Source of the DNA: an uncultured virus (IMG/VR IMGVR_UViG_651053001_000005)
Lineage: Duplodnaviria > Heunggongvirae > Uroviricota > Caudoviricetes
DNA: 64,000 bases
IMG/VR virus record: IMGVR_UViG_651053001_000005
Location: 1 to 64,000 of that record
Strand: one strand, 5' to 3'
Part shown: one piece after another, positions 1 through 64,000 of the stretch
How positions within the stretch are numbered: the first letter of the stretch is position 1
How the letters are laid out: each line of letters starts with the position of its first letter
Notes under the pieces: generated by a model
The model's input: the letters and a program-made list of their open reading frames with translations, nothing else
Database searches by the model: none
Told to the model about the DNA's origin: nothing
Translations under genes and position numbers: made by a program

Positions 1-165
1 TTAATGGCTCTTTTCTTTTGCTAATAAATTAGACATTACTTCATTCACTTTTAGATTCACTTTCTTAATTGCATCAGCCGATGGTTGATTCATGCTTTCA
101 ATCGTTATACGATATTTTTCTATTTCAAACGATTGCTTTGACGATGATTTAACGAATTCACTCAT
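1..165 (-). CDS. 54-aa protein (MSEFVKSSSKQSFEIEKYRIT...LLAKEKSH), candidate recombination directionality factor at the sprB/yotN position
   Basis: Hand-translated; ATGA overlap with the upstream RecU-like gene; function inferred from position only. Confidence 0.55.
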   Translation of the reverse strand: MSEFVKSSSKQSFEIEKYRITIESMNQPSADAIKKVNLKVNEVMSNLLAKEKSH

Positions 166-716
166 ACAGCGCTCACACTCTGCTGTTCTTTTTTAATCAA
201 ATCATCGCAAAGCTTGTTCAAGTAATATGTATAGTTAACTTTTTTCTTCATCGAACGGACTTCTGTGCCGATCTCTTCACATATGGAGATCGGGATACTG
301 GATTTGTTTACTTTATTCCTATATGTATGTTTCAATTGTTTTTCAGCTATGTTCTTATATGTAAGGAAATCATTAATATGTACGAAATAAACTTTGTTTT
401 CCGGCTCTCTAAACTGAAATAGAAAACCAGGAATTATGTTTGGATATTGCGCTGCCTCTTTTAAGTGTTTAATCTGTTGTGGCTTGATGATCTTTTCACT
501 GAAGGATACAGACTTGTTCTTTGTTGATTTAAGTTCAAAAGGAAATAAGCATCCTTTAAAGTGCAGGAAGCAATCGTATTTGTTTTTTGATACAGCTGCT
601 CCCCTTTTCAAAAACATTGGGTTAACATCTTTAATTCTATAGAAGAACAGCTTTTGATCTGCAGCTGATTTTTCTATATTTGCTTCAAAAACCTTGCCTT
701 GGTTTGTACCTCCCAA
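162..716 (-). CDS. yotM: RecU-like Holliday junction resolvase (PD-(D/E)xK nuclease)
   Basis: GKVFE..., YD-C-F...FELKST motifs; SPbeta synteny. Confidence 0.8.
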   Translation of the reverse strand: MGGTNQGKVFEANIEKSAADQKLFFYRIKDVNPMFLKRGAAVSKNKYDCFLHFKGCLFPFELKSTKNKSVSFSEKIIKPQQIKHLKEAAQYPNIIPGFLFQFREPENKVYFVHINDFLTYKNIAEKQLKHTYRNKVNKSSIPISICEEIGTEVRSMKKKVNYTYYLNKLCDDLIKKEQQSVSAV

Positions 717-813
717 TCAATCACTCTCCTAAAATATTGAAACCAAAATTGATATTAAAATAAACCTTTGTTACACTGTTTTATGTTAATTAATATTGAA
801 AGAAGTGTACGAA

Positions 814-1053
814 ATGAAGCAATGGACACCCCTACGCCCTCGTTTAAATGAATTAATGTTTGAATATGACCTCACAGTTGATGACCTTTTCAAACGCACA
901 GGATATCCGAGACAACGTATCCACGATTATATAAGTGGAGCCAAAGCAAATATGAATTTAGCTACAGGCATGACTTTTGCTGATGCCATTGGTTGCTCAA
1001 TTGAAGAGCTGTACGAATGGAACCATGAAGCAAGAAGAAAAGTTAAATCTTAA
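814..1053 (+). CDS. yotL: XRE-family HTH regulator
   Basis: HTH pattern, C-terminal CSIEELYEW; paralog of 56664..56885. Confidence 0.8.
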   Translation: MKQWTPLRPRLNELMFEYDLTVDDLFKRTGYPRQRIHDYISGAKANMNLATGMTFADAIGCSIEELYEWNHEARRKVKS

Positions 1054-1228
1054 TTCCTTTTCGAGCCCATCTGATTTCCTGCATCAATTCTTCCTTATTA
1101 TCCGAAAGGTTGATTAGGTTACGGTGGGCTCTTTCGTATTCTTTGTTCTCGAGAGCTTCTTTCACCGTACCCATTTGTCTTTCCATTTTGTTGAACAGTA
1201 TTTGAATTGTTTTATGTTCTTCAGCTAT
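1043..1228 (-). CDS. yotK: 61-aa hypothetical protein with ATA start
   Basis: Open frame (I/M)AEEHKTIQILFNKMERQ...KGIKI after GGAGG; SPbeta synteny. Confidence 0.6.
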   Translation of the reverse strand: MAEEHKTIQILFNKMERQMGTVKEALENKEYERAHRNLINLSDNKEELMQEIRWARKGIKI

Positions 1229-1287
1229 TATCCTCCACCTCTAATCATCTAATTTTATTTTTACTCTAAATAGAAGACCGATTTTAT

Positions 1288-1443
1288 TTAGAATTCTCTG
1301 TTCTTGAAAATGTCACGATAAGTAAGTCCAGAAATCCCACGATCCTTTTTCGTTTGTTCATTGGCTTCTTTCCAATCATTTTCAGTTAAATTGGAAAACT
1401 TATTTTTAGATAGCTTAGGTTTCTTGACTGCTTTAAGTTTAAT
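1288..1443 (-). CDS. 51-aa basic hypothetical protein with ATT start
   Basis: Open frame IKLKAVKKPKLSK...FKNREF filling the gap after AGGGGG. Confidence 0.45.
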   Translation of the reverse strand: MKLKAVKKPKLSKNKFSNLTENDWKEANEQTKKDRGISGLTYRDIFKNREF

Positions 1444-1447
1444 AAAA

Positions 1448-1618
1448 CTAACCCCCTAAAAATTCTTTAATTTTATTTATGTCATCGGTATTCAAACAAA
1501 TCGACACTTTCTTACTGTACTTCTTGTCTTCAATAGTCATTAAAACATGGTCTCTTCCTTTCTCGAAAATAACTTTATCTTCTTTAGGAAAAGTACGACA
1601 TTTAAAAACTTTTTTCAT
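1448..1618 (-). CDS. hypothetical protein (MKKVFKCRTF...)
   Basis: ORF track; ATGA-coupled start at 1618. Confidence 0.6.
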   Translation of the reverse strand: MKKVFKCRTFPKEDKVIFEKGRDHVLMTIEDKKYSKKVSICLNTDDINKIKEFLGG

Positions 1619-1785
1619 TGAAACAATCCTCCCCAAATTACTCCAGCAGCAACTGCTACAATAATCATTGAAATAAACTTAGCTATTCCAACCCATACCA
1701 TCAACTTCATATTGCCTTCTGAATCCCAATCACCTAACACAACTAGACCAAATGCAATTAACAAAACCCAAGCTGTTACAATCAT
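1615..1785 (-). CDS. 56-aa two-TM membrane protein (YotH-like)
   Basis: Hand-translated MIVTAWVLLIAFGLVV...VIWGGLFQ; abuts the upstream stop codon. Confidence 0.65.
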   Translation of the reverse strand: MIVTAWVLLIAFGLVVLGDWDSEGNMKLMVWVGIAKFISMIIVAVAAGVIWGGLFQ

Positions 1786-2334
1786 CTACTTAGAACCTCT
1801 TTCGACTGTGTAACCACTAGTAATGTCATTTAAGATCGTGCTGCTTGGGGACAGCTTTTCACTCTCAATATCTTTATTTTTAGTGTAATTAATGAAATCC
1901 TCGAACTGGATCAAATACACTCCGTAAGCTGTGTTATTCAATCTTTCAATGGTATCTTCACTAGGTTTAGAAAACCAGCTGTCAGTACCTTGGCCATACA
2001 CTTCAAAAATCTGAATTATCTCGTCCTTATACTCAAAGTAAGCCAGTTTATTTTCAAGTTCACATTCCTCATCAACTGGATTTCCTACATGATTTGTCGC
2101 ATATTCCATCATTGAAGTAAGCATGTAGCCTAATTCAATGTCCGAGAAACTTAACTGTGGTTTAGGTGTTCCATAATAAATATCTGCTTCATTTAGTGAT
2201 CCTCTTTGGTTCACTTCTTTAATGATCTCTTCGATAGCTGTGTAGCCTTCATGAATGATGAATTCCCTACGTTCCTCATCTCTTCGTTTATACTCCTCTA
2301 ATAAACTTGTTACCTTAAACTCTGTATTCTTCAT
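1786..2334 (-). CDS. acidic hypothetical protein
   Basis: ORF track, GGAGG RBS. Confidence 0.7.
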   Translation of the reverse strand: MKNTEFKVTSLLEEYKRRDEERREFIIHEGYTAIEEIIKEVNQRGSLNEADIYYGTPKPQLSFSDIELGYMLTSMMEYATNHVGNPVDEECELENKLAYFEYKDEIIQIFEVYGQGTDSWFSKPSEDTIERLNNTAYGVYLIQFEDFINYTKNKDIESEKLSPSSTILNDITSGYTVERGSK

Positions 2335-2728
2335 CTAATTCCTCCTTGTATGAACCGATTATTTCTGGTATCCGTTGAAAGAAAGTAATAATGCAATCCC
2401 TAGCATCATGTGGGTATTCGCAATCAATTTCGGCACCTGATATGTAAATATCATATTGGATGCTGCATATCAGGTGAGGATTATAGGGTAGCTCGTATTG
2501 TAAATACCTCTTCAAATTAGGTAACTGCTCATTGACAAACTTCAAGAATTTCTTTTCATACTCTGGAACCTGTTCATATAATTTTTTTACATGTTCTTCA
2601 ATTGTGTCGGCTTGCACTTTGTAGAGATTCTCGAACAGTGCTTTGTTGATATCCATAAGTTCACTTAAAGCCTTGACAGCTTTCTCATCTCCGCTAAGGG
2701 TAACTCCCCACCATTTATCCAAATGCAC
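2315..2728 (-). CDS. hypothetical protein
   Basis: ORF track, RBS. Confidence 0.7.
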   Translation of the reverse strand: MHLDKWWGVTLSGDEKAVKALSELMDINKALFENLYKVQADTIEEHVKKLYEQVPEYEKKFLKFVNEQLPNLKRYLQYELPYNPHLICSIQYDIYISGAEIDCEYPHDARDCIITFFQRIPEIIGSYKEELDEEYRV

Positions 2729-2759
2729 TTAATCATCCTTTCTATATAGAATCAACATT

Positions 2760-3014
2760 TTATTCATTCTCCGAAAATTGCCTATTAAAAAGTTCAATCG
2801 CTCTATCATAGGTTGCTAATTGTGCGATGTGTTTGTCAATATTAGTGCCATTTCCCTGTAATCCATCCGAGATATATAATTGCTGATTGTTTTTTAACTT
2901 TGATTCTAAATTATCTAACATGTTACGAATACTTGAAATTTGATTTTCTAATCGCAGTTTAGCCTGTTCTCTTTCTGATTCAAGTATAATTAAGTTTCTA
3001 TTTTCTTTTGTCAT
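2760..3014 (-). CDS. coiled-coil hypothetical protein
   Basis: ORF track, AAGGAG RBS. Confidence 0.7.
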   Translation of the reverse strand: MTKENRNLIILESEREQAKLRLENQISSIRNMLDNLESKLKNNQQLYISDGLQGNGTNIDKHIAQLATYDRAIELFNRQFSENE

Positions 3015-3054
3015 ATTATATTATTCTCCTTCAGTATAAAATTAGAATTTCATT

Positions 3055-3885
3055 TCATTTGATTTCAAATGTCTTCAGTTCAAACGTTTTATACGTATCA
3101 ACTTGCTTACCTGGTATCTCATTTACTCTAGGATACATATCATAGTCATATGGATATCCAATGCAGTTCATGTGAAAGCTCGTTCCTTCTTTATAAAACT
3201 CAGCTTGTAAATGATCGTGTCCACAAACCCAATGTTCAGCATTAATAAATGGCAAATCGACCATATAGCAGCTGTTAGGCTCAAACGGAGAATAAGGATT
3301 GTGAACAGGTGGGACATGAGATACAAATACATCAATATCAGAGTTTTCAAGAGTGTCATACCAGTCCATTGATTCTTTCCACATTGCTCGTACCCCATCT
3401 TCTTTGCTGTATCCATTAAGGCTGATATAGTTTGAATCATTAGAGACACCTTTGAAGAAATCCCATCCTTCATTTCCTTTTGGAAGATACCACATAACAT
3501 CTCCTGCAAAGACTTTCCCTTTGTATGTATCCGTAGACTTTATTAATGGAGTGACATTATTGATGTCTGTAGCCTTCTGAATTAAATCATTCACCCTTCC
3601 CAGTGAATCGGAATATTTTCGTTGCTGATTTTTACTGAGTAAATAAAGATCATGATTACCATATGTGAAGTAAACCTTTTCATACTGCTTTGCTACTTCA
3701 TCAAGTACCCACAGTGTCTGTTGATTCCACTCAGTAAAGTCACCGGCAATGATTAATACCTCACCATTTCCATTCGATATTAACCTTCTAACAATCTCCC
3801 TTGTTCGCTTTTCCCACTTGATTTGGTTATTGTTCCAAGGGATCCAGTGATTAATATGCAGATCTGAAACATAATCAATTTTCAT
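3055..3885 (-). CDS. yotB: calcineurin-like metallophosphoesterase
   Basis: SDLH, AGD, GNHD, SHVPP, GHDH motifs. Confidence 0.9.
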
Positions 3886-3919
3886 TTTATCCCCCTTCTT
3901 TGTTTAAGTACGTGTTAAC

Positions 3920-3943
3920 TCATGCTCCATGACCAATTGACAT
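3920..3943 (-). CDS. 7-codon mini-ORF MSIGHGA, arbitrium-like peptide
   Basis: GAGGTGA-tttaa-ATG TCA ATT GGT CAT GGA GCA TGA in the yotB/sspC intergenic region. Confidence 0.7.
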
Positions 3944-3971
3944 TTAAATCACCTCACTTCAAATTTAATGT

Positions 3972-4000
3972 GTATATTTTCAAAACATCTCCACACAATA
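3972..4000 (+). promoter_or_regulatory. sigma-G-like promoter of sspC
   Basis: GTATA-N17-CACAATA upstream of a SASP gene. Confidence 0.45.
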
Positions 4001-4044
4001 CAATTGTACAAACTTGTTTACATACTACTTTAGGAGATGATCAT

Positions 4045-4257
4045 ATGGCTAAACAAAACAGATCAAACAACAGCAATGAATTACTTGTGCCTCAAGCTGC
4101 TGGTGCTCTTGAACAAATGAAGTATGAAATTGCTTCTGAGTTCGGTGTGAACTTAGGGCCTGAGACAACAAGTAGAGCAAACGGATCAGTAGGTGGAGAG
4201 ATCACAAAACGTTTAGTACGTTTAGCTCAACAAAGTATGAATGGCCAATTTCATTAA
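4045..4257 (+). CDS. sspC: alpha/beta-type small acid-soluble spore protein
   Basis: [13 protein letters not shown] and [16 protein letters not shown] signatures; AGGAG RBS. Confidence 0.97.
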
Positions 4258-4263
4258 TGTATG

Positions 4264-4286
4264 AGGGGTTAATCCCCTCTATTTTT
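4264..4286. terminator. intrinsic terminator between convergent genes
   Basis: GAGGGG-ttaat-CCCCTC hairpin plus T tract. Confidence 0.7.
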
Positions 4287-4590
4287 ATACTCCTTTCCCA
4301 AACCCGAACACCCAGATCATCTCTTCTCTCAACCATTTATAAATTTTTTCTCTGACCTCTGTGTCATGCCATCCCCACTCTTCTGCTAACAAATGAATAT
4401 CTTTCGGCAGGTGTTTATGTATTTGAACAATAGATGCTGGGTCTGGTTTTTTGCCATAATAATCATAATAACAATCGAAAATCTGGTCGTACGCATCTTC
4501 GTCTATCCATAAATAATGACAAACAGCACATCCTGAAATTCCCTTTGGACAAGGTGTTTTAATCCTATACCTGCCATTGATTTTCTCCAT
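4285..4590 (-). CDS. hypothetical protein with CPxG..C..CH motif
   Basis: ORF track. Confidence 0.7.
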   Translation of the reverse strand: MEKINGRYRIKTPCPKGISGCAVCHYLWIDEDAYDQIFDCYYDYYGKKPDPASIVQIHKHLPKDIHLLAEEWGWHDTEVREKIYKWLREEMIWVFGFGKGV

Positions 4591-4755
4591 AGCTCACTAT
4601 CCTTCTCTTTAAAATACAGATTTTATATTAATTTAAAAGTGATCGTTTTCTTTTATCACTGCCTTTCACTCTTGTTTTTTCAAACATTCCGTCGTAAGTC
4701 CAATCATATCCGCTATACTTTTTAAACACCGTCGTCTTCAGGCGGCTATGATACG

Positions 4756-5686
4756 TCACTCACCGCCCGCCTCTTCGCGTGAGTCGTCGATGATTTTATA
4801 GCCGTATTTACGCGCATCTTTCAAGTATATTGCTGCACCGCCGGAAAAAGGCGGCCAACTGTCGTCTTCAATAACTAGTGCTTTGTGAACCCCGCTATCA
4901 TCCGATATAAAATCGCCCACACGAACCTCAGTCGGCTGCGGAGCGTTCAAGTATTCGTCAGGCACCGCCAAGCCTAGCGCACGTCTTAGCGCGATTGCTT
5001 TACCAATGTGAACGTTGAAACAGTCGGATGGTGCGGCTTTGGCGATTCCTTTCGACTTCACTGTGCCCCTTCCTACCGATTTAAGGAGAGCGACAACAGT
5101 ACTTTTCTTTTTATTAATAACGAACTCTACGTTACAGACAATGCTTCGGTAAAAATATCGTAATTCTCCATAGAATGTCCCAATATGATCCGCCAATAAC
5201 GATATCTCCAAAACGAGATTTATAACCGAAATATTTATCGTCCTTCTTTTCAAATACCGTATTCGCATTATTGATTACCGTTTGATTTACGTTTTCCATT
5301 CCTATCTCCTCCTCGTTTTTAACTTCGCTATTGACGATAACTTCGTATTCCCTTGCTATTACAAAATTAGAGTGTTCTTTCACGGTAATCGTACCGTAGA
5401 TGTCTACTACTCTTCGTACCGTGCAGATATCGCCAGTCTTATAGTCGCCTGATGACGATAGTCCTTCTGTGATTAACACTCGCTCGTCGGTTTTGGGGCG
5501 ACGATTTTCAGTGATGATAAGCTCAGCATCCTCTTTTCGAATATACAACGCCCTATCCGGACTATCGACCTTATACGCGTTCTCCCACGTTCCTAACGAT
5601 GGGAAAATTCGACCTATCTTATCTGCATACCATAACGATCTATAGGACGCCTTCTTAATCCTCACATACTCTTTCGTTTCAACCAT
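4756..5686 (-). pseudogene. frameshifted phage gene (ORFs 5132..5734 and 4756..5268 overlap in different frames)
   Basis: The coding-like frame switches near 5140-5200; C-terminal part has the GIAKAAPSDCFNVHIGKAIALRRALG motif. Confidence 0.55.
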
Positions 5687-6056
5687 TACGCAACCACCTC
5701 TCAGCCGTCTTAATCGCGATTTCTGCGTGCTCAATCGTCAATGGTACCGTGTTTTCGTCGGTCATAAATAGTGCGTTACCGACCTTTCCACGCTCTTTGT
5801 ACCACATCATTACGATATAGCCTCCGTAATCGTTGTAAGTATCCGACGCATAATTATCACTTAAAGGTACGTATCCTATTGATCCGCAAGAATCATCATC
5901 ACGGTCAGAATGTCCGAGTTCCTCCGATAATCTGCGCAGTTTACCCATCGTTGCGCACGCCCAGTTATCCGGCGAAAACACGCCATTTTCAAATGCACAT
6001 ATCGGATCGGAGCCTTCCCACGTTTTTCCGCGTTCCTCACATAAACGACATACCAT
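5679..6056 (-). CDS. Cys-rich hypothetical phage protein (MVCRLCEERG...)
   Basis: ORF track; GGGAGG RBS before ATG at 6056. Confidence 0.7.
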   Translation of the reverse strand: MVCRLCEERGKTWEGSDPICAFENGVFSPDNWACATMGKLRRLSEELGHSDRDDDSCGSIGYVPLSDNYASDTYNDYGGYIVMMWYKERGKVGNALFMTDENTVPLTIEHAEIAIKTAERWLRNG

Positions 6057-6089
6057 TACGCAATCCCTCCCGAAATTTTTATAAAAAAT

Positions 6090-6120
6090 CGAACACACAT
6101 TCGTATTTATGTGGTACAAT
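6090..6120 (+). promoter_or_regulatory. LexA-box-like site plus extended -10 promoter
   Basis: CGAAC-ACAC-ATTCG (one mismatch to CGAAC-N4-GTTCG) followed by TGgTACAAT. Confidence 0.5.
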
Positions 6121-6151
6121 ATACCTGAGTTACCGAAAGGAGGTTCGATTC

Positions 6152-6247
6152 ATGAAAATATCAACCGAAGATAAAGTAGTTATCGCTCTTACAGCGGCAT
6201 TTGTTTTCGCATTCAGAAAGCCTATTTTCGCTCTTCTTGGACGCTAA
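6152..6247 (+). CDS. 31-aa hydrophobic peptide MKISTEDKVVIALTAAFVFAFRKPIFALLGR
   Basis: AAGGAGG RBS, own promoter, downstream hairpin TGGACGC...GCGTCCA. Confidence 0.7.
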   Translation: MKISTEDKVVIALTAAFVFAFRKPIFALLGR

Positions 6248-6273
6248 TTCTTGGCGTCCAGCCGCCGGGCGCA

Positions 6274-6645
6274 CTAGAACCACGCATCATCCTCGCCGCT
6301 CTTCTCATCTCCTCCACTTTCAATTAAATTAATTTGATTCTCAATTTCCTCAATAAATCTCTCTAAAGCTTCTTCATCAACCAATACTTGTCCATGATGG
6401 ACTTTGATGATTTCTTTCATTCGGTCATCCATATTTCTAAATTCTTCTGCTTGTTGCACAGTAAACATTACTCTGTATTTCTTTATGTATAAAAGAAAAT
6501 CTTTAAGTACTCCGATCTCCCCAATTTTGTGGAGATTGGAATCTTCTTGTTCCACTTCTAGCCGGAGTAAAGATGCTTCCTTTTCTAAAACATCAATTTC
6601 AAGCTGTTTTTTCTTTGACAACAATTCTCGCTCTTTTTGTTGCAA
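6274..6645 (-). CDS. hypothetical protein
   Basis: ORF track, AAGGAGGTGA RBS. Confidence 0.75.
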   Translation of the reverse strand: MQQKERELLSKKKQLEIDVLEKEASLLRLEVEQEDSNLHKIGEIGVLKDFLLYIKKYRVMFTVQQAEEFRNMDDRMKEIIKVHHGQVLVDEEALERFIEEIENQINLIESGGDEKSGEDDAWF

Positions 6646-6704
6646 TCAATCACCTCCTTATAAGGATTCAATATGTATTCACAGTATGAATGTGGATTAT
6701 GTCT

Positions 6705-7091
6705 TTAAACCGATTCATACTTTAAATGCTTGTTTTTCTTTTTGCTAATTCTATACTCTGCAATTTTCAGTGATTCAAGAGTCCATCCATTATTGTTTAA
6801 GCTTCCGAAAAGTGTGTTCAATAATTGGAGCTCTTGTTTTAAGCTTCTTCGCTTTCTCAATATCTTTTGACCTTTTAACGAAAGATGATATCCCTCTGAA
6901 GCATTAAATTTTGCCTCTTCTAACTTGTGATAAAATTCATTGAGCTCTTTATCAACTTTCCCCAGCTCTTTATCAACTTTCCCCAGCTCTTTATAAAGGT
7001 TATCAATTTCATTTTGAAGTCGTTGTTTAGTCTCCTCAATTGCAACAAGAGGTTTGGAAATGGAAACAAGATAATCTTTTGCAGTTTTCAT
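6705..7091 (-). CDS. coiled-coil hypothetical protein
   Basis: ORF track. Confidence 0.75.
   Translation of the reverse strand: MKTAKDYLVSISKPLVAIEETKQRLQNEIDNLYKELGKVDKELGKVDKELNEFYHKLEEAKFNASEGYHLSLKGQKILRKRRSLKQELQLLNTLFGSLNNNGWTLESLKIAEYRISKKKNKHLKYESV
6943..6994. repeat. 21-bp in-frame tandem repeat, about 2.5 copies
   Basis: AGCTCTTTATCAACTTTCCCC x2 plus a partial copy; encodes LGKVDKE twice. Confidence 0.9.
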
Positions 7092-7136
7092 ATCGTCACT
7101 CCTATATATTATTTTATTTTTATTCTTAAAGTATGT

Positions 7137-7166
7137 AAAAAAAAGACAAGCTTTTAACTTGTCTTT
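7137..7166 (-). terminator. intrinsic terminator after dfr
   Basis: AAAGACAAG-ttaaaag-CTTGTCTTT followed by a T tract. Confidence 0.75.
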
Positions 7167-7220
7167 ATCTTATCATTCAACTTCTCAAAAGTCTATAACT
7201 ATTTTATTTTTATCCTTAAA

Positions 7221-7727
7221 TTATTTTGAGTAAGTCACAAATGAATAATTAAATGTGGTATTGTTGTCTACTTTTTTGTGATCCTTTTCAATTACTCTCC
7301 AATCGTCATTTAACCTGGGAAAATATGAATCTGCCTTCTCAGCAACTGAATCAACAATCGTCAAATAAACCTTATCAGCATGTGGTAAGAATGCCTCGTA
7401 TATAGCGCCTCCTCCAATTACCATTACTTCTTCATTTGTATCCAGTTGACCACGTATAAGCTTCAACACATCGTCAACCGAATGATAAACGAATGAAGAG
7501 TGATCAGGCTTGAAATCCTTATTTTTAGTCAGTATGATATTCCTTCGGTTCTGAAGTGGTTTTCCTGTAATGTTTACGATTGATTCGTATGTAAGCCTTC
7601 CCTGTATACACAGCTTTCCTGTAGTGAGTTCTTTAAAACGTTTCATGTCTTCAGGAATATTGTACAGCAAATTATTCTCATACCCGATGGCCATTGATTT
7701 GTCGCAGCAAGCAATAAGAGATAGCAT
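7221..7727 (-). CDS. dfrA: dihydrofolate reductase
   Basis: IG-x-EN-x-L...EDMKRFK, GRLTYES, PL..RRNI, VIGGG motifs. Confidence 0.95.
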   Translation of the reverse strand: MLSLIACCDKSMAIGYENNLLYNIPEDMKRFKELTTGKLCIQGRLTYESIVNITGKPLQNRRNIILTKNKDFKPDHSSFVYHSVDDVLKLIRGQLDTNEEVMVIGGGAIYEAFLPHADKVYLTIVDSVAEKADSYFPRLNDDWRVIEKDHKKVDNNTTFNYSFVTYSK

Positions 7728-8566
7728 TATACTGCTACCTCAAAGTAAAGCTTGTCTCCATGTTTATAATTAATCAATTTGAAATCATCAATTGTGAAAT
7801 CATAAAAGTCTTTTACGTTTGGATTGATCCATAGTTCAGGTGCTTCATATTGCTCTCTGTCCATTTGAATTTTTAAATTGTCTATATGACGAGTGTACAC
7901 GTGACAGTCTCCAATATTGAAGATATACTCACCTAGCTCATATCCAGTAACTTGAGCAATCATACGCTGCAATACATTGTACTGGAATACATTAAACGGA
8001 TTCCCGAGCGCGAGATCATTACTGCGACAGAAAACTTCTAAATGCAACTTCCCGCCTTTTACAAGCCATTGAGTGCCATAAACACAGGGCGTCAATGCCA
8101 TAGAGTCTAATTCATCAGGATTCCAAAGCGTTGTAATATGTCTGCGTGATGATGGATTATTTTTCAACTGATGAATAAGATAGTCAACCTGGTCAACTTT
8201 CTCACCGTTTAGCATTCTGTTCTTCTTACCAAGCTGATATCCATATGCTTTGCCGATCGTACCGTCTTCTTGTTTCCATTGATCCCAAATATGTACGCCC
8301 ATCTTGTTTAACTCATTAACATCATTTGATTTACATTGCCATATCCAAAGCAGTTCCTTGATTGCCGTTTTCCAGGCGACTTTTTTAGTCGTTAAAATTG
8401 GTATTTCGGAATTATCAAACCGCATTTGTTTACTGATTACACTTAGTGTATGTGCTGGTGTTCCATCTGTATCCCACTTGGTTCTGACATCGAATTCTTC
8501 GTCTGATGCCCCATTATTAATAATGTCATTTATGATTGTGTTGTACTGCATATCAAATTGACTCAT
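7727..8566 (-). CDS. thyA: thymidylate synthase (thyP3-like)
   Basis: SRR, MALTPC, RSND, PFN, HVY motifs; 279 aa. Confidence 0.97.
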   Translation of the reverse strand: MSQFDMQYNTIINDIINNGASDEEFDVRTKWDTDGTPAHTLSVISKQMRFDNSEIPILTTKKVAWKTAIKELLWIWQCKSNDVNELNKMGVHIWDQWKQEDGTIGKAYGYQLGKKNRMLNGEKVDQVDYLIHQLKNNPSSRRHITTLWNPDELDSMALTPCVYGTQWLVKGGKLHLEVFCRSNDLALGNPFNVFQYNVLQRMIAQVTGYELGEYIFNIGDCHVYTRHIDNLKIQMDREQYEAPELWINPNVKDFYDFTIDDFKLINYKHGDKLYFEVAV

Positions 8567-8627
8567 AATTTCCTTCCTTTCAATTCCATCGTTTGGTAAA
8601 ATATTCTTGCCTACATAATGGAAAGAG

Positions 8628-9245
8628 GTGATCTTTTTGTCTATTTACAAATACAAGCCAGCAGTGGTTAAAGAAGTACTGGACTGTAAAACTGAAAGAT
8701 TAACAGACTCAATTGAAGCAAGATATTGTTTATCAATAAAGCTTAACAATAATTTAGATTCTTCATATGTGTTTATTATGTTAAATCCAAGTATTGCTGA
8801 CAAAGAAGTATCCGACCTCACTATAACTAAGTTGTGTAATTTTAGCCACTCATTAAATGAAGTTGGATCCATTCATATTGTCAATCTCTATCCTTTTTAC
8901 GAAACAAATTCAGCGGAATTATCCTCAATAATTCATAAGCTTCAAAAAGAGAACAGGAGCCTGTATGAAGCTACCGTTAAGACTAATCATCAAATTATAG
9001 CCAATTTAGCCAAAGAATCTAAAAAGGTAATCTTTGCTTGGGGTGATTGTCCAAAACGATTCGATAAACGAAGTTTTAATAAACAATGCCAAAATGTTAA
9101 ACAGCTCCTAAAAGGAATAAATAAAGACGAGGCATTTGTTATCAAAACCCATTACAACAGGCTTCTCACAGTTAAGAATTCGCCAAGACATCCCTCTAGA
9201 CCTGGACTTAAATGGCTCGAACCGTTTCATGAATTAGACGCTTAA
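8628..9245 (+). CDS. DUF1643-family protein
   Basis: FIMLNPS.AD..D.T, VNLY, AWG, PRHP motifs. Confidence 0.8.
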   Translation: MIFLSIYKYKPAVVKEVLDCKTERLTDSIEARYCLSIKLNNNLDSSYVFIMLNPSIADKEVSDLTITKLCNFSHSLNEVGSIHIVNLYPFYETNSAELSSIIHKLQKENRSLYEATVKTNHQIIANLAKESKKVIFAWGDCPKRFDKRSFNKQCQNVKQLLKGINKDEAFVIKTHYNRLLTVKNSPRHPSRPGLKWLEPFHELDA

Positions 9246-9658
9246 ATGAAACGACCAATAATAAAGTTAATCACGAAGATAATATTACCGCAAACAAATA
9301 GCATGTACACAAACTTGTTTTGTTTATTGTTTGAGTCACCTTCCAAAACATCAAGAATTTTAAACATTGTTAAACCGGTATAGATTAAAGCAAAGGCTGT
9401 CCAAGCTAACATTAGCAAGTTACCGTGCGTGATCAGTCCAATAGTAGCCAAGGGGATAATGAACGAAATCCCCTTGAACAATGTAATGGCATATACTAAG
9501 TTCTTATTTTTCTTCAGTTCTTTATACGGTGAGTTAGAAAGCATATGCGTAACTTTAGCGTATACGTTCTGATCTCCTCGTGTAATTAATCTAATTTCAT
9601 TAATATTTAGTGCAAATAAGTATGCTGCAAGTAATAACGTAAAGTATGTAATTCTAAT
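9242..9658 (-). CDS. multi-TM membrane protein, probable ATT start
   Basis: Frame open 38 codons upstream of the track ATG, to an ATT after AAGGGGATG; the extension is hydrophobic. Confidence 0.6.
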   Translation of the reverse strand: MRITYFTLLLAAYLFALNINEIRLITRGDQNVYAKVTHMLSNSPYKELKKNKNLVYAITLFKGISFIIPLATIGLITHGNLLMLAWTAFALIYTGLTMFKILDVLEGDSNNKQNKFVYMLFVCGNIIFVINFIIGRFI

Positions 9659-9698
9659 ACATCCCCTTATTTTATTTTTATTCTATAAATAACTAAAA

Positions 9699-10095
9699 CT
9701 AATCAAACAACTCTCCAGCTCTCTTCATGTCTTTGATGTCTTCACTAACACTTTCTTTGATTGTCTGAGGTAGCTGGTCAATTCCTCGTTGTATTCTTTT
9801 CTGACCTGTATTTCTTATATGTAAAGTTAATTCTTTAAACCCTTCCATTGATTCATCTGAAATTAAATCAAACTGATGTTGAATCTTAGCTAGTAAGCTT
9901 ATATGTTCTTCTTCATCCTCGCTGAATAATTGGAGGCCTTGTTTAAGATTTTCTATTTCTTTTAGATGGGCTTTTATTTTCTCTATGTGTTTATCCATGA
10001 TTGCTAAACCTTTCAACAATTTCTAAAACTTCAGCGAGCTTATCTGTTAGCTGTCTTCCCAGGTCTGTTTTTTGTTTCTGATCGAGTTTGTTCAT
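9699..10095 (-). pseudogene. probable frameshifted gene (MNKLDQKQ...AEVLE / LLKGLAIMDKH...)
   Basis: Short upstream frame joins ORF 9699..10019 if one base is removed near 10020. Confidence 0.4.
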
Positions 10096-10156
10096 TTTTC
10101 CTTTGCCCCTTTTTGCTTTAATTTGATTCTGTCTCATATAATCAATGGAATTTTAT

Positions 10157-10555
10157 CTAAAACACATAGTTGCACACAACTGGGATTGAGACTGCAGTTT
10201 TCTGCTTAGCTCTATAAAAATCATTCACCAGCTCAATGTCACCAACTACATAGCTAATGTCTCTAAGTTCTTCGATTTTTTTATCAACCGGAAAAGTGTT
10301 TGGACAGTATGTTTTTCGATTTATCAATTTAATTAGAGCTTCTTCAATGGTTTGAATTTCAAATAACAGAGTCCCATCATGTGTGCTATTTGCAGTCAGT
10401 TTATAATCAAATTCTTCGTTAACACTTTCATCATAAGACACATGTCCAAGCTTAAGATTTTTTAAGTCTCCATGATAATCATCTAAATAACCGCTTCTTT
10501 TAAAAAAGAAGGCAATCTGTTCATTTGGATTTAAGTATTCTGTCCGTTTATTCAT
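10157..10555 (-). CDS. hypothetical protein (MNKRTEY...)
   Basis: AAGGAGG RBS before ATG at 10555. Confidence 0.7.
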   Translation of the reverse strand: MNKRTEYLNPNEQIAFFFKRSGYLDDYHGDLKNLKLGHVSYDESVNEEFDYKLTANSTHDGTLLFEIQTIEEALIKLINRKTYCPNTFPVDKKIEELRDISYVVGDIELVNDFYRAKQKTAVSIPVVCNYVF

Positions 10556-10672
10556 GTTTTTCCTCCTTATTGTTTTAGATAAAAGTCTTCTTTTATTTAG
10601 CCCTTTTTCCTGATTACTGGTATAATATACTTGTCTTAAAATTCTCAATATACGAAAAGGTGGTAATATTTA

Positions 10673-11107
10673 ATGAGCATTACTCAACATCCTATTATTC
10701 AAGGTTCCATTAAAAATGTAGGTTTCCATAGCAAGAGCGAGTTTACCTACACATATGAAATGGACAAGGAAATTCTTCATGTTTATGACAACTTAAAACA
10801 TAAAAGCACATCTGCCATCAATTGCATTGAAGAAGTTGTTTCGTTGCTAAAAGAAACACTTCAACCAAATAAAACTGGTGTTAGTAGAATTTTAGAAGTA
10901 ATTAAAAATGCAATCTCACCTACTTCTCCATTTAAGAAGGTCATTATTTATACGGAGATGGATGAATTTGCATCAAACTATACCAATAAAGGTCAGCAAG
11001 TTAATATTTCCGCATATATTCCCGAGCAAAAAGACTTTAATGGCTGGGAGGATTCAGAGCTTTACCAATTGTATTGCGATAATGCCAAACAAGAAGCAAA
11101 ATCTTAA
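10673..11107 (+). CDS. hypothetical protein, independently transcribed
   Basis: TGgTATAAT at 10618-10626, AAGGTGG RBS. Confidence 0.7.
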   Translation: MSITQHPIIQGSIKNVGFHSKSEFTYTYEMDKEILHVYDNLKHKSTSAINCIEEVVSLLKETLQPNKTGVSRILEVIKNAISPTSPFKKVIIYTEMDEFASNYTNKGQQVNISAYIPEQKDFNGWEDSELYQLYCDNAKQEAKS

Positions 11108-11200
11108 TCTTAATAACAGGGTAATTTATAAAGAGTCCTGACTGCGACCCTCCACTGGATAGACATACATCATTAGACCTCAGTCAGGACTTGACTTGTA

Positions 11201-11629
11201 TTACTTAGTTCCAGTCGATCCGTGCCCACCGCGATCATCGTTACCTAGATGATCTACCTCTATCAATTCAACTTCAGGCATCTTCTTCATAATTCTGAAC
11301 TGACAGATACGATCCCCTTTTTTAATTTCTGTATCCCGTAATGCATAAGCCGGAAAGAACCAGAAATCATTGTCTCCCTTGTAGGACTCATCAATAATAC
11401 CCATTGAGTTTGTTTCAATAATGCCGAAGTTTTTAAATGTGCTTGAACGAGGGACGACATGGGCCTCATATCCTTCTGGCAGCTCCATTGCCACTCCTAA
11501 CGGAATAAGTTTAAATTCGTCCTTTTTGATGGCTACATCTTCAGCTGCTCGAAGATCAATCCAATCCCCTTTCTCAATTTTGCTAATTCTCGTTTGAGTT
11601 TCGTCTAGATATTTGATTTTAATTTGCAT
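11201..11629 (-). CDS. yosS: trimeric dUTPase
   Basis: [28 protein letters not shown] motifs. Confidence 0.95.
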
Positions 11630-11702
11630 TATGTATTAACTCCTTTAGTTTTTAATGTATGCACGTACCTGTATTACCTTCTTCAGTTAAACAAACAGCT
11701 CA

Positions 11703-12065
11703 TTATTGTTCGAACTTTGCCATCAACTCTTCATATAGTTTACGATCATTTTCTTCTTTCTCTTTGAGATACTTTTCTCTTTCCGCCTCTTGCTTCTTTT
11801 TTAACTAATTTTCATACTCTTCCCACTCTGTTTCATCGATCACACCTTTTTCATGTAATTCTCTTTTCAGAGGGTGTAAGATCTTCTTTGCTTCATGCGG
11901 GTATAAAATCCTTGTCTCATAGCCATCATCCCAGTCATCTTGTTGACAAGCCATAAACACGCCTCCATCCTTAGTAATAATTGTTGTTTGTTCACAAAAC
12001 TGATTTGCCCAAACATAAGAAACTTCTTTTCCAATTAATCCTTCTTGAGTTTCAATGAAATACAT
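11703..12065 (-). pseudogene. hypothetical gene with an internal TAG at 11805-11807
   Basis: Frame continues EEYEN*LKKKQEAEREKYLKEKEENDRKLYEELMAKFEQ*. Confidence 0.6.
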
Positions 12066-12107
12066 TTATTAGCTCCTTTAAATTTAAGTTTGTTTAAAAT
12101 TACCCTT

Positions 12108-12350
12108 TTATCGTAATTCCTTTAATAACAAATCAAGTTCATTGGGCTTAAAACCAATACTTCGGTTTACTTCTTCTCCTTGATCATTCAGCAAAATGGT
12201 TACCGGTACTCCCATAACACCAAATCTAGCTGCCACTTCTGGTTCCTGTGTAACGTCAACTGTCTCAAATTGAATATTTGCTTGTTCTAAGTAATTGGAC
12301 ACCATTTTACATGGATTGCAATTAGGCTGCTCTAATTTAATTACTCTCAT
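12108..12350 (-). CDS. yosR: NrdH/thioredoxin-like redoxin
   Basis: CNPC motif, GVPV cis-Pro; downstream of nrdF. Confidence 0.9.
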   Translation of the reverse strand: MRVIKLEQPNCNPCKMVSNYLEQANIQFETVDVTQEPEVAARFGVMGVPVTILLNDQGEEVNRSIGFKPNELDLLLKELR

Positions 12351-12374
12351 TATACTGATACCTCCTCAAAGTAC

Positions 12375-13127
12375 TTAAGCACTTTTATTTTTCCAATTAG
12401 ATTTCTTAATTAGTTTAAAAGTCCAGCCATTGTAGTTCGAGCGCTCCCCTCGTAAGCATTTCTGTATTATTGCACGGTGCAAGCCGAACTTTTTAGAAAA
12501 AGGTCGAAGGCCCTCTACTCGTATAATTTCACCATCAGGGGATTTGGCCATAAAGTGCAAACAAGCATTCGTTAAATCTCGATATGCATTATTGATTTCC
12601 CTGGTGACAAAGCAACAAGTTTCTAGGGAATAAATCTTTTGACTTTTCGGTATTCTTTGTTGTTTCATGTCTTTATCAAGAAAGAGTTTTCGCTTATTGA
12701 AAAGATCCTCATCATATCCCTCTATCTTTGAAACATCTTCTAGAAAATTCTTAAAACAATGCCATCTCTCACAAACTCTAATCCCTGAACCGCCATAGTT
12801 AGAATACTGTGGGCAACTGACATCGTAACACCGTTCTAGCATCCCCTTCCAAACGGAGTATACATTCTTCACATCTACCATCTTTACATCACCAAGATAC
12901 CCTACTCCGAACACTGAGCGCTCATATCGGTCTTTTATTTTTCCACGTTTAATTTCAATCTTTTCTACGTCCCGTTCGTATCCGGTCTTTATGAATCGTA
13001 TTCTAAATAATTTTGTTCCATTTTTCTTTTGTCCATTTGTCCGTAGAACCTTATATTTCTGACCATGATTATTCGAGAACACGCTCCCGATCAGATCTTT
13101 TTCAATCCTCAAAATAAAAATCCTCAT
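12375..13127 (-). CDS. free-standing HNH-type homing endonuclease
   Basis: [32 protein letters not shown]...N motifs; overlaps the nrdF 3' end. Confidence 0.85.
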
Positions 13128-14082
13128 TTTTTAAGGCTTCAGCAGTAGCCTTCCTGTAAGAATTCCCTTTTTGACTAAAGAAGTCCATAGACTTGGTTTT
13201 TGTACTCAATCCGTTCAACACTACTGGATTAATTTCTTCTTCATGGAAATAGTGGTCGAATCCCAGATTATTTAAGGCTTTATTTGCGTTATAGCGAATA
13301 AACTTTTTTACATCATGAGTTAGCCCAACTGGATCATATAAATCTGTTGTATAATCAAGCTCGTTTTCATATAAGTCGAGCAGCAAATCAATAGTCCATT
13401 TATACAGCTCTTTTTTCTTGATTTCAGTTTGTTTGCTATAGATTTCCTGAGCCAGTAATCCAGTGTATACGCCGTGCAGTGCCTCGTCACGGATAATAAG
13501 GTTGACTATTTCTCCGCTATTCATTAGCTTCCCTTGTCCGTAGAAATATAACGGATAATAGAAACCGCTGTAGAAAAGGAAGCTTTCCAGATAGACGGAA
13601 GCAACCATCGCTTTAAACAGCGAAATCTCATCATCTTTTTTTATGGCGCGGTACAGTCCGACGACGGTGTGGGCTTTTTTCTGCAAGTATTTATTCTGCT
13701 TCACCCATTCAAAGACTTCATTGATCTGCTCGGTTGGAGCCAAAGTTAGAAAGATGTTGCTGTAAGACTTCGCATGGACAGCGTTTTCCATCATGGCCAT
13801 AAAGTTTAATACTGCTTTTCTTTGATGTCCCTCAACGTGCTCGGCCACAATCGGCATGCCCGTGTTCCCCTGCTCTGTGTCTAATAAGGTAAGCCCAGCT
13901 AAAACTTTCATATAAGTATCTTGTTCCTTTGTTCCAAGATACTTCCAAGTGAGAAGATCGCCGTTTAATGCGATCTCTTCCGGAAGCCAAAACTGCTTTA
14001 CGTTTTGGTTGTAAAACATTTGGGTGAAATCATCTTCATGCTTTGACCAGTTTGCTGCTGTATACTGAATTTTTTTATTAAT
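13102..14082 (-). CDS. nrdF: class Ib ribonucleotide reductase beta subunit, ATT start
   Basis: [22 protein letters not shown]; conserved N-terminus [15 protein letters not shown] lies upstream of the track ATG. Confidence 0.95.
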
Positions 14083-14145
14083 GAGATTTTCCTCCCCTGT
14101 TATTTGCTATAATTATCATAAATAAAATGAAAAGAGGTTTTTGTA

Positions 14146-14484
14146 TTGTTTATTTCTGGAGCTCTACCTTCTGAAACTCCTTGCGGTAATACTGTTATTT
14201 ATCCAATTAAAATTGACTCTATGAACATCCAAGAGAAAAAATCTATTATTTTTATGATTCATTGCTTTGAGTCTGCCAAGTCGTATCTTGTTAAGCCAAA
14301 ACCTAGAAACGGTTCTCGCGTTGGTCTTGAATATATAAAAAAAGGAGATCCTAACACTATTGCAAACGAATACGCTAAGTTACCTTGGCCAGAATTTGAG
14401 ATAAACGATGATAATGGAACATTCACCTATAAAGTAGCTCCTTCAGATGAAGAGCGAGACTCATTCTTTAAACAACGCAACTAA
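14146..14484 (+). CDS. hypothetical protein inserted antisense between nrdE and nrdF
   Basis: TGcTATAAT near 14105, AAGAGG RBS, TTG start. Confidence 0.6.
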   Translation: MFISGALPSETPCGNTVIYPIKIDSMNIQEKKSIIFMIHCFESAKSYLVKPKPRNGSRVGLEYIKKGDPNTIANEYAKLPWPEFEINDDNGTFTYKVAPSDEERDSFFKQRN

Positions 14485-17400
14485 GACACCCTTCTTGAGT
14501 CGTATCCTTTGTTCTTGCATAATACAGTGTTTTAATTCCTTTATGATGAGCGTAGAGATCTATTCTATTTAGGTCTCTTGTCGTCATCGTATCCTTTAAG
14601 AACAACGTAAAAGAAATTCCTTGGTCGACGTGCTGCTGAATTGTTGCAATAAGATCAACTACCTTAAACATATCCATGTCGTATGCTTCCTTATAAAAGA
14701 ACCAATTCTGAGCCGATAAACCTGGCATTGGATAATATGTCTTACTGTTTCCGTATGTACGTTCCTCAATTCTCTCCATAATAGGCATTACACCGGCCGT
14801 AGATGATTGAACATATGAGATGCTTCCTGTAGGTGCAACAGCTTGCCTATACGAATGATACAACCCATATTTCATAACATCCTCTTTAAGCTTCATCCAA
14901 TCTTCAATGTTAGGAATATGTTGATCTCCAAACAGGCTTTTAACCTTTTCATATTTAGGGCTATAATCAATTGTCACGTACTTATCAAAATACTCGCCTG
15001 ATTTGTAAGTTGATCCGTGAAACTTGTAGTACGTCTCCCCTGTTTCTTTTGCAATTTCCATTGAACGTTGCAGGGAGTAGAAGTTAACCATCATAAAGTA
15101 TGTATTTGCAAAGTCCTTAGCTTCTTCACTTTCATAAGCAATTTTATTTTGAGCTAAAAAACCATGTAGATTCATCTGCCCAAGACCAATTGATCGCATT
15201 AGTGTATTTGCTCTCGCAACTGCTGGAGCATTTACAATGTTTGTTTTCCTTGTGACAGTTGTCAGTGAGTCAATTGCTATTCTGACTGTTGAAGCAATTG
15301 ATTGATTACTCATTACATTTACAATGTTCATTGAGCCAAGATTACAAGAGATATCTAAGCCAATTTCATCTACCTGATCGTAATCTGTATAAACTGACAC
15401 TTGTGACGCTTGGAGCACCTCTGACTTTAATATTCAACGAAAGGCGCAACACTCTCGTCCGTTCTCTTATGAACTGCTTACGATCACTCGTAAGAATAGA
15501 CTATATCATCGACCTATAAGGCCGCCCGCCGTTTCCATCGCCATATGCTTGCGATGTACTCTACTCCCTTACGCGTATACGTGGTTTCGATAGTCGTTCG
15601 GCATTTCCGCAAGGTGCGGTTTAGCACGGTATTGTCTATTGAATAGAGTTTCACCGTTTAGACGGGTTTGCTACGATCATTGCTGACCGAAGGTGCTACA
15701 GTTAACACAAATTAGAAAACTTCACTTTTGAAATATGTTCATTTGGATGCACTTTATTTACATTGTCAGCAAACATGATATAAGGATAGCCAGATTCGCT
15801 TCTTAGAATGGCCAATTGCTCCAACAACTTTCGAGCATTGCCCTTTGTTTTCCTAACTTTAGGGTTTTCAACAAGCTCATCATACATTTTGTTGATATCC
15901 ATCTCATCAAGATACTGCCCATATTCTTTGTAAACTGAATGAGGATAGAGCATGTAAAAATCCTTATCTTCTCTTGCCAATTCAATAAATTTATCAGGAA
16001 GCACTACACCAATAGACAGTGTTTTAACTCGAACATCTTCATCTGCTGAGATTTTTTTGGTCAACTATCCCCCTATTTCTAAGGGGGCTGGACTATATCT
16101 TCATCTTAGTAAGATGCTTTGCGCTTCAACCGGCGCTAATCTCCGGCTTACAATTAGTCTCTACACCTTCCGAGCACCTGTAATAATTTTTGAATTTGGG
16201 GTTGTTTACACGACTATTTATTGTGTTTCTACTAATATTTAGTCGCCTACCTGCTTCTGACATAGAATGATAGTAAACTCCGTCTACAATAATCCCGACC
16301 CTATTTCCGTTGTTAAGACTAAGCTTAAGACAAGTTTCTTTTGTCTTCTTTCTTCCCTTACGAGATAAAGACATTTTTTGCTTAGTTTCCTCAGTGTGCT
16401 TCCTTCCATCAAAACGCTTCTTTATTTTGCTCCGCATTTTCTCCATATGTTCAGGCTTGTCGTACCAATAATTTTTTTTCCCTGAATTAATTTTGGATGA
16501 GTTACGTCTAACTTTCTCTGAATGAGTCTTCCCAAACATAGGATTTTTTTCTCCCTTGTAAGACATTCCAAATGCATTGTCATAAAGATTGTATAACTGT
16601 TCTTTTTCAGAATTGGATAGGAATTCTTGTTCTTTTTTATATAGATCAAAACGATTTATGCAATCAGAGTGATACAAAACTTCAAATCGAAAATTATTCT
16701 CTCCATATGTATTAAAGTCTTCTTGTAATGGCTTATTGTGATGTGAACCAGCTTTTAGTAATCCTAAATGCGCTGTCTTCCTTTTCCTGAAATTTGCGCT
16801 ACTTCCTATGTAGAACTTGTCGTTTTTAATATTTCTTATTTTATATACAGCCTTCAATGTTTCACCTCCTTTCGTGCTCGGCTTGGCACGGGATTGCCAC
16901 CACCATTATGTGCTGAGGTTCCCCCGTTAGCCCTGAATCAGGACACCGCTTTTGCTTGCGTTCACAAAGTTTTCACTGCCATATTGCTATAACAGGCGAC
17001 TACCAATTAATCGAGAAAATCAATAATATCTGGATGGAATACATTTAGATAAGCTGCTCCAGACCCTTGCCTTTGCAGACCATTCAGACGTGTTCGCTAA
17101 GCACGCCTCGCCATACGGCTGCTTCATGTTACCATGAAGGTTAGACTATATCTTCACCCTCTAAGGGTGCCTCCTGTTTCGACTGCCAATAGCTTGCAGC
17201 CTACGCCTTTCGGCTAGTCGTTGCACGTTCAAGACGTTTGATCTAAGTGTTTCCACTTTTGCCGCAAACAGATTTTTTTAATGATTGTTTTACTCGCATA
17301 TGTATGTATTTCAGAGAGTTCTTTAATGGACTTACCACTTTTAAAATCATTTAAAATTGACAGTGCTTGAATTTCAGTAATTTTAGCCTTTGGGCTTTTT

Positions 17401-18738
17401 TCTCCAATCAAAAGCAGTTCATGTTTTAAAGCATGCTGAGCATTTCCTTTTGGTGTAACCCACTCTAAATTTGAGAGCTTTGGATTCGCTTTGTTACCGT
17501 CGATATGATTTACATAAGGCAAATTTTCAGGATTAGGTATAAAATTGAGTGCAACTAACCTATGTACTCGTTTACCAACCTGCTTACCTTCCTTATATAA
17601 GGTCACTTTTACATATCCTTCACCATCAATCTTAGTCTTTAAAACAGTGTTCTTTTTCAAATTAATCACTCTGCTATGATTTGTAATCCCGTACCCAGGG
17701 AAATCAGGAATTGGAGTAACTATCTCTCCCTTCATTAAAACAAAGGGAATTTGTGTTTTCCTTAGCCCCATCTTTATTGCACGGTGATTAATTGCTTCTC
17801 TGGAAACGCCCAATTTTTCTCCTATTTCTTTTGCAGTCATTGAACTATAATTTTCGCGAATAAAATTCTCATCAATATCTAACTTGTTATGCGGTCGTCT
17901 TGCTTCGCTCATGATTGTCCCCCTTTATTTTGGCTTGTGATTGACCCAAACCATCTGAGGAGTTCCCATGAATTAAAGAGGTTTTCGATCGCCATTTCTG
18001 ACGAAAGGGGCCAAATCAACCCATTTGGTCAGCGTAGCGGAACGCATTATCCAATAGTTTCATAACACCTACGACGCCTTTAGTTGCATTCTCTACGTCT
18101 TTAATTGCTTCACCCTTGGCTCTTAGTTTGTTTAGGTTCAATGCAACACCGCCGCCCAATTTAGACAGCTGCATGGAAATATCGATCGTTCTTGAAATGT
18201 CGTTTAAACTGTCTCCCACTTCAAGCAAGAAACAGCTCACCATTTCGCCTCTTCGCTTACGTCCCGCATTAAGAAAAGTAGGTGTTGCCGGTTGATACTC
18301 TTGTTTCATCATTGCGTGTACTTCCTCAATAGCCTTATCGTAATCACCATCTGCACAATACAAAGCTACAATTGAGACGCGATCCTCATATCTCTCCAGG
18401 ATCTTTGTTTTATCGTTTGTCTTCAATGCATAGTCATTGTAGAACTTAAATGCACTCATGAAAGAAGGGAACCTGAATTTGTAACTGTAAGCAATTTTAA
18501 AAATCGATTTAATCTGCTCAAATGTGTATTCACTTAAGAATTCTTCTTCGTAATAATCATTTTTAATCAGATAATCCAGTTTCTCTTTTAAATCATGGAA
18601 AAAGACTGTATTTTGATTAATGTAATCAACAAAGTAACTGTGCACGGCCTCCTTATCCTTCTCAAATTGAAACTTACCGTCTTTCTGAATCATGATCTCA
18701 TTATTGAGTTTGATCCACTTTGGTATTGTGTTTGTCAA
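14468..18738 (-). CDS. nrdE: class Ib RNR alpha subunit; exons 18019..18738, 17010..17075, 15705..16061, 14468..15424 (699 aa spliced)
   Basis: Spliced joins restore ADQMG|QRQGSG, DFLD|TKKIS, SNLC|SEV; C-terminal CLSCVV. Confidence 0.95.
15425..15704 (-). mobile_element. group I intron, ORF-less, 280 nt, at NLC|SE
   Basis: Exon ends in U, intron ends in G; GATATAGTC-type core motif. Confidence 0.9.
16062..17009 (-). mobile_element. group I intron carrying a GIY-YIG endonuclease
   Basis: U|...G boundaries; AAGATATAGTCC core. Confidence 0.9.
16126..16857 (-). CDS. GIY-YIG homing endonuclease with NUMOD3 repeats
   Basis: AVY.I...YIGSS, R...H, NPMFGKTHS, KHTEETK. Confidence 0.92.
   Translation of the reverse strand: MKAVYKIRNIKNDKFYIGSSANFRKRKTAHLGLLKAGSHHNKPLQEDFNTYGENNFRFEVLYHSDCINRFDLYKKEQEFLSNSEKEQLYNLYDNAFGMSYKGEKNPMFGKTHSEKVRRNSSKINSGKKNYWYDKPEHMEKMRSKIKKRFDGRKHTEETKQKMSLSRKGRKKTKETCLKLSLNNGNRVGIIVDGVYYHSMSEAGRRLNISRNTINSRVNNPKFKNYYRCSEGVETNCKPEISAG
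17076..18018 (-). mobile_element. group I intron carrying an HNH endonuclease
   Basis: U|...G boundaries; AAGATATAGTCT core. Confidence 0.9.
17229..17912 (-). CDS. NUMOD4/HNH homing endonuclease with an N-terminal HTH
   Basis: VHRLVA..F, VNHIDGNK.N....NLEWVT...N. Confidence 0.92.
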   Translation of the reverse strand: MSEARRPHNKLDIDENFIRENYSSMTAKEIGEKLGVSREAINHRAIKMGLRKTQIPFVLMKGEIVTPIPDFPGYGITNHSRVINLKKNTVLKTKIDGEGYVKVTLYKEGKQVGKRVHRLVALNFIPNPENLPYVNHIDGNKANPKLSNLEWVTPKGNAQHALKHELLLIGEKSPKAKITEIQALSILNDFKSGKSIKELSEIHTYASKTIIKKICLRQKWKHLDQTS

Positions 18739-19096
18739 TAAGTTGTACCTCCCGATTAATCTTCTGCAAATCTTGTTTTGTTCCGCTTAGTTCAAACTTT
18801 AATAACAATGGTACGTGGAACATTGCTGAAAGCTTGTCCCCAGCTAAACCATAGTTATCACCCCAAACCTTGTTACCACTCACCGCAACTCCTTTTATTT
18901 TATTTTTATTCTTATTGATAAAACTCAAAGTCCTTTCAGGTACTTCCCCAAAGCCTATCGTATATGTAATATGTATGAACTCTTGAGTGATGATCGTATC
19001 ATCAGTTATTTCAATTGCCTCAATGTCTAACTCTTGTTGCAACGCTTTTACAAACCTTCTTACATTGCCAGTTTTACTCTCATATGTAATGATCAC
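18701..19096 (-). CDS. nrdI: flavodoxin NrdI
   Basis: S.TGNV..F, TYT.G.G.VP, SGN..WG, KFELSG. Confidence 0.95.
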   Translation of the reverse strand: MIITYESKTGNVRRFVKALQQELDIEAIEITDDTIITQEFIHITYTIGFGEVPERTLSFINKNKNKIKGVAVSGNKVWGDNYGLAGDKLSAMFHVPLLLKFELSGTKQDLQKINREVQLIDKHNTKVDQTQ

Positions 19097-19449
19097 TAAT
19101 CGTTATAGGCTCCTGTAATTAATCTTGTAGTTGCACATTCAGCTTCATTTTCAACATGATTAAATACTTCTGATATCTCACGATTAATGTCGCCCATTTC
19201 CATGTAGCCCTGTGCCATACTTTCATATAAGGAACTCTTCTTAACTGGAACGTAATCATCTAGATTCTTTTCTAATTCAACAAATTGATTTCCCTGTTGG
19301 TCAGTTGCAATAATCTCTCCTTTTAATACAGGAAAAGATTGCCCATCAGCTAAATGAATATGAGTGTTCTCATCGGCTATTGTAAAGCTAATAATGTTCT
19401 TCTTTTTTACATATTGTTGAGTTGGATCAATACGTCTAGCTGCCCCCAT
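19096..19449 (-). CDS. yosL: YosL, MazE-mimic protein
   Basis: C-terminus ESMAQGYMEMGDINREIS...ENEAE resembles the B. subtilis MazE C-terminus and AimX. Confidence 0.85.
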   Translation of the reverse strand: MGAARRIDPTQQYVKKKNIISFTIADENTHIHLADGQSFPVLKGEIIATDQQGNQFVELEKNLDDYVPVKKSSLYESMAQGYMEMGDINREISEVFNHVENEAECATTRLITGAYND

Positions 19450-19500
19450 TTTACATCTCCTTATTTTTTAATTTCATTTTGAATAAAGCTGTGATTTTAT

Positions 19501-19842
19501 TTAAACTAAAACCAAAACATTGTTTTTGATGTACTTGTCTATTTCTGATTTTGTATAAGTAAGAGTACTGTCGGTTGTAGTGTCAGTTATTTCGAATTGT
19601 TCAGTATTATGATTCATTCTTGCTGTGTATACAGTATTGCTGACTACAGCAATAGCTTCTTCTGATAGCTTAAATTTAAATTCGTTTAAATCAGCTACTT
19701 CATCAATCTCTCTTACCTCATGCGGTACTCCGCTTTCTTCTTGAGCGTACACAGCATCTTTATGAGCCTCAATAGCATCATCATAAGTGCCAACAAGTGT
19801 TCCCATGCAATAAAGTCCGTGTTTTTTATTCATTGTCATCAT
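19501..19842 (-). CDS. hypothetical protein
   Basis: ORF track. Confidence 0.65.
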   Translation of the reverse strand: MMTMNKKHGLYCMGTLVGTYDDAIEAHKDAVYAQEESGVPHEVREIDEVADLNEFKFKLSEEAIAVVSNTVYTARMNHNTEQFEITDTTTDSTLTYTKSEIDKYIKNNVLVLV

Positions 19843-19846
19843 CCTT

Positions 19847-20188
19847 TTAATTTATTTTTGTGAACCTCTTAATCTCTTTACCTTCAACAGCCACATTTCC
19901 AAAGAACATTTCTTTAGGTCTTGCCCAAAGTAATCCGTCTTGGTCTTCATATGTAACCAGCTTTTCTTCTGTTTCAGTGTGAATGACCTCTCCAATAACC
20001 TTATACAGACCGCCTTTATAATGTCTAAACCAGCAACCAACTACTTCGTATGTATCCTTCAAAGCATTCAACAACTTCTGTGCATCTTGAGCACTTTTTG
20101 AACTGCTGTCATATTTGCTGAGATGTAAAACCGCTTCCTGCATTTTCAAATTCACTTTGTTCATCCTTCCCGGTTCCTCGAAGTACAT
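19847..20188 (-). CDS. DUF1653-domain protein
   Basis: RHYKGGLYKV....HTET.E..V.Y.....W.RP..MF. Confidence 0.8.
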   Translation of the reverse strand: MYFEEPGRMNKVNLKMQEAVLHLSKYDSSSKSAQDAQKLLNALKDTYEVVGCWFRHYKGGLYKVIGEVIHTETEEKLVTYEDQDGLLWARPKEMFFGNVAVEGKEIKRFTKIN

Positions 20189-20405
20189 TAATTCTATTCA
20201 CCATTTCTCTAAGCTCTTCAAGCTTCACTTTTGCATTTTCATATTCCCACTCTGGATAATACAAAGATTCCAGCTCCAAAATTCTTCTCTTGAGTAGATT
20301 GAGAACTTCTGATAATGCCTTATCCATTCCAATTTCCTCAGCAGTTGTGTTTGAATTTATCAGAGCTTCTCGAATACGTTGAGACTTCCTTTGACTTATA
20401 CTAAT
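20109..20405 (-). CDS. hypothetical protein, probable ATT start
   Basis: Frame open 26 codons upstream of the track ATG, to an ATT after AGGAGATGA. Confidence 0.55.
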   Translation of the reverse strand: MSISQRKSQRIREALINSNTTAEEIGMDKALSEVLNLLKRRILELESLYYPEWEYENAKVKLEELREMVNRINVLRGTGKDEQSEFENAGSGFTSQQI

Positions 20406-20456
20406 GTCTAATCATCTCCTTAAAATCATCCTTTTATGCAGTTTCCAAAAGCTCTT

Positions 20457-20762
20457 TCATTTAGCTTCTCTCCACTCAAAACCGATATTAACGTTTGCTT
20501 GTTTAGGTCTGATAACTTCAACTGTGCTACCTCTGTCAGACAACCTGCTTTTTAATGCCTTCATATCCTTGTATGGCGATATTTGAAAGGAACTCAGATT
20601 GATAAGTATAACTTCATGTTTATCTTTAGCGGCATACTCTCTGTCTAGTGTTCTAACAATGTATACATGAGCATCATTTATTTTAATGAAGTACCCGTCC
20701 TCTATCTCTTTCACCTTCGGCTTATCTGCTTCGTTCTTTCTAATCTTTAAATTTATTGGCAT
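20457..20762 (-). CDS. hypothetical protein, near-identical paralog of 46334..46633
   Basis: Direct sequence comparison. Confidence 0.8.
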   Translation of the reverse strand: MPINLKIRKNEADKPKVKEIEDGYFIKINDAHVYIVRTLDREYAAKDKHEVILINLSSFQISPYKDMKALKSRLSDRGSTVEVIRPKQANVNIGFEWREAK

Positions 20763-20806
20763 TCTCTTCCCCCTTATTTCTATAAAATAAAACTTTTAAT
20801 TAAATC

Positions 20807-21004
20807 TCAATCAACTGATTCGTATTTAACCCTTGGATAAGTTGTTTGCATATAAACTTTTTTCATGCACAATGGACATTGAAACGGATACTTCGGTGGG
20901 TTTGATGTGAGCATCATATTTGCAAACACGAGCTCTGGAGCTTCCTCGCATTCATCACAATGCAACGTCTCTCTAAAAACTTTAACTTGCTGCGATTTAA
21001 TCAT
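20807..21004 (-). CDS. small CxxC..CxxC zinc-ribbon protein
   Basis: CDEC / CPLC. Confidence 0.7.
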   Translation of the reverse strand: MIKSQQVKVFRETLHCDECEEAPELVFANMMLTSNPPKYPFQCPLCMKKVYMQTTYPRVKYESVD

Positions 21005-21022
21005 ATTCAGATTCCTCCTTCG

Positions 21023-21370
21023 TTAAATAAACAATGTACTAACATACAGAACAATCAATGCAAAAGCTGAATACAGTAAAGACTTACCTGCTTTCTTGAA
21101 GATATTCTCGTTTCTTTCTTGATCTGACTGTTTTACACCTTTGACAAATATATTAAGTAAAACACCGATAACAAATGAATGAGATAAAGTAACATGAACA
21201 TTTTGAATATTGTATGTATCAATAAGCAATGGATTTAACACATGATTTAATCCGTAATAAACAACTAGTGACATAGTCAATGCTTCAACAAAAATGAGCA
21301 ATCCAACTACAATCAGAGAACCTGATCCGATAAAGAAACCGTTCCGAATATCTTTTGTATCCTTATTCAA
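21023..21370 (-). CDS. membrane protein (YosE-like)
   Basis: Three hydrophobic segments. Confidence 0.7.
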   Translation of the reverse strand: MNKDTKDIRNGFFIGSGSLIVVGLLIFVEALTMSLVVYYGLNHVLNPLLIDTYNIQNVHVTLSHSFVIGVLLNIFVKGVKQSDQERNENIFKKAGKSLLYSAFALIVLYVSTLFI

Positions 21371-21384
21371 TAAATATCTCTCCT

Positions 21385-21792
21385 TTAGTCTTTTTTAATT
21401 AGCCTCTTCCACCAGGAAGTTTTACGTTTTTCTTCTTGCTCTTTAAAGCGTTCATATTCTTGTTTAAGTTGCTGATTAAATTCCTCTATTTTATCTTGTG
21501 TTTGAATCGCTTTTTCAAGGCTTTCTTTATCTTCAATTGTTTTAATTACCTTGTCAGTCTGATATGTCCATTCATTTTTTGTATTGCGCTGCCTGTCTGT
21601 TACGACTACGTATTCGTTAAACCCTGGGATATACACTTTCCCTTCGATTTCAATTGGGTCTAAGTCAATGATCCCTTCAAAAAATGGCTGGTATCTACAT
21701 TGCTTCTCAATTGGGACAAGGGCATCACACAGGTCTAATGTCCAACTTTTCTTAATTACCTTACCTTCAAATGTTGCTTTATGGCGTCCCAC
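21385..21792 (-). CDS. hypothetical protein (YosD-like)
   Basis: ORF track, GGAGGTGA RBS. Confidence 0.7.
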   Translation of the reverse strand: MGRHKATFEGKVIKKSWTLDLCDALVPIEKQCRYQPFFEGIIDLDPIEIEGKVYIPGFNEYVVVTDRQRNTKNEWTYQTDKVIKTIEDKESLEKAIQTQDKIEEFNQQLKQEYERFKEQEEKRKTSWWKRLIKKD

Positions 21793-21804
21793 TTATTCAC
21801 CTCC

Positions 21805-22125
21805 TTAAATGTAACTGCCTAATGTGTAATCTGAGATAATTCCCTCTTCAATTAAGTAGGACATAATTTCTTGGACTTTATCATGTATGATATGTGGAAA
21901 TTCAAGTTTTTCTCTTGTATAAGCATTCATGTAGTACTGATAATCATATGGTTGCAAACATCTTTCATTTAAAATATCTATTTCACCTTTGAGACTGTTT
22001 TTATGTATTGTTAAATTAAATGTGATGTTAGGCTGGATTGATTTTATGAAGTACCACTTTGATTTCACGTGATCTGTAAAACCAATATCCCTCATTTGTT
22101 TCTCTTCAAGTATGTGAAACCTCAT
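21805..22125 (-). CDS. hypothetical protein
   Basis: ORF track. Confidence 0.7.
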   Translation of the reverse strand: MRFHILEEKQMRDIGFTDHVKSKWYFIKSIQPNITFNLTIHKNSLKGEIDILNERCLQPYDYQYYMNAYTREKLEFPHIIHDKVQEIMSYLIEEGIISDYTLGSYI

Positions 22126-22247
22126 TTTTCTCCCTCATTGATGATTTTCTTTAAGGCTTTTAAAAGCATGTTTAGTGATTTCTTGTCACCCATTTCATCC
22201 CGATTGACCTCAATAAAGTGAATTGCTGACGTTAATTTATCCTGCAT
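22122..22247 (-). CDS. 41-aa protein MQDKLTSAIHF...IINEGEK
   Basis: AAGGAG RBS; ATGA coupling to the next gene. Confidence 0.6.
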   Translation of the reverse strand: MQDKLTSAIHFIEVNRDEMGDKKSLNMLLKALKKIINEGEK

Positions 22248-22284
22248 TTCAGTTGCTCCTTTCACCATAAAAATTGAATTTTAT

Positions 22285-22488
22285 CTAGACATTGTTGATA
22301 ATCAGTAAAACCAAACCTGCCAAGAATAACAAACCAGCTAAAACTAATAATCCTAGAGCTATTTGAGCTTTTATTCTCCTTTTAATTCCATATGTATCTA
22401 GTGAAACTATTCCAATCAACAAAAGACCCGTGATTTCAAGAATGTTAATGACTAGCTGCAATATTTTCACACTCATCCAGTTTTGCAA
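22285..22488 (-). CDS. small two-TM membrane protein
   Basis: ORF track; start uncertain. Confidence 0.6.
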   Translation of the reverse strand: MQNWMSVKILQLVINILEITGLLLIGIVSLDTYGIKRRIKAQIALGLLVLAGLLFLAGLVLLIINNV

Positions 22489-22651
22489 GCTTGCACCATA
22501 CTCCTAATGAGCCTCCTGCTTTCAGTTCTTGGGCTGCAGTCATTGCTTGCTCTCCTTTATTAAATACTGCTACCTTTCCATCTAAGCCAGTCATCTTTCC
22601 AACGAATTCTTTACCTGCATAGACCTCAACTACCCATTTTTCATTGTTCAT
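22445..22651 (-). CDS. hypothetical protein (MNNEKWVVEV...)
   Basis: GAGGAG RBS before the internal ATG. Confidence 0.6.
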   Translation of the reverse strand: MNNEKWVVEVYAGKEFVGKMTGLDGKVAVFNKGEQAMTAAQELKAGGSLGVWCKLAKLDECENIAASH

Positions 22652-22747
22652 GATTATTCTCTCCTCATTATTTGTTTTGATTTGTCGTATACTGCGCTTG
22701 CCCGGGAAATTGTGAATATTCCTTCTGAACATTTTCCTTGCTCTTGT

Positions 22748-22927
22748 TCATATCACTGTAAGAATAACTCCGAGAAGGAGTGAACATCCTCCGATTAAGA
22801 AAACCGTAAGATAAAATGGTTTGCCTTCTTTAAAGTTCTTATTCTCAACCAAACATGCCATTCCATTGCCTAAGAATATTGATCCGAATAAGATCAGACC
22901 CAGTATCAAATATGAAATTACATTCAT
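22748..22927 (-). CDS. 59-aa two-TM membrane protein
   Basis: Hand-translated MNVISYLILGLILFGS...VILTVI, AAGGAG RBS. Confidence 0.65.
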   Translation of the reverse strand: MNVISYLILGLILFGSIFLGNGMACLVENKNFKEGKPFYLTVFLIGGCSLLLGVILTVI

Positions 22928-22945
22928 CGCAGATTATCTCCTTAT

Positions 22946-23209
22946 CTACTCATGAGTTGATTCGCGATTAGCTTTCATTGTAGCCACAAAGCTATCATCA
23001 AAAGCTTTTTCAGTTAATACATGCTTGCTATACGGTTCCACTAATGTCCAGATTCCTCTTCCTTCTTTTTCAACCCTCAATGCCAACTTTTCTGCCACTT
23101 CCAGAGAATCAAAAATCAAATCTTCTCCTGTGACAAAGTTGTTGTACACTCTGCCTTTATTTGTCTCCCCATCACGTCTAACCACTACTACCCATTGTTC
23201 TTGTTTCAT
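22946..23209 (-). CDS. hypothetical protein
   Basis: ORF track; resembles 22445..22651 (W-V-V...A...A...W pattern). Confidence 0.65.
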   Translation of the reverse strand: MKQEQWVVVVRRDGETNKGRVYNNFVTGEDLIFDSLEVAEKLALRVEKEGRGIWTLVEPYSKHVLTEKAFDDSFVATMKANRESTHE

Positions 23210-23255
23210 TTAACATCTCTCCATTCTAGATAAAAGTAATATTTTATTTTTACTC

Positions 23256-23441
23256 TTAAAGTAGTTGCAAGTATTCCAACGTCTTTTCTAATTTCATGTC
23301 TTTACAATTCTCAATGCATTCTTTCTTGATTGCTTCTCCGCATTCTTTATGTACCTGGAATTCCCTGTATTCTTTGTTGTCGGATATTCTTATGTAATAA
23401 ACGATCTCGCCTATGTGATCCTTGCATTTAACACACTCCAA
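23256..23441 (-). CDS. small Cys-rich protein (YorZ-like)
   Basis: CxxC...HxxC. Confidence 0.65.
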   Translation of the reverse strand: MECVKCKDHIGEIVYYIRISDNKEYREFQVHKECGEAIKKECIENCKDMKLEKTLEYLQLL

Positions 23442-23467
23442 TGCATCACCTCGCTTCCTATATTTCT

Positions 23468-23526
23468 AATATACTCGCATTCTCTCGAACAATCAACAAC
23501 TATTTTATTTTTATTCTCAAAAAGTT
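23468..23526 (-). promoter_or_regulatory. sigma-A promoter with upstream SPBRE-like element
   Basis: TTGATT-N17-TATATT preceded by GAATAAAAATAAAATA. Confidence 0.75.
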
Positions 23527-23699
23527 TCTTTTAAATTTCTTAGCTTTACTGTTGCAGCCAAAATATCCGAATCACACCTTTTCCATATACGGTCATCCTC
23601 TGGCCTTAAATTGTTCTCTAAGTAAACCCAAAGCTTATCCAGTATCTCCTCAATCTCATCAACGTCATTATTAATGATATCCCTGGCAATATCCCTAAT
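23517..23699 (-). CDS. 60-aa protein (YorY-like), ATT start
   Basis: GGAGG-N9-ATT AGG GAT...; IRDIARDIINNDV...LKETF. Confidence 0.65.
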   Translation of the reverse strand: MRDIARDIINNDVDEIEEILDKLWVYLENNLRPEDDRIWKRCDSDILAATVKLRNLKETF

Positions 23700-23714
23700 T
23701 ACCCGAAACCTCCT

Positions 23715-23942
23715 CTACGAGAATATGATTATAGCTTTCCCGTTGTCATTCTTTATGTACGGCGAATGTTTTCTCTGAAGGTAATTTGTCTCCTTACCTT
23801 CCCCAGTGCTCACGTTATAAACAGTCTTTACCTTATGTATGTCTAATGCCTTCCGTTTAGCCTCTTCTGTAGACGTTGCTTCAATTACCAAAGACGCGTT
23901 TTCGCCTTTGTGATTCCTACATCTAACATAGTACCTTTTCAA
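23715..23942 (-). CDS. hypothetical protein (YorX-like)
   Basis: ORF track, synteny. Confidence 0.7.
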   Translation of the reverse strand: MKRYYVRCRNHKGENASLVIEATSTEEAKRKALDIHKVKTVYNVSTGEGKETNYLQRKHSPYIKNDNGKAIIIFS

Positions 23943-23979
23943 TAAACATCCCTTTATCCTTTCTTTTTATCCTGTTGTA

Positions 23980-24198
23980 TTAATCCTCTTTTAGGTAAGT
24001 CTTAAAAAACTCTTCTAGGTTTGCAGCAATTGCACCGGCAACTTCTGCACAATGAGCATGACTCTTTTCTTGAGATCTTAAAAACTCAACCGCAGACTTA
24101 GCAATGGCTTTTATTTTCCCCTCGTCTAATTTGCCGCTTCTTACTTCATCTTTAATTTTTTCGGCTTCCTCTTTTAAACTTTCTGGATAGTTAACCAC
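23980..24198 (-). CDS. hypothetical protein (YorV-like)
   Basis: ORF track, synteny. Confidence 0.7.
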   Translation of the reverse strand: MVNYPESLKEEAEKIKDEVRSGKLDEGKIKAIAKSAVEFLRSQEKSHAHCAEVAGAIAANLEEFFKTYLKED

Positions 24199-24248
24199 AG
24201 GATCGATTCACCTCTTGTATTTTATTTTTACTCTTTAAAAGACAAATT

Positions 24249-25760
24249 TTATTCAGATTCTTTATTAACGTATGTATGTATTAATTCCTTGAATATTGAC
24301 TCAAGTACAGTTACAGTAATTGAATTGCCGGCTTGCTTGTACAACTGCGAATTACTAATTCCCACTGATAAAGCTTTCTCAAAATCTTCTTCATCAAATG
24401 CTTGCAGCCTCCAACATTCTAATGGAGTGAGCTTTCTAATTCTGTATTTTGGGTATTCACCAATTGCTACACCATGACGATCAATTGTATTAACAGTGAA
24501 GGCCGGTTCATCGTCTTCTTTAAAGCGTCTGCCATTTTGTCTTTTTTCTTCCCTTTCTGGAGTTAAGACGGGTCTTATTTCAGGGTTTGGCACAGAAATT
24601 TTCACCCCTTCACCCTTATTTGTTGTTATAGTTGGACTTAGCCCATTTGAATTGTAAACCTGGCCATTCATTCCTTTTCCTGAAGGATTAATATTACCAA
24701 CATACTCAACAGCAATTTTAGGTTCTCTATGACCTCCTCCCATAGTTGTTAATGTTGGTGACACCCCATCAGGCGAGTACACTCTTTTAATTGCATCATG
24801 TCCTTTTAGATCAATGTGACCAATCATGATCGGGTCTTCCACTTTGTATAGCGAAATCTGCCCTCCAAGACCACCTACCGATTGGGATGTCAAAGTTGTT
24901 GCAATGCCATTTGAATCATAGACTCTATTGCCTTGTTTAAAGTTTCTGGAATATGTTTTTCCGTTATTCAGCCACCTCTTTCCTACGTTAATGCCACCAA
25001 CAAACACCACATCTTTTTCTTTTGGTTTTTCAATTTGTTCAATCAGTTTAGATGTTTTTTCTTCGCTTAAGTAATACTTCTCATCTACATATTCCTCAAG
25101 AATTTCTCGCAATCTCTGTCCAACAATATCTTGTGCAGACCATTTAAAATTGAAACTTTTTATATTTAATTCTTTTAATCTCTTTTTTCCCTTACTTAAA
25201 ACATCGTTCCTTCCCTTTTCCAAAACCCATTCGTCATTTTCAATTAGATCTTCTCGAACTCCAATTATGTATATACGCTCACGATTCTGAGGAACATTGA
25301 AAAATTTTGAATTAAGCAGCTCTAGGTCAATTCTGTAACCAACCTCACTAAAAGCTTCTGCCATCACATTCAAGGTGCTGCCTTTATCATGATTAATTAA
25401 CCCTTTAACATTCTCAAAAACAAAGAACTTTGGTTGCTTTTCCTTAAGAGTTTCAATGTATTGAAAAAACAACGTCCCCCTTGTATCTTCAAATCCTTTC
25501 CGATGCCCGGCTACACTAAAGCTTTGACAAGGAGATCCTCCAACTAAAAGATCAAATTCAGGCAAAAACGTTTTATCTATCTTACTTACATCACCGTAGT
25601 TTAGCTGCTCATCAACGTTGTGAATTGCACAATATGACTTAATGGCATACTTATCAATTTCGCTAAAGCCAACCAGTTCATATTCGACCCCAATGTTTCT
25701 TAGCGCAGCTTCAAATGCACCGATTCCACTAAAAAGACTCATTACACGTAGTTTACTCAA
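24249..25760 (-). CDS. mtbP: multispecific C5-cytosine DNA methyltransferase with four TRD-like modules
   Basis: FSGIG, GSPCQSFS, ENV, QNRER, YKQAGNS; repeated VY...G..PTL/TI-T modules. Confidence 0.95.
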   Translation of the reverse strand: MSKLRVMSLFSGIGAFEAALRNIGVEYELVGFSEIDKYAIKSYCAIHNVDEQLNYGDVSKIDKTFLPEFDLLVGGSPCQSFSVAGHRKGFEDTRGTLFFQYIETLKEKQPKFFVFENVKGLINHDKGSTLNVMAEAFSEVGYRIDLELLNSKFFNVPQNRERIYIIGVREDLIENDEWVLEKGRNDVLSKGKKRLKELNIKSFNFKWSAQDIVGQRLREILEEYVDEKYYLSEEKTSKLIEQIEKPKEKDVVFVGGINVGKRWLNNGKTYSRNFKQGNRVYDSNGIATTLTSQSVGGLGGQISLYKVEDPIMIGHIDLKGHDAIKRVYSPDGVSPTLTTMGGGHREPKIAVEYVGNINPSGKGMNGQVYNSNGLSPTITTNKGEGVKISVPNPEIRPVLTPEREEKRQNGRRFKEDDEPAFTVNTIDRHGVAIGEYPKYRIRKLTPLECWRLQAFDEEDFEKALSVGISNSQLYKQAGNSITVTVLESIFKELIHTYVNKESE

Positions 25761-25808
25761 TAAACAACCTCCATATATTTTATTTTTATTCTAAATAAAA
25801 TTGATCTT

Positions 25809-26645
25809 TTATTTAGAATTTGCGTACCCTCTAAGTCTTTCGTTTGCAATCTCAATATATTTTGCTTCAGTTTCAAATCCAATCCATTTCCTCCCAAGCA
25901 TCTCACTTGCAATTGCAGTTGTCCCGCTCCCCATAAACGGGTCTAACACAACTTGCCCTTCATTAGTGAATGCTTTTATAAAAAACTCAGGAAGTTCCAC
26001 TGGAAATACTGCTGGATGTTTAGATTGTAATGTGTATTGGTTTGATTTTTGTGGAATATGTAAGTGGTTTGATGGTAACGCCAAACTCCTGTTAACCATG
26101 GTTTCATTTCTTCTCATGCCAGCAAATCCGCTTCCGTTTTTAGTAAGACCCGTCGCTTTTCGATTAGCTCTTTTTAAGCTTTCTTCTTTCATCGGAACGC
26201 CAACTGCATATGGATTAAAAACAATTTCGCTTGATTTTGCAAAGTGGAAAATTGGTTCGAACCCATTTTTAAAGCGACCTTTAAAACGACCAGGGACTCC
26301 ATTTTTTGTCCAGGTAAATTCATCAACAAACCTCCAGCCTAGTTCTTTCTTCAGCGCGATTACTAATTCATAAACATATAATTCACGCTCACCCTTTGAA
26401 CAATGTGATTTAATGTTTATAAAGAAACTTCCGGAAGGCTTCAATACTCTATAAAGTTCTTTAGCAATAGGAATAAACCAATTCACATACTCACTAGTTT
26501 TAATAGACTTATATTCTCCCTCTCTTCTATCTGCATATGGTGGGCTGGTTACAATTAAATCGATACTTTCATTTTTTAGTTCCTTTAATCCATCTAAGCA
26601 ATCTATCTTATAAATTTCATTAAATTTTAATTCGTTTATTTTCAA
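25809..26645 (-). CDS. beta-class amino (N4-C/N6-A) DNA methyltransferase
   Basis: TSPPY motif IV before HPAVFP and DPFMGSGTT motif I. Confidence 0.92.
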   Translation of the reverse strand: MKINELKFNEIYKIDCLDGLKELKNESIDLIVTSPPYADRREGEYKSIKTSEYVNWFIPIAKELYRVLKPSGSFFINIKSHCSKGERELYVYELVIALKKELGWRFVDEFTWTKNGVPGRFKGRFKNGFEPIFHFAKSSEIVFNPYAVGVPMKEESLKRANRKATGLTKNGSGFAGMRRNETMVNRSLALPSNHLHIPQKSNQYTLQSKHPAVFPVELPEFFIKAFTNEGQVVLDPFMGSGTTAIASEMLGRKWIGFETEAKYIEIANERLRGYANSK

Positions 26646-26769
26646 AAGCCTCTTCCTTTCTCTATAAAAGAGATATTTTAATCAGATTCACAAACACTTC
26701 ACACATTTCAAATATTTAACATGCTAGACTGGAGTTGTAATCACAATCAAAACCTAGGAGGTAATTCTT

Positions 26770-27117
26770 ATGAAAAAGTTTTACAAAGGATTGATTGTTT
26801 CTGCTCTATCGCTTACAGCACTAGCACTCCCTGCATTCACATCACAGGCTTCTGCTTTAACCCCTGTCAAATCAGTTGATCAAGTTAAGCAGCTAGGTGA
26901 TCCGCTTGGTACAGTTGATTTTCACATGCTGAGGAATTCTAACGTATCTCTATTAAAAGGCTACACCCGTTGGGAAATCGTATCTGGAAGCAACCTTATA
27001 AGCATTAGTTCCAGTGGTGTCGTATCCTCTCGTTCAACTTTGGGCACTGCATTGGTTTACGCGTATGACATTAACGACAATTATGTGATTTATAAAATTA
27101 CAGTAGAAGCACGTTAG
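26770..27117 (+). CDS. secreted protein with signal peptide and possible Ig-like domain
   Basis: MKK + hydrophobic core + ASA; ISISSSGVV..GTA.V beta pattern; own RBS and terminator. Confidence 0.7.
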   Translation: MKKFYKGLIVSALSLTALALPAFTSQASALTPVKSVDQVKQLGDPLGTVDFHMLRNSNVSLLKGYTRWEIVSGSNLISISSSGVVSSRSTLGTALVYAYDINDNYVIYKITVEAR

Positions 27118-27123
27118 TTTACT

Positions 27124-27147
27124 AAGGAGTGTTAATTCACTCCTTTT
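27124..27147 (+). terminator. intrinsic terminator
   Basis: AAGGAGTG-ttaatt-CACTCCTT-TT. Confidence 0.75.
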
Positions 27148-27178
27148 AACTTTATTTTCACTCTAAATCTAATCTATT

Positions 27179-27697
27179 TTAAAGTAATTTCCGTTCAATC
27201 TCTTCCCAATTCATAACACGAATAAATCTATTGTCATTCCTGTTATGGGGAGCATCAAATAGTATCTTCATTCCTTCAAATGTTTCTAAATTATGTATTC
27301 CGTCATCAATCATGATGTCTGCTTTAATTATGTTTTTATTGCCACAAAGCACAACATTGCTATGTGGAATAAATGGAAAATGCTCTGTGAGCCATTCTAA
27401 CTTAGCTTTAAGGGATTCTGGATGGTTTGTTGCTGTAGTAACAACATATACTTCATATTTTTTCGTCAGCTCCTCAACTGCCCTCTGACTCCCTTCTATA
27501 ACATCCAGATTCCTGAACAATTCGTAATCCAAATGTCTATAAACATTGTTTTGGGTATTTGAATATTTGCTGATATCCCAGCACAGTATATCTTCCTCTT
27601 TTAGAAAAGGATCGTCGTAGACGTTAATGTAGGCTACCCAATCACTTAGTAAATCAGCTAAAACTTGATCCATATCAATTGCAATTACTTTCTTCAT
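27179..27697 (-). CDS. yorS: 5'(3')-deoxyribonucleotidase (HAD family)
   Basis: IDMDQVL, K..WL..HFP, IDD motifs. Confidence 0.92.
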   Translation of the reverse strand: MKKVIAIDMDQVLADLLSDWVAYINVYDDPFLKEEDILCWDISKYSNTQNNVYRHLDYELFRNLDVIEGSQRAVEELTKKYEVYVVTTATNHPESLKAKLEWLTEHFPFIPHSNVVLCGNKNIIKADIMIDDGIHNLETFEGMKILFDAPHNRNDNRFIRVMNWEEIERKLL

Positions 27698-28202
27698 AAA
27701 TCACCCCATCCACTAAAAAGATTATGTCTTCAGCAATTTCTTTACTAGACCACTGCTCAGTATCCCATGAATATGTATGTAATCCTGCATCGCTCATTAC
27801 TTCTCTATATAACTCTAAGACCGGTTCAATGTCTCGATCATTTATGTATTCGTCACCCCGTTCAAGTAAACGTTGCTTAATAACTTTTGGATCAGCATGT
27901 AAGTAGATCACTTTGGCTTTATCTCTAATCTTCTTCTCGATTGTTCTTTGCTGCTCTTCCGTTAAAATTGAGTAATCCTTGAACTTCTTCGCATAAACCA
28001 GATTTGAATATATGTATCGATCAATAATTACATTGTCCTCATCGGCCAGCTTGTTGAAGTGTTCAAACAGCTTCTCATTTCCGCTCTTGGCCAATTCAAA
28101 GCTGGATCCCTTTATTACCGGATATCCGAGTTCTTTGCTTAGCTTATCTGCTATTGTTGATTTGTAGCAGCAGTCAGTGCCTTCTAAAATAATCATCGTC
28201 AT
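27675..28202 (-). CDS. yorR: deoxynucleoside monophosphate kinase-like P-loop protein
   Basis: EGTDCCYKST, DR...S..VY. Confidence 0.85.
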   Translation of the reverse strand: MTMIILEGTDCCYKSTIADKLSKELGYPVIKGSSFELAKSGNEKLFEHFNKLADEDNVIIDRYIYSNLVYAKKFKDYSILTEEQQRTIEKKIRDKAKVIYLHADPKVIKQRLLERGDEYINDRDIEPVLELYREVMSDAGLHTYSWDTEQWSSKEIAEDIIFLVDGVIYEESNCN

Positions 28203-28357
28203 TTATCTTCCACCCTTCTTACATTGCTGAAGCCTATCACTCTATATGAGCCGTCTGGAAACTCAACTTCTAATTGCTCATGTCCTTTATCAACTTGCGC
28301 AACAACACCAATCTCACCCGTGAAACCTGCAATCACCTTCTCTCCCTTTTTAAACAA
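28199..28357 (-). CDS. yorQ: 52-aa SH3-like protein
   Basis: Hand-translated MFKKGEKVIAGFTGEIGVV...; GGAGG RBS; ATGA coupling. Confidence 0.65.
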   Translation of the reverse strand: MFKKGEKVIAGFTGEIGVVAQVDKGHEQLEVEFPDGSYRVIGFSNVRRVEDK

Positions 28358-28361
28358 ACAA

Positions 28362-28565
28362 TTAACCTCCTTTAGCTGGATTTATTTCATGCTCCTTGAA
28401 GAATGTAATATCACCTGTTTCATCACTGACCGCGTAATCATATATGGCAGAGTGCATCAACTCAACAATCTTCCCTTCCCGTCCAACATGATGAGGACAA
28501 GCACTCTTTGCATTCTCATTTATGATGACTTTTAACCCTTCTGGATAAGACCAAAACTTCGGCAA
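28362..28565 (-). CDS. yorP: YorP-family protein
   Basis: MPKFWSYPEGLKV... recalled; synteny. Confidence 0.8.
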   Translation of the reverse strand: MPKFWSYPEGLKVIINENAKSACPHHVGREGKIVELMHSAIYDYAVSDETGDITFFKEHEINPAKGG

Positions 28566-28576
28566 TTAACCGCCTC

Positions 28577-29284
28577 CTAACTAATAATCGAGATTGTCCC
28601 ACTTTGTTTACCAAAATTAACTGCGTCACGCTCGGTTGCTACGAGCAAGTCCACTTTATTTCCAACAATTGCGCCACCAGTATCAATTGCTATTGCTTTA
28701 AATGTTCTCCCACCAATTCTTACTTCAACTATTGAATTCAATGGAATAACACTTGGATCAGTTGCAATTACACGATACCCTTTGTAATAGATTGATTGAG
28801 TGACATTAACACCTGTTCTAGTTGTTCCTGTGCATCCTTCTTGGCAGTGGGCAATATAAGCACTCAGCTTAACCTGGATGGTTTTCTTTGCGGCCGGTGG
28901 CTTGTTTTCTTTTTCTTCAATACTAATTTTATTTTTATTCTTAAAAAGTTTATGCTTTACCGTCTCACCTCCCTTCCTGTGCCTTTTCTTACTTTGCTTA
29001 GGTTTAATGAGTTTTGCTGAGATAATCTTCTCTGTATGCCTTTTTAATTGTTGTTCTTTGTTCGTTTGAGCTTTTTTAAATAGCCGTGAGACAATATTCT
29101 CACTTGATGGTATCCTAATCTGTCTAGGCTTCTTATAAAATGATTCTTTTATCGAGTTTTCATTTCCCTCGGTTTTATGTAAATGCTGCTCATAACTTAT
29201 GTAAGAAAAAGTGGTTAAGGGAATTAAAATCATCATACCATAAACAGACTTGAAAATGCGTGTTTTTATTTTATTTTTATCCAT
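28577..29284 (-). CDS. yorM: membrane-anchored 3D-domain (lytic transglycosylase-like) protein
   Basis: SAY...IATDP.VIPL.S...A.DTGGAI.GN.VDL. Confidence 0.88.
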   Translation of the reverse strand: MDKNKIKTRIFKSVYGMMILIPLTTFSYISYEQHLHKTEGNENSIKESFYKKPRQIRIPSSENIVSRLFKKAQTNKEQQLKRHTEKIISAKLIKPKQSKKRHRKGGETVKHKLFKNKNKISIEEKENKPPAAKKTIQVKLSAYIAHCQEGCTGTTRTGVNVTQSIYYKGYRVIATDPSVIPLNSIVEVRIGGRTFKAIAIDTGGAIVGNKVDLLVATERDAVNFGKQSGTISIIS

Positions 29285-29310
29285 AAAATTTTTATCGATA
29301 ATCCTGCCTC

Positions 29311-32300
29311 CTATACCTCAGCTCTTTTGGTTGTTAGACTAATATTGCCTTCACTATCAACGTGATCAATTCTGCAGACCGTGTGGCTATAGATGCTGTT
29401 CTTATATACTTTAGGAATAAAGTTATTGCCTCTTCTGAATCCAGTGAACATGAGCAAAGTTCCTCTGGTATACCAAGACTTCTCAACAACCTCTTTCTTG
29501 CCGCCGGCGACAGGTCGAGAAATCTGTTTATTATAATGTCCAAAGCTACCAGCCCACTGTTTAACTGTTACCACCCCTGTAGGTGTAAGGAGTGTGATGG
29601 TGTGCTTGTTTTTATCCCTGTCTAATACGGTTCCTATAATTCGAGTCGTTTCATATTCATACAGAGTTTTTCCTCGCCATTGATATGGTTTCCCTTTGAT
29701 CGGCTCTTCTGGCAACTCATAGAAATCAGCAATATCATACTTAGCAAAGTTAACACCAGCAAGTTCATGATCGTTATAATAATAACTCAATGAATCCATC
29801 TCCCATTTACCAAGAGATCCATCGGCATACTTAGAACACTCTTTCTTAAGCAAGCAATTGTTAAGTCCACTTAAGGCTTCTTCAGTCGATATCCAGTTTT
29901 TGATTTTGGACATTTTACTGTCATATTCTTTTTTAAACAATCTTTCTGATACAACAAGTTGACCATTAATCATATCAACGATTCCGCTTTCACTGAAATG
30001 TTGATTGTAAAAGTCGGAAGACATATCATCTAATAAGAAAAGCCTGTCTTTTGGAGATTTCATTGTCTTGTAAACCTTTTTGCTGATGTATTCTTTGAAA
30101 CGGAAGAATCTAATTTCTAAAGCATATTCCTGGGGAACAATATTGTTTTCGATTAGCATTTTTAAATTCGATAAAGTCAGTTTGGTTTTAGGCTCAGATA
30201 TCAAACTAATAAAGGATTTCATTATTTTTTGTCTATCACCAAAAGAATCAAAACAACCACCTTTTATTAGTTGGATCATCTGTCCTTTTTTAAGGATGCT
30301 ACTTTTGAACATTCTTTCGATGAAGTCGTCAAAGTCACTGTATGGCCTATTTACAATTATTTGATGAACAACATCGTCACCAATTCCATTCATTCCTTTT
30401 AATCCAAATATAATAGAGTTACTTTCCGTATCTGCTTTAAAACCAAAATTTGCGCTATTGATATCAGGTAAATCAACTTTAATTCCTCTTTTTCTGATAT
30501 TCCCTATAGCTGCAGCCACTTTCCCATAGTTTGTGGCGGCTGATTTTTTGGTGGCCTGATCTTCTTCGCTCTCAATTCCACCACTGTTGACCGTTAAACA
30601 AGCTGTGCTCCAATACAATGGGTTGTACTTATAGTTAAGGTTCAATTCTTGAAGAGCAATAATAGAATATGCAAGAGTATGCAGGCTGCTGAACGAGTAT
30701 CCGAATTGTCTTTTAAATTGTACTTCCCAGACATATTTTAAAAGGTTTTCAGATGTTCCCAAGCTTCGCCCTTTCTCAAAAAACATTGTCTTTATTGCAT
30801 CAATCATTTTTTTGATTTTTTTGGCTATCCCTTTTCTTAGCTTATTAGATTCTTCAATGGTAAACCCAGCAATTTCTTTGTCCATGGATAGCATCATAAC
30901 TGATTCCTGTGTATCTGCGATCCCGTATAGACCTTCTTCTGGTTTATATAGATGTTTTTTAAGTACATCCATTTCTTCTGAACTTAAATTGTAATTTCTC
31001 ATTTCTTGATACCAGTGGTCGATGTCTTTTTTAAATCTTACATATGTATCTACAGGCTGTTCTTCCCCTTCTGACATCAGTCTCATTAAAGAATTTGTTA
31101 CGGCTGTTTCCAATAAGTTTTTCGGCTTAACTTTAACAACGGATTGGTTGCCCACTTCTGTATCAAACTGAAACAAATCCATTATTTCTCCTTCGCCAGC
31201 CATTTCCCATATTCTCTTAGAGTTATACTCCAAAGTATCTGGATGCAAATACTTAGTATAAGTTCTTTTTAAAGTTCCTTGGGACTCTATTTGATTGTCT
31301 TCGATAAGCTGGTCTAAGGCTACTCGAATTTTATCTAATCCCTCAATAGTCAACAGATCATACTTAACTGAACCCATTGCTTCACTGTCGCCCATATTGA
31401 ACTGTGTGATATATGCTCCTTTTGGTGTCCTCATCATTGCGTTTGATTTGGTGTATTCATCATTGAATATTAGGACGCCGGCTGCATGAGAAGATCGTTT
31501 GTTAGTTAAACCTTCAATTTTCAGACAGGTTTCTTTCAGATTGGGATATCCCTCGACCTCTCTAATAAATTCCTTAATAGGCTTTCTTCCTAATTCTTCA
31601 TTGCCAAAGAAACAATCGGAGAGAGTCCAGTTTGCTCCCCTTTCAAATGGAATCATTCCACTTAAATATTGAGAGATGTCGTTATCAATTCCTAAGCCTC
31701 TGCAAGCAGTTTGAAGTGCGGATTTAGATTTCTCAGTTCCAAAAGTGCAAATCTGCAGTACTCTTTTTTCTCCAAACTTGTCCCTTAATGCTTTTAAGAT
31801 TCTTGAACGCTTAGATCCTTCAGTATCAATATCGATATCTGGCAAATCTGGTCTCGATTTATGTATGTGACGCCAATGAGGAAGGTTGTACTGCATTGGG
31901 TTAATTTGCGTAATGTCTAACAAGTAATTTACTAAAAAACCTGCTGCGCTCCCCCTTGCTGCTCCAACTAAGCTGTCTCCTCCACATTCATCATCCCAAA
32001 TTGTATTGATGATTTCCCGGACAGTAACATAATAAGATGACATGGCCTGTTTTAGCTTCTCACTGATTTCCCATAGCTCACCCAATTCTAGATCAATCCG
32101 TTTTAAAATTGAGTGCAACTCTTTTTTAGACATATCCTTTTTCATTAGCTTTGCCTTAAAACCATCTTCAATTAGCTTTAACAAATACCTGTCCTGTTCT
32201 TCATCAGATTCAGCCATTAATTTTATATATTTATATTTCTCATAAGCCGGCTTGAACAAATGGGATAATTCAAACTCAGGTAAAGCCATTTTTGGAATAA

Positions 32301-33240
32301 TTGGTTCGTGCTCAATAGTATAGTCTTCAATCATCTCTCCAATTAGCAATGTGTTTTCAATGGCCTCTTTGATGATCTCTTTGTCCAAGTAGTCCATTCT
32401 CTCATGAATTTCATCAACATTCTGAACAAAACATGCCTCATAAAAAGAGTCGACTTCTCTCTCTCCATCCTTGGCGTTTAAAAAGGCTTGATGAATTGCC
32501 CTGTCTTCCGGTCTAAGAAAGTGTGCATCGGTTGTGACAATCACTTTCAATCCATAACCGTTAGCTATATTAACAAGTTTCTTATTACAATAAATTTGCT
32601 CTTCACTTAAAGCTGGCTGAAGCTCAATAAAGAACTTATCTTTCCCAAAGACTTTTACACACCATGTTATAAACTCATGAATTTTTAATTTGTTCTGCTT
32701 GATTGACTGAATGTCTCCGCTTTCTTCGCATTCTTTGATTCTGAGTAAATTGATATTCACCTCAGAGCCAAGACAAGCTGTTGTAGCGATAATATGACCT
32801 GGATCTTTGCTAAGCAGTTCTTCTACATCCTTTTTAACTGTTGGCACTCTTTCCATTGTTCCTGTGTAAAATGAATTTTCCCAGGCTTGTGAAGATAGTA
32901 TTCTTAGCTGCTCGTGTCCTTTAGGGTCAATTGCCAACATTAGAAAGTGCGGAAACTTTGTCTGTCCTGACTTATAGTTATCGCGGACTTCTTCCAGTGA
33001 ATCGACTAAATATGCTTCATTCCCCAATATGAGTTTAAAATCTGCAGGCATATCTCCCTTCTTCTTCATTTCTCTGACAGTCTTAATCGCTTCCAAATGT
33101 GCTGAAAGAATCTCATGGTCAGTAATAGCCAATCCTTTATAATTCATCTGAACAGCTGTCTTAAGCAATTCTCCAACTGAGTTTGTTGAATCGAGTAGTC
33201 TTATGTTACTTTTATCAGTGTGGCAGTGACATCCAATCAA
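29311..33240 (-). CDS. dnaE: DNA polymerase III alpha subunit with PHP domain
   Basis: HCHT, TDH, GxxRGSAAG, PDIDID, HAAG, FGYSF..H. Confidence 0.97.
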   Translation of the reverse strand: MIGCHCHTDKSNIRLLDSTNSVGELLKTAVQMNYKGLAITDHEILSAHLEAIKTVREMKKKGDMPADFKLILGNEAYLVDSLEEVRDNYKSGQTKFPHFLMLAIDPKGHEQLRILSSQAWENSFYTGTMERVPTVKKDVEELLSKDPGHIIATTACLGSEVNINLLRIKECEESGDIQSIKQNKLKIHEFITWCVKVFGKDKFFIELQPALSEEQIYCNKKLVNIANGYGLKVIVTTDAHFLRPEDRAIHQAFLNAKDGEREVDSFYEACFVQNVDEIHERMDYLDKEIIKEAIENTLLIGEMIEDYTIEHEPIIPKMALPEFELSHLFKPAYEKYKYIKLMAESDEEQDRYLLKLIEDGFKAKLMKKDMSKKELHSILKRIDLELGELWEISEKLKQAMSSYYVTVREIINTIWDDECGGDSLVGAARGSAAGFLVNYLLDITQINPMQYNLPHWRHIHKSRPDLPDIDIDTEGSKRSRILKALRDKFGEKRVLQICTFGTEKSKSALQTACRGLGIDNDISQYLSGMIPFERGANWTLSDCFFGNEELGRKPIKEFIREVEGYPNLKETCLKIEGLTNKRSSHAAGVLIFNDEYTKSNAMMRTPKGAYITQFNMGDSEAMGSVKYDLLTIEGLDKIRVALDQLIEDNQIESQGTLKRTYTKYLHPDTLEYNSKRIWEMAGEGEIMDLFQFDTEVGNQSVVKVKPKNLLETAVTNSLMRLMSEGEEQPVDTYVRFKKDIDHWYQEMRNYNLSSEEMDVLKKHLYKPEEGLYGIADTQESVMMLSMDKEIAGFTIEESNKLRKGIAKKIKKMIDAIKTMFFEKGRSLGTSENLLKYVWEVQFKRQFGYSFSSLHTLAYSIIALQELNLNYKYNPLYWSTACLTVNSGGIESEEDQATKKSAATNYGKVAAAIGNIRKRGIKVDLPDINSANFGFKADTESNSIIFGLKGMNGIGDDVVHQIIVNRPYSDFDDFIERMFKSSILKKGQMIQLIKGGCFDSFGDRQKIMKSFISLISEPKTKLTLSNLKMLIENNIVPQEYALEIRFFRFKEYISKKVYKTMKSPKDRLFLLDDMSSDFYNQHFSESGIVDMINGQLVVSERLFKKEYDSKMSKIKNWISTEEALSGLNNCLLKKECSKYADGSLGKWEMDSLSYYYNDHELAGVNFAKYDIADFYELPEEPIKGKPYQWRGKTLYEYETTRIIGTVLDRDKNKHTITLLTPTGVVTVKQWAGSFGHYNKQISRPVAGGKKEVVEKSWYTRGTLLMFTGFRRGNNFIPKVYKNSIYSHTVCRIDHVDSEGNISLTTKRAEV

Positions 33241-33252
33241 TTTTCATCCCCC

Positions 33253-34983
33253 TTAAAACACAAGCTCTTTTTTCTTTGTACGAACCACCTCCAAGTCATA
33301 AATTTCAATTTGAGGTGTTTGTCTACCCTTATATTCATTTACCCTTGCCTTACCAACAACATTAAGTATTAAAGTTCCATTTGATTGAGTAAGTTTCTCA
33401 AAGTATTCTGTATCGCTTTTAAAGCGTATGTATTCAATATCTCCATGTTTAAACTTGACTGTTGTCTTGTTCTTTTTCCCGATGTGTTCAATTTGATCAA
33501 CATCAACTTCTAGTTCTGTTATTGCTACTAATGGTTCTTCGACCTTATAGCCCCAATAATCTTTATAGCTATACAGCTTAATTAAAAATTCCTTTCTAAG
33601 TTGATTAGCTGGTATCTCAAAATCAACATTTTGAACATATTCTTCAATATCTATGTCTTTAAATTTTTCATTCAGCACTTTGTTCACCAGTATTAAGTTC
33701 TGTCGTTTAATTGCAAAACCAGCTGCATTTGGGTGACCTTCAACAAACTCAAACAATCCAGTATCTATAAGCACTTTCTTAAAATCCTTTATAAACCCTT
33801 TGTCATACCCTCGTATAGAGCCACTCAAGATATCTTTACCTTTTTCGGGATCGTTTCTGGCTAACAAGACCGGCTTTTTATATTCTTCTGCAAGCTGATT
33901 GGCCACCAGACCAGTTAGACTCTTATCTAGAATTCCTTCAATGTAAATAATGAGTACTTTATTCGCTGTTAAACTTTTCTCCTCTATTCTATTTTTAATT
34001 TCCACTCCAGCTGCATCTGCAATCCGTTTCTGCTTTGCTTTTAGATTTCCTAGAATTCTAACTGTGTCATCATGTATTGACACAAGCTCTGTTTCACTTT
34101 GCCCACGTTTTTTGTAGGGAACCTTTTCTTTAGAAAGAAGGAATGCTCTCATCATTTGATCTTTTTCTTCACTGCTTCCAACCCTAATGGCTGCGTTAAT
34201 TAAAGGGTTAATAAAGAACTGTGTATTCTGTATGTTCTTGTCACCTCTGGTTGAAAAATCTTGCTTCTTAAACAGCTTCTTTAATAATGGATGCTTAATT
34301 TTCTTCAAGCCTTCATTCATAAAATACCTGGTTTCAAGGTTTCTTGAATCAGCCGAATCAGCAATGTTACCAATAGATACAAGGTCTAAGAATTGTTCGG
34401 CTTCATTTTTATTTAGCTTTTCATCAACTGCCTGGCAAAATTTATAGGCCATTCCTGCACCGGTTAGAGTTTTATTCGAATAATTAGGCGAAAGTTGATT
34501 ATTTACTACGATCGCATGTTCAGACTCTCGTTCACATTCATGGTGATCAATAACAATTATTTCTGTGCCTCTCTTATTAAGAGCCTCATGTTCCTCAAAT
34601 TGACTTGAACCTGCGTCTGGGATTATGACTAAGTCAACATCATCAGGAATTGTATCAATAAATATCCCATGTTCCTTCCCATCTTGAATTCTGTAATGTA
34701 TATTTGCTTTCGGACAAATCTTCTTTATATAATTGATAATAATTGAACTTGATGTGTACCCATCTACATCGCTATCCACTTGAACAAATATTTTATTTTT
34801 ATTCTCCAAATGCTTTATTAAACAATCAGATGCTTTATCAATGTTATCGAGTTTTGAAAAATGAATGACTGAGCTCTGGTTCACATCAATAAAGCTCTTC
34901 GGATTTTCAATCCCTCTGTTTATTAAAATTGTCGATAATGGATTGAAATTATAATCATTGTTGCCAATGAGCTTATAAGCCAC
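33253..34983 (-). CDS. yorK: RecJ-like ssDNA exonuclease (DHH/DHHA1)
   Basis: DSDVDG, IDHH, GS.R, GH..AAG. Confidence 0.92.
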   Translation of the reverse strand: MAYKLIGNNDYNFNPLSTILINRGIENPKSFIDVNQSSVIHFSKLDNIDKASDCLIKHLENKNKIFVQVDSDVDGYTSSSIIINYIKKICPKANIHYRIQDGKEHGIFIDTIPDDVDLVIIPDAGSSQFEEHEALNKRGTEIIVIDHHECERESEHAIVVNNQLSPNYSNKTLTGAGMAYKFCQAVDEKLNKNEAEQFLDLVSIGNIADSADSRNLETRYFMNEGLKKIKHPLLKKLFKKQDFSTRGDKNIQNTQFFINPLINAAIRVGSSEEKDQMMRAFLLSKEKVPYKKRGQSETELVSIHDDTVRILGNLKAKQKRIADAAGVEIKNRIEEKSLTANKVLIIYIEGILDKSLTGLVANQLAEEYKKPVLLARNDPEKGKDILSGSIRGYDKGFIKDFKKVLIDTGLFEFVEGHPNAAGFAIKRQNLILVNKVLNEKFKDIDIEEYVQNVDFEIPANQLRKEFLIKLYSYKDYWGYKVEEPLVAITELEVDVDQIEHIGKKNKTTVKFKHGDIEYIRFKSDTEYFEKLTQSNGTLILNVVGKARVNEYKGRQTPQIEIYDLEVVRTKKKELVF

Positions 34984-36119
34984 TAAATCCCTCCTTCATT
35001 CGTATTGATTTCAATTTTTCTTCTCATCAACTCCTCTAAAACGTCTTTTCCCTTATCAGCTGGACTGTCTTTATAATCCAACATGTTTTCAAAATCCCAT
35101 AAAACATACACACGAACATACGGCGTAAATTTTGCTGCAAGCTTCAAGATTTTTTTCTGATACTCTAGCAGTTTACGTTGATACATTTCCTCCGTTTCAT
35201 GGTCTTTCGGTGGCCGGTATTTATCGAGAGCAATAAACACTTCTTCCACTCCAAGAGAAAGTAAGATATCACGGTGAAAATTTGAAATGTTGTTTGAACA
35301 GACTGCACATGTGAAATTTGCTTCACCATAAAAGTCCTGGCATTTTAAAACAGATTTTTCTGATTCAAAAATTAAGGCTTTTTTAAACCTTTCAATAGAA
35401 TCTTTTGTTTTATGTAATCCATATAAATTCATCATGGTCTGATGATTATACAAGGTGTTCTCAACTTTTAAAGGCATATATTTATACCCGGCATCAACTT
35501 CTTCTTTAATAAGAGATCGTCTACGTATACCAATCAATCTATTATTTAAATCTCGATGTGGAATGGTTATACCTTCTGTGTAGCTTCTAAAATAGTAACC
35601 AATTTCAAAGTCATTTAATGTTTGCATGCTTATTCCCTCGTCCAACCACATTTGATGGGGATAAGGCATAAACACATCTAAAACAGTCTCATTGAAGCTG
35701 GGAAGTTCAATACCTATCTTTTTCCTCTTTTTGAACTTCCCCATCCATTCCCAGTCATCAATTAAATCATTATTCGTGAATGTCTCCCTATTACCGAAAC
35801 CAAATGTTCTCCCAGCTAGCCTTGCAACATACTCAATGGCTTGATTGAAGGATATATTGATCCCTTTTTGTCTTTTTGCTCGTATTACAAGCTCAAAGAC
35901 ATCGAATGTGTCTCCACATTCTGTATAGCAATGAAATTGCTTTGCTTCGTGGTAATAATACAGTTTGTAGCTTCCACTAGAAGCGTTATGGCAAACGGTT
36001 CTGTATATTGGGTTTCCTTGTTGATCCCATTGATTATTTTCGCTACCCAATTCTTTTAATATTTTATGTATATCCTCAAGCGTAAGACTTTCTTTTATTC
36101 TGTCTTTATCATATTTCAA
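34983..36119 (-). CDS. yorJ: DNA primase (Zn finger + TOPRIM)
   Basis: CH...C...C, IP.R....LIG...R, KY, FE.E, LD.Y. Confidence 0.85.
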   Translation of the reverse strand: MKYDKDRIKESLTLEDIHKILKELGSENNQWDQQGNPIYRTVCHNASSGSYKLYYYHEAKQFHCYTECGDTFDVFELVIRAKRQKGINISFNQAIEYVARLAGRTFGFGNRETFTNNDLIDDWEWMGKFKKRKKIGIELPSFNETVLDVFMPYPHQMWLDEGISMQTLNDFEIGYYFRSYTEGITIPHRDLNNRLIGIRRRSLIKEEVDAGYKYMPLKVENTLYNHQTMMNLYGLHKTKDSIERFKKALIFESEKSVLKCQDFYGEANFTCAVCSNNISNFHRDILLSLGVEEVFIALDKYRPPKDHETEEMYQRKLLEYQKKILKLAAKFTPYVRVYVLWDFENMLDYKDSPADKGKDVLEELMRRKIEINTNEGGI

Positions 36120-36134
36120 AGGGTGCTACACCCC

Positions 36135-37649
36135 TTATCCTGCTTTAACATTCAATTTTTCAACTGTAATTAATTCGTTATCGAGATTTGTTGTGAAACA
36201 ATCCTTGATCCGCATATTTCCCATATTTATATGGGAGAAGACTTTTACTTTGTCGTACTCATTTCCCCTGTTCTTAAATACGTGTGTAACAAAATTTGGC
36301 TCTGAGTAAAAACCTGCTTTTAAAATCGGATCAATAGCATCCTTCTCTTTTTTACTTAAGGGTAGAATAATCATTGCAGCATCAGTCTTATCTGCAATAG
36401 CTTTACTTCCTCTAAGGTAAGATGCATCTATAACTTGTCCTTTTTGCCATGCCTCTTTCCATTCACCATTTAATTGAGTAGCACTCATCATATAGACATC
36501 GTATTTGTTGCATAAGCCCTTTAACTTATCAGACATAAGCAAAAGGATTTGATCCTCTCTTAGGTTGACGCCGCTTTTTTTACTCATCTCCGAAAAAATT
36601 GTCACCGATGAGTGAATATAATCAAAGTAAATGTACTCAACATTATTTTTAATTACATTCTTTTCAATCGTTCTCTCGATCTCCTGGATATTGAAATCTG
36701 GAAGATGCTCGAACCAAATATTGGACTCTTGAAGAACTTTAGCAGCTTTGCGCACAAGCTGTTTTTCTTGCTCATTAATAGTATTTCTGAGTATTTTTTT
36801 CTCTTCTACACCACTGATATAGGCAAGAGCCAAGCTTTGCAATTCCTCTGCCATCATTTCCGTTGAGATGACCGCGGAACTTTCATTCCAAGGATTTTTA
36901 ACCCATTCCTTCTTTTTAAGGTCGTACAACTCAGTTGCACTTAATCTACAAGCATCAGCAACCATATTCCTTGTTTTACCTCCGCCTGTAATACTTGAGC
37001 GAATATAAAACTTTTTCTTGCGAGACCCACGGAAAATTGACGTAAGCATTTCGCTATTTAGTGGTACTCCAATATCTGGCGACTCCTCAAGAGAATCTAA
37101 TAACTCATCAATGCCTTCTCCACCTTGAATTCCCACGCTTTCGGATGAGGTTCGAAACTTCTCTTTTACATCTACAATCTTCATTTCATAAGCTGCTAGA
37201 ATTTCATCAATCGATTTCTTATCAAACTGTTCCTGCATTTTTTCTTGTTCTTTTGGATCAATTATAGTTTCATCATAAATCTCCTTGATATCGAAACCTA
37301 AGCCGCTCATTTCTCTGAGCAAACTAAACTTTTTTAGTCTTTTGTAGTGGTAATCAAAGTTTTCGACTACAGCCAACTCTTGAATTCTCTCGATGTATTC
37401 AAGGCCATTGTTATCATGAAAAATCTTATATTGAATGTCGTAATCTTTTAGATATCCATCTATCTCAACCTCATTCAATACTTCCGTCCCTTGCTGGAAT
37501 AAGTTACTCATAGCAAAAAACAGTATTGAGTGAAATCTTGAAGGGAAATCATCCGAAGTAATCCTATACTTGTTGCTTTCAGACAAGATTGTGGGATCCT
37601 TGAGTATGCTTCCTAAAACCTGAACAATTGCTTTTTTGTCTTGTAGCAA
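36135..37649 (-). CDS. yorI: DnaB-like replicative helicase
   Basis: GGGKT Walker A, STEM, FDYI, TQLN, KNR. Confidence 0.92.
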   Translation of the reverse strand: MLQDKKAIVQVLGSILKDPTILSESNKYRITSDDFPSRFHSILFFAMSNLFQQGTEVLNEVEIDGYLKDYDIQYKIFHDNNGLEYIERIQELAVVENFDYHYKRLKKFSLLREMSGLGFDIKEIYDETIIDPKEQEKMQEQFDKKSIDEILAAYEMKIVDVKEKFRTSSESVGIQGGEGIDELLDSLEESPDIGVPLNSEMLTSIFRGSRKKKFYIRSSITGGGKTRNMVADACRLSATELYDLKKKEWVKNPWNESSAVISTEMMAEELQSLALAYISGVEEKKILRNTINEQEKQLVRKAAKVLQESNIWFEHLPDFNIQEIERTIEKNVIKNNVEYIYFDYIHSSVTIFSEMSKKSGVNLREDQILLLMSDKLKGLCNKYDVYMMSATQLNGEWKEAWQKGQVIDASYLRGSKAIADKTDAAMIILPLSKKEKDAIDPILKAGFYSEPNFVTHVFKNRGNEYDKVKVFSHINMGNMRIKDCFTTNLDNELITVEKLNVKAG

Positions 37650-37663
37650 ATGGACTCTCCTTC

Positions 37664-38134
37664 CTATAATGTTGAGATGTCAACAAGTCCCCTTTTCTTT
37701 CTCAATCCCTTTTTTATTATTAACGTGATCTCTTCTCTTTTGTGATTCTTAGGGTCTTCGGCTGATTTTTGGATTGCCTTTTGTTTTATGTAATGTCGCT
37801 TAGCCTCGTCATATACAAAAGGGACGATTCCAATACCATCGCCTTCTCTTGGAAGATTCTCCAGTGTTTCATAAAAGTACTTAAGCGCAAGCTCGATTCC
37901 TTTTAGCTTATACCCATATTCCTCTTGAAACTCTTTGATCTGTTTTAGCATCATACCTGTCGGAGATGCAAGACCATATAAGCTGCATATGTATTGAAGT
38001 AACTCTTTTCGATGATCTGCCTCTTGTCTCCACGTGTTGAAGCACTGTTCATGGTAGTATCTTTTTTTATAAGGAATCGCTAAATCTTTATCTAATTTAG
38101 TCTCACAATATGGACATTTGACTTGTCTTCCCAA
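37664..38134 (-). CDS. yorH: Zn-binding replication-associated protein
   Basis: CPYC...H..C; synteny. Confidence 0.75.
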   Translation of the reverse strand: MGRQVKCPYCETKLDKDLAIPYKKRYYHEQCFNTWRQEADHRKELLQYICSLYGLASPTGMMLKQIKEFQEEYGYKLKGIELALKYFYETLENLPREGDGIGIVPFVYDEAKRHYIKQKAIQKSAEDPKNHKREEITLIIKKGLRKKRGLVDISTL

Positions 38135-38174
38135 ATAATCACCCCTAATAAGGAGGAGGGAATAACCCCCCAGT

Positions 38175-39146
38175 TTATTTAGATAGAAGATCTTTTAGGT
38201 CATCCAAAATTACAGACATAACGTTTACTTGTTTGCGGCTGCATTCAGTCACTTTTACTCCCTTGCCTAAGTGCTTCTCTGTAATCTCATTAACCTCTTC
38301 CAGCCGTCCTTCTCCATTGAGCTTAATTCCAACTTCTTTGATTTGCTCCATCAATGAGTCGTAATCAAGCTCTTCTGAAGCATTGTTTTGTTTTTGCTCT
38401 TCATATGTAACGGCAACAATACCTTCTGCTTCTTCCTGTCTTTCAACTGCCTCGATAATGGCCTTCTCTAGGTTCTCTGCAGTGAACTCAGGAAGGTATG
38501 TGTCAATGTAATCGAAACGGCTGCGTGCAAAGTGCTCTTCTGTTTCAGCCAACCAAGCGCTTGATTTGATAACCTTTCTGTCTTCATCAACACCATTAGA
38601 ACTTAGATAAAGTACAATATCACTGTTATCAATAACAGGGGCCAATACACGTTTATCACCTTTAGGATAGACTTTTCCTTTTTTGTCCTCTGCAGCATGA
38701 GCAATAAAGATAACGGTAAATCCTACACCAATCAGTTTATTAATCTCTTCCCATACTTCTGTTTCATACTCTTTCCAAAGACCAAACCCATCATTTCCAT
38801 CTTTAATCCGTTCTACATCATATTGCTCGCAAACATATCTGGTTGCATATTTAGCAAATGCATCTACTTCATCAACAATAATTGTCTGATACATTTCTTT
38901 TGCCTTTTCTGCATTTTTGGTTAACTGTTTATTAACCTTCTTAAAATCCGCCCAGCTATTAATAGCCATAAATTGAACACCTGCGATGGCATTCAAACCT
39001 TTTTCAAATGGCAAGTATAAAGGTTTCTTCATTCGTGTGCTTTGTTTTGTCTTACCCAAGTTGTTAGAACCATAGATAGTAATAACTTTTCCCTCTAAAC
39101 CTTTTGCGACTACTGAAACTTGAGGATTGAAAATATCAATTGCCAT
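38175..39146 (-). CDS. yorG: AAA_24/Sak4-like ATPase
   Basis: YGSNNLGKT, FEKG, IVDE, IAH. Confidence 0.85.
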   Translation of the reverse strand: MAIDIFNPQVSVVAKGLEGKVITIYGSNNLGKTKQSTRMKKPLYLPFEKGLNAIAGVQFMAINSWADFKKVNKQLTKNAEKAKEMYQTIIVDEVDAFAKYATRYVCEQYDVERIKDGNDGFGLWKEYETEVWEEINKLIGVGFTVIFIAHAAEDKKGKVYPKGDKRVLAPVIDNSDIVLYLSSNGVDEDRKVIKSSAWLAETEEHFARSRFDYIDTYLPEFTAENLEKAIIEAVERQEEAEGIVAVTYEEQKQNNASEELDYDSLMEQIKEVGIKLNGEGRLEEVNEITEKHLGKGVKVTECSRKQVNVMSVILDDLKDLLSK

Positions 39147-39235
39147 TTAAACTCTCCTTTAATTTTGATTTGATGGGTGAGTCAAAGCCCACCCCCAGTT
39201 ATGTATTTTCATTTAAACTATTTTATTTTTATCTA

Positions 39236-40150
39236 TTAAAAAGGGAGTTCATCATCTGAAATTTCAACCGGCTTTGAAGGCTTGTTATTAGGAGCGCTTC
39301 CTCCAAACCCAGACTTTTTATCGTTTTCTTTATTTCCTTCTTTCTTCAGCTCATCTAGGTAAATCTCTCTTTCAGTCAACGCTTTTTTAATTGCATCTGC
39401 CTTAAAAGCATTTTTGCTATCCTCGTCATATGGATCATTGCCACCTGTAATTAGGTACTCTCTTTTCGAATTAGTAGTGATTTCTTTCTTGTCTTCGCCA
39501 AATGCTGCTGTTTTGGTCGTTACTTTTTGCTCTTTAAAGTTAATAATCTTTCCAAAAACGTTAACCGTAGACCCTTTTTCATAATTATTTTCAACGTATT
39601 GAGACCCTTCTTTTGTGACTACAAATTCAAAAGGAATTACTTTCCCACCATATAAAGGAATATAACCATTTAAATTAACTCTGCCCGTTTCTTCACCTTT
39701 TACTTTCTCTTCGGTTACATTCTTTACAAACAGCTCAACATCAAATTCAGCTCTTGGATTGAATTCTTCATTGGCATCTAGCCTGTTTACAAAATTAGTT
39801 GTTAATTGTGGGTATGATTTGAAAATCCCTTGGGCGTAATATTCGTTCAATCCAATCTTTCCTTGGGTAATTCTCACTTTATCAGCTTGCTCTCTCCCAT
39901 GTTCTGCAATCGATTTATACTCCTTAATAATAGTTTGGTAGCCTTTTGCGATAGCATTGTCGGTGCCGTCATCTTTCTTATACTTTGAAAAGCCTTTTAC
40001 TGTATGCACTTCATTTGGTGCAACCTCAATATCTAGTTCAATATTTAGCCCTTTACCACTTTTCCACTCAGTGTGTTTTACCTCAGCAAGTGTCCCCTCA
40101 ATAGTTACAACATTTGATGCTTCACGTAATACTGTTTTATTTTCTGCCAT
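39236..40150 (-). CDS. yorF: single-stranded DNA-binding-like protein
   Basis: Acidic C-terminus DDELPF; start MAENKT after AGAGG. Confidence 0.8.
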
Positions 40151-40172
40151 GTAAATAATCAACCTCTTCCTT

Positions 40173-40553
40173 TTAATTATTAATTTTATTTTTATTCTTA
40201 AAATGTCTATAATGAGACTTGCTACTAAACTTACAATCCTTGATACCAAGTAGCTCATTTAATTCTATGTATCTCTTTTTTGGAAAGTCCCAAGGTTCAG
40301 GATCACCTTTTACATTTTCAATTCTTATTACTGTTCCATGCCGAATTGTGATCTTTAAGTTTCCATATGAGTATGTTTTTGAAAAAAGACCTCTTTTAAT
40401 TCCTTGTGGTTTAAATTCCTTTACCAACATCACATTCCTGGTTAACTTTCTTCTTGCTTGATCTTCGTCAATGTCGTAATTCCTTTTGACATCGTTCTTG
40501 TAGTTATGCAGAGCTTTTGCTGATACTTTCAATATCTTTAATTCCTTTTTCAT
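40173..40553 (-). CDS. yorE: hypothetical protein
   Basis: Synteny; first gene after the SPBRE promoter. Confidence 0.7.
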
Positions 40554-40586
40554 CTCTTTCCTCCTTTCTCTCTTTGGGATAACTTA

Positions 40587-40645
40587 ATCTTACATCATCA
40601 AAACGAAACGGTCAACAACTATTTTATTTTTATTCTAAAAAGTTT
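40587..40645 (-). promoter_or_regulatory. sigma-A promoter of the replication operon with SPBRE-like element
   Basis: TTGACC-N17-TAAGAT preceded by TTTAGAATAAAAATAAAATAG. Confidence 0.8.
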
Positions 40646-40691
40646 TAAAAAGAGTTGAGCTGCAGATAACAGCTCGACAGAGTGCTTAACT

Positions 40692-41075
40692 TTAGCTGGG
40701 AAAGTTGTTAACCCTTTTAAGGTGGTTATCCATATGTTTTAATATATGAAGTTTTTCATTAAAATTCATATATTCTTCTTTAGTAATTTTCTTTGCTAAT
40801 TGATATTGACGTGAATCTAATTGAACTTTATGTCCGAGTTTATCTTTAATAATTACGTGTTTAACATTAAAAATCTTGTATACTTCATAAAAGGAGTTCA
40901 TATCTAGATCATCATATTTGTTTGCACCATTGCCACTTTCTTTAATTCTGTTACCATCATTGTCTATACGTCGTGTATCGATTGGCTTCACAAAATCACC
41001 CAATCGAGGTCTTCTATTAAGAGTTTGAAAGTAAACCGTTTCACCGTGCTCGTTTTTTGCTGTTAAGAAGTTCAT
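40692..41075 (-). CDS. hypothetical protein
   Basis: ORF track, AAGGAG RBS, downstream terminator 40647-40678. Confidence 0.7.
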   Translation of the reverse strand: MNFLTAKNEHGETVYFQTLNRRPRLGDFVKPIDTRRIDNDGNRIKESGNGANKYDDLDMNSFYEVYKIFNVKHVIIKDKLGHKVQLDSRQYQLAKKITKEEYMNFNEKLHILKHMDNHLKRVNNFPS

Positions 41076-41116
41076 TTGCTTCTCCTTTATCGACGATATT
41101 TTTTAGAATACCTCAT

Positions 41117-41144
41117 AAAAGAAGAGCCGCTTAAATAGCAACTC
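41117..41144 (-). terminator. intrinsic terminator closing the mini-ORF unit
   Basis: GAGUUGCU-auuua-AGCGGCUC-UUCUUUU. Confidence 0.7.
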
Positions 41145-41159
41145 AAAATGTTTATCTTA

Positions 41160-41183
41160 TTAGCCTCCCACTCTAACTCCCAT
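41160..41183 (-). CDS. mini-ORF MGVRVGG
   Basis: GGAGG-N7-ATG GGA GTT AGA GTG GGA GGC TAA TAA. Confidence 0.55.
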   Translation of the reverse strand: MGVRVGG

Positions 41184-41186
41184 GAC

Positions 41187-41213
41187 TCAGCCTCCAATAG
41201 AATTGATGGACAT
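41187..41213 (-). CDS. mini-ORF MSINSIGG
   Basis: TGgTATAAT (41237-41245), AAGGAG-N7-ATG TCC ATC AAT TCT ATT GGA GGC TGA. Confidence 0.6.
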   Translation of the reverse strand: MSINSIGG

Positions 41214-41266
41214 AATACCACTCCTTTATTAATTCAATTATACCATTTACAAAGGAGTTTGAATAA

Positions 41267-41644
41267 TCAAATAACCTCACTCCAAGACCACATGTTCATT
41301 GTTTGCAGCGTAAACCCATCAGGAAGCTTTTTCATTTTAACATTCACATTGTATCTCTTCCCAGTAGTCTTATGGATCACAGCAAGTTCTTCACCATCAT
41401 AGAACCGCACAATTGCTTCATTAAATTCAATTGGCTGATCAACCACATAACCTTCTTTAAGCGCTCTGATATACAGATAAGGGTCTGTCTTATAAAGCTC
41501 ATATAGTCTATTACCAAAGTCTTCGTGTTTATCTCTAAGCAGATTAAAATTAATCAGGGATATGTACAGTTTTTCAGATATGTTCAGCTTGTTCTTGAAA
41601 TACCGGATTGCTTCATCTTGTTCTTTGGTTAAAATATTGGCCAT
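41267..41644 (-). CDS. yorC: hypothetical protein
   Basis: Synteny, recalled sequence. Confidence 0.65.
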   Translation of the reverse strand: MANILTKEQDEAIRYFKNKLNISEKLYISLINFNLLRDKHEDFGNRLYELYKTDPYLYIRALKEGYVVDQPIEFNEAIVRFYDGEELAVIHKTTGKRYNVNVKMKKLPDGFTLQTMNMWSWSEVI

Positions 41645-41682
41645 ATATCCATCTCCTAAACTTGTTAAAACTACAGTTTTAT

Positions 41683-43425
41683 TTAGACCACAATATCTCC
41701 TTCTGCAGTCTTCAGCGTTCCACTGTCATATGTGTTATAAATTAAGGTTGTATTCTTTGCTTTATCTGTGCAATATGGGTGGGATAATAACTTGCCACCA
41801 ATTCCGCGCACATCGTTTCTTACGAGACGTACCTTGTTTGTATTCTCTAAATAAACGCCATATCCTTGGTCTGCTGAACGATTGAACATGATCTCATTAT
41901 CCTTTAATATATGTTCTGAACCGCCAGTCAGTTGGATGGCTATCAATGATTTACAGAAATAAATCTGATTTTCACTAATTTGGCAACTATATTTATCAGG
42001 AGTGCCTTTAATTGCAACATTCCTAGGCTCATGAATTTCATTTCGATGTAGTGAGACAGAAGAGTCTTTATCCCAAAAGATGCCGTACCCACTTCCACTT
42101 AACAACAAGTCATTTCCCTTTAAACGAACTGACTGAGACCTTTCGCAATAAATTCCACCATATACATTAGCAAACTCATTATTAACGAGACTGACTCGGC
42201 TAGAGTCCATTATCTTTACAGCGTATGCTGAGATTGTTCCTTTCCCTTTGTTGTTCACAACCCTTACATCATTTGAGTTTCTAACCTGGACTTGAATGCA
42301 GTCACTGTTCTCTATTCTGTTGTCTGTGATTAATACATCTTCTGCCTGATGTGTTGCAATTGGACATGCCTTTATCCCTTCTAGAGTATTATTTGATATC
42401 GACACGCCTTTTCCTCTTGCGCAAATTCCTACTTCAAACCCTCTTACCGTATTGCCCTCAATTTGAACTCTGTTTCCGGATTCCGTACTTGATACACCAA
42501 CCGAGTCAATTCCGTATTTCTTAACCTCTGCATCATTGATTATCTTGTTGTTTTTAATGCTGACATCAGTGCTGAATCCGTAAGAAATAACATTGTCACT
42601 GTAGTTTCCCTCAAGATTTACTTCACCGCTTGTGTGGGCTGTAACGGATCCACGCCCATTATTTTTAAACCTGCAGTTTCGTACAGTTAATTTGTATGGG
42701 TGATCATACTTAATTCCGTTTTCTCCAAAACCCTCTAAATCAATTCCTAATTGTGGCCCAATGGTATCTCCCCCAGCTTCCTCTATATCACAGTCGTCTA
42801 CAAGAAGACCTTCACAACCATTGGTAGCCAGATTATTTCTTCTCCCTCTTAAAAGAGTACACTTTCGAACGGTAACATTCTTTGAAGGCGTATACGCTCC
42901 TGAAGTGTTCATCATCCCATCGGCAGCTATCCAAATGTTATCTCCAATACAGTCAGAGACTTGCACATTTTCAATTAATACATTACTGCAGCCATGAATA
43001 TGAATTCCGTATCCCCATTCATGTGTCCTTTTAATTGAAGTTACTTTTGAATAATCATGCTCGTATCGATCCCCTATAATTTGACCGCCACGAATCGTTA
43101 CATTGCTCGCTTGGCCAATATAAAAACAGGAGTAGCCTTGAGAATCATTAGGCAACACTTTAAAAACAGCCTCTGGATGAAGTATTAACTCAATATTCGA
43201 AGGAATATTAATACCTCCGCCGAATTCAGGCAACCGCCTTGATGTATTCACAGCATCAATTAGATAGGTACCTTTTGGTATATGTACTTTATAGAATGAT
43301 TTTGAGCTTGCGTACTTTAAAGCTCGGTTTATCCCTTCTGTCGTTTCAATAGCATTTGACCCTTTATCATCAATTCCCCAATCCAGAGCATCAACAAAAT
43401 AGTATAAGGGCTGCTGCATATTCAT
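41683..43425 (-). CDS. yorA: right-handed beta-helix (pectin lyase-like) protein
   Basis: IPKGTY, repeated I..N.I beta-helix rungs. Confidence 0.88.
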   Translation of the reverse strand: MNMQQPLYYFVDALDWGIDDKGSNAIETTEGINRALKYASSKSFYKVHIPKGTYLIDAVNTSRRLPEFGGGINIPSNIELILHPEAVFKVLPNDSQGYSCFYIGQASNVTIRGGQIIGDRYEHDYSKVTSIKRTHEWGYGIHIHGCSNVLIENVQVSDCIGDNIWIAADGMMNTSGAYTPSKNVTVRKCTLLRGRRNNLATNGCEGLLVDDCDIEEAGGDTIGPQLGIDLEGFGENGIKYDHPYKLTVRNCRFKNNGRGSVTAHTSGEVNLEGNYSDNVISYGFSTDVSIKNNKIINDAEVKKYGIDSVGVSSTESGNRVQIEGNTVRGFEVGICARGKGVSISNNTLEGIKACPIATHQAEDVLITDNRIENSDCIQVQVRNSNDVRVVNNKGKGTISAYAVKIMDSSRVSLVNNEFANVYGGIYCERSQSVRLKGNDLLLSGSGYGIFWDKDSSVSLHRNEIHEPRNVAIKGTPDKYSCQISENQIYFCKSLIAIQLTGGSEHILKDNEIMFNRSADQGYGVYLENTNKVRLVRNDVRGIGGKLLSHPYCTDKAKNTTLIYNTYDSGTLKTAEGDIVV

Positions 43426-44243
43426 GTTGTCAAACCCTTCCCTTCTACATTTTCATTGAGAAACCCTGACAGAGTGTCAATGAAATTATAAAAGACCTCA
43501 TTTCTTGTGCCTGACCGTCCTTTTAGAGAAAAGGTGTTAAACATTGATTTTCGCAGTCCAGTGCTTAACTCAAGTTGAATGCTCTTTCCTGTTTTATTTT
43601 TATTCGCAACATTGTTCGGACTGCTGCCAGATAACCTTGTCCCCTCATCAAGAAGCTCTGCAGAGTAGCCGGCATTATTTAATGTGATTGTTATCGCTTC
43701 AGCTTTGTTCCGATCTGTGCCGCCAACTAAAACATGTTGATCATTGCTTGCGTAGCCGTGAAGTGACAGTGTGAACTCATGCTCCTTCAACATTTCAAGT
43801 GCTTGAGGTTCATCGAAATTTGTACTGGTTAAATGTAAATCAAATGCTCCTGGTGTCTTTAAAGCTTCAAAAAGATATGTAGAGTATGTTTCGCTTAATT
43901 CCTTTGCAAGCTCGCTTGTTCCCCCTTCTATACCACCTCCATGGGGAGCAAGAATTAATACATCAGAGTCTTGCTCTTTTGAAAATACGCTAAAATTGAA
44001 CGGTGATTCATTCGCTTTAAGCTCTTCAAAGTTCCGATACTTGTCCGCTGCTAAAATACTCACTGGATTCAGGAATGAGACCAGAGCTGTCACCAAGAAT
44101 GGAAAAGTCTTCTTAACTATGTTATACTTTAATAGCTTCACTTCGCGGTGAGGTGGGCAGATTAGAGTGTACCGTCCAAAGTCTCTCTTCTCTGCTCCTT
44201 TAGTCTTTTTTAGCAATTCCACTATTCTGTTTTTAATCTTCAA
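43422..44243 (-). CDS. pghZ: poly-gamma-glutamate hydrolase (PghP family)
   Basis: APHGGGIE.GTSE, H.TS..FDEP, SLHG, QLE. Confidence 0.92.
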   Translation of the reverse strand: MKIKNRIVELLKKTKGAEKRDFGRYTLICPPHREVKLLKYNIVKKTFPFLVTALVSFLNPVSILAADKYRNFEELKANESPFNFSVFSKEQDSDVLILAPHGGGIEGGTSELAKELSETYSTYLFEALKTPGAFDLHLTSTNFDEPQALEMLKEHEFTLSLHGYASNDQHVLVGGTDRNKAEAITITLNNAGYSAELLDEGTRLSGSSPNNVANKNKTGKSIQLELSTGLRKSMFNTFSLKGRSGTRNEVFYNFIDTLSGFLNENVEGKGLTT

Positions 44244-44347
44244 TTAAATAAACACTCCTTTTATTTTTATAAACTTCAGATAGCTGAAATAAATTACATC
44301 TCAATCACCTCCTTTTAAGTTAAAAATCACTTTTGACGCACGCAATC

Positions 44348-44584
44348 TCAAAATTTTGATTTAAATTTATTGCATACTACACCATAGTATTTAAAATATT
44401 GCTGATGATTAGCTTTTTCCAATAAAGTTATGAACTCATCTCCATGTTGTTTTCTCGCTGAGGAATGTCTTAGGTCGACAATGTTTATTTCTTGTGCTTT
44501 TACACTATGAATAAACTGTTTTACTTGATTAATCAATCTTTTGGGAACTGTTCCGTCTTCAATCATCAATTCAAGCTCTATCAA
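44348..44584 (-). CDS. hypothetical protein
   Basis: ORF track; possible ATA start at 44605. Confidence 0.55.
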   Translation of the reverse strand: MIELELMIEDGTVPKRLINQVKQFIHSVKAQEINIVDLRHSSARKQHGDEFITLLEKANHQQYFKYYGVVCNKFKSKF

Positions 44585-44640
44585 AGTACGATTTGTTCTA
44601 TCTATATTGCTTCACTCCATTCCTCTATAAAATATCGTTT

Positions 44641-44913
44641 TTATTCAGTTTCTTTTCTTACCCATTTTCTAACCTTAACTTCCTTAAGCTCAACTTCAAA
44701 ACACTCAACCTGGTCATCGTATTCCCACGGTCTCTCCTCTTGTAACTCTGTAGCGCCTTCCCTGTAAGTTGTCTCATAAAACTTGTCTTGATATGCAAAC
44801 ACAATACGATAATGAATACTCCACCTAGACGTATCAGTGATTTCTTCTAAAATTGAGGATTCAGGTAGCCCCAATTCATTTACCATGTAATCTTTGTCCA
44901 ATTTAATTTTCAT
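44641..44913 (-). CDS. conserved phage hypothetical protein
   Basis: RWS...G.TE.QE..P pattern. Confidence 0.7.
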   Translation of the reverse strand: MKIKLDKDYMVNELGLPESSILEEITDTSRWSIHYRIVFAYQDKFYETTYREGATELQEERPWEYDDQVECFEVELKEVKVRKWVRKETE

Positions 44914-45793
44914 TCAAAATAACCCCTCTTCCTTTGCAGCATTCACATTCGACTAAAGGCTCGTTGATTTTAGCCATCAGATCATCTAAAAATTTCTTAA
45001 TATTACTCTTCAAATCCTCAACGTCCTTACCACTAAAAGGCTCTACAATTGGGTAGCTCTGATAGGCTTTAGGTGCAACATTGTAAATTTCAACTTCCCG
45101 CTTTGTTTGAAATCTTTTCTCAAGTTTAGGCTTTCTTCGTTTGTACATTGCATTAAGATCAACTACATACTCGTGAGGTTTGTAAAGCTCCAAAACTTTG
45201 ACCACAGTTAAACAGAAATCATAATCACTCGTGATTCTTGCCAATTTAGGGTTAATATTGGCTTTAATATGGTTTCTGATAATCTTATAACTTTCTTCTC
45301 GGGACAAGTAACACGGCTTTGTTTCAAGAAGCATTGGATGAGTTTGAATCCTATCCAGTAAGTTATAATTCAAGTTAAAATTATGGCTTTGCAACTTAAG
45401 TTCTCCGTCAATTTCTTCAATTACATTCATTTCAAACTCAATTTTTTGATTCTCTTGCGGGACTTCTTCAAATTTTAAATCATATAGACCCTTCACTTCA
45501 TAGTATTCACTGTCTTCACCTATGTAAGAAGTTTTAATTACTTGTGGCGTCAAATCAGTTTCCTGGAATCCCTCTTTTAATTCATACCTATAATTGATTT
45601 TTTTAGCCGGCATTTGTTTTTCAATAACACTTGGCTCCTTATCAAGCTTAAACCAGTCTGATTTATACGTTTGGGTTGCTCGTTTCCCATCGAAAAACAA
45701 TTCATCTAATTGACTATGAAAATATTTATTTCCTTCAATATTGTCAGACACCAAAAAACAGTTACTTGTTTTAATACCAATTAGCTTCATCAA
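44903..45793 (-). CDS. hypothetical protein with C-terminal CxxCxGxG
   Basis: ORF track. Confidence 0.75.
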   Translation of the reverse strand: MMKLIGIKTSNCFLVSDNIEGNKYFHSQLDELFFDGKRATQTYKSDWFKLDKEPSVIEKQMPAKKINYRYELKEGFQETDLTPQVIKTSYIGEDSEYYEVKGLYDLKFEEVPQENQKIEFEMNVIEEIDGELKLQSHNFNLNYNLLDRIQTHPMLLETKPCYLSREESYKIIRNHIKANINPKLARITSDYDFCLTVVKVLELYKPHEYVVDLNAMYKRRKPKLEKRFQTKREVEIYNVAPKAYQSYPIVEPFSGKDVEDLKSNIKKFLDDLMAKINEPLVECECCKGRGVILNEN

Positions 45794-45838
45794 ATTTCCC
45801 CTTTTTAATTTTATTTTTATCCTTATAAAATCTCTGTT

Positions 45839-46318
45839 TTATTTAGATTCGAAAAGCTCAGTATCTTCGTAAATATTACCGATTACTTCATAACTGATGA
45901 CAGTCGGGTCTGATTCGCTTTTTAACCAACTCAAAGCATTCATCTCACAATCAATCCAAGGCCTTAAATCAAATGCTGGATAGTTTTCGCTATCCAAGAA
46001 TTTAACTTCTCCAACGTAATAAGGTTCTTCAGCCCATGTGGTGTCGAAAGTAATCCGAATTATATCCCCTTCATAAATCTCCTTGCCGTTATTGTCCTTC
46101 AATCCGGTGTATTGTCGAACCGCTTTCAAACTTTTATCAGCAAACGAATATTCATCACCGTCTTTATCTGTAACGTAATCTATTTTTCCGTTATCAAAAG
46201 AAATGTCATGAACATCAATAATTTCTTCGTAACTGTCTATACCTGCCCAATGCATATTAGAACCCAAATTGCTTAATGCATGTTTAACTACCAACGCCTG
46301 AAATTTAATATCTCTCAT
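45839..46318 (-). CDS. YopX-family protein
   Basis: MRDIKF, QYTGLKD.NGKEIYEGDI, EVIGNIYE. Confidence 0.9.
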   Translation of the reverse strand: MRDIKFQALVVKHALSNLGSNMHWAGIDSYEEIIDVHDISFDNGKIDYVTDKDGDEYSFADKSLKAVRQYTGLKDNNGKEIYEGDIIRITFDTTWAEEPYYVGEVKFLDSENYPAFDLRPWIDCEMNALSWLKSESDPTVISYEVIGNIYEDTELFESK

Positions 46319-46333
46319 TCTCTCCACCTCCTG

Positions 46334-46633
46334 TTATTGTCTCCGCTCAAAACCGATATTAACGTTTGCTTGTTTAGGTCTGATAACTTCAACTGTGCTA
46401 CCTCTGTCAGACAGCCTACTTTTTAATTCCTTCATATCCTTGTATGGCGCTATTTGCAAGGTGCTCAGATCGATAAGAATAACTTCATGTTTATCTTTAG
46501 CGGCATACTCTCTGTCTAGTGTTCTAACAATGTATACATCAGCATCATCTATTTTAATGAAGTACCCGTCCTCTAAATCTTTCACCTTTGGCTTATCTGC
46601 TTTGTTCTTTCTAATCTTTAAATTGATCGCCAT
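46334..46633 (-). CDS. hypothetical protein, near-identical paralog of 20457..20762
   Basis: Direct sequence comparison. Confidence 0.8.
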
Positions 46634-46856
46634 TATTCTCACATCCACTTATTTTATTTTTATCAAATAAATCGATTATGTAGGCTTCGTACATCTCATC
46701 CCAATAAGGATCTGTTCTTGCTATGTATTTCTTTGCTTTTCCATTCTCCTCAATTTTAAAGGTTTGCCCCTTTTGGATATCCGTGAACTTCTCCTTTGTC
46801 CATATACCTCTAATCAACACTTCAACTTCTTTTACCTCAACTGTTTGCCGCTGCAT
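46611..46856 (-). CDS. hypothetical protein ([11 protein letters not shown]...)
   Basis: AAGGAGG RBS. Confidence 0.65.
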
Positions 46857-46917
46857 CACATTCCTCCTTTTTGATTTTCGTGTATCAAGCCTGTACAATA
46901 TTCAAAAACCCTAAAGG

Positions 46918-47601
46918 ATGATGAACATGTGCGGCAGGTTCACTTTATTCTCTGAGTTTGACGACATTATCGAACAGTTCAATATAGATCAATTTTTGTC
47001 TGAAAACGAATACCATCCAAGCTATAACGTTGCTCCTTCACAAAACATCCTGACAATCATTAATGATGGATCAAACAACCGTATGGGTAAGCTTAGATGG
47101 GGTCTTATCCCTCCTTGGGCCAAAGATGAAAAGATCGGCTATAAAATGATCAATGCTCGAGCTGAGACATTGGCCGAGAAACCCAGCTTTCGAAAGCCAC
47201 TCGTAAGCAAACGTTGTATCATCCCAGCTGACAGTTTTTATGAATGGAAGCGTCTTGACCCAAAGACTAAGGTTCCTATGAGGATTAAACTTAAATCATC
47301 CAACCTCTTTGCATTTGCCGGCTTATATGAAAAGTGGAATACGCCAGAAGGCAATCCGCTATATACCTGCACAATCATTACTACAAAACCCAATGAGTTG
47401 ATGGAGGACATCCATGATCGGATGCCGGTCATTCTCACTGACAAGAACGAAAAGGAATGGCTAAACCCCAAAAACACCGATCCTGATTATCTTCAAAGCT
47501 TACTGCTTCCGTATGATGCTAATGACATGGAAGCTTATCAAGTTTCATCCTTAGTTAACTCGCCTAAAAACAACTCACCGGAACTGATTGAATCCCATTA
47601 A
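46918..47601 (+). CDS. yoqW: SRAP/HMCES abasic-site protecting protein (MCGRF start at 46927)
   Basis: MCGRF, YN.AP, WGL.P.W, NAR.ET, FYEW, IHDRMP. Confidence 0.95.
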   Translation: MMNMCGRFTLFSEFDDIIEQFNIDQFLSENEYHPSYNVAPSQNILTIINDGSNNRMGKLRWGLIPPWAKDEKIGYKMINARAETLAEKPSFRKPLVSKRCIIPADSFYEWKRLDPKTKVPMRIKLKSSNLFAFAGLYEKWNTPEGNPLYTCTIITTKPNELMEDIHDRMPVILTDKNEKEWLNPKNTDPDYLQSLLLPYDANDMEAYQVSSLVNSPKNNSPELIESH

Positions 47602-47670
47602 GTACCACAGTCATTTTGCTTTATATATCACCTTCGCTTAGCTATTATGTTCTAAGTAGGAGGTGATATT

Positions 47671-48483
47671 TTGTTTGTATCGCCAATGTTATTGCATTCA
47701 ATCAAAGAACCATTTGATGACGATGATTATATTACCGAGCTGAAGTTTGATGGAATTAGACTGATCCTCTCCAAGTTTAATGATCAGATAAAGCTTTATA
47801 CTCGTCACAACAATGAAGTAACAAGCAAGTTCCCAGAACTGTTGGATCTTGATATACCCAATGGAACTGTTTTAGACGGTGAAATCATTGTAGCTACCCC
47901 AGGCGGTGCCCCTGATTTCGAAGCAGTCATGGAACGCTTTATGTCTAAGAAATCAGCTCATAAGGTGGTTTACTGTGTATTCGATGTAGTTTATATTGAT
48001 GGACATTCAATCGCTAATAAGCCGCTCACTGAACGTAAGAGCATGCTTTCAGACCTAAACCTTGACCACGATAATGTCTTTGTGATCGAAGGCCTGCAAG
48101 GAAACGGATTAGCTTACTTCAATCTGGCCAAAGAAAAGAATTTAGAGGGAATCGTACTAAAGAAAGCTAACTCCCCTTATGAAATCAATAAACGTTCCCA
48201 TAGCTGGCTGAAAGTGATTAATTATGATTACACAGATGTGCTTATCACTGGCTACACCAAAGAGGATATAAAGTTTCTTCTGTCTTATCCTGATGGTACA
48301 ACAGCTGGATTTATGGAATTCATGCCGAATGCGGAACGAAGTAAGTTCCACTCTATGAAACAAGTAAAGTCTGAATCTGATGAATATGTATTTGTAGAAC
48401 CGATCTTATGTAAGGTTAAACACAGATTTAAGACTAAGCATGGCAAACTCCGTATACCTTCCTTTGAATCCTGGAGAGTCTAA
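47671..48483 (+). CDS. ligB: ATP-dependent DNA ligase
   Basis: ELKFDGIR, LDGE, FD, EGIVLK, WLK. Confidence 0.95.
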   Translation: MFVSPMLLHSIKEPFDDDDYITELKFDGIRLILSKFNDQIKLYTRHNNEVTSKFPELLDLDIPNGTVLDGEIIVATPGGAPDFEAVMERFMSKKSAHKVVYCVFDVVYIDGHSIANKPLTERKSMLSDLNLDHDNVFVIEGLQGNGLAYFNLAKEKNLEGIVLKKANSPYEINKRSHSWLKVINYDYTDVLITGYTKEDIKFLLSYPDGTTAGFMEFMPNAERSKFHSMKQVKSESDEYVFVEPILCKVKHRFKTKHGKLRIPSFESWRV

Positions 48484-48700
48484 CCTCTCCGTTACATAAT
48501 TCCTTAATGTCTCTTTCTTAACAAAATTCAAAATCTATTACATTAACACTTTAAGTTAGTTCTATTCCATCTCAATCCACTTATAATATTTCCCTATATG
48601 ACAATCAAAGCGCCAACCATCCTCAATGACTTTCGTATGACTATTCTTATATTTCGAGTGATTTAATAACACCCTAGGAGAAAACATTATTCTCTGCCAA

Positions 48701-48898
48701 TTAAATAATTCTTTCATTTTTCATACCCCTTTCCTTGTGAATTTTCACTTTTGATAACAATGTTATCTTTACAGTTCGTTCAATTAAATATTCTGCATTG
48801 CAGTAATCGCATTTTACTCTAAATTCAAGAGATGGCTCATAAACAATGGTTTCTCCACAAATCTCACAAGGAAAAACATCTTCATTGATTCTCCCCAT
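48701..48898 (-). CDS. small zinc-ribbon protein
   Basis: CEIC / CDYC. Confidence 0.6.
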   Translation of the reverse strand: MGRINEDVFPCEICGETIVYEPSLEFRVKCDYCNAEYLIERTVKITLLSKVKIHKERGMKNERII

Positions 48899-48992
48899 AA
48901 ATAAATCACATCCTTTAAAATAACTATTTTATTTTGATCCCATAATAATCACCAAATATTTTAGCCCACAAAATCATTTAGAATATTCTCAT

Positions 48993-49196
48993 TCATTCTC
49001 CTCCATCTCCATATCCGCTATGAGAACTACTTCCGAATAACCCGAGGGAAACGACTAATGCTGTTATAAACGACGACAATATAAGGGGAAGCAAAAATAC
49101 TGCCAAGCCGGTATAGTTAGACTCAAACGTTATAAGCTGTGTGATCGAATATGCGAAAAAGAAAACATACAATCCATATATAATCCAAAACCGCAT
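48993..49196 (-). CDS. small two-TM membrane protein
   Basis: Hydrophobicity. Confidence 0.6.
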   Translation of the reverse strand: MRFWIIYGLYVFFFAYSITQLITFESNYTGLAVFLLPLILSSFITALVVSLGLFGSSSHSGYGDGGE

Positions 49197-49418
49197 TTAT
49201 TCACTCTCCAATCGTTTTAATGCTTCACTGTTTTCGCCAATAGTTTCGTTAATCAATAATCTGCGAGCTTTCTTTATCGTAGTTATTTGGAATGTGCAAT
49301 CGTCTCTTCCATACATCTCACAGGTAACAACATAATCTCTAAATAGATCGTTCATATACTCCATGTCACCACAACCATATAGTTTGCCGTTTAGAAAGCA
49401 CGCATATATTTGCGCCAT
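49197..49418 (-). CDS. hypothetical protein
   Basis: ORF track, GGAGG RBS. Confidence 0.7.
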   Translation of the reverse strand: MAQIYACFLNGKLYGCGDMEYMNDLFRDYVVTCEMYGRDDCTFQITTIKKARRLLINETIGENSEALKRLESE

Positions 49419-49607
49419 TGACTTTCCTCCATATCACCTATGGCTATCACCGCCATTTGATTGTGTTTCTGTCATTTATTCCATCTCAATTTTTTTGAAT
49501 TCTTTTTTGATTTTTCTATTGCTTTTCACTCTTTTATTAATAGAGGCGTTGTCTTACCCATGCCATCTAAAAGAGAAAGGACATTTTTGTCTCGGAGGTG
49601 AAAGGTA

Positions 49608-49760
49608 ATGAAATTTCTAATGGATCTTTTCACAAATTGGACTTTTGATAAAGTCATGGATTACATGCTAGCTGCTGTAATTTGGTTTGTATTCAAGTCC
49701 AAATCAAAGCAGAATGAGTATCCTGATAACTTTAAGGAAAGAAGGCGTTATAGAGATTGA
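49608..49760 (+). CDS. 50-aa peptide (YoqT-like) MKFLMDLFTNWTFDKVMDYMLAAVIWFVF...
   Basis: GGAGGTGA RBS; hand-translated. Confidence 0.7.
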   Translation: MKFLMDLFTNWTFDKVMDYMLAAVIWFVFKSKSKQNEYPDNFKERRRYRD

Positions 49761-49812
49761 TATTCTCTCTATGATCGTTATCTATATGGTTACTGCTTTA
49801 GATAGCGATCTT

Positions 49813-50175
49813 CTAGTGGTTTAATTTAAATTCAACACCCAAAAAGTCACATAGCTCTTCCTTAAAATCCGGTTCTCCAAATGTTCCATTCAACAATCTG
49901 TGTTCTAAAACATTGAGAGTAACCTCTTCAGGTTCCCACTGATCTTCTAAACCGTGGCATGAACAGTGGGAACCATTAACCTCGAACAATTTCCCTCTCT
50001 CTTCAAATAGAACCCATGCGTGCCCTTCACAAATGTCACCATCATAAGAGGCAAACAGAATGTTTACATCAGTTTCTTTTTCTTCAAAGTCTGACAAAAC
50101 GTCAACCTTTTCTTTTCCTTCCCAATCGTTCAGAAGTACTGATTTTTGCTTAATGATTTCTTCAAATTTTTTCAT
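49813..50175 (-). CDS. conserved phage protein with HCSC motif
   Basis: FEVNGSHCSCHGLEDQWEPE. Confidence 0.7.
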   Translation of the reverse strand: MKKFEEIIKQKSVLLNDWEGKEKVDVLSDFEEKETDVNILFASYDGDICEGHAWVLFEERGKLFEVNGSHCSCHGLEDQWEPEEVTLNVLEHRLLNGTFGEPDFKEELCDFLGVEFKLNH

Positions 50176-50217
50176 TGTCCCTAACTCCCCCATTTCATTT
50201 TAAAAACTATCTTTTAT

Positions 50218-50469
50218 TTAGACCTTCTCATAAGTCTGATGAAATATGTCAGGTTTACAAGGATAAAACTCACCTTGGACTCCTTTAATAACAAAATCAT
50301 TAGGCGAAACGATCATACTGCCTTCTAAAGTTTGTATATGACGCATTGTTGTAAGTAAATCATGCCAGATACCAACTACATCACCGCAGAATTCCCGTAA
50401 TTCATCATAAGAATCTTGTGATCCGTCATATTGGATAGCATCAACTTCAACTGGTTTTTTATATTTCAC
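50218..50469 (-). CDS. PGDYG-like phage protein
   Basis: KKPV.V.A.Q, TLEG.M, GEFYPCKPDIF..TYE. Confidence 0.8.
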   Translation of the reverse strand: MKYKKPVEVDAIQYDGSQDSYDELREFCGDVVGIWHDLLTTMRHIQTLEGSMIVSPNDFVIKGVQGEFYPCKPDIFHQTYEKV

Positions 50470-50512
50470 TTCCCACCTCTTCCTTTAAAATCACGAGTTT
50501 ATTTAGATTTAG

Positions 50513-50728
50513 TTATGTAATTTCATTTAAGTTTTCGTATTTAGTAAGCTCATCAATCACTCTTTCCATTTCAGCTATAGACATTTCTTTGAAATTTGGT
50601 GCATATCCTAAGACCTTAGCTAAAAACCAACGCTTTTCTTTCAGGCTATTAAAACCTAATCGTTTAAATTCTTTGGATAATTTTCTTCTCAGCACAGGGA
50701 AATAACCTAGTGTAGTGTATACGATCAC
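50513..50728 (-). CDS. hypothetical protein
   Basis: ORF track, AGGAGG RBS. Confidence 0.65.
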   Translation of the reverse strand: MIVYTTLGYFPVLRRKLSKEFKRLGFNSLKEKRWFLAKVLGYAPNFKEMSIAEMERVIDELTKYENLNEIT

Positions 50729-50845
50729 TTAATTTTACCTCCTGAAAAATCTGTTATTTTAATTTAACTTTAATGTGGATCACCTTGAGAAAATCCCCTT
50801 TAATTGGTAAACTCATACCTAACTTACATACGAGTGGGTGATTCC

Positions 50846-51220
50846 TTGAATAAAACAATCGGTATTACTGGATTAATCATCAGCATAGTAGTGCAATCAT
50901 TTTCGGCCGATGATTCGTTATCCCACAGGATTGCTACGGGTTTGTTATTTGTATCAATCATCATTTATAATTTTGAACACGCTAAAGATTATTCTAAAAA
51001 GTCACTTGTGATTTTAGGTGTTTCCTTTATCGTTTTTATGCTAGGGATTTATAAACTCCTCTCTTTTACCAGCGATTACTTTGAAAAGCTTAATGTGAAT
51101 TTTGGATACATCCTCTTATTTGAAATAGCACTGATTATTGTATTAGTGTCGATTGCAGTAAACGTAATGAAGTACATTGCGAACCGGTTAAGGAAAACAC
51201 CTGATGGTAAAGAGCTTTGA
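50846..51220 (+). CDS. yoqO: four-TM membrane protein
   Basis: Hydrophobic; plus-strand position as in SPbeta. Confidence 0.7.
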   Translation: MNKTIGITGLIISIVVQSFSADDSLSHRIATGLLFVSIIIYNFEHAKDYSKKSLVILGVSFIVFMLGIYKLLSFTSDYFEKLNVNFGYILLFEIALIIVLVSIAVNVMKYIANRLRKTPDGKEL

Positions 51221-51233
51221 CTCTTTGCCTTTT

Positions 51234-51464
51234 TTAAGCTAAATACTTCTTCTTATGTGGTCTTCTATGTACAAAATCAAATGCTATATCAACCTTTACC
51301 GGTTCCTTCTTCTCTGCTACTCGTTCCGTAACAACAATCAGTTGTCCATTTTCCTGGCGTTCAATGCTATGGACTGAATATCCTTTACCAGCGTAATATT
51401 CACCAATAATCTCATCAACGTGGTTGCTAAGCAGATTCCTCTTTATCACCCTTATAACCTCCAT
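51234..51464 (-). CDS. hypothetical protein
   Basis: ORF track. Confidence 0.65.
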   Translation of the reverse strand: MEVIRVIKRNLLSNHVDEIIGEYYAGKGYSVHSIERQENGQLIVVTERVAEKKEPVKVDIAFDFVHRRPHKKKYLA

Positions 51465-51603
51465 TTATTTTATTTTTACTCTTTAAATATTTATATGTAT
51501 TCCATCCGCAGCCATCAAATATGCTTATATCCGCTCCAAGATGCCATTTAAACCAAACTAAGTTAAACCAGACTGTATCAATTATGTATTTGATGTATCC
51601 TAT
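51427..51603 (-). CDS. 58-aa hypothetical protein with ATA start
   Basis: Open frame (I/M)GYIKYIIDTVWFNLVWFKWH...EESA filling the gap. Confidence 0.45.
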   Translation of the reverse strand: MGYIKYIIDTVWFNLVWFKWHLGADISIFDGCGWNTYKYLKSKNKINGGYKGDKEESA

Positions 51604-51788
51604 GCTAACGACACCCTTTCAACTAACTTATCTTTATCAATATCTTTCTTAAGCATATCCTCAATTTCCTCCAATTTATTAACCACTTCAAATGTAAATT
51701 CATCATCATTTGTATAGCGAATCTGATCACTTGCTTTCTTTACAAGCTCAAGTGCAACTTGTCTTGGGTCTTTATAATTTTCACTCAA
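51600..51788 (-). CDS. hypothetical protein
   Basis: ORF track. Confidence 0.65.
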   Translation of the reverse strand: MSENYKDPRQVALELVKKASDQIRYTNDDEFTFEVVNKLEEIEDMLKKDIDKDKLVERVSLA

Positions 51789-51819
51789 ACTCCCACCTCA
51801 TTTCATTGAAATAATCCTT

Positions 51820-52212
51820 TTACACAAATATTAATGTAGGCTCCTTGTCCTCTTCATATCGTTCGTATCCAATAAAATAATGATCGTAGTCCTTTTGAAT
51901 ATATGATGAAATCCAGTCGATGAATTTTTCAATCTCATCATCGTAGTTTTTTAAATTACATCTAATACTTACATAACAACCACCAACAACAGCGTCATTT
52001 TCAATTTTGCTATGGGTTTTCCCATCGAAATAATAACTATCTGATTGAAGCATCCATTTCCATCTAGTATCTTCAGAAAACAGATTATGTTCTGGCAACT
52101 CACTTGGATGTTCATCTCTTTGACCAGTCATAAACTCTAAAATTTCAATTATTGATCTTGGTGTTTCCTCAATAAGCTTAAAAGCACAAACCAATTCAGT
52201 ATACATTCCCAT
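51820..52212 (-). CDS. conserved phage hypothetical protein
   Basis: MGMYTE..., LKNYD.EIE.F.DWI, G..RYEE. Confidence 0.75.
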   Translation of the reverse strand: MGMYTELVCAFKLIEETPRSIIEILEFMTGQRDEHPSELPEHNLFSEDTRWKWMLQSDSYYFDGKTHSKIENDAVVGGCYVSIRCNLKNYDDEIEKFIDWISSYIQKDYDHYFIGYERYEEDKEPTLIFV

Positions 52213-52244
52213 TAATATATCTCCCTCTCTTTAAAACAGTCTTT

Positions 52245-52439
52245 TTATTGAAAATATTTATCTGATGTGCGGGCCATGTCTTCCCCGCCTAAATAGTTTT
52301 TTATTTCATTTAAGCTATAAATGACCTTATCGAATTTATCCCTAATGTGCAGTGCATATTCAACTGATGAATCAGACATCCCTAATTCCTTTAGATTTGT
52401 GTCTAATTCTTTAAAGTAGCCTTGTAACTTTACGTTCAC
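52245..52439 (-). CDS. hypothetical protein
   Basis: ORF track. Confidence 0.6.
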   Translation of the reverse strand: MNVKLQGYFKELDTNLKELGMSDSSVEYALHIRDKFDKVIYSLNEIKNYLGGEDMARTSDKYFQ

Positions 52440-52487
52440 TAAAAACTCTCCTTTTTTATTGAATTCTTTTCTTATTAAACTTCAATT

Positions 52488-52751
52488 TTATTTTGATTTA
52501 ATCTCAACAATTAGACTGTCAGGATAGTTCTTCAAATCAAGTGCGTTTACATGACAGTGACCTACATATCCTTCTTTATCAACGTAATTATAATAAAACT
52601 TTTCCCCATTATTAATGATAACTTCACCCTGATGTGTATACTCCATCTCTGATCCCTTGTACCATGTTACTTTAACTTTTGTGCCAGGTATGATTTTATT
52701 TAAATCAAATATTGTTATTTCTTTTAGCAAAATCATTTCCTCCATTTCCAT
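52488..52751 (-). CDS. hypothetical protein
   Basis: ORF track; start uncertain. Confidence 0.6.
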   Translation of the reverse strand: MEMEEMILLKEITIFDLNKIIPGTKVKVTWYKGSEMEYTHQGEVIINNGEKFYYNYVDKEGYVGHCHVNALDLKNYPDSLIVEIKSK

Positions 52752-52777
52752 TTTCCACTCTCTATAAAATTTTACTT

Positions 52778-53128
52778 TTATCCAAACTGCTTTCTCCAAG
52801 GGACGTTGCCCACAACACTGTGATCAAGCATTTCTTCGCAACTTTTACACAGGGTTGATTTTGTTATTGTCATATGGAAGGAGTCCCACTTACCACAACA
52901 GTGACACGTATTCTCAAATGCTGCTGATTCCTTCTGTTTTTTTCTTTCAGAGCCGTTGCCAGTTAACAATAGGCCGTTACTATAAAGGTCGTTCTGTCTT
53001 ACTTCTGCTTCTACACTCCATGGGTATATTCGCTTCTTTAAGTGCCTTTGCACTAACGACTCGCTTCGGCTATTTCCAATCTTCATGAACTCTCTATTTG
53101 CAGTAAGGTCAACTGTTCTTTTCATCAC
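52778..53128 (-). CDS. Cys-rich hypothetical protein
   Basis: CHCC..CKSC. Confidence 0.7.
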   Translation of the reverse strand: MMKRTVDLTANREFMKIGNSRSESLVQRHLKKRIYPWSVEAEVRQNDLYSNGLLLTGNGSERKKQKESAAFENTCHCCGKWDSFHMTITKSTLCKSCEEMLDHSVVGNVPWRKQFG

Positions 53129-53856
53129 TTCGGCCTTTTGAACAGCTTTTTAAACCAATTTTCTTTTTCATTAACCATTACAAATCCGGGATTATTCATC
53201 CTAAACCCATTTCCTGTCTTGTCCATGTTGTTTAACTGCTTCTTCAATTGCTCAATATCTTGGGGTGTATTGATGGTCATTGCAATATTTGATTCTTTTA
53301 CTTCCTGCACTTTGGAAATCATCTTATCTAAAGTGAGATCACATTACTCATCTTCGCAGTCGCCTATGAAATAAAAACGTTCAATTAAAGTACCACTCGA
53401 CTCATCTTGAAAAGTGCCGAATAAAATTGGATCCTTATCTCTCCGTTCTTTTTTGATCTGCCTTTCAACCTTCCCCGTATAATCTGTAAACACCACATAA
53501 AACCGATCCAATTTGTCTTTCACTTTGTTGTATTTAATGATTACATCATCAGGGATTTCACGTTCGTAATTTTCAAGCTCAATAATTTTGACAGTATCTT
53601 TTGCAATGTTATCTATGTATTCTTCAATGTCATATCGATAAACAAACGTATCAATGCCAAGCTTTACAATCTCGCGTTCTTTTTCAATTGATTCTAAGTG
53701 GAATATCAGTTTCTTTGCAGCTTTAATTTGATTAGTTTGCTTATACTTATTGAGTAACCAGCAATTGTCGTAATATCTTTGAAGTTCTTTGTCTGTAACC
53801 TTATTTTTCTTTGATTTAATCATGTCAAAATATTGATTTGGTTGTAAAACTTCCAT
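53125..53856 (-). pseudogene. gene split by an in-frame TAA at 53344-53346
   Basis: ...GDCEDE*CDLTLDKMISKVQ... is one continuous frame. Confidence 0.65.
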
Positions 53857-53872
53857 CTTTTCACTCCTTTAC

Positions 53873-54109
53873 TTAATCTAATTCCCTCATGTCCTCCCGC
53901 TGCTCAATATAACTTTTAAAGTCCTCCCATTCCCTATCGATTTCTTTAATATTCCTAGCAATATAGCTTTCTGCAATGTCTGGATCAACCAACTTTTGAA
54001 GAGACAGCTGATACATAAATTCAATCTTTGACACTGTTTCTAGAAATGACTGGGCATAACTTTTTGCTCTATTTAAGCGATATTGACTCATTCCATGTTT
54101 TGATTCCAT
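53873..54109 (-). CDS. hypothetical protein
   Basis: ORF track, AAGGAG RBS. Confidence 0.65.
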   Translation of the reverse strand: MESKHGMSQYRLNRAKSYAQSFLETVSKIEFMYQLSLQKLVDPDIAESYIARNIKEIDREWEDFKSYIEQREDMRELD

Positions 54110-54149
54110 TATTATTCTCACTCCTTTTAATCACATTAAAATGCATCTT

Positions 54150-54668
54150 TTATTTAGTTCCATTGGTGATTTCTTTTTCTAATAACGTTTGCACTCTCTT
54201 AATCTCTTCAATGGAATGTACAGTACCTCCGGTGTTTAATTCAATATACCATTGAAGAACATCTGCTTTAGTTGGGAGATCATTAATGACAAACTCCAAA
54301 CTGATTAAATTGCTCAAAGTGTCTTCAAACTGATTGTAAAAGTGATCAAATGCTTTGATTTCATTGTTTAGGAACCTCAAACATGCCGTTATCCTTTGTA
54401 AACCATCCACACATACAAAGTCTCCTTGAAAATCCCTCATCCATCCTTTTTGGTTAAGGAAAATGGGATTTGTTTTACCTCCTTTTAAAAGATGTTCTAC
54501 AAATTTAATTTGCTGCTCTTCAGTCCATACATGCCCTCTTTGAAAATCAGGGTTAAGTTGTAGACCTTCCTCAATATATCTTTCAATTGCACTTTTAAAA
54601 TGCCTTAATGAGTGATGAACTCTATAACTGCCGTCTTTTGTGTATGGCACTATATCTTTGAACTTCAT
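54150..54668 (-). CDS. stand-alone DUF262 (ParB/Srx-fold, GmrS-like) protein
   Basis: P.FQRG.VW, VDGLQR, LN.GG. Confidence 0.85.
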   Translation of the reverse strand: MKFKDIVPYTKDGSYRVHHSLRHFKSAIERYIEEGLQLNPDFQRGHVWTEEQQIKFVEHLLKGGKTNPIFLNQKGWMRDFQGDFVCVDGLQRITACLRFLNNEIKAFDHFYNQFEDTLSNLISLEFVINDLPTKADVLQWYIELNTGGTVHSIEEIKRVQTLLEKEITNGTK

Positions 54669-54835
54669 TCCACGTCCTCCTTCTTTTCACCGACCCGATC
54701 AATGAAAATATGTTCGTAATCTTCATGTGCTTCATCATAATGACCGAGGATGAACCTTACACACTCTGCGTTGTCTCCCGACTGAAAAACGGTTTCATTA
54801 TTTCTTTCATCATAAACACGATATTTTTCACTCAT
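54665..54835 (-). CDS. 56-aa acidic protein MSEKYRVYDE...
   Basis: ATGA coupling at both ends. Confidence 0.65.
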   Translation of the reverse strand: MSEKYRVYDERNNETVFQSGDNAECVRFILGHYDEAHEDYEHIFIDRVGEKKEDVE

Positions 54836-55236
54836 TCCGCACCCTCCAATAACTCAGGATTTTCAAAAACGTTTCCGACAACCTCAATTTCATCAAGTCG
54901 ATACCATAAGAATCTATCCAATTGGCCCTTTTTGCTGACATGGTTCATTCTGTCGATACCTTTCCGTCTCTCAATAACATAACGGTCAACAACATTTTCT
55001 TTGAGTAAAGGATTCATATACGATTCCTCAGTAATATCCTTTTGGTATATATCCTTCCCTTTCTTGTCCTGTAGCCCTGTTCCCCACATGAGAACAGCGC
55101 AAGCTGTTTTATTGCTCGTGATGAATTTTCCTTTGCGGTATAAATACCAATTTCCATCTTCAATATTCAGGCTTATCCCCTCGTCATCCCAATGATGCAT
55201 TTTCTCGCCGTCCCACACTCTGTGCGCTGTGTTCAT
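54832..55236 (-). CDS. yopX: YopX-family protein
   Basis: RVWD, TGL.DK.GKDIY..DI, EVVGNVFENPELL. Confidence 0.9.
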   Translation of the reverse strand: MNTAHRVWDGEKMHHWDDEGISLNIEDGNWYLYRKGKFITSNKTACAVLMWGTGLQDKKGKDIYQKDITEESYMNPLLKENVVDRYVIERRKGIDRMNHVSKKGQLDRFLWYRLDEIEVVGNVFENPELLEGAE

Positions 55237-55514
55237 AATTTCCGTGCCTCCTTTGGGTTTTCGTCACACATTTCTTTTAGTGCCTCCACAAATTCTTTTT
55301 CACACATATTCAACGGCGTATACCACTTTATCACTTCATGAAACGGATGGAGATAATTTACCAATGTATCTTCAGCATCTTCCTTTCCTTTTGTTGTCCC
55401 AGTGAAATTATTCAAATAGTCTTCACGCGTCATATTTATGTGCGTCGGACAGTCAACCACTGAACTAAATCGGCAGTACCGTCCATTCGGCTGCTTAGCG
55501 ATTAATGCGCCCAT
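55233..55514 (-). CDS. conserved phage hypothetical protein
   Basis: QPNG.YCRFSSVVDCPTH.NMT. Confidence 0.75.
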   Translation of the reverse strand: MGALIAKQPNGRYCRFSSVVDCPTHINMTREDYLNNFTGTTKGKEDAEDTLVNYLHPFHEVIKWYTPLNMCEKEFVEALKEMCDENPKEARKL

Positions 55515-55546
55515 GTTATTCCCCCTTATCTTAATCTCTATAAAAC

Positions 55547-55771
55547 TTACATTTTATTTTTATTCTTAAAATAACCGTGCTGATTTACAACATCTCCAAG
55601 TATGTATTGTATTTCCTCTAAATTGTCTTTAACGAAATCTAGATCTCCAATTGCCATTCTGATTTCATTATTCTCTATGCTGCGTAAAGACCTTTCACAT
55701 GATACTAAGAGCTTTGTATATTTCCTTAAAACCATAGTTCTTATTTGATCGTTAATTGGTTCATTAATCAA
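55547..55771 (-). CDS. hypothetical protein
   Basis: ORF track; first gene after the SPBRE promoter. Confidence 0.65.
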   Translation of the reverse strand: MINEPINDQIRTMVLRKYTKLLVSCERSLRSIENNEIRMAIGDLDFVKDNLEEIQYILGDVVNQHGYFKNKNKM

Positions 55772-55806
55772 TAATTAAAGCTATCTCCTTTCCTGATTCT
55801 AATTTG

Positions 55807-55860
55807 ATTATATAACCTCAACCATATGTTGTAAATACTTATTTTATTTTTACTCTAAAT
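55807..55860 (-). promoter_or_regulatory. sigma-A promoter with SPBRE-like element
   Basis: TTTACA-N17-TATAAT preceded by TTTAGAGTAAAAATAAAATA. Confidence 0.8.
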
Positions 55861-55879
55861 AATTTTAAAAAGATCAGCT

Positions 55880-56125
55880 TTACTCATACTGTAAAGCTGC
55901 TGTCTTCATAAACGTCTTCATGCCGTCCAGTTTCCAAAGAGTTTCATTTATTTTATCTCTAAATTCTAAAACTGAAGCATGATCCATTCTAATCCTCAAA
56001 CAATCCCCATTGTTTTTAAAGATAATGTCTATGTAGTACTCTCCACTTTGTATGTTCTTAGAACCAACACTCATGGAAACTGATCTCATAATGTCTTTCA
56101 AGTCAATTTCAAGATTAAAATCCAT
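55880..56125 (-). CDS. hypothetical protein
   Basis: ORF track. Confidence 0.65.
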   Translation of the reverse strand: MDFNLEIDLKDIMRSVSMSVGSKNIQSGEYYIDIIFKNNGDCLRIRMDHASVLEFRDKINETLWKLDGMKTFMKTAALQYE

Positions 56126-56199
56126 TGTATGCTCCAGTCTGACTAAAAAGTCACCAATTTTTTATGTCTCATGATGACTGGCAAGATGTGTATGTGAGT

Positions 56200-56499
56200 T
56201 TATTTTATTGATAACAGTTGAGAAGATTTATAGCCATCATTTTCAAACGAATCGTCTATTTCTTCGGCATAAGAGGTTGTTATTTCAGCATCCTCTGTAC
56301 ACATGATGTCTACATCAAATAGTGCCTCATATTTTTCTTGATCTTTTTGAAGAAACCCCATTTTCCCTGTTTTATTTCTTAATTTCTTTTTAATTGATTG
56401 ATATGCGAACAAAAGTGCTTCCTCTTCATTCTTGGCTTTTATTCTGCCGAAAAAAGGAATGCACAGCTCCCCTTGAATGAAATAATCCTTTTCTGACAT
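56200..56499 (-). CDS. LexA-box-preceded protein with acidic C-terminus, candidate antirepressor
   Basis: Start MSEKDY; directly downstream of a promoter and LexA box. Confidence 0.55.
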   Translation of the reverse strand: MSEKDYFIQGELCIPFFGRIKAKNEEEALLFAYQSIKKKLRNKTGKMGFLQKDQEKYEALFDVDIMCTEDAEITTSYAEEIDDSFENDGYKSSQLLSIK

Positions 56500-56528
56500 A
56501 CGTTTCCCTCTCTCTGGTAGCAATTAAC

Positions 56529-56586
56529 CGAACTTACGTTCCCTTTTTGTTAACTTAATTATAACCTTTTACCTAGTTAGTGGCAA
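56529..56586 (-). promoter_or_regulatory. sigma-A promoter with downstream LexA (Cheo) box
   Basis: TTGCCA-N17-TATAAT (56586-56558); CGAAC-TTAC-GTTCC at 56529-56542. Confidence 0.75.
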
Positions 56587-56663
56587 ATCTTTTTTCTTTC
56601 ATTTAAAAACTTGGAAAGAATTGATATAGTATGATAAGCAATACTATAACAGGAGGTTGTCCG

Positions 56664-56885
56664 ATGCTTGAGGTTGAAATCGGACAATGTTTGATTTCCA
56701 TTCTCCTCGAAAGTAAAGGAATGTCATTAGGAGAACTTTCAAAGCGAACAGGCATTAGTACGCAAAGATTAAGTGACTATGCAAACGGCTTTAGACCTTC
56801 TATGAATATAAAAACAGCGAAAATCATTGCTATTGCCCTTAACTGTTCAATTGAAGATCTCTATGAATGGAAAATCAAACATTGA
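56664..56885 (+). CDS. yopS: XRE-family HTH regulator
   Basis: AGGAGG RBS; HTH; convergent with yopR. Confidence 0.8.
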   Translation: MLEVEIGQCLISILLESKGMSLGELSKRTGISTQRLSDYANGFRPSMNIKTAKIIAIALNCSIEDLYEWKIKH

Positions 56886-57106
56886 CTTTATCGCTAGGGA
56901 GTTTGGCCTAGCGAACCTCCTTGTACCCTTTTTAGGGTATAGAACTATTTTACTGCATATGTACAAATTTGTCTCTGTCTAACTTTGTCGAATTCTGAAA
57001 AATGTGAACAAAATCCTGATATTTTTCGAAAAAATATCACGAGTTTATCCGCACGTGTTTTATTTTTACTCTAAAAGTTATGTAAAGATAATCCCTGCAA
57101 CAGGGA

Positions 57107-58090
57107 TTAAGAATTATTCTCAATTACTTCAGACTTGATACAATATTTTTCTAAGTTATCCATATTCACTACTTTCCTCAGTGATTGTGAATTAAACTCC
57201 GCGTCTTCATTCAGAAACCCGTATTGTCGAGTTATTTTTTTATAATCAGGTACTTTTAATTCACCCTTCTCTTTGTATATCTCATACGCCATGTTGAGCT
57301 TTCCTGAGTTGATGAGATTCTTGGGTGAAAAGAAGGGTTCTTCTAAAAATTTTTGAAACTGACTAAAAGATCGGTGAACTAAAAATTTATCAGCTTTCAT
57401 ACTCTGATTAGAACTCTTATATTTTAGCCTAAAAATGTTTTCGCTTTTAACTAATGTAGCAAATTTGTTTTTAAGTCCACTCTCTGGCGAACCATTGCTA
57501 AGATGATATGTTGTTTGATCATTAGCGCGCTTAAGCAACTCATAACATTTATCGCTTACAGTAATTATTCTTACACCATGTTTATCATCTACCAGCTTTA
57601 CCTTGTTATCATCAAGTAAATCGTCACCTGTTAAATTCAGTAACTCTGAATGCTGATAACCATCTATACCTTCATAAATAGCCTGTATCATCGCTTTATC
57701 CTGATCATTAACCATAAAATCAACATATTCTTCTACTTCTTTATTGGTGAATAGTGTTTTTTTGTTTTTATCTATAAACTGCTTTAAGTCACCATCCTGT
57801 ATCTGATACACTTTGTTGATGTTACTGTTTGCCAAGCCATTTTCCATTGCCCATGTTGTGTATTGTCCAATTACAGCTCTTGCTCCTCTTAGTGAATCTA
57901 TAGATTTACTATCTAAATCTAAAAATAACGTACGCAGCTCTTCCAAAGAAAAATTAAATATGTCTTTTTGAAGTATTTTTTCTGTAGCTGAGAAATCCCT
58001 TAGCCTTAGCCAATAGTGGTTTCTTGTTGCTTCACTTTCGTATTTCTCTAAAAACTTTTCCTTCAATTCAGCATTATACATTTCACTCAT
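57107..58090 (-). CDS. yopR: integrase-fold master repressor (MrpR/SroF)
   Basis: MYN.ELKEKFL N-terminus; integrase-like, lacking the R/HxxR catalytic motifs; synteny. Confidence 0.85.
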
Positions 58091-58110
58091 ATTAAATTCT
58101 CCTTTAGGCT

Positions 58111-59460
58111 TTAAACAACAGCAATTTCATCATAAAATATTCGCTTAAGTTTCTTCTTCATAACATTCTTTAGTTGATTTTCATTATTTTGTCTTCCTAA
58201 TTCTTCAAACACTCTTCCGCTTTTACTAAAGTCAATCGTATTAAGGATATTTTCAAGCTTGTTTAGTTCTACATTGTTTTCCTTCATCTTCTTGGCCAAA
58301 TAAACATAACCGTAAAACATTACGTTATGGTTAATGTATGATTGCTTTCTAATGGACGATAAATCATCTTCAAGAAATTCATCTGGGAAGGCATAAAAAA
58401 GGTTATCGAAAAAGTCTACCAAGTATTTCGCAATTTTCAACGCATCTTTTCGAGATTTCAACTCAAATGCATCGTCTATAGCTTCCGATAAAGTATAATA
58501 TGTCACAAGAAAATTGCTATCGATACCAATTTCACTTTGTGGGCTTATTTTATTTTTAAGTTCACTTTTAAATTTCAGCTGCTCGACAACGGTTGAAGAA
58601 TACCGTTTTTGTCCCAATTCTTCAATTCTGGATTTTTCAACTGGGTTTATGGTATTCATTTGAGCAAAGTGAACCTTAGCCTTTTCTTCATCGTAATTGA
58701 GCACATTTAAAATGAATGGTTGATCTAATTCAGGGACTTCAGCAATGGCCTTAACAATACCTGAAATTCGATGATATCCATCAAGAGCATCTAATAAGGT
58801 TCCTCGTGTTACAGTGAGGGATTGGTCGCTTGGATCATATTCAACTTCTTCATCACCATCAGATGTTCCAAGACGAGCGTTAAAAGTTAACATTGATACA
58901 ATTAAATCGCCTTTAATAAACAATTCTTTGATCTCATCAACTGATTTAGGGTTTGTTTTAGGTACAGGAATAAGGCTACCCTTAATGTACTTTCCTTCAC
59001 GCTGAGTGTTGTAATTGTACTGCAGGATGGAGCTATTATATAACTCACTCAGTTCTTTGGCAGTAATGGAAGTGACATAGTTATCCTCTTTAATTTTAAT
59101 CACATTTTTAAACTTGTATGGGAGCTTAACTACTTCTTCACCGGCGAATACCCTCCCACCTTCAAGCTCTTTTGCCAATCTGGTTGGAAAATAATTTGAC
59201 GGATCTAAGGCTTGCGTCCCAAGAATTGAATACATCTCTTTTGAAACAATGTACACTTCTTTTTCGTTTAAACGCTGTACGTTGTTATCATTATTATTTA
59301 AAATTTCTTGGATATAACCAGGGAGTGCCTTGTATTTGTCCGCCATTGTGGCTTTTAATTCCTTCACCATATTGGGATCATTTTTAATATCATTAAGATT
59401 TTCCTCTATTTCAGTTTTTAACTTATAAAGTTTATCCGTTGTCAACAAAACTTCAGACAC
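58111..59460 (-). CDS. yopQ: DndB/ParB-like DGxHR protein (SroE)
   Basis: YN.NTQR, LDGYHR, F.Q.N; synteny. Confidence 0.8.
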
Positions 59461-59536
59461 ATTATCACCTCACATAATCATATTAAATTTATCATTATTT
59501 TCATAAGCAAGTAAAGCTTTTATATGATTATTTGTA

Positions 59537-60595
59537 TCACTTGTTCAAAAACATTTTAAGTTTATTCTGTATATACATGTCTGATTTTAAAAAGAATTCT
59601 TTATATTGCTCTAAGGTAACTTCATCTAAAAAGGACATATCTTCTTTTTGATCAACCAAAACCCCTGGATCTTGAGAATAATCCCTTTCATTGTTTAAAT
59701 AATGATCATTCAAAACATTGATATTGCTGTGACCAGAGAAAGCTGCCACTTTTTTAATATCACCATTAACGCTGTAAGAAAAGTTTGTTGCAGTATTGCG
59801 TAAACTATGCGGAGTTATCTTTCTTTCTTTGGGAATACCCATAACTCTACATACGCGATTCCACATATCCTGTATTGAATCAACTGTTAACTTATGAAAT
59901 AACAGTTCATGTTCCCCATACTCTTGCTTTAACAGCAACAACTCTTCATAAAAAGCTGTGGAAATTCCAACTGGCCTAGCCTTTTTTTGCTTAGTTTTTT
60001 TAAAGTTGACGAGATAACATTGGTGCTTTTCTGAATAAGTAATATCATCCCACCCAACTCTAAGCACCTCTGATTTACGCCCTCCAGTGCGTGCACTAAA
60101 CAAAATAAACATCTTTTTCATTAATCTGTTCTGACGCTCAGTAGCATACGCTACCTCAGCAAATTCATCAGCTTCAGATATTCCTTCAAAAGAACCTGCT
60201 GGGTTCTTTTCTGTTGGAAGAGGCCTAAAATTAAATACAGATGCATCACACTCATGTTCAGATTCAAGGTACTTAATCATACTTTTCAGTGCTGCAATCT
60301 TATTGTTAATTGTTGAATTGGAGTTGCTTTTATTTTTAGCCAAATGGGTTCGATAATCATACAGGTCGCTTTTCTTGATCGCCAGGTCACTCTCAGTTAA
60401 ATATTCAATATCCTTGGCAGCATAATGGTTGAAAAACTCTCTTATATGCCTTTCATACGTGGCTCTAGTATTAGACTTTTCAATTTCTCCAGTTTCTCGA
60501 TCCCTGTTTCTTAAATCTAATTCATCAAACCACCTATTTATGTTATTGTATATTGAATAATCCCTTAGTGTTGACGCTTTCTTTTGAGCTCCCAT
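59537..60595 (-). CDS. yopP: tyrosine recombinase-family protein (SroD)
   Basis: TGGRKSE, KTK, HSLR, SGH, HY: complete catalytic set. Confidence 0.85.
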   Translation of the reverse strand: MGAQKKASTLRDYSIYNNINRWFDELDLRNRDRETGEIEKSNTRATYERHIREFFNHYAAKDIEYLTESDLAIKKSDLYDYRTHLAKNKSNSNSTINNKIAALKSMIKYLESEHECDASVFNFRPLPTEKNPAGSFEGISEADEFAEVAYATERQNRLMKKMFILFSARTGGRKSEVLRVGWDDITYSEKHQCYLVNFKKTKQKKARPVGISTAFYEELLLLKQEYGEHELLFHKLTVDSIQDMWNRVCRVMGIPKERKITPHSLRNTATNFSYSVNGDIKKVAAFSGHSNINVLNDHYLNNERDYSQDPGVLVDQKEDMSFLDEVTLEQYKEFFLKSDMYIQNKLKMFLNK

Positions 60596-60604
60596 AATGA
60601 CACC

Positions 60605-60769
60605 TCATATCATTTTTTTCATTAAGTATTGATCAAATTCTTGCCATGCAACAATCCATTCATTTTCACCTTGAATATTACTCAGTAGCATTATATTGGC
60701 GTTACAGATTTCCATTTGCTTTAGCATGTCGTATTCTTTAAGAGCGTTAATTAAGATGTCTGTATTCAT
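60605..60769 (-). CDS. 54-aa protein at the yopO/sroC position
   Basis: Hand-translated MNTDILINALKEYDML...KKMI. Confidence 0.65.
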   Translation of the reverse strand: MNTDILINALKEYDMLKQMEICNANIMLLSNIQGENEWIVAWQEFDQYLMKKMI

Positions 60770-60807
60770 TTTATCACACCTAATTTATTTTTATTCTATA
60801 ATAAAAT

Positions 60808-61038
60808 TTAGTTTAGGACATTTACCCTTTCGTCCTTACAGACGTTTATAATTGGCATCCCCGTTAATTCCTCATAAAGCTCCTCTTCGAATCCAACCCA
60901 TTCATCACTTGTCGCTTCTCTTCGTAGGAACTCATTATAAGCTACTGCTATCTCAGGCTGCTCTAAAAACTTTAAAACGATCATATGCTTTTTCCAAACT
61001 TTAGCCTTGTTTTCTTCTGTATAATATTTATTATTCAT
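60808..61038 (-). CDS. yopN: phi3T_93/SroB-like MazE- and AimX-binding protein
   Basis: MNNKYYTEENKAKVWKKHMIVLKFLEQP recalled; synteny. Confidence 0.7.
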   Translation of the reverse strand: MNNKYYTEENKAKVWKKHMIVLKFLEQPEIAVAYNEFLRREATSDEWVGFEEELYEELTGMPIINVCKDERVNVLN

Positions 61039-61052
61039 TTTATTTTTACTCC

Positions 61053-61265
61053 TTAAATACATTTTATTGAATTCTTTTGTTCTTTAATGAGGTTATATTC
61101 TTTATGATTTTTTCTCATTGTAGTTACATTATTAGGTGTAAACACATCTGGATCCTCTAGGTGGAGATTGACTCGTGTGAAGTTCTTTAGTTGTTTTATG
61201 TATTGATATTGTCTTAATGATGTAATCTTCAACTCTTCCTTTTGAGTGGCACTTGTTGTTTCCAT
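61053..61265 (-). CDS. first gene of the sro operon (yopM/sroA position)
   Basis: GGGAG RBS, METTSA start. Confidence 0.65.
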   Translation of the reverse strand: METTSATQKEELKITSLRQYQYIKQLKNFTRVNLHLEDPDVFTPNNVTTMRKNHKEYNLIKEQKNSIKCI

Positions 61266-61301
61266 TGTTTCATCTCCCAACAACGTTCATCTTGTAACTT
61301 C

Positions 61302-61352
61302 ATTATATATGTTCCCACAATAATATGCAATAATTATTTTATTTTTACTCAC
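61302..61352 (-). promoter_or_regulatory. sro operon promoter with SPBRE-like element
   Basis: TTGCAT-N17-TATAAT preceded by GAGTAAAAATAAAATA. Confidence 0.8.
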
Positions 61353-61413
61353 GACAAATAACACATGCCCTTTGTATGTGTTAAAATGTCTGCTAGTTTG
61401 TCTTTAATCCTCA

Positions 61414-61569
61414 TTAGGATACCTTTGCTTTATATTTTGATCTAATCATTTCTGCTTCATTTTCAAGATGATTGTCTTCCTGGGAAATTACAAGATTAAT
61501 AGCTGCCATTTCTTCGTAACCTTTGGCCATATCCTCATAAGAAAGTGATTGTCCGAAATGCTTTTTCAT
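61414..61569 (-). CDS. aimX: AimX, 51-aa MazE mimic promoting lysis
   Basis: MKKHFGQSLSYEDMAKGYEEMAAINLVISQEDNHLENEAEMIRSKYKAKVS; GGAGG RBS. Confidence 0.9.
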   Translation of the reverse strand: MKKHFGQSLSYEDMAKGYEEMAAINLVISQEDNHLENEAEMIRSKYKAKVS

Positions 61570-61581
61570 TTTAATTCCTCC

Positions 61582-61618
61582 ATGTTCTTGTTTTTTATAT
61601 TATGAATTTCTGGAACAT
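61582..61618. promoter_or_regulatory. AimR operator
   Basis: Perfect ATGTTC-N25-GAACAT inverted repeat between the aimP terminator and the aimX RBS. Confidence 0.85.
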
Positions 61619-61631
61619 TCTCTTAAAATTA

Positions 61632-61664
61632 GAAAAGACGCCTGATCCACTGGATCAAACGTCT
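61632..61664 (-). terminator. aimP terminator
   Basis: AGACGUUUGAUCC-agu-GGAUCAGGCGUCU-UUU. Confidence 0.85.
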
Positions 61665-61696
61665 AACCATTGATTATGTAGTATCCTGTTGTATTA

Positions 61697-61828
61697 TTAA
61701 GCTCCCCGAATTGCACTTGCTACAGAGATCTCATCAGAAGCTGATGCCGTATTAACTGAATGTTGACCTGCAATGAATGAAATTGCTAATGCTGCTAAAA
61801 TGGCTGTACCGAAAATAATTTTCTTCAT
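61697..61828 (-). CDS. aimP: arbitrium pre-pro-peptide, mature SAIRGA
   Basis: MKKIIFGTAILAALAISFIAGQHSVNTASASDEISVASAIRGA; AAGGAGGTGA RBS. Confidence 0.97.
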   Translation of the reverse strand: MKKIIFGTAILAALAISFIAGQHSVNTASASDEISVASAIRGA

Positions 61829-61857
61829 TAAATTCACCTCCTTTCAAGTGCTAAATT

Positions 61858-62997
61858 CTAAATTAAATTTAGTAGCTCCGGATCACAGCCTAATTTTTCG
61901 AGTTCTATTATAGTCAATTGGATAAAATATTTATCATCTGATTTTTTGAAATATGTTATTGATTTATAAAAATCAGATTTTTGTTTTGATATCAAACCTT
62001 TATAATAAAAATAAAATCCTAATTCATTTTCATCTTGATCCCTATTTGATAAGCTTTCCAATAATTCGTTAGCCTTGTCGAGATTATTATTTTTTATGTA
62101 ATAAAAAGCCCTAAGCTGCTGATATTTGATATCATCTGATTCATAGTTAACCCATGGATTTTCCTTGTTCCATACGTTAGCTAGGAAGCAAAGAGCGCCG
62201 TTTAGCATTTCTTTATGGGTATCATTAAGAACATACTTCTTTGCCTCAATATACGCCAGCATAGCTTCTTCATAGTTTTCGAAAATTAGGGTATTTCCTA
62301 TAGTCAGATGCGCAAAAAAACATATTCGGTTCACATTGGACTGCATTATTGCAATATTTGAATGTTTCCTCGCTTCGATTAAATTGTTTTCATTTAAGCT
62401 TATATTCGCTTGTAACATTGACACTCTACTTTTGTACGAATCTTTTATAAATCCTTCTGGCAAGCTGCTAAAATCTAAAAGTGTTAAGGTGCTTTTCATC
62501 AATCCAAACTCACCAATATTCAAGTATTTATACATCAGCATTGCATCTGAGAAAAATGACATTTCTGGGGCTTTGCATCTTCCGCACTCTCTTATTGCTT
62601 CTGGTATTGAGATTTCGTTTTTATAAAGCTTTCTATGTATGCTGTAGATGTTGCCCCATTCTTGACTTGTGGTGTTTTTTGAGTTGCTTAAATTTAAAAT
62701 AATCTTGTCTGTTAACGTATCCCATTGATTAATATCTGAGTATTCAACAGACTGTCTTGCGCTTTTTTTATTGGGATCCAGTGATAAGAAGTAATCACTT
62801 AGAAGCTGCTCTTCATTATCAGGAAACAAGCTTTTAACAATATTAATTAAACCGCCTAAGTTGTCCATTTCTTTCTCTGGGGTGTTGATGAATTTGTAAA
62901 AACCATTAACCTTTTCGTACCCTGCTATTTTTGAGAGTTTCGCTGCGAGCTGGTTGTCTTTTTCACATTCATTCTTAATCATCTGCTTAAGATTCAT
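61858..62997 (-). CDS. aimR: arbitrium receptor (HTH-TPR, RRNPP family)
   Basis: phi3T-AimR-like sequence (IKNECEKDNQLAA...GYEKVNGFYKF); upstream of aimP. Confidence 0.95.
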   Translation of the reverse strand: MNLKQMIKNECEKDNQLAAKLSKIAGYEKVNGFYKFINTPEKEMDNLGGLINIVKSLFPDNEEQLLSDYFLSLDPNKKSARQSVEYSDINQWDTLTDKIILNLSNSKNTTSQEWGNIYSIHRKLYKNEISIPEAIRECGRCKAPEMSFFSDAMLMYKYLNIGEFGLMKSTLTLLDFSSLPEGFIKDSYKSRVSMLQANISLNENNLIEARKHSNIAIMQSNVNRICFFAHLTIGNTLIFENYEEAMLAYIEAKKYVLNDTHKEMLNGALCFLANVWNKENPWVNYESDDIKYQQLRAFYYIKNNNLDKANELLESLSNRDQDENELGFYFYYKGLISKQKSDFYKSITYFKKSDDKYFIQLTIIELEKLGCDPELLNLI

Positions 62998-63038
62998 TGG
63001 TTACTCCACCCCTTCCCAACTAATGTTCTCTTGTTTAT

Positions 63039-63092
63039 AATATACATTAGAGTTGTCAGAATTACAAGTATTTATTTTATTTTTATTCTAAT
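63039..63092 (-). promoter_or_regulatory. aimR promoter with SPBRE-like element
   Basis: TTGTAA-N17-TATATT preceded by AGAATAAAAATAAAATA. Confidence 0.75.
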
Positions 63093-63137
63093 TATTTTTT
63101 AAGGAATACTTATCTGTTTGAAATTCGTATTTTATTT

Positions 63138-63159
63138 AAAAAAAAGGGGGATCGCCCCC
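63138..63159 (-). terminator. intrinsic terminator
   Basis: GGGGG-cgat-CCCCC followed by a T run. Confidence 0.8.
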
Positions 63160-63164
63160 GACTT

Positions 63165-64000
63165 TTATTTGTCCAGAATAATTTTTGCTTGTGAAAATTT
63201 TCGGTTTAAATTCCTGTTTTCTTTCATACTATTTAAAATGATTTCTTCATCCAATCCTATCTTTTTCAGGATTAAAAATGTTAATAGTCCATTCATTCTT
63301 AAGGAGGCGTAATATTTCTCAACTGCTCGATGGAAAACCTTAGTTTTGTTTGTTAGATCATAGTGAGTAAGATAGTTTCTAGTCTCAACAAGTCCAAAAA
63401 TAAAACTGTCCCTTTTTTTATTATTACCCGAAAGGAAGTTTTTTGTATCTGTTGATTGTTGATTAAATAACTCCTTTAGTCGCTTCATAAGATTAACTTC
63501 ATTAATATGCTTTAACTTATTTAAGAAAAATTGCTTATGGTCAACTGAAACATTAGAATTAATAAACTCTCTTACTTTTTCAGTTTCAAATGTTAGTTCT
63601 TGGTTAAATTCTAAGCTGGAGCAATATCTTCTGTGAAATATCTCTAAACACTGAATATTTTTAATGAATTTGGTTTCCACGAACTCTTTCTGATCTTTAC
63701 TGTTCATAAATAAACTAACTATTGTACTCAGCTTTTCTCTTTCTTGAAACCAGTTATTTAACAAAGTTTCATAATTGTGTCTTACCTTATTATAATCAAA
63801 CAAGAAATTTGTATTCTTCTGTTTAAGGGCTTCTCTGTGATGTTGAAAGTATTTATATTTCAATTGTTTTTTATCTTCTGTCACGTTTAATGTGATATTT
63901 ATATCGTAGTTAATGTTGTTCATTAGAATGTTTATAAGTCTAACCTGATGATTTACATTCTCATGAAACCATTTCAAATCTTTCCTTTCTGATGGGATTA
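63165..64000 (-). CDS. ApeA-like HEPN-domain protein (5'-partial)
   Basis: Q.LE.FHR, L..RLKEL, RNYLTH (RxxxxH) motifs; frame runs off the window. Confidence 0.7.
   Translation of the reverse strand, partial: IPSERKDLKWFHENVNHQVRLINILMNNINYDINITLNVTEDKKQLKYKYFQHHREALKQKNTNFLFDYNKVRHNYETLLNNWFQEREKLSTIVSLFMNSKDQKEFVETKFIKNIQCLEIFHRRYCSSLEFNQELTFETEKVREFINSNVSVDHKQFFLNKLKHINEVNLMKRLKELFNQQSTDTKNFLSGNNKKRDSFIFGLVETRNYLTHYDLTNKTKVFHRAVEKYYASLRMNGLLTFLILKKIGLDEEIILNSMKENRNLNRKFSQAKIILDK

Follow-up and report, generated by a model that had tools for sequence, protein, structure and literature searches.

Which described systems come closest to a short palindrome that recurs between the genes of SPbeta-like Bacillus phages? 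The promoter-early stem-loops (PeSL) of T4-type phages, in the parts of the report on which we draw here (Arbiol et al., 2010; PMC2839356), are likewise short motifs repeated among small, non-essential early genes, and both kinds of element mark insertions, deletions and replacements among related phages. However, a PeSL consists of a sigma-70-like promoter and a terminator hairpin, and the sites described here are neither; its copies are near-identical, such that any two can recombine, whereas here each copy has a centre of its own and only allelic copies share 16-18 bases. The pdif sites and dif modules of Acinetobacter plasmids, as far as the available portion of their description goes (Mindlin et al., 2019; PMC6449649), also comprise many recombinase-type sites with a 6-base centre that flank accessory genes, the modules being found in different contexts. 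The sites here differ in being palindromic, allelic and collinear between genomes, and in that the phage encodes Xer-like proteins of its own. At pdif sites, the host XerC/XerD are used and the two arms are unlike. Heterospecific lox and FRT sites, employed in the laboratory practice of recombinase-mediated cassette exchange, share with our palindromes the combination of identical arms and differing centres, which would confine recombination to like sites, and the bracketing of an exchangeable cassette by two sites; they are an engineered tool, though, and for the palindromes the rule of centre identity is putative. We know of no natural system with dozens of heterospecific-type sites.

SPbeta-like phages already possess one described repeated intergenic element, SPBRE, which according to the accessible parts of two reports is bound by MrpR, a protein with a tyrosine-recombinase fold (PMC10516654; PMC4191935). 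It differs from the palindrome in sequence and, in the same sources, its promoter copies number about ten, where the palindrome has 30-40 at junctions; moreover, SPBRE is immunity-type-specific and was absent when searched for in the window, whereas the palindrome is not type-specific. Integron attC sites resemble the palindromes in lying at cassette boundaries, overlapping stop codons and involving a tyrosine recombinase, but every defining feature of attC that was tested fails here. Finally, the stoperators of cluster A mycobacteriophages, described in the portion of the source used here as asymmetric and bound by the immunity repressor (PMC9283540), are comparable as dozens of protein-binding sites spread genome-wide in short intergenic gaps, protein binding being putative in our case. 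Our sites are palindromes and do not vary with immunity type. Stoperators, in contrast, follow the direction of transcription and vary from one immunity group to the next.

Results

Our subject is the 18-base palindrome WTAAAA-N6-TTTTAT, present between many early genes of this phage and of its relatives and scanned across the window, which is the whole 64-kb stretch of SPbeta-like Bacillus phage DNA analysed. The exact pattern, WTAAAANNNNNNTTTTAT, occupies 20 distinct places with 29 strand matches in all, where 0.43 are expected; the largest shuffle reached 4, and none in 100 reached 29. With up to one mismatch, the window contains 57 matches against 9.18 expected, and in its spacing histogram of TAAAA-Nk-TTTTA, k=6 accounts for 21 sites and every other k from 0 to 14 for 0-4. 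The scan against shuffled DNA and the spacer histogram, both suggested in a first-pass annotation of this DNA, thus establish the enrichment of N6. Its 26 positions are real as well, 19 being exact, six having one mismatch and one (51806) having two; two sites that it overlooked, 29135 and 36306, lie within ORFs. The same N6-only enrichment is seen in six other SPbeta-like phages, with 30-40 sites each against 0-5 at other spacings, and in E3, phi36, FADO, Skywalker and 6ec. The motif is common to phages of several Bacillales hosts and unchanged across immunity types and hosts, and its copies are scattered genome-wide, late genes included.

Each arm has 5-6 strictly kept bases, with weaker symmetry out to about 11 bases, reaching positions -4 and +23, around a centre fixed at 6. 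Base-pair covariation is absent, as A/A stands at positions 1/18 in 20 of 43 sites. Since covariation is missing, the symmetry is extended and only N6 is enriched, recognition by a protein is indicated rather than folding, and from the sequence we infer that a phage protein of two-fold symmetry targets the sites as double-stranded DNA. An element of the polycistronic mRNA, that is, a small hairpin or protein-binding RNA ahead of the next ribosome-binding site acting in processing, stability or translational control, would suit the location of the sites 15-25 nt 5' of the next start, the upstream stop within an arm and the predominance of co-directional junctions. In RNA folding of 19 sites, however, 18 lie at 0 to -4.5 kcal/mol, which led us to reject a stable RNA hairpin, and only six have z <= -2; the sole site with a stable predicted hairpin (-11 kcal/mol) is the exact copy at 25795..25812, whose palindrome is extended to 12-bp arms. 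Mismatches are uncompensated, sites also occur between divergent or convergent genes (1270, 10579, 26664) and inside ORFs, and an RNA function would leave the conserved centres between unrelated flanks unexplained, making such an element very improbable.

A crude gene call on the 87-kb contig gave 152 genes and 151 junctions; of the 41 sites with at most one mismatch, 33 lie at a gene junction. The earlier statement that the palindromes sit exactly at junctions therefore holds for most of them, but not for the exact site at 29135..29152, inside ORF 28577..29284, nor for the TAAAA-N6-TTTTA copy at 36306..36323, inside the helicase gene, a copy whose position is retained in SPbeta yorI with two centre changes. 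Most sites fill short intergenic gaps of roughly 30-50 bp, with 21 of the motif junctions having a gap of 25-60 bp, such as the 37-bp gap between two minus-strand genes that holds the exact site 4609..4626, and they stand 15-25 nt upstream of the next start codon. While co-directional junctions hold most sites, convergent genes are separated by the one-mismatch site 1270..1287 and divergent genes by the exact sites 10579..10596 and 26664..26681. Ten stops previously placed in site arms (2760, 12108, 24249, 25809, 44641, 45839, 52245, 52488, 52778 and 54150) do fall there and are the low ends of minus-strand ORFs; among them are those of ORF 12108..12350 in the exact site 12094..12111, of the methyltransferase ORF 24249..25760 in 24235..24252, of ORF 44641..44913 in 44627..44644 and of ORF 45839..46327 in 45825..45842, all exact. 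Single genes are bracketed, as had been noticed: ORF 2760..3014 by the one-mismatch sites 2746..2763 and 3036..3053, ORF 20457..20762 by the exact sites 20420..20437 and 20782..20799, and ORF 50218..50469 by the exact site 50200..50217 and the one-mismatch site 50485..50502. The other bracketed ORFs that had been named (25809..26645, 51820..52212 and 52245..52439) check out too, except that one of the proposed flanks, at 51806..51823, is only a weak site with two mismatches. The core replisome is indeed free of the motif at its junctions, with no junction site within the block 29311-40258.

Bracketed single genes, stops overlapping the sites and a tyrosine recombinase encoded nearby speak for an integron-like system, in which an integron-type integrase would capture and excise cassettes of one gene each at attC-type sites. 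No integron integrase is present, though: the YopP-like protein scores 29.5 bits with the integron integrase model, where the cut-off is 265, and YomM gives no match. Instead of attC, one finds perfect palindromes of 18-28 bp, and an association with GTTRRRY is absent (3 of 26 sites, 4.3 expected). They are spread over the genome, without a single array beside an integrase, an attI or a promoter platform, and their allelic, collinear centres fit replacement in place, not capture at one end. The integron reading is thus contradicted by the tests already made, and the probability that we leave to it is negligible.

Across seven genomes, 231 sites carry 72 distinct centres, which all differ within a genome yet are common to other genomes in the same order, the order of shared centres being fully collinear in 21 of 21 genome pairs. 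The description of the spacer as always 6 bp and variable is accurate for its length and within a genome, but between phages the centre at a given position is conserved. Centres diverge (5.25%) about as much as flanks (5.96%), and therefore no clear extra selection on centres is apparent; their freedom from duplicates is near chance, too, with 1.59 duplicates expected in seven independent lineages and P(0)=0.2.

What surrounds these conserved centres is often unrelated. Among same-centre cross-genome pairs, compared over 200-bp flanks, both flanks are alike in 149, one in 151 and neither in 119, while chance sharing of a centre would, by our estimate, account for about 14 cross-genome pairs. 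Between the window and seven relatives, 81 identical 16-mers comprise 45 with neither flank alike, 18 with one and 18 with both. For the 38 centres present in at least three genomes, more than one left-flank class is found at 24 and more than one right-flank class at 25; 12 of the 38 display both the same-left/different-right and the same-right/different-left pattern, and the centre TTAGAA occurs in all four flank combinations. All-combination flanks at 12 of 38 widely shared sites therefore demonstrate repeated exchange at the site itself, alongside the motif, its spacing, its position and its allelic conservation. In 27 cases a homology block ends inside a site, where random placement would give 3.5, and the ends pile up at site edges; in independent public runs, 6 of the 16 ends of eight well-supported joints fall in sites. 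Identical 16-mers amid unrelated flanks and replaced segments that end at sites thus back the gene shuffling proposed earlier, and the copies resemble fixed joints at which genes are exchanged, with a putative reader protein.

The individual sites of the window illustrate the range, judged by their 16-mers in seven reference phages and on each flank separately. Neither flank is alike in any phage that has the 16-mer of 20420 (5 of 7), 20782 (7 of 7) or 50200 (6 of 7); that of 10579 is found in C23 only, with unrelated flanks, and that of 4609 in 3 of 7, two with neither flank and one with one flank alike. The exact site 54136..54153 (centre GATGCA) has its 16-mer in 7 of 7, five with neither flank alike, and patterns are mixed at the exact site 22267..22284, from the pattern scan (6 of 7). 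Both flanks are alike at 12094 in 6 of 7 phages, at 24235 in five of 7 of 7, the other two having one flank alike, and at 29135 in BUCT083 and C23, which share it. The centres of two further exact sites from the pattern scan, 23230..23247 and 41665..41682, were not found in the seven references. At the exact site 52231..52248 (centre AGACTG on the gene strand), inspection by eye of the window and six relatives gave five left and six right flanks, all different, and automated clustering three left-flank and five right-flank classes.

At several sites, homology blocks also begin or end. At 22267, blocks to L4, L2 and BUCT083 begin at site base 0 or +1, and at 23230 those to L4 and L2 stop at the last base of the site; at 44627, blocks to five phages begin within it. 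At 25795, blocks to five phages end at or just past the far edge, 16-26 bases from where the site begins; at 19483..19500 (one mismatch, from the mismatch scan), blocks to five phages end just past the far edge, 20 bases from the first base. In run X14, a replaced segment ends at 52231, a replacement begins at 54152 (site 54136), and joints end at 52767, in the exact pattern-scan site 52764..52781, and at 52486, in the one-mismatch site 52474..52491 from the mismatch scan; a joint from 50495 to 50756, in runs X13 and X14, begins inside 50485. One of the contig pieces in run X15 stops at 48939, beside the exact site 48915..48932 of the pattern scan. Another piece of this run, 51807-52250, bounded by sites 51806 and 52231, has no letters differing from the window, and the piece neighbouring it has 27.

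The last site before the lysogeny module, an exact one, is 55540..55557. As context, the minus strand at 57107..58090 encodes a MrpR/YopR-like master repressor (Pfam MrpR_C_cat and MrpR_N_CB), 32% identical to SPbeta YopR. Had the palindromes been operators of this repressor, one form of the dimeric-repressor alternative offered in the first-pass annotation, the tyrosine-recombinase fold of MrpR and its binding to a repeated SPbeta element, reported in the portion of the source used (PMC10516654), would be in keeping, as would three SPbeta palindromes that adjoin SPBRE elements. The same portion, however, gives ten MrpR ChAP-seq peaks, all at SPBRE promoters, and a 15-bp motif that matches SPBRE (PMC10516654). 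The SPBRE word in the SPbeta sequence differs from the palindrome, on which ground we rejected the MrpR/YopR-like protein as its reader, and the palindrome is identical among phages whose MrpR proteins are about 30% identical. MrpR operators are hence next to inconceivable; a dimeric DNA-binding protein other than MrpR/YopR is likely.

Discussion

Is the motif itself the cause of exchange? Mapping breakpoints onto it, as had been recommended, yields the excess of block ends in sites given above, but motif junctions are not preferred: breakpoints occur at 23 of 33 motif junctions and at 37 of 62 other junctions with a gap of at least 25 bp (p=0.38). Site-delimited intervals are only slightly more all-or-none than others, with 47.9% intermediate against 53.8 +/- 4.9% in non-motif-delimited ones, and of 410 block ends, only 65 come within 30 bp of a site. 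In laboratory phi3Ts-SPbeta hybrids, the crossovers fall within identical stretches (1,365, about 4,850 and 18,196 bp) and represent homologous recombination of the ordinary kind.

It is possible, though we would bet against it, that a phage protein other than a recombinase docks at the palindrome, and that exchange is incidental, of the linker or PeSL type, with general or phage single-strand-annealing recombination using the 16-18 identical bases as the sole homology of neighbours that are otherwise unrelated. The comparable breakage of non-motif junctions, the hybrids formed through ordinary homologous recombination and centres that evolve like flanks would all be expected; a second repeated junction motif and SPBRE copies are likewise isolated conserved islands and breakpoints, three SPbeta sites adjoin the SPBRE promoters at aimR, yorE and yosX, and SPbeta YorG is annotated as a Sak4-like annealing protein. 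Yet 16-18 bases are very short for homologous exchange, although many independent events map to the same sites, and neither immunity type nor host alters the motif. Sigma-A promoter-like matches (47, 56.4 expected) and terminator-like ones (8, 6.9 expected) show no association, and we rejected either identity for the motif. Nor does any candidate regulator have the motif's distribution in our profile across distant phages, in which YomI, YomM, YorJ, YorK and YorL alone are universal. The docked protein might be a factor for transcription or replication, a roadblock, or an architectural protein maintained at gene junctions.

Tentatively, and with somewhat less than even confidence, we favour that allelic sites are exchanged by what is most likely a phage-encoded Xer/Cre-like tyrosine recombinase, with the YopP-like protein as the leading candidate. 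Every site would inherit a private centre at a fixed place in the genome, and related phages or prophages sharing one cell would swap DNA exactly at matching sites, strand exchange requiring identical centres as with heterospecific lox sites. Paired exchanges at two different sites would then replace the intervening genes and leave gene order undisturbed. Protein binding, the identity of the protein, and site-specific exchange in preference to exchange through short homology are what we infer in this scheme. Host XerC/XerD-type recombinases could instead use the sites in a pdif-like manner, the phage supplying sites only. Xer sites have a 6-base centre and an overall size of about 11-6-11, which the palindrome roughly matches, and the motif recurs among phages that infect several Bacillales hosts. 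The two arms of a Xer site are unlike, however, whereas those of the palindrome are symmetric, and five phages of comparable hosts that lack these recombinase genes are unenriched (0, 4, 0, 1 and 0 sites); we thus consider host enzymes improbable.

As the catalyst of the proposed phage-encoded exchange, the YopP-like Xer-type recombinase, on the minus strand at 59537..60595 (Pfam Phage_integrase, E 2.8e-14), appears to fit best, followed by YomM or its late-region slot-mate. YopP homologs are present in 12 of 12 tested phages with strong or clear enrichment (six SPbeta-likes, the window, C23, E3, phi36, FADO and Skywalker), also in the weakly enriched P1048, and absent from the motif-free Ldl1, vipetofem, SPO1 and phage K. 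YomM resembles Cre and is among the only five SPbeta proteins common to all six distant motif phages; because the replication genes YorJ, YorK and YorL co-occur with the motif as well, the co-occurrence with recombinases is confounded by shared ancestry. Counting against the candidates, no YopP homolog is found in 6ec, which carries the motif (14 against 2.7), YomM is missing from C23 despite its 24 sites, and relatives of the replacement recombinase of C23 are without the motif (2 and 4 sites); for a tyrosine recombinase, moreover, the strictly conserved part of each arm is short, and the second catalytic Arg is Lys in SPbeta YopP and YomM. In the YopP-like protein, the catalytic Arg, HxxR and GH align with XerC-like, XerA and XerD structures, and the nucleophile Tyr is kept in 9 of 9 aligned family members.

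A palindrome of fixed spacing at gene junctions

The palindrome WTAAAA-N6-TTTTAT is strongly over-represented in the window, with 29 strand matches to the exact pattern at 20 places where 0.43 would be expected, and 57 against 9.18 if one mismatch is allowed. The 26 positions listed in the first-pass annotation comprise 19 exact copies, 6 with one mismatch and 1 with two, and its statement that the central spacer is always six bases long is borne out by a count of TAAAA-Nk-TTTTA: of the spacings k from 0 to 14, k=6 gives 21 occurrences and each of the others 0-4. Its placement of the sites at gene junctions holds as well: on a crude gene call of the whole contig, 33 of the 41 sites with at most one mismatch lie at junctions, and in 21 of these 33 the genes are separated by gaps of 25-60 bp. 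All ten stop codons that had been assigned to the arms of sites are indeed located within them.

The sites are spread from 1270 to 55540 in the window and over the whole 134-kb SPbeta genome, at junctions of several orientations; they also occur between divergent genes, between convergent genes and inside open reading frames. Read on the gene strand, they show the weak extension T-Y-T-R-A-ATAAAA-N6-TTTTAW-W-N-A-R-A, and the symmetry of the arms reaches about 11 bases; as perfect palindromes they measure 18-28 bp. Tyrosine-recombinase core sites of the lox / dif type have inverted arms around a fixed centre of 6-8 bp, and the palindrome, with only the N6 spacing enriched, shares this anatomy. 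In the SPbeta GenBank record, two sites are covered by annotated stem-loops (2622-2651 and 116406-116431); the portions of the SPbeta literature covered by our search, which included two overviews or surveys, contain no description of the palindrome. One TAAAA-N6-TTTTA copy, at 36306-36323, resides in the replicative helicase gene, and SPbeta, L4 and phi3T have it in the corresponding position, with two centre bases changed; this copy may be conserved via the protein sequence and not as a site.

Distribution among phages

Among the SPbeta-like phages we find 34 N6 sites in SPbeta, 40 in L4, 35 in L2, 30 in phi3T, 34 in BUCT083 and 35 in SPR, each with 0-5 occurrences at other spacings. Judged against a reversed-pattern control (given in brackets), the sites number 31 in Goe14 (2), 30 in Geobacillus virus E3 (7), 28 in Mammaliicoccus phi36 (1), 33 in FADO (1), 18 in Skywalker (3), 17 in Staphylococcus SPbeta-like 2 (8) and 14 in 6ec (6, with a mean of 2.7 at other spacings); the signal is weak in Lactococcus P1048, with 8 (1). 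Corresponding counts are 4 (3) in Ldl1, 7 (3) in vipetofem, 0 (0) in SPO1, 4 (4) in K, 0 (2) in SPP1, 1 (0) in SP10 and 0 (0) in 0305phi8-36. A scan by form, using five-base arms with their reverse complement at spacings of 4-9 and no sequence fixed, ranked the palindrome highest in SPbeta, FADO, phi36, E3 and 6ec, where TAAAA-N6 leads among its forms; in Skywalker the frame-shifted ATAAA-N8 came first (21) and TAAAA-N6 second (18).

Shared centres and the exchange of flanking genes

In seven genomes, 231 sites carry 72 distinct centres; a given centre is never repeated within a genome, and the common centres are fully collinear in all 21 genome pairs. When sites of the same centre in different genomes are compared over 200-bp flanks, both flanks are alike in 149 pairs, one in 151 and neither in 119, with about 14 such pairs estimated by chance. 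Of the window's 21 sites, 18 recur as an identical 16-mer in one or more of seven reference genomes. In the resulting 81 pairs, the flanks are unlike on both sides in 45, alike on one side in 18 and alike on both in 18; depending on the phage, one and the same 16-mer is flanked by different pairs of genes. At the centre AGACTG (window 52231), seven phages display, by eye, five left and six right flanks, and the similarity stops precisely where the 16-18-mer does. Among 38 centres found in at least three genomes, 24 have multiple left classes and 25 multiple right classes, while 12 combine the same left with different rights and the same right with different lefts; for TTAGAA, all four flank combinations are present.

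Ends of homology blocks cluster at the outer edges of the sites, with 65 lying within 30 bp of a site as against 15 at random. Contigs of independent public runs agree with this picture, as 6 of 16 joint ends, from eight joints with at least 200 letters on the shorter side, fall in sites (50495, 51809, 52231, 52486, 52767 and 54152); in one such contig the gene between 51806 and 52231 has 0 differences and its neighbour is diverged. Being contigs, these data speak to presence only, and they contain no well-supported circle-type joints. Recombination products joined at a site are seen by comparison of genomes only. We consider it quite probable that the palindrome is a DNA element recognised by a protein, and that related phages have time and again exchanged the genes flanking it.

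How special are the sites in this respect? The expectation that breakpoints coincide with them stands against a random background, with 27 block ends inside a site for 3.5 expected, but not against other junctions of comparable width: breakpoints are borne by 23 of 33 motif junctions and by 37 of 62 non-motif junctions with a gap of at least 25 bp (p=0.38), the difference being larger if all non-motif junctions are considered (55 of 118; p=0.03). The share of intervals with intermediate homology is 47.9% when they are delimited by sites, 64.1 +/- 3.4% with shifted positions and 53.8 +/- 4.9% with non-motif junctions, and many further breakpoints are intragenic, as in the methyltransferase gene and the nrd region, or fall at a second repeated junction motif. 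Selection on the centres gives no clear signal, as 5.25% of their positions differ compared with 5.96% in the flanks, with alleles defined from the flanks alone. Duplicate centres are absent among 386 sites, yet as just 3.8 would be expected (1.6 in independent lineages), this is no evidence for avoidance. Finally, in laboratory hybrids of phi3Ts and SPbeta the crossovers fall in shared sequence that is identical over 1,365, about 4,850 and 18,196 bp. These stretches have six ends, four of them at sites, but with all informative crossovers in long identical stretches, the hybrids are uninformative on site-specific exchange.

Two explanations of the exchange have to be weighed against these results. 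Our preferred mechanism, held tentatively and suggested by the form of the sites and the behaviour of their centres, is a site-specific exchange by an Xer/Cre-like phage recombinase that would require matching centres. The main rival, which we regard as somewhat unlikely, is that the palindrome is a regulatory or architectural binding site that serves incidentally as short homology; the similar breakpoint frequency of other wide junctions agrees with it, and the enrichment of the N6 spacing alone fits a recombinase core.

Alternative functions of the site

A repressor operator, the alternative raised in the first-pass annotation, is not supported for MrpR, as the palindrome remains unchanged where YopP, YopQ and YopR/MrpR are no more than 30-39% identical. 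Nor is the site the published SPbeta repeated element SPBRE, the target of the master repressor MrpR (PMC10516654; PMC4191935): upstream of ten SPbeta genes bound by MrpR, a different word recurs in nine cases (not yorM), and matches to this word in the window are 2, both weak, where 1.57 are expected. The MrpR homolog of the window is 32% identical to SPbeta YopR; with the homolog present and the SPBRE word absent, the operator of the window's immunity type would be a different sequence. Stoperators, likewise repeated, are asymmetric and tied to the immunity repressor, whereas the site is palindromic and common to phages whose MrpR, YopP and YopQ are about 30-40% identical. A YonO promoter can be set aside because the published account (PMC5467207) gives a single start site for YonO, which lies upstream of yonK.

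Matches resembling sigma-A promoters (47 against 56.4 expected) and intrinsic terminators (8 against 6.9) are not in excess and show no systematic placement at the sites. Nor is the motif a stable RNA hairpin: for 18 of the 19 sites that were folded, the energies are 0 to -4.5 kcal/mol, with z <= -2 in 6 sites, and mismatches are uncompensated, positions 1 and 18 being A/A in 20 of 43 sites. The copies between divergent or convergent genes and within open reading frames speak against it as well. Both results set the sites apart from PeSL cassettes, which have a promoter and a terminator hairpin.

The proposal of an integron-like system fared no better. attC sites are built around a conserved GTTRRRY / RYYYAAC core, and 3 of 26 sites have such a core no more than 40 bp away, compared with 4.3 expected. 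The YopP-like recombinase of the window reaches 29.5 bits with the integron integrase model NCBIfam TIGR02249, for which the cut-off is 265, and YomM, the tyrosine recombinase of the SPbeta late region, has no match. Instead of forming a single cassette array beside an integrase, attI and a common promoter, the sites span whole genomes. Modules of the pdif/dif type have two unlike arms, one for XerC and one for XerD, and depend on host Xer. The arms here are alike; host Xer might nonetheless act on the sites.

Candidate recombinases

Which protein could read the sites? YomM (SPbeta 40301-41302) is 97.6-100% identical among six SPbeta-like phages, its N-terminal half resembles Cre (E 0.002), and the six distant phages with the motif all have just five proteins in common with SPbeta, YomM and besides it YomI, YorJ, YorK and YorL. 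Its family retains the catalytic Arg, His and Tyr, with HxxR in FADO, Skywalker, P1048 and 6ec and HxxK in SPbeta, E3 and phi36. As the sole reader, however, YomM is weakened by two observations: it is absent from C23, the nearest full-length relative of the window (133 kb, 24 sites), and Ldl1 and vipetofem have YomM-like genes without the motif. The YomM slot of C23 (33141-34157) is occupied by a different tyrosine recombinase (Pfam E 4e-21; 24% identity to YomM over 124 residues) with kin in Alicyclobacillus, Clostridioides, Lysinibacillus and Staphylococcus phages. Barely related to YomM and with kin in other phages, it is by its sequence a distantly related recombinase that replaces another at a fixed position. 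As a reader, the C23-type recombinase is disfavoured by its relatives in KKP_3916 and LC76P1, which accompany merely 2 and 4 sites.

Distinct YopP homologs are found in all SPbeta-like phages, the window, C23, E3, phi36, FADO, Skywalker and P1048, and none in 6ec, Ldl1, vipetofem, SPO1 and K, leaving 6ec, with the motif but without a YopP homolog, as the sole misfit. The YopP-like protein of the window retains Arg, HxxR, His and Tyr, and SPbeta YopP has HxxK. Against solved structures, phmmer yields nothing at E 0.001 for the YopP-like protein and weak Xer alignments at E up to 5. Going by this correlation within a related phage group, YopP fits better than YomM as the candidate reader. In either family, some phages have Arg and others Lys at the last position of HxxR, that of the second catalytic Arg (as listed for SPbeta, phi36, FADO, Skywalker and P1048 in the YopP family, and for SPbeta, E3 and phi36 in the YomM family), SPbeta having Lys in both.

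By what means tailed phages exchange unrelated genes precisely at gene boundaries has long been an open question, to which the sites offer a concrete, testable answer in a well-studied Bacillus subtilis model phage. We can envisage, with considerable reserve, a natural cassette-exchange system of the SPbeta-likes and wider large Firmicute siphophages, read by a phage Xer/Cre-like recombinase. Each genome would carry 20-40 recombinase sites with common arms and private six-base centres, and phages and prophages sharing a cell would trade accessory genes in register, needing no homology of the genes and leaving gene order unscrambled. Should the sites be read by a recombinase, site-specific recombination would have a new natural use, and in-register phage engineering a ready tool; if they are not, they would still represent a family-wide protein-binding signal, undescribed in the SPbeta literature searched.

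A second junction motif and the layout of the window

A second motif repeated at junctions, roughly AGAATAAAAATAAAAT on the gene strand, has at least nine copies in the window, at 7101-7143, 7191-7233, 23492-23534, 28916-28958, 34780-34822, 40173-40215, 40611-40653, 55831-55873 and 63064-63106. It lies just upstream of ribosome-binding sites, at times directly after a palindrome (1270, 24235, 25795 and 45825), is common to SPbeta, and occurs both at breakpoints and as isolated conserved islands, the scan for which was overwhelmed by chance matches at k=14 and is usable at 18 or more bases only.

The window is the early-gene and lysogeny portion of an SPbeta-like Bacillus phage, whose record totals 87,371 bases; its genes lie mainly on the minus strand and its identity to named relatives is patchy (76-95%). 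At the right end, the lysogeny genes encode the MrpR/YopR-like repressor (57107-58090), a DndB-like YopQ (58111-59460), the YopP-like tyrosine recombinase (59537-60595) and AimR (61858-62997). A 298-nt direct repeat of 93% identity (20466-20763 and 46337-46634) represents a duplicated small early gene, the first copy of which is bracketed by the sites at 20420 and 20782. In the gene for a multispecific cytosine methyltransferase (24249-25760), the intragenic breakpoints at about 24574-25615 relative to six phages look like a swapping of target-recognition segments. The 133-kb, 36% GC SPbeta-like contig C23, with a polymerase 98% identical to that of the window, is part of a genome record titled Streptomyces sp., in which it is probably foreign DNA. 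In the annotations of relatives, the variable early region punctuated by the sites contains counter-defence genes such as Gad1.

Follow-up and report, generated by a model that had tools for sequence, protein, structure and literature searches.

The mini-ORF described here lies in the intergenic region between a yotB-like gene and sspC. It was found in the window, that is, the whole stretch of 64,000 nucleotides that was analysed, which corresponds to positions 1 to 64,000 of a provirus record 87 kb long. The following features are referred to below:

3055..3885, minus strand: yotB-like metallophosphoesterase of 276 aa, here the next cistron downstream of the mini-ORF (PF00149, Metallophos, E 2.6e-18)
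3920..3943, minus strand: mini-ORF of seven codons, M-SIGHGA-stop, with the ATG at 3943 and the TGA at 3922..3920 (read from the sequence)
3949..3955, minus strand: Shine-Dalgarno (SD) sequence GAGGTGA, 5 nt ahead of the mini-ORF ATG (read from the sequence)
3956..4022, minus strand: conserved leader block 5′ of the mini-ORF (by-eye alignment of anchored segments)
4036..4257, plus strand: sspC, small acid-soluble spore protein, divergent from the mini-ORF (from the sequence and relatives)
4263..4279, plus strand: terminator-like hairpin that follows sspC and has its T-run on the plus strand only
61697..61828, minus strand: aimP of the phage itself, encoding a pre-pro-peptide of 43 aa with SAIRGA at its C-terminus (read from the sequence)
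61858..62997, minus strand: AimR receptor gene, the sole one in the phage (PF22871, E 6e-100)

The reverse complement of window positions 3920..3955 reads GAGGTGA-TTTAA-ATG TCA ATT GGT CAT GGA GCA TGA, exactly as the first-pass annotation had described it. The mini-ORF is placed 34 nt upstream of the yotB-like ATG (3885), and the gene for the 276-aa Metallophos protein shares about 73% DNA identity with SPbeta yotB. According to the by-eye alignment, the leader block at 3956..4022 is common to Goe14- and phi3T-type phages. Leftward transcripts could pass through the hairpin at 4263..4279, as its T-run is found on the plus strand only. It had also been claimed that the initiation region of the mini-ORF nearly copies that of the phage's own aimP, whose start is preceded by GGAGGTGA-ATTTA-ATG. 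The likeness in sequence is real, but it carries little weight because the shared element is a canonical, generic Bacillus SD.

In the arbitrium system, AimP leaves the cell as a secreted pro-peptide, is cleaved outside and is taken up again to bind cytoplasmic AimR, with the effect that aimX is switched off and lysogeny is favoured (PMC13220667, accessible text). Unlike aimP, the mini-ORF is not located beside aimR, the only AimR gene being the one at 61858..62997, and its seven codons come without the precursor of about 40–60 aa, the hydrophobic signal sequence or the pro-region of aimP.

Short ORFs preceded by an SD also arise by chance. The 87-kb provirus contains 341 seven-codon ORFs, 19 of which have an SD core and 3 of which have both an ATG and an SD core, and the mere presence of a short SD-ORF was therefore rejected as evidence. 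The mini-ORF stands out from chance because it is conserved and because its peptide is identical to real AimPs, and for no other reason. In window-type leaders, its frame is shut by a stop directly upstream, so that the open frame is limited to the seven codons. In Goe11-type leaders (L072, L076, L089), the frame is open upstream for 36 codons and includes an upstream ATG that falls inside the sspC promoter block and has no SD. A 34-aa product from these leaders is formally possible, and the open frame is probably incidental there. Six annotated phage regions were inspected, and in all four carriers among them the annotation lists no gene at the position of the mini-ORF. In another part of the window, a 190-bp intergenic gap (41076-41266, minus strand) harbors two adjacent short ORFs with SD cores, MSINSIGG and MGVRVGG, with ATGs at 41213 and 41183. 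Both peptides end in GG, and both are absent from the clade-2 peptide table of PMC13220667 in its accessible form.

The mini-ORF encodes three peptide variants among its carriers, and SIGHGA, TIGRGG and TIGRG are each the C-terminus of genuine AimPs encoded beside AimR in other prophages. The suggestion of the first-pass annotation that SIGHGA is an arbitrium-type signal was thus borne out by real aimP genes as well as by the accessible part of a published catalogue. The sister variants MTIGRGG and MTIGRG, which that annotation did not include, match real AimPs too. We identified the precursors by scanning the viral collection with back-translated C-termini followed by a stop codon. The scan for TIGRGG-stop (40 loci) yielded four 47-aa precursors with a hydrophobic N-terminus and the ending ...KVATIGRGG (L097, L101, L114, L115), and in 4/4 cases an AimR gene is located about 30 nt ahead. 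The scan for SIGHGA-stop yielded two precursors of the form ...QVASIGHGA (L135, L138) when serine was specified as AGY, and both directly follow AimR. With serine specified as TCN, the same scan resulted in 31 loci, namely 11 mini-ORFs and 20 chance or out-of-frame matches, and no precursor. The SIGHGA-stop matches in L061, L063, L066 and L083 were discarded, as they fall within a larger gene that is read in a different frame. The scan for A-TIGRG-stop resulted in 61 loci, of which the 11 with a GC content below 0.42 were inspected; these included at least five precursors ending in ...FKVATIGRG (L158, L159, L162, L187, L190), with AimR adjacent in 3/3 records searched. The AimRs beside SIGHGA-, TIGRGG- and TIGRG-type AimPs match the Pfam AimR family PF22871.

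The catalogue of Gallego-del-Sol et al. (Cell 2026, PMC13220667), as far as its Tables S1 and S2 are accessible, comprises 281 clade-2 AimRs and 26 proposed mature peptides. SIGHGA is assigned to 9/281, TIGRGG to 5 and ATIGRG to 3 (written as TIGRG in one sheet), and the hosts of these systems are B. subtilis, B. velezensis and B. amyloliquefaciens. We compared the mini-ORF peptides with the 26 catalogued signals by eye. Since all three variants equal 3 of just 26 signals, the peptide match is not a coincidence. SIGHGA also fits the mature pattern of clade 2, in which position 5 is G and position 6 is A or G. All precursors have the residues VA directly ahead of the mature part, and the mini-ORF starts exactly at this cleavage boundary. 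At the level of DNA, the SIGHGA aimP and the mini-ORF differ at 8/21 bases, all of them synonymous and including AGC versus TCA for Ser, and the downstream and flanking DNA of the two is unrelated. Thus, there is no recent DNA copy and the match exists at the peptide level. A scan for leaderless elements of the form SD-ATG-xxxRGA-stop, with a GGTGA SD required 4–8 nt upstream, resulted in 36 loci that were all chance-like, and the leaderless strategy therefore seems to be confined to this peptide family and this locus.

The provirus has a single arbitrium receptor of its own. When the whole provirus was searched with a SIGHGA-type AimR as the query, no second AimR was detected, and only the known AimR was found at 36% identity. 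AimR was located in 26/31 records, and the own AimP of each carrier was read as the ORF behind it. Seven own signals were found among the carriers, namely SAIRGA, SIIRGA, SPSRGA, SASRGA, GFTVGA, GMPRGA and GIVRGA, and across these seven types no link between the mini-ORF and the own signal of its carrier was detected. The observation that SIGHGA differs from the cognate SAIRGA, made in the window, proved to be general, as the peptide of the mini-ORF differs from the own signal in 16/16 carriers with a readable AimP. Two carriers of the mini-ORF have interrupted AimR genes: SPbetaL5 (L004/L035/L039) with two TAA codons, and G021 (L059) with one TGA and one TAA. Judging from these interruptions, SPbetaL5 and G021 may have lost their own arbitrium sensing and kept the mimic.

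To assess the occurrence of the mini-ORF, we used the SD/promoter block of sspC as a sampling anchor, which is blind to the mini-ORF itself, and took all matches in the IMG/VR viral collection (25 loci). The mini-ORF was present in 13/25 SPβ-like IMG/VR proviruses in this anchor sample. When the window and six phage isolates, hand-chosen from 24 records, were added to the 25 anchored proviruses, it was found in 17/32 records. Goe11 and BUCT082 are carriers that exist as isolated phages. These 17 copies are divided into 12 MSIGHGA, 2 MTIGRG, 2 MTIGRGG and 1 MTIGRGDELKPT, the last of which appears, from its sequence, to be an MTIGRGG-type copy that has lost one base. Loosening the anchor by one base added one genome match and four metagenome matches, with MSIGHGA in 2/5, and a peptide-pattern scan uncovered two more copies (L077, L087). 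An SD with the same spacing is kept in 19/21 copies, the exceptions being L031 and L087. Decay is visible in 3/21 copies: L023 carries a frameshift, the SD of L031 is weakened, and the SD spacing of L087 is reduced by 3 nt.

The mini-ORF is absent from 18/39 anchored records, among which are SPbeta and phi3T. SPbeta-type leaders lack the mini-ORF. So do phi3T-type leaders, which retain the SD and continue into different DNA, and Goe14-type leaders, in which this SD belongs to an annotated gene of 76 aa. The 76-aa gene of Goe14 (L002 2268-2498) also occurs in L021 and L027, and the L021 copy is apparently broken by a deletion. In phi3T (L001 2380-2500, minus strand), an unrelated insert of about 165 nt occupies the site of the mini-ORF before yotC, and it holds tiny ORFs such as ATG GGT TTT TAA. 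The gene 3′ of the mini-ORF varies by carrier and is either the yotB-like gene or a gene for a protein of 110, 193 or 70 aa. The mini-ORF therefore moves with its leader and not with a particular downstream gene.

Comparison of the copies within each peptide class showed a variety of codons. In the MSIGHGA class, Ser is encoded by TCA, TCG or TCT and Gly by GGT or GGC, and the stop is TGA or TAA; the T classes vary in ATT/ATC, GGT/GGA, GGA/GGC and the stop codons TAA/TGA. At least eight within-class substitutions can be deduced from these alignments, and 8/8 are silent or exchange one stop for another, with start, peptide and stop kept. The expectation for random single-base changes is that 18–20 out of 72 (about 27%) preserve start, peptide and stop, which results in a p-value of about 3e-5 for 8/8. 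The first-pass annotation had tied its reading to a conserved SD, start and stop with synonymous change only, and this is the pattern across SPbeta-like genomes within each peptide class. Comparison of the two MSIGHGA lineages that diverge most deeply gave 21/24 identical positions (88%) in the ORF, but 64% identity in the upstream leader and 54–58% over the 60 nt downstream. These results indicate that purifying selection acts on the peptide encoded by the mini-ORF. The comparison of the window with SPbetaL5, which represent the S and the T class in a similar background, resulted in 71% identity for the ORF versus 86% for the upstream region, and the change between the classes thus falls mainly on the peptide. 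For 40 nt on either side of the ORF the window does not differ from L032, yet the 24 nt of the ORF itself show two silent differences (TCA/TCG and TGA/TAA), an oddly local clustering of change.

We then considered the leader RNA and its transcription. No sigma-A-like promoter was called on the minus strand near the mini-ORF, and promoter-like sites are present on the plus strand only. The fold of the leader RNA has a z-score of +1.55, with 191/200 shuffles folding at least as well; no match to Rfam was obtained at E<=1, and no attenuator-like structure was found in the leader. A structured RNA or a known RNA family was ruled out by the shuffle comparison and the lack of an Rfam match. Together with the conservation at the peptide level, this speaks against either a DNA operator or a structured RNA being the conserved object. 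SPbeta has a transcript of about 5 kb that is induced by mitomycin and extends on the same strand from yosX through yotBCD to sprB; the yosX promoter is repressor-controlled, and no further sigma-A promoter is predicted up to sprB (PMC4191935, accessible part). Because no sigma-A promoter was called on the minus strand of the window, the timing of the mini-ORF is an analogy with SPbeta, which itself does not contain it. By this analogy, production during the lytic development of the carrier is most likely, since the strand is transcribed in SPbeta from the yosX promoter after DNA damage. RNA-library contigs from 4/4 studies cover 3036..4203 or more and are identical across the mini-ORF; these contigs carry no strand or end information and could reflect DNA carry-over, so that their support for expression is weak.

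Next, we characterized the elements that use the matching signals and are therefore the presumed targets. The SIGHGA-type and TIGRGG-type AimRs are 40% identical, the TIGRG-type and TIGRGG-type AimRs 63%, and the target-type AimRs are only about 35% identical to the AimR of the window. The target elements encode a serine integrase 4–5 kb from aimR-aimP in addition to portal, terminase and tail genes. On the basis of this gene content, they look like a different kind of prophage from the carriers. Two TIGRG-type records of 32–35 kb are rated 77–81% complete. Neither the DNA of window 44001-64000 nor the DNA polymerase of the window matched any of 5 target records, a weak comparison as all of these records are fragments. 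In the phage-isolate collection, the SIGHGA locus gave three short matches and the TIGRGG locus none, and none were usable; the sequenced isolates of this collection thus lack these modules.

The targets are uncommon, with 17/281 catalogued AimRs, compared with the common mini-ORF, found in 13/25 proviruses. A target-type AimP was found alongside the mini-ORF in 1/15 carrier assemblies in the viral collection (L011 with L115, taken as the same assembly because they share a record-number prefix). In this case the mini-ORF encodes MTIGRG and the arbitrium module TIGRGG, which are one residue apart. For Bacillus amyloliquefaciens 2785, the accessible Table S1 of PMC13220667 lists two arbitrium systems, one with SIGHGA and one with TIGRGG, and the presumed SIGHGA and TIGRGG targets can thus share a cell.

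Our preferred interpretation, to which we assign a probability of roughly 60%, is that translation of the mini-ORF in the cytoplasm yields a forgery of the arbitrium signal of a rival phage, which would inactivate the AimR of that rival. We observed the sequence itself, its conservation, selection on the peptide, the exact match to three natural AimP signals and the lack of a cognate receptor in the carrier; we infer translation, Met removal, AimR binding, timing and a fitness effect of the mini-ORF. The mini-ORF would be translated and its initiator Met removed, resulting in mature SIGHGA, or in TIGRGG or TIGRG in the sister phages. Methionine aminopeptidase tolerates Ser or Thr as the second residue, and removal of formyl-Met in front of them is assumed on the basis of this specificity. 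Several points weigh against the forgery: very short ORFs can translate poorly, free hexapeptides are open to peptidases, the presumed targets are uncommon compared with the mini-ORF, some of its copies are decayed, many relatives lack it, and no promoter was called for it on its strand. The forged peptides would correspond to the signals of a different temperate Bacillus phage lineage and not to that of the carrier. Synthesis in the cytoplasm would bypass secretion, extracellular cleavage and import by Opp, and the forged peptide would already be where AimR acts because it is made there directly. SIGHGA would then fill the AimR of a rival that resides in the same cell or is just entering it, so that the aimX of the rival would be off and the rival would lean towards entering lysogeny or staying dormant. 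The forgery would be made mostly when the carrier goes lytic, keeping rivals down in the same cell.

In line with the last steps of this scheme, non-cognate AimPs can repress the AimR of other phages, which results in more lysogeny and less induction of these phages and in a gain for the emitter (PMC13220667, accessible text). Manley et al. likewise describe repression of AimR across phages with increased lysogeny and lower induction of the rival and a gain for the emitter, as far as the accessible text of the preprint goes (bioRxiv 10.1101/2025.10.13.681967). The first-pass annotation had read the mini-ORF as a gene for an already mature, foreign arbitrium peptide that could jam the AimR of a competitor from inside the cell, and our analysis supports this interpretation overall.

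Two other explanations also assume a translated and selected peptide but place its action elsewhere. In a close variant of the forgery, the peptide could be made in the cytoplasm, freed at lysis and imported via Opp by neighbouring cells, where it would drive rivals into premature lysogeny. The identity and selection evidence applies to such a broadcast in the same way as to an intracellular forgery. Since the strand is induced in the lytic phase of SPbeta (PMC4191935, accessible part), the peptide would build up just before lysis, and phages residing in other cells are indeed manipulated by cross-talk through secreted peptides (bioRxiv 10.1101/2025.10.13.681967, accessible text). However, a signal sequence would make such a release earlier and more efficient, and the carrier's own aimP already works in this way, which makes release at lysis unlikely in our judgment. 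Alternatively, the peptide could serve as an internal timer by acting on the AimR of its own carrier, or it could address a host receptor of the RRNPP type or host physiology. A 2026 preprint, in its accessible part, reports that B. subtilis itself responds to SAIRGA, and some AimRs accept non-cognate peptides (PMC13220667, accessible text). Yet the exact identity to three foreign signals would be left unexplained by a host target, and a role tuned to the receptor of the carrier is doubtful because the same peptide occurs in phages with seven own signals. We thus consider a target of this kind distinctly improbable.

Two further explanations do without a function of the peptide as a signal. 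The mini-ORF could be a functionless relic, either of an aimP from which an internal in-frame deletion removed the signal and the pro-region, or of a recombination event that captured it at a module junction. Its patchy distribution, with absence from 18 of the 39 anchored records, and the degradation of 3 of its 21 copies would agree with this, as would the fact that homology with phi3T- and Goe14-type phages stops right at the ATG, which places the mini-ORF at a recombination boundary. A relic does not account for within-class substitutions that are silent in 8 of 8 cases, nor for an ORF that is far better conserved than its flanks. Moreover, each of the three variants equals another real signal, which would take three specific non-synonymous changes and the loss of one codon; DNA similarity to aimP is nil beyond what the peptide demands, and no remnant of aimR is present near the mini-ORF. 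We regard a relic as no less improbable than a target in the host or in the carrier. Ruled out by the conservation with silent-only change was a remnant of the 5′ end of a neighbouring gene.

The mini-ORF could also be a generic 5′ element, that is, an mRNA stabiliser composed of an SD and a short ORF, or a regulatory upstream ORF (uORF), with a coincidental likeness to arbitrium. It sits in an operon leader, strong 5′-proximal SDs stabilise Bacillus mRNAs, and the SD of the mini-ORF initiates an ordinary gene of 76 aa in Goe14-type phages. A stabiliser, however, needs no particular peptide, and the mini-ORF combines its strong SD with a peptide under purifying selection, which a role of this type leaves unexplained. 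The mini-ORF also lacks the hallmarks of a leader peptide or uORF, as the downstream genes vary and provide no constant partner, the leader folds no better than its shuffles, and neither an attenuator-like structure nor an Rfam family was recognized. A coincidence of all three variants with catalogued signals is not credible, given the 26 signals in the accessible tables, and we consider the generic element very improbable indeed.

If the mini-ORF is a forgery as proposed, its implications reach beyond this locus. We consider it slightly favoured that SPbeta-like phages own a dedicated signal-forgery gene, which would supply a ready-to-use pheromone made on the ribosome without export, processing or import, would make the receptor of the rival signal a lack of hosts in any cell that the forger occupies, would thereby keep the rival dormant and would be retargeted by point mutation in an arms race. 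Only single-base changes or one codon separate the SIGHGA, TIGRGG and TIGRG mini-ORFs, and the three variants would then record such an arms race, with the forger being redirected by point mutation. No other quorum-type peptide pheromone is known to be made ready for use on the ribosome, so that this one would be the first, and its production would skip the whole cycle of secretion, processing and import. Arbitrium is the textbook example of communication among viruses. Phage–phage arbitrium interference has so far been shown only via secreted peptides of chance similarity; a separate leaderless gene with the exact signal of a competitor would amount to deliberate deception between viruses. 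The boundaries of the mini-ORF would in addition mark the mature ends of AimPs independently, e.g. the 5-mer TIGRG and not ATIGRG. For practical use, the mini-ORF would offer a natural tool to switch chosen AimRs off inside the cell, and it would illustrate that functional seven-codon genes escape annotation.

While the AimR receptor–ligand pair is known, the leaderless second gene that encodes the exact signal of a competitor is new. In the literature outside subscription-only papers and bioRxiv supplements, a search for decoy, mimic or leaderless arbitrium genes returned no description of such a gene, and neither SIGHGA nor TIGRGG occurred in the main text of the searchable literature. The accessible text of PMC13220667 and of bioRxiv 10.1101/2025.10.13.681967 does not mention a leaderless mimic gene.

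Among known systems, clade-2 AimP is closest to the mini-ORF, as the mature product is the same (SIGHGA, TIGRGG or TIGRG). It differs in its precursor of 41–47 aa with a signal and pro-region, compared with seven codons without either, and in adjoining aimR, whereas the mini-ORF is located 58 kb from the only aimR. Clade-2 arbitrium further includes aimX, and no aimX-type gene was identified beside the mini-ORF, where yotB-like or other genes are found. Finally, the codons of the mini-ORF differ from those of real aimP genes, and its peptide is foreign to the receptor type of the carrier. In secreted AimP cross-talk, a peptide of one phage likewise acts on the AimR of another; the agent described in the accessible texts is the emitter's own secreted and merely similar AimP, whereas the mini-ORF is a second, dedicated and leaderless gene for an exact copy (PMC13220667; bioRxiv 10.1101/2025.10.13.681967). 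Unlike the secreted AimPs, the mini-ORF peptide presumably acts without export.

The inhibitors of the iCF10/iAD1 type in Enterococcus are plasmid-encoded short peptides that compete at an intracellular receptor of the RRNPP type, and the mini-ORF resembles them in that a mobile element encodes a short competitor peptide for such a receptor. The iCF10/iAD1 peptides are secreted, processed from precursors and antagonise the response to a host pheromone, whereas the peptide of the mini-ORF is unprocessed and would be an agonist copy of the signal of a competitor. The bar minigenes of lambda are very short translated phage ORFs that cause peptidyl-tRNA drop-off regardless of the meaning of the peptide. 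The mini-ORF shares with them the character of a very short phage ORF missed by gene callers, but in the mini-ORF it is the peptide sequence itself that is conserved.

Follow-up and report, generated by a model that had tools for sequence, protein, structure and literature searches.

Leader-peptide or upstream-ORF (uORF) regulators and 5' Shine-Dalgarno (SD) stabilisers are established in Bacillota (the bmrB, ermC and cat leaders, cryIIIA STAB-SD), and bmrB-bmrCD, ermC and cryIIIA STAB-SD represent the ribosome-dependent attenuators and 5' SD stabilisers of Bacillus. The smallest genes and minigenes, such as mccA (the heptapeptide of microcin C7), lambda bar and the 23S rRNA E-peptide, consist of 2-7 codons with strong SDs, and their biological effect comes from the product or from translation itself; the lambda bar minigenes are a precedent for a load on the translation machinery. 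To our knowledge, genes of only 7-8 codons that have a function are very rare. G-rich sponge RNAs exist (RosA for RoxS in B. subtilis), as do prophage anti-sRNAs (AgvB). Among peptide signals, SIGHGA is the mature arbitrium peptide of 9 of 281 clade-2 systems, found in B. subtilis, B. velezensis and B. amyloliquefaciens (PMC13220667, Table S2, file 2), and mature peptides ending in Gly-Gly occur in 23 of these 281 systems (PMC13220667, Table S2). In the Rap-Phr family, PMC3601965 describes PhrI, (A)DRVGA, as inhibitor of RapI of ICEBs1.

The window (the whole stretch of 64,000 nucleotides that was analysed) carries on its minus strand, at 41245-41114, a cassette which on reading of the sequence consists of a promoter element, two SD-led mini-ORFs (A and B) and a hairpin with a T-run (Table 1). 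The promoter element, the SDs, MSINSIGG, MGVRVGG and the terminator-like hairpin named in the first-pass annotation were all found in place on this strand. Mini-ORFs A and B share one frame and are separated by TGA plus one or two codons; the third GGAGG, formed by the Gly-Gly codons of mini-ORF B, was kept in all versions of the cassette. A scan of the 87-kb genome gave 1674 ORFs of 5-9 codons, 175 of them with an SD-like sequence. Only three of these 175 end in Gly-Gly or Gly-Ala, namely mini-ORFs A and B and the M-SIGHGA mini-ORF.

Table 1. Positions of the cassette elements and of related features in the window
Feature	Position	Strand	Remarks
yorC-like gene, 125 aa, phrog_20815	41267..41644	minus	cassette always directly behind
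Extended -10, TGgTATAAT = TGGTATAAT	41237..41245	minus	-10 hexamer 41242-41237; weak -35
SD AAGGAG	41221..41226	minus	7 nt ahead of mini-ORF A ATG
Mini-ORF A, MSINSIGG*	41187..41213	minus	ATG TCC ATC AAT TCT ATT GGA GGC TGA
GGAGG, mini-ORF A Gly-Gly codons and SD of mini-ORF B	41191..41195	minus	7-nt spacing to ATG
Mini-ORF B, MGVRVGG*	41160..41183	minus	ATG GGA GTT AGA GTG GGA GGC TAA
Third GGAGG, mini-ORF B Gly-Gly codons	41164..41168	minus	no start codon at SD distance downstream
Hairpin and T-rich tail	41114..41144	minus	stem 41144-41124; tail 41123-41114 = TTCTTTTATG
Orphan ORF, 127 aa	40692..41075	minus	downstream of cassette; own SD; no promoter-like site of its own
Terminator-like hairpin after 127-aa ORF	40657..40675	minus	probable 3' end of cassette-crossing transcripts
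M-SIGHGA mini-ORF	3943-3920	minus	Met plus exact mature arbitrium peptide SIGHGA
aimR	61858-62997		about 20 kb from cassette
aimP	61697-61837		about 20 kb from cassette

A homologous cassette was present behind the yorC homologue in 20 of 24 GenBank records of SPbeta-like phages and in 4 of 25 close yorC loci in IMG/VR. It is without annotation in the GenBank records inspected, phi3T among them. The set used for conservation comprised 60 cassette-bearing loci, including 50 obtained by BLAST, which represent 20 distinct versions. Start, frame and stop of both mini-ORFs were kept in all 60 loci (20/20 versions). The homologue of mini-ORF A reads MINIIGG with a GTG start in 18 versions and MSINSIGG in two, while mini-ORF B reads MEVRVGG or MGVRVGG in all 20, beginning with Met-Glu in 12. 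The variable sites of mini-ORF B are GAA/GGA, GTT/GTA, GTC/GTG, GGC/GGT and TGA/TAA. In the phi3T-type versions, carried for instance by phi3T and Goe11, the SD of mini-ORF A is GGAGG or GGGGG, located 7-8 nt ahead of the same-frame GTG, and the SD of mini-ORF B within the Gly-Gly codons of mini-ORF A is likewise GGAGG or GGGGG among the relatives. A third mini-ORF upstream of A is variably present, so that cassettes hold two or three mini-ORFs, as had been anticipated for SPbeta-like phages; this upstream mini-ORF was lost or frameshifted in some versions, in which its G-rich motif still persists. Homologues reading as a single longer ORF, which had been named as a counter-indication, were not found in any locus. 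Judged from these sequences, the conservation of the cassette is not due to chance. In wider searches, the genome scan gave one true match of four and the metagenome scan two of 39; in the genus of the genome titled Bacillus rugosus (G001, which holds locus L004) one of 49 genomes had a match, and loose-pattern scans of IMG/VR yielded chance matches for the most part.

Constraint was compared by counting variable columns across the 19 phi3T-type versions. The -10 box had 0/9 variable columns, mini-ORF A 1/24 and mini-ORF B 3/24, and the values were 33/57 for the 5' UTR, 2/6 for the spacer, 7/10 between stop and hairpin and 26/29 past the hairpin. Across all versions 10 of 45 aligned ORF positions varied; six of the 10 were third positions and seven were silent, and in a simulation the probability of at least seven silent sites among 10 was about 0.0005. 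Upstream of mini-ORF A the two types cannot be aligned with each other, yet both have a start in frame with an SD 7-8 nt ahead of it. The start codon itself has turned over, from ATG in the window to GTG one codon later in phi3T, with the frame unchanged. Because the ORFs are conserved islands, the changes are largely silent and the start moved while the frame was kept, the mini-ORFs are read as translated. On this comparative evidence they are real, conserved and probably translated, and we consider it likely that selection keeps both tiny ORFs translatable.

The expected conservation of peptide rather than nucleotide sequence was borne out by this coding-like pattern, but third positions vary less than in yorC. 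Between the window and phi3T, the mini-ORFs differ at one first, two second and three third codon positions, of 13 each; for yorC the corresponding figures are 21%, 9% and 45%. Third-position variation was 3/16 in the mini-ORFs and 30/67 in yorC (about 0.03 by a binomial calculated by hand), a hint that the RNA sequence is itself under additional constraint. Of the seven silent sites, four lie in or beside the motif GGRGG-N-TRA. The reading as a single ORF broken by a nonsense codon or joined by read-through, which the first-pass annotation had offered as a 17-codon ORF, was rejected: A and B are in frame in both types, but the stop is kept in all versions, and the codons between A and B (GTC; GCT ACT; GCT AAT; GTT AAT) are not conserved, which argues against a read-through fusion. 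An origin by DNA-level repeats or tandem duplication was also discarded, the mini-ORF units having only xTG and GGAGGNTRA in common.

The slot that holds the cassette is variable and extends from yorC to the promoter region of the yorE-like gene. Its contents take many alternative forms, as in a hot spot, and the cassette stands where yorD stands in SPbeta. With its own promoter, a 3' hairpin, a position between conserved genes and a patchy distribution among relatives, the cassette is a small accessory element of the moron type. Three different downstream contexts were found among the phages, two of which have a promoter-like site before the next gene; in the commonest (L036/Goe11/SPbetaL8 type) no gene precedes the strong promoter of the yorE-like gene. 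Given these three contexts, the cassette has no single fixed gene that it serves. The 127-aa ORF occurs only together with the window-type cassette and matched no Pfam or PHROG family, and the neighbouring proteins belong to no family of known function. The literature searched in full text contained no mention of yorC, phi3T_132 or phi3T_133.

The motif TGNTATAAT occurs three times in the window compared with 5.2 times expected, so by itself it is within chance, and its conservation in relatives is the evidence. The -10 of the cassette is the sole TGNTATAAT on the minus strand of the window, and it was invariant in the phi3T-type versions (n=19), at an offset that differs from that in the window. 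In locus L036 the cassette promoter was listed as promoter-like (10/12, with TG). The extended -10 promoter proposed earlier is present and conserved as a sequence, but it has no good -35 and was not listed by the scan of the window. The hairpin in the window consists of 8 pairs, 4 G-C and 2 G-U among them, and was terminator-like by a scan that found 4 such sites in the 2.5 kb examined, with 1.1 expected; it is probably a leaky terminator in this phage. Among relatives the hairpin is maintained through one-sided changes. The homologous hairpins of phi3T and L036 are without a T-run and were not called terminators, and the distance from stop to hairpin is 15 nt in the window and 7 nt in phi3T. 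Folding of single sequences and of the consensus gave no conserved structure over the mini-ORFs (fold z-score -0.54) and the terminal hairpin alone, with no compensatory pair changes and no predicted antiterminator pairing.

The 127-aa ORF starts 48 nt past the hairpin, and the scan found no promoter-like site in between. The cassette transcript probably also reads through the weak hairpin into this gene in this phage, and the locus is not clearly the stand-alone unit that it had been taken for. RNA-library contigs from two studies cover the stretch from yorC over the cassette without a break, with their ends at 40681 and 40697. These ends lie just before the terminator-like hairpin behind the 127-aa ORF, a weak hint of a transcript 3' end. 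The RNA evidence comprises contigs of four runs, from which transcript ends, strand, local depth and single transcripts are not readable, so that they speak neither for nor against a separate RNA of about 110 nt. Runs X8 and X11 gave contigs spanning the cassette in relatives of about 96% identity. The contigs of X1 and X4 (14 and 10 kb) are long, flat and uninformative. In an Rfam scan of the window only two group I introns reached the threshold, both away from the cassette. Near the cassette there were only weak matches, sought at E values up to 10 and taken as chance, e.g. preQ1-II, whose 23.8 bits fall short of the threshold of 47 (E 0.25). A plus-strand antisense sRNA carrying CCUCC motifs was rejected, as no fitting promoter- or terminator-like site was found; as for an antisense target within the phage, the one 12-nt complementary site in 87 kb is at chance level.

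The AimP of this phage has 46 aa and the C-terminal sequence SAIRGA. As M-SIGHGA corresponds to SIGHGA, the genome thus holds a leaderless copy of a foreign signal. It originated from insertion of an SD and an ORF into the yotB leader and was invariant in seven IMG/VR contigs. The first-pass annotation had seen in the cassette a polycistronic array of decoy peptides forming a repertoire with M-SIGHGA. This is partly supported, in that M-SIGHGA is an exact natural signal, but GVRVGG, INSIGG and INIIGG were unmatched in the lists searched, and the mini-ORF peptides hardly differ from phage to phage, whatever the arbitrium type, instead of forming a diversified repertoire. The match of GVRVGG and INSIGG to aimP- or phr-like C-termini that had been looked for was not obtained in the lists searched. 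GVRVGG, EVRVGG, INSIGG and INIIGG were not among the 26 peptide types of the 281 clade-2 systems (PMC13220667). VRVGG, NIIGG and NSIGG were absent from the supplements searched, which are possibly incomplete and whose silence is weak evidence; SIGG and RVGG occurred there inside longer proteins only and never at a propeptide C-terminus. Full-text searches of the literature for the peptide strings gave chance letter runs only. A scan of IMG/VR for precursors ending in A-GVRVGG-stop gave no AimP-type precursor: 49 stretches matched, 19 had a real stop, and 16 of these read AGVRVGG, all in DNA of 52-68% G+C and chance-like. The protein searches for the AimP family returned only three and two matches, too few for a survey of the family, leaderless M-GFGRGA gave no match in IMG/VR, and the words leaderless, orphan, decoy and mimic are absent from two papers on cross-talk.

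The initiator Met is kept before Ile or Glu according to the second-residue rule. The residue permitting Met removal that had been noted in both peptides exists in the window (Ser in A, Gly in B), but most relatives have Ile in A and Glu in B. Met would therefore be kept in most versions, giving 7-mers rather than arbitrium-style hexamers. Since the Gly-Gly codons of mini-ORF A are also the SD of mini-ORF B, its Gly-Gly end might have arisen as a side effect of translational coupling.

The reading that we favour, tentatively and with a probability of about 0.35, is that small cytoplasmic peptides from both mini-ORFs act in trans. The low prior reflects the rarity of functional genes of this size. 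The cassette would be transcribed from its own extended -10 promoter and closed by the hairpin, and its two strongly SD-led ORFs of 7-8 codons would be chained in translation, with the GGAGG in the Gly-Gly codons of the first serving as ribosome-binding site of the second. The selected products would be the Gly-Gly-ended peptides MSINSIGG/MINIIGG and MGVRVGG/MEVRVGG, made straight in the cytoplasm of the phage-bearing cell with neither export nor processing. Their target in trans would be a molecule of the cytoplasm that binds peptides, most plausibly an RRNPPA-type receptor (AimR- or Rap-like) of another element or of the host; the leaderless M-SIGHGA of the same genome may serve as the model. 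A bolder extension of this analogy, which we think doubtful, is that SPbeta-like phages carry leaderless mini-genes making receptor ligands inside the cell, by which a lysogen forges signals against its competitors. M-SIGHGA would then be a copy of the arbitrium signal of a rival phage family, and xINxIGG and xVRVGG would be aimed at AimR of unsampled types or at Rap-like receptors, e.g. RapI. False 'high density' cues would drive incoming or co-resident elements into dormancy or hold them there, which, if true, would amount to a novel kind of superinfection control.

Release of a peptide is slow after Gly, and the mini-ORFs might instead be the uORFs of a cis-acting translated leader, in which ribosome loading or slow termination stabilises the RNA or sets read-through of the hairpin. 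The downstream gene of such a leader would be the 127-aa ORF in the window and other genes or a yorE-like operon elsewhere. In the window this agrees with the weakness of the hairpin and with the promoterless gene behind it, and M-SIGHGA likewise lies within a 5' leader; the contigs that cross the cassette and stop behind the 127-aa ORF also agree, although contigs cannot reveal single transcripts. A constant promoterless downstream gene was, however, found with the window type only, as the other contexts have an intervening promoter-like site or no gene before the yorE-like promoter. Between the mini-ORFs and the next gene a terminator-like hairpin exists in the window but not in the scans of phi3T and L036, and neither single nor consensus folds gave an antiterminator overlapping the mini-ORFs. 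With the 15-nt gap between stop and hairpin a terminating ribosome would leave the stem uncovered in this phage, the gap differs in phi3T, and plain ribosome loading leaves the conserved residues unexplained. We regard a cis-acting leader as possible but rather unlikely. The chance of a trans-acting sRNA, whose two to four SD-like GGAGG/GGGGG motifs would imitate ribosome-binding sites and soak up 30S subunits, an RNA-binding protein or a C-rich sRNA, appears slight. These G-rich motifs are about 28-30 nt apart, and the ORFs would be incidental or merely keep the RNA covered. GGRGG-N-TRA indeed occurs in two to three copies, one ribosome apart, the motif of the upstream ORF outlasts loss or frameshift of that ORF, the synonymous sites are more conserved than in yorC, and a promoter with a 3' hairpin resembles an sRNA gene. 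Yet starts, SD spacing, frames and stops are kept in 20/20 versions in spite of start-codon turnover and most variable sites are silent, which is not conservation led by a nucleotide motif; apart from the terminal hairpin there is no conserved structure, no Rfam family was found, and the complementary 12-mer in the phage genome is at chance level.

The cassette could also have no function of its own and mark a junction in the mosaic yorC-yorE slot, a scar in which the starts and ends of lost genes, with their SDs, remained between promoter and terminator; we consider this improbable. The slot is a hot spot of alternative contents, the succession of SD, stop and start is the usual look of gene junctions in this phage, and mini-ORFs A and B stand in one frame only a stop and one or two codons apart. 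A scar does not account for strong purifying selection on the ORFs beside flanks free to vary, for a core common to two types with unalignable flanks, for the lack of a longer homologous ORF in any locus or for the unconserved codons between the ORFs. Still more remote is a minigene effect, by which short, strongly initiated, Gly-ending ORFs load ribosomes, release factors or peptidyl-tRNA hydrolase. ORFs of 5-9 codons with near-ideal SDs and Gly-Gly-stop ends, mostly UGA, would suit such an effect, but it would leave the internal residues unconserved, tRNA-Gly is not rare, no tRNA is encoded in the window, and there is no evidence of toxicity.

If translated, the mini-ORFs are among the smallest conserved genes known. 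Since the phages that carry the cassette without annotation include well-studied models (phi3T, Goe11-14, the SPbetaL series), Bacillus subtilis 168 allows an immediate test. If the peptides act on receptors, they would add a new layer to phage communication, with private in-cell signals that deceive competitors, and would bear on the current debate over arbitrium cross-talk. Should the cassette act as a translated leader or an RNA decoy, it would still be a portable and strongly conserved regulatory module undescribed for these phages. Gene callers that ignore ORFs of less than about 10 codons can overlook conserved elements such as this cassette.

Of the known systems, AimP (AimR-AimP-AimX, PF26811) resembles the cassette in its occurrence in SPbeta-like phages, its short products and, in 23/281 systems, its Gly-Gly ends. 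Without Met, mini-ORF B of the window encodes the hexamer GVRVGG, with a grammar like that of GVVRGA, GFTVGA and RPGVGA, and the Gly-Gly ends of the mini-ORFs fit the AimP-type C-terminus xxxxG[A/G], while the sequences lie outside the 26 listed clade-2 types. The AimP precursor has about 40-50 aa with an export signal (about 38-42 aa in published lists), whereas mini-ORFs of 8 and 7 codons leave no room for one and lack a pro-region. AimP is encoded directly downstream of aimR, whereas the cassette lies between yorC and an orphan ORF with no adjoining aimR; and AimP is secreted, whereas the mini-ORF peptides would stay intracellular, with Met kept in most versions. Rap-Phr systems use cytoplasmic ligands of 5-6 residues for TPR receptors in the same hosts, and xVRVGG of mini-ORF B contains the R-V-G of DRVGA. 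This likeness to PhrI covers 3/5 residues and is a lead only; Phr peptides are cut from exported precursors, and the Rap-Phr tables searched contained no Phr ending in RVGG. The Bacillota leaders have in common with the cassette a short, strongly initiated 5' ORF followed by a hairpin and, in the window only, a promoterless gene, but the cassette has two or three chained ORFs, conserved peptides, varying contexts and no predicted alternative structure. The cassette differs from mccA and the minigenes in that it has no modifying enzyme for a neighbour and its peptides lack a terminal Asn; it is not known to confer toxicity or resistance. Phage morons share with the cassette the promoter of their own, the 3' hairpin, the place between conserved genes and the patchy presence; their cargo is a protein gene, whereas that of the cassette is merely two or three tiny ORFs.

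Most sequenced SPbeta-like phages carry a conserved, unannotated cassette (-10 box, mini-ORFs A and B, hairpin) in which two or three tiny ORFs are chained. In the 87-kb SPbeta-like record that contains the window, the genes around it are all on the minus strand, and it occupies a gap of 191 nt behind the yorC-like gene. The first-pass annotation had described the -10 box, the SD, both mini-ORFs, the overlapping GGAGG and the hairpin, and all were found in this gap exactly as described. With a poor -35 element, and with TGNTATAAT no commoner in the window than expected (3 copies against 5.2), the cassette promoter is at most plausible from a single sequence. The preQ1-II riboswitch model matched weakly at 41073-41159 (minus strand), a stretch that includes the cassette hairpin as well as the SD of the 127-aa ORF; at 23.8 bits (E 0.25), below the gathering score of 47, the match was taken as chance. 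Two group I introns of the window reached the Rfam gathering score, at 15477-15769 (65.4 bits) and 17122-17290 (52 bits), both on the minus strand.

Features of the window; all are on the minus strand
Feature	Position	Remarks
yoqZ-like gene, then yorA-like tail-spike gene		upstream of yorC-like gene
yorC-like gene	41644-41267	125 aa
Extended -10	41245-41237	TGgTATAAT
SD of ORF A	41226-41221	AAGGAG, 7 nt to ATG
ORF A	41213-41187	ATG...TGA, MSINSIGG
GGAGG	41195-41191	Gly-Gly codons of ORF A, 7 nt ahead of ORF B start
ORF B	41183-41160	ATG...TAA, MGVRVGG
Cassette hairpin	41144-41124	followed by TTCTTTTATG
Orphan ORF	41075-40692	127 aa, next gene after cassette
Terminator-like hairpin	40675-40657	behind 127-aa ORF
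yorE-, yorF-, yorG-like genes		beyond 40675-40657 hairpin
aimR	61858-62997	379 aa
aimP	61697-61837	46 aa, ends SAIRGA (phi3T signal type)
M-SIGHGA mini-ORF	3943-3920	ATG-SIGHGA-TGA, SD GAGGTGA, 34 nt upstream of yotB-like gene

The cassette is not peculiar to the window. Of the 24 GenBank SPbeta-like records having yorC, 20 matched the phi3T-type cassette in a BLAST search; the two SPBc2 records, SPbetaL1 and SPR did not. SPbeta lacks it and has yorD at its place. In phi3T a homologous cassette lies directly behind the yorC homologue, where TGaTATAAT is followed by three chained mini-ORFs (MVFGG, GTG-INIIGG and MEVRVGG), all ending in GGAGG-N-stop, and by a G+C hairpin. No feature is annotated at the cassette in the phi3T, SPbetaL8 and Goe11 records. 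Of 25 IMG/VR loci whose yorC is closely related to that of the window, 4 contain the window-type cassette and 21 have other contents; wider scans added one Bacillus genome (of 49 from that genus) and two metagenome contigs. The 60 fetched loci with the cassette, many of them the same contigs refetched, represented 20 distinct versions. Both ORFs were retained in every version; ORF A reads MINIIGG in 18 and MSINSIGG in 2, and ORF B reads MEVRVGG or MGVRVGG. The upstream mini-ORF is unstable (MVFGG, MVLGVKK by a 1-nt deletion, MVMVLGVKK/R by a 6-nt insertion, or no ATG), although its G-rich tract persists, serving as SD for ORF A. The number of chained ORFs among relatives is two or three, as anticipated in the first-pass annotation.

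The slot behind yorC (yorC at window 41267-41644; L008-L032 of the fetched loci) is a cassette hot spot. Seven or more unrelated kinds of DNA follow yorC in 25 close relatives; for instance, some loci have a yorD-like gene, some a gene for a small membrane protein, some genes on the reverse strand and some just a terminator. Conservation drops sharply at window 40692-41120 against the related loci L008, L009, L010 and L026. In these four IMG/VR relatives the cassette is 97-100% identical and divergence starts at the SD of the 127-aa ORF, the protein of which is 87-93% identical. This break is either the edge of a recombined segment or a sign that the cassette is under much stronger constraint.

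Variable columns were counted in the 19 phi3T-type versions. They amounted to 0 of 9 in the -10 box, 33 of 57 in the 5' UTR, 1 of 24 in ORF A, 2 of 6 in the spacer, 3 of 24 in ORF B, 7 of 10 from stop to hairpin, 8 of 20 in the hairpin and 26 of 29 beyond it. An alignment of the window type with the phi3T type was possible over the ORF core and hairpin but failed over the promoter and the 5' UTR. Over all versions 10 of 45 aligned ORF positions varied. Seven of these were silent (ATC/ATT, GGA/GGG, GGC/GGA, GTT/GTA, GTC/GTG, GGC/GGT, TGA/TAA) and three were not (TCT/ATT, counted twice, and GAA/GGA), while random substitution would give 22% silent changes (P about 0.0005 for at least 7 of 10). 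ORF A starts with ATG plus one extra codon in the window and with GTG in phi3T, in the same frame and each with its own SD at 7-8 nt. Mini-ORF differences between window and phi3T were 1, 2 and 3 of 13 at codon positions 1, 2 and 3, and those in yorC 21%, 9% and 45%. Besides the terminal hairpin no notable RNA structure was found (fold z-score -0.54; consensus fold), and an Rfam search at the cassette gave no fitting family. From the silent excess, the start-codon turnover with the frame kept, the codon-position pattern and the lack of RNA structure or an Rfam family, both mini-ORFs are probably kept translatable by selection. The RNA sequence itself is probably also under some constraint: third positions are less variable than those of yorC (3 of 16 against 30 of 67; hand binomial about 0.03), and of the seven silent sites four are in the GGRGG-N-TRA motif or next to it.

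The reading we favour, with a probability of roughly one in three, is that the ORF A and ORF B peptides are the product. These tiny peptides would be made in the cytoplasm and act in trans, perhaps on RRNPPA-type receptors. A translated leader acting in cis, the second most probable reading, would agree with the finding that no promoter-like site lies between the cassette hairpin and the 127-aa ORF in the window; this ORF was found only with the window-type cassette (window and four IMG/VR contigs). In two studies of relatives with about 96% identity, RNA-library contigs span the stretch from yorC through the cassette to the 127-aa ORF. The contig of run X8 covers 40681-41639 at a depth of 777 (neighbouring phage contigs, 8 and 17), that of run X11 covers 40697-41639 and extends further upstream, and both end just short of the terminator at 40675-40657. 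As contigs resolve neither transcript ends nor single molecules, they give only a weak hint of read-through of the cassette hairpin. The X8 depth, as contig data, suggests that yorC, cassette and 127-aa ORF form an island with much higher expression than the remainder of the prophage. Against a leader, the downstream context differs among the types. Promoter-like sites and a different gene follow the cassette in phi3T; in the commonest type (Goe11, SPbetaL8 and the related locus L036) the DNA directly behind it is the conserved region upstream of the yorE-like gene with the strong promoter of that gene, and the hairpin has no T-run and was not listed as a terminator by the scan. Given these differing contexts, the cassette is a moron, a portable module that occupies a hot-spot slot, rather than a leader dedicated to a single gene. 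A G-rich RNA decoy, for which the low third-position variation speaks, is unlikely; a functionless junction scar is more improbable still, and a minigene effect on the translation machinery is the least credible of the five. The remaining probability was assigned to other mechanisms.

An A+T palindrome (AATAAAAT-N4-ATTTTATT) was seen in the related loci L003 (about 2290-2315, minus strand), L001 (2075-2105) and L036 (1255-1283). It lies just 3' of the cassette hairpin in phi3T-type phages and 3' of the yorD terminator in SPbeta, and overlaps the promoter-like sites TTTACC-16-TATCAT and TTGACC-17-GATAAT. It may serve the region ahead of the yorE-like gene as an operator or a second promoter.

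As to peptides as the product, only 3 of the 175 SD-led ORFs of 5-9 codons in the 87-kb genome end in G-G or G-A, namely ORF A, ORF B and M-SIGHGA. Compared with SPBc2 and SPbetaL4, the last is, together with its SD, an insertion of about 45 nt in the yotB leader. Seven IMG/VR contigs, some without the Gly-Gly cassette, agree in all 24 nt of this mini-ORF, and the SD region is variable. Most cassette versions start with Met-Ile (ORF A) and Met-Glu (ORF B). By the usual Met-removal rule the initiator Met is retained before Ile or Glu, so the peptides of most versions would keep it.

The peptides were compared with part of PMC6458997 and with supplementary Table S2 and file 2 of PMC13220667, in which 281 clade-2 arbitrium systems have 26 proposed mature peptide types. 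M-SIGHGA matches one natural mature peptide exactly, and the phage's own signal differs (SAIRGA). The SIGHGA type occurs in 9 of the 281 systems, in B. subtilis, B. velezensis and B. amyloliquefaciens, with precursors ending ...VA|SIGHGA (PMC13220667). Chance is a very unlikely source of a six-residue match to so short a list. These observations lend genuine circumstantial support to the existence of leaderless signal peptides in the lineage of this phage; no mention of it was found in the main text of two arbitrium cross-talk papers. Types ending in GG (DPGRGG, TIGRGG, AIGNGG, AMGNGG, KPGIGG) account for 23 of the 281 systems, and GFTVGA and RPGVGA are of the form xxxVGA; GVRVGG, EVRVGG, INSIGG and INIIGG are not among the 26 types (PMC13220667). 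No peptide list or sequence search run gave a cognate signal for the ORF A or ORF B peptides. The proposal of decoy peptides in the first-pass annotation thus has partial support: it gains from the sister ORF, an exact natural signal and a striking fit, and lacks a known cognate signal or receptor for ORF A and ORF B themselves. Precise hexapeptide mimicry by these two fits badly in several details, such as sequences outside the 26 types and the Met kept in most versions. In the part of PMC3601965 consulted, PhrI, (A)DRVGA, is the ligand of RapI; it has R-V-G in common with the xVRVGG of ORF B, which serves as a lead only.
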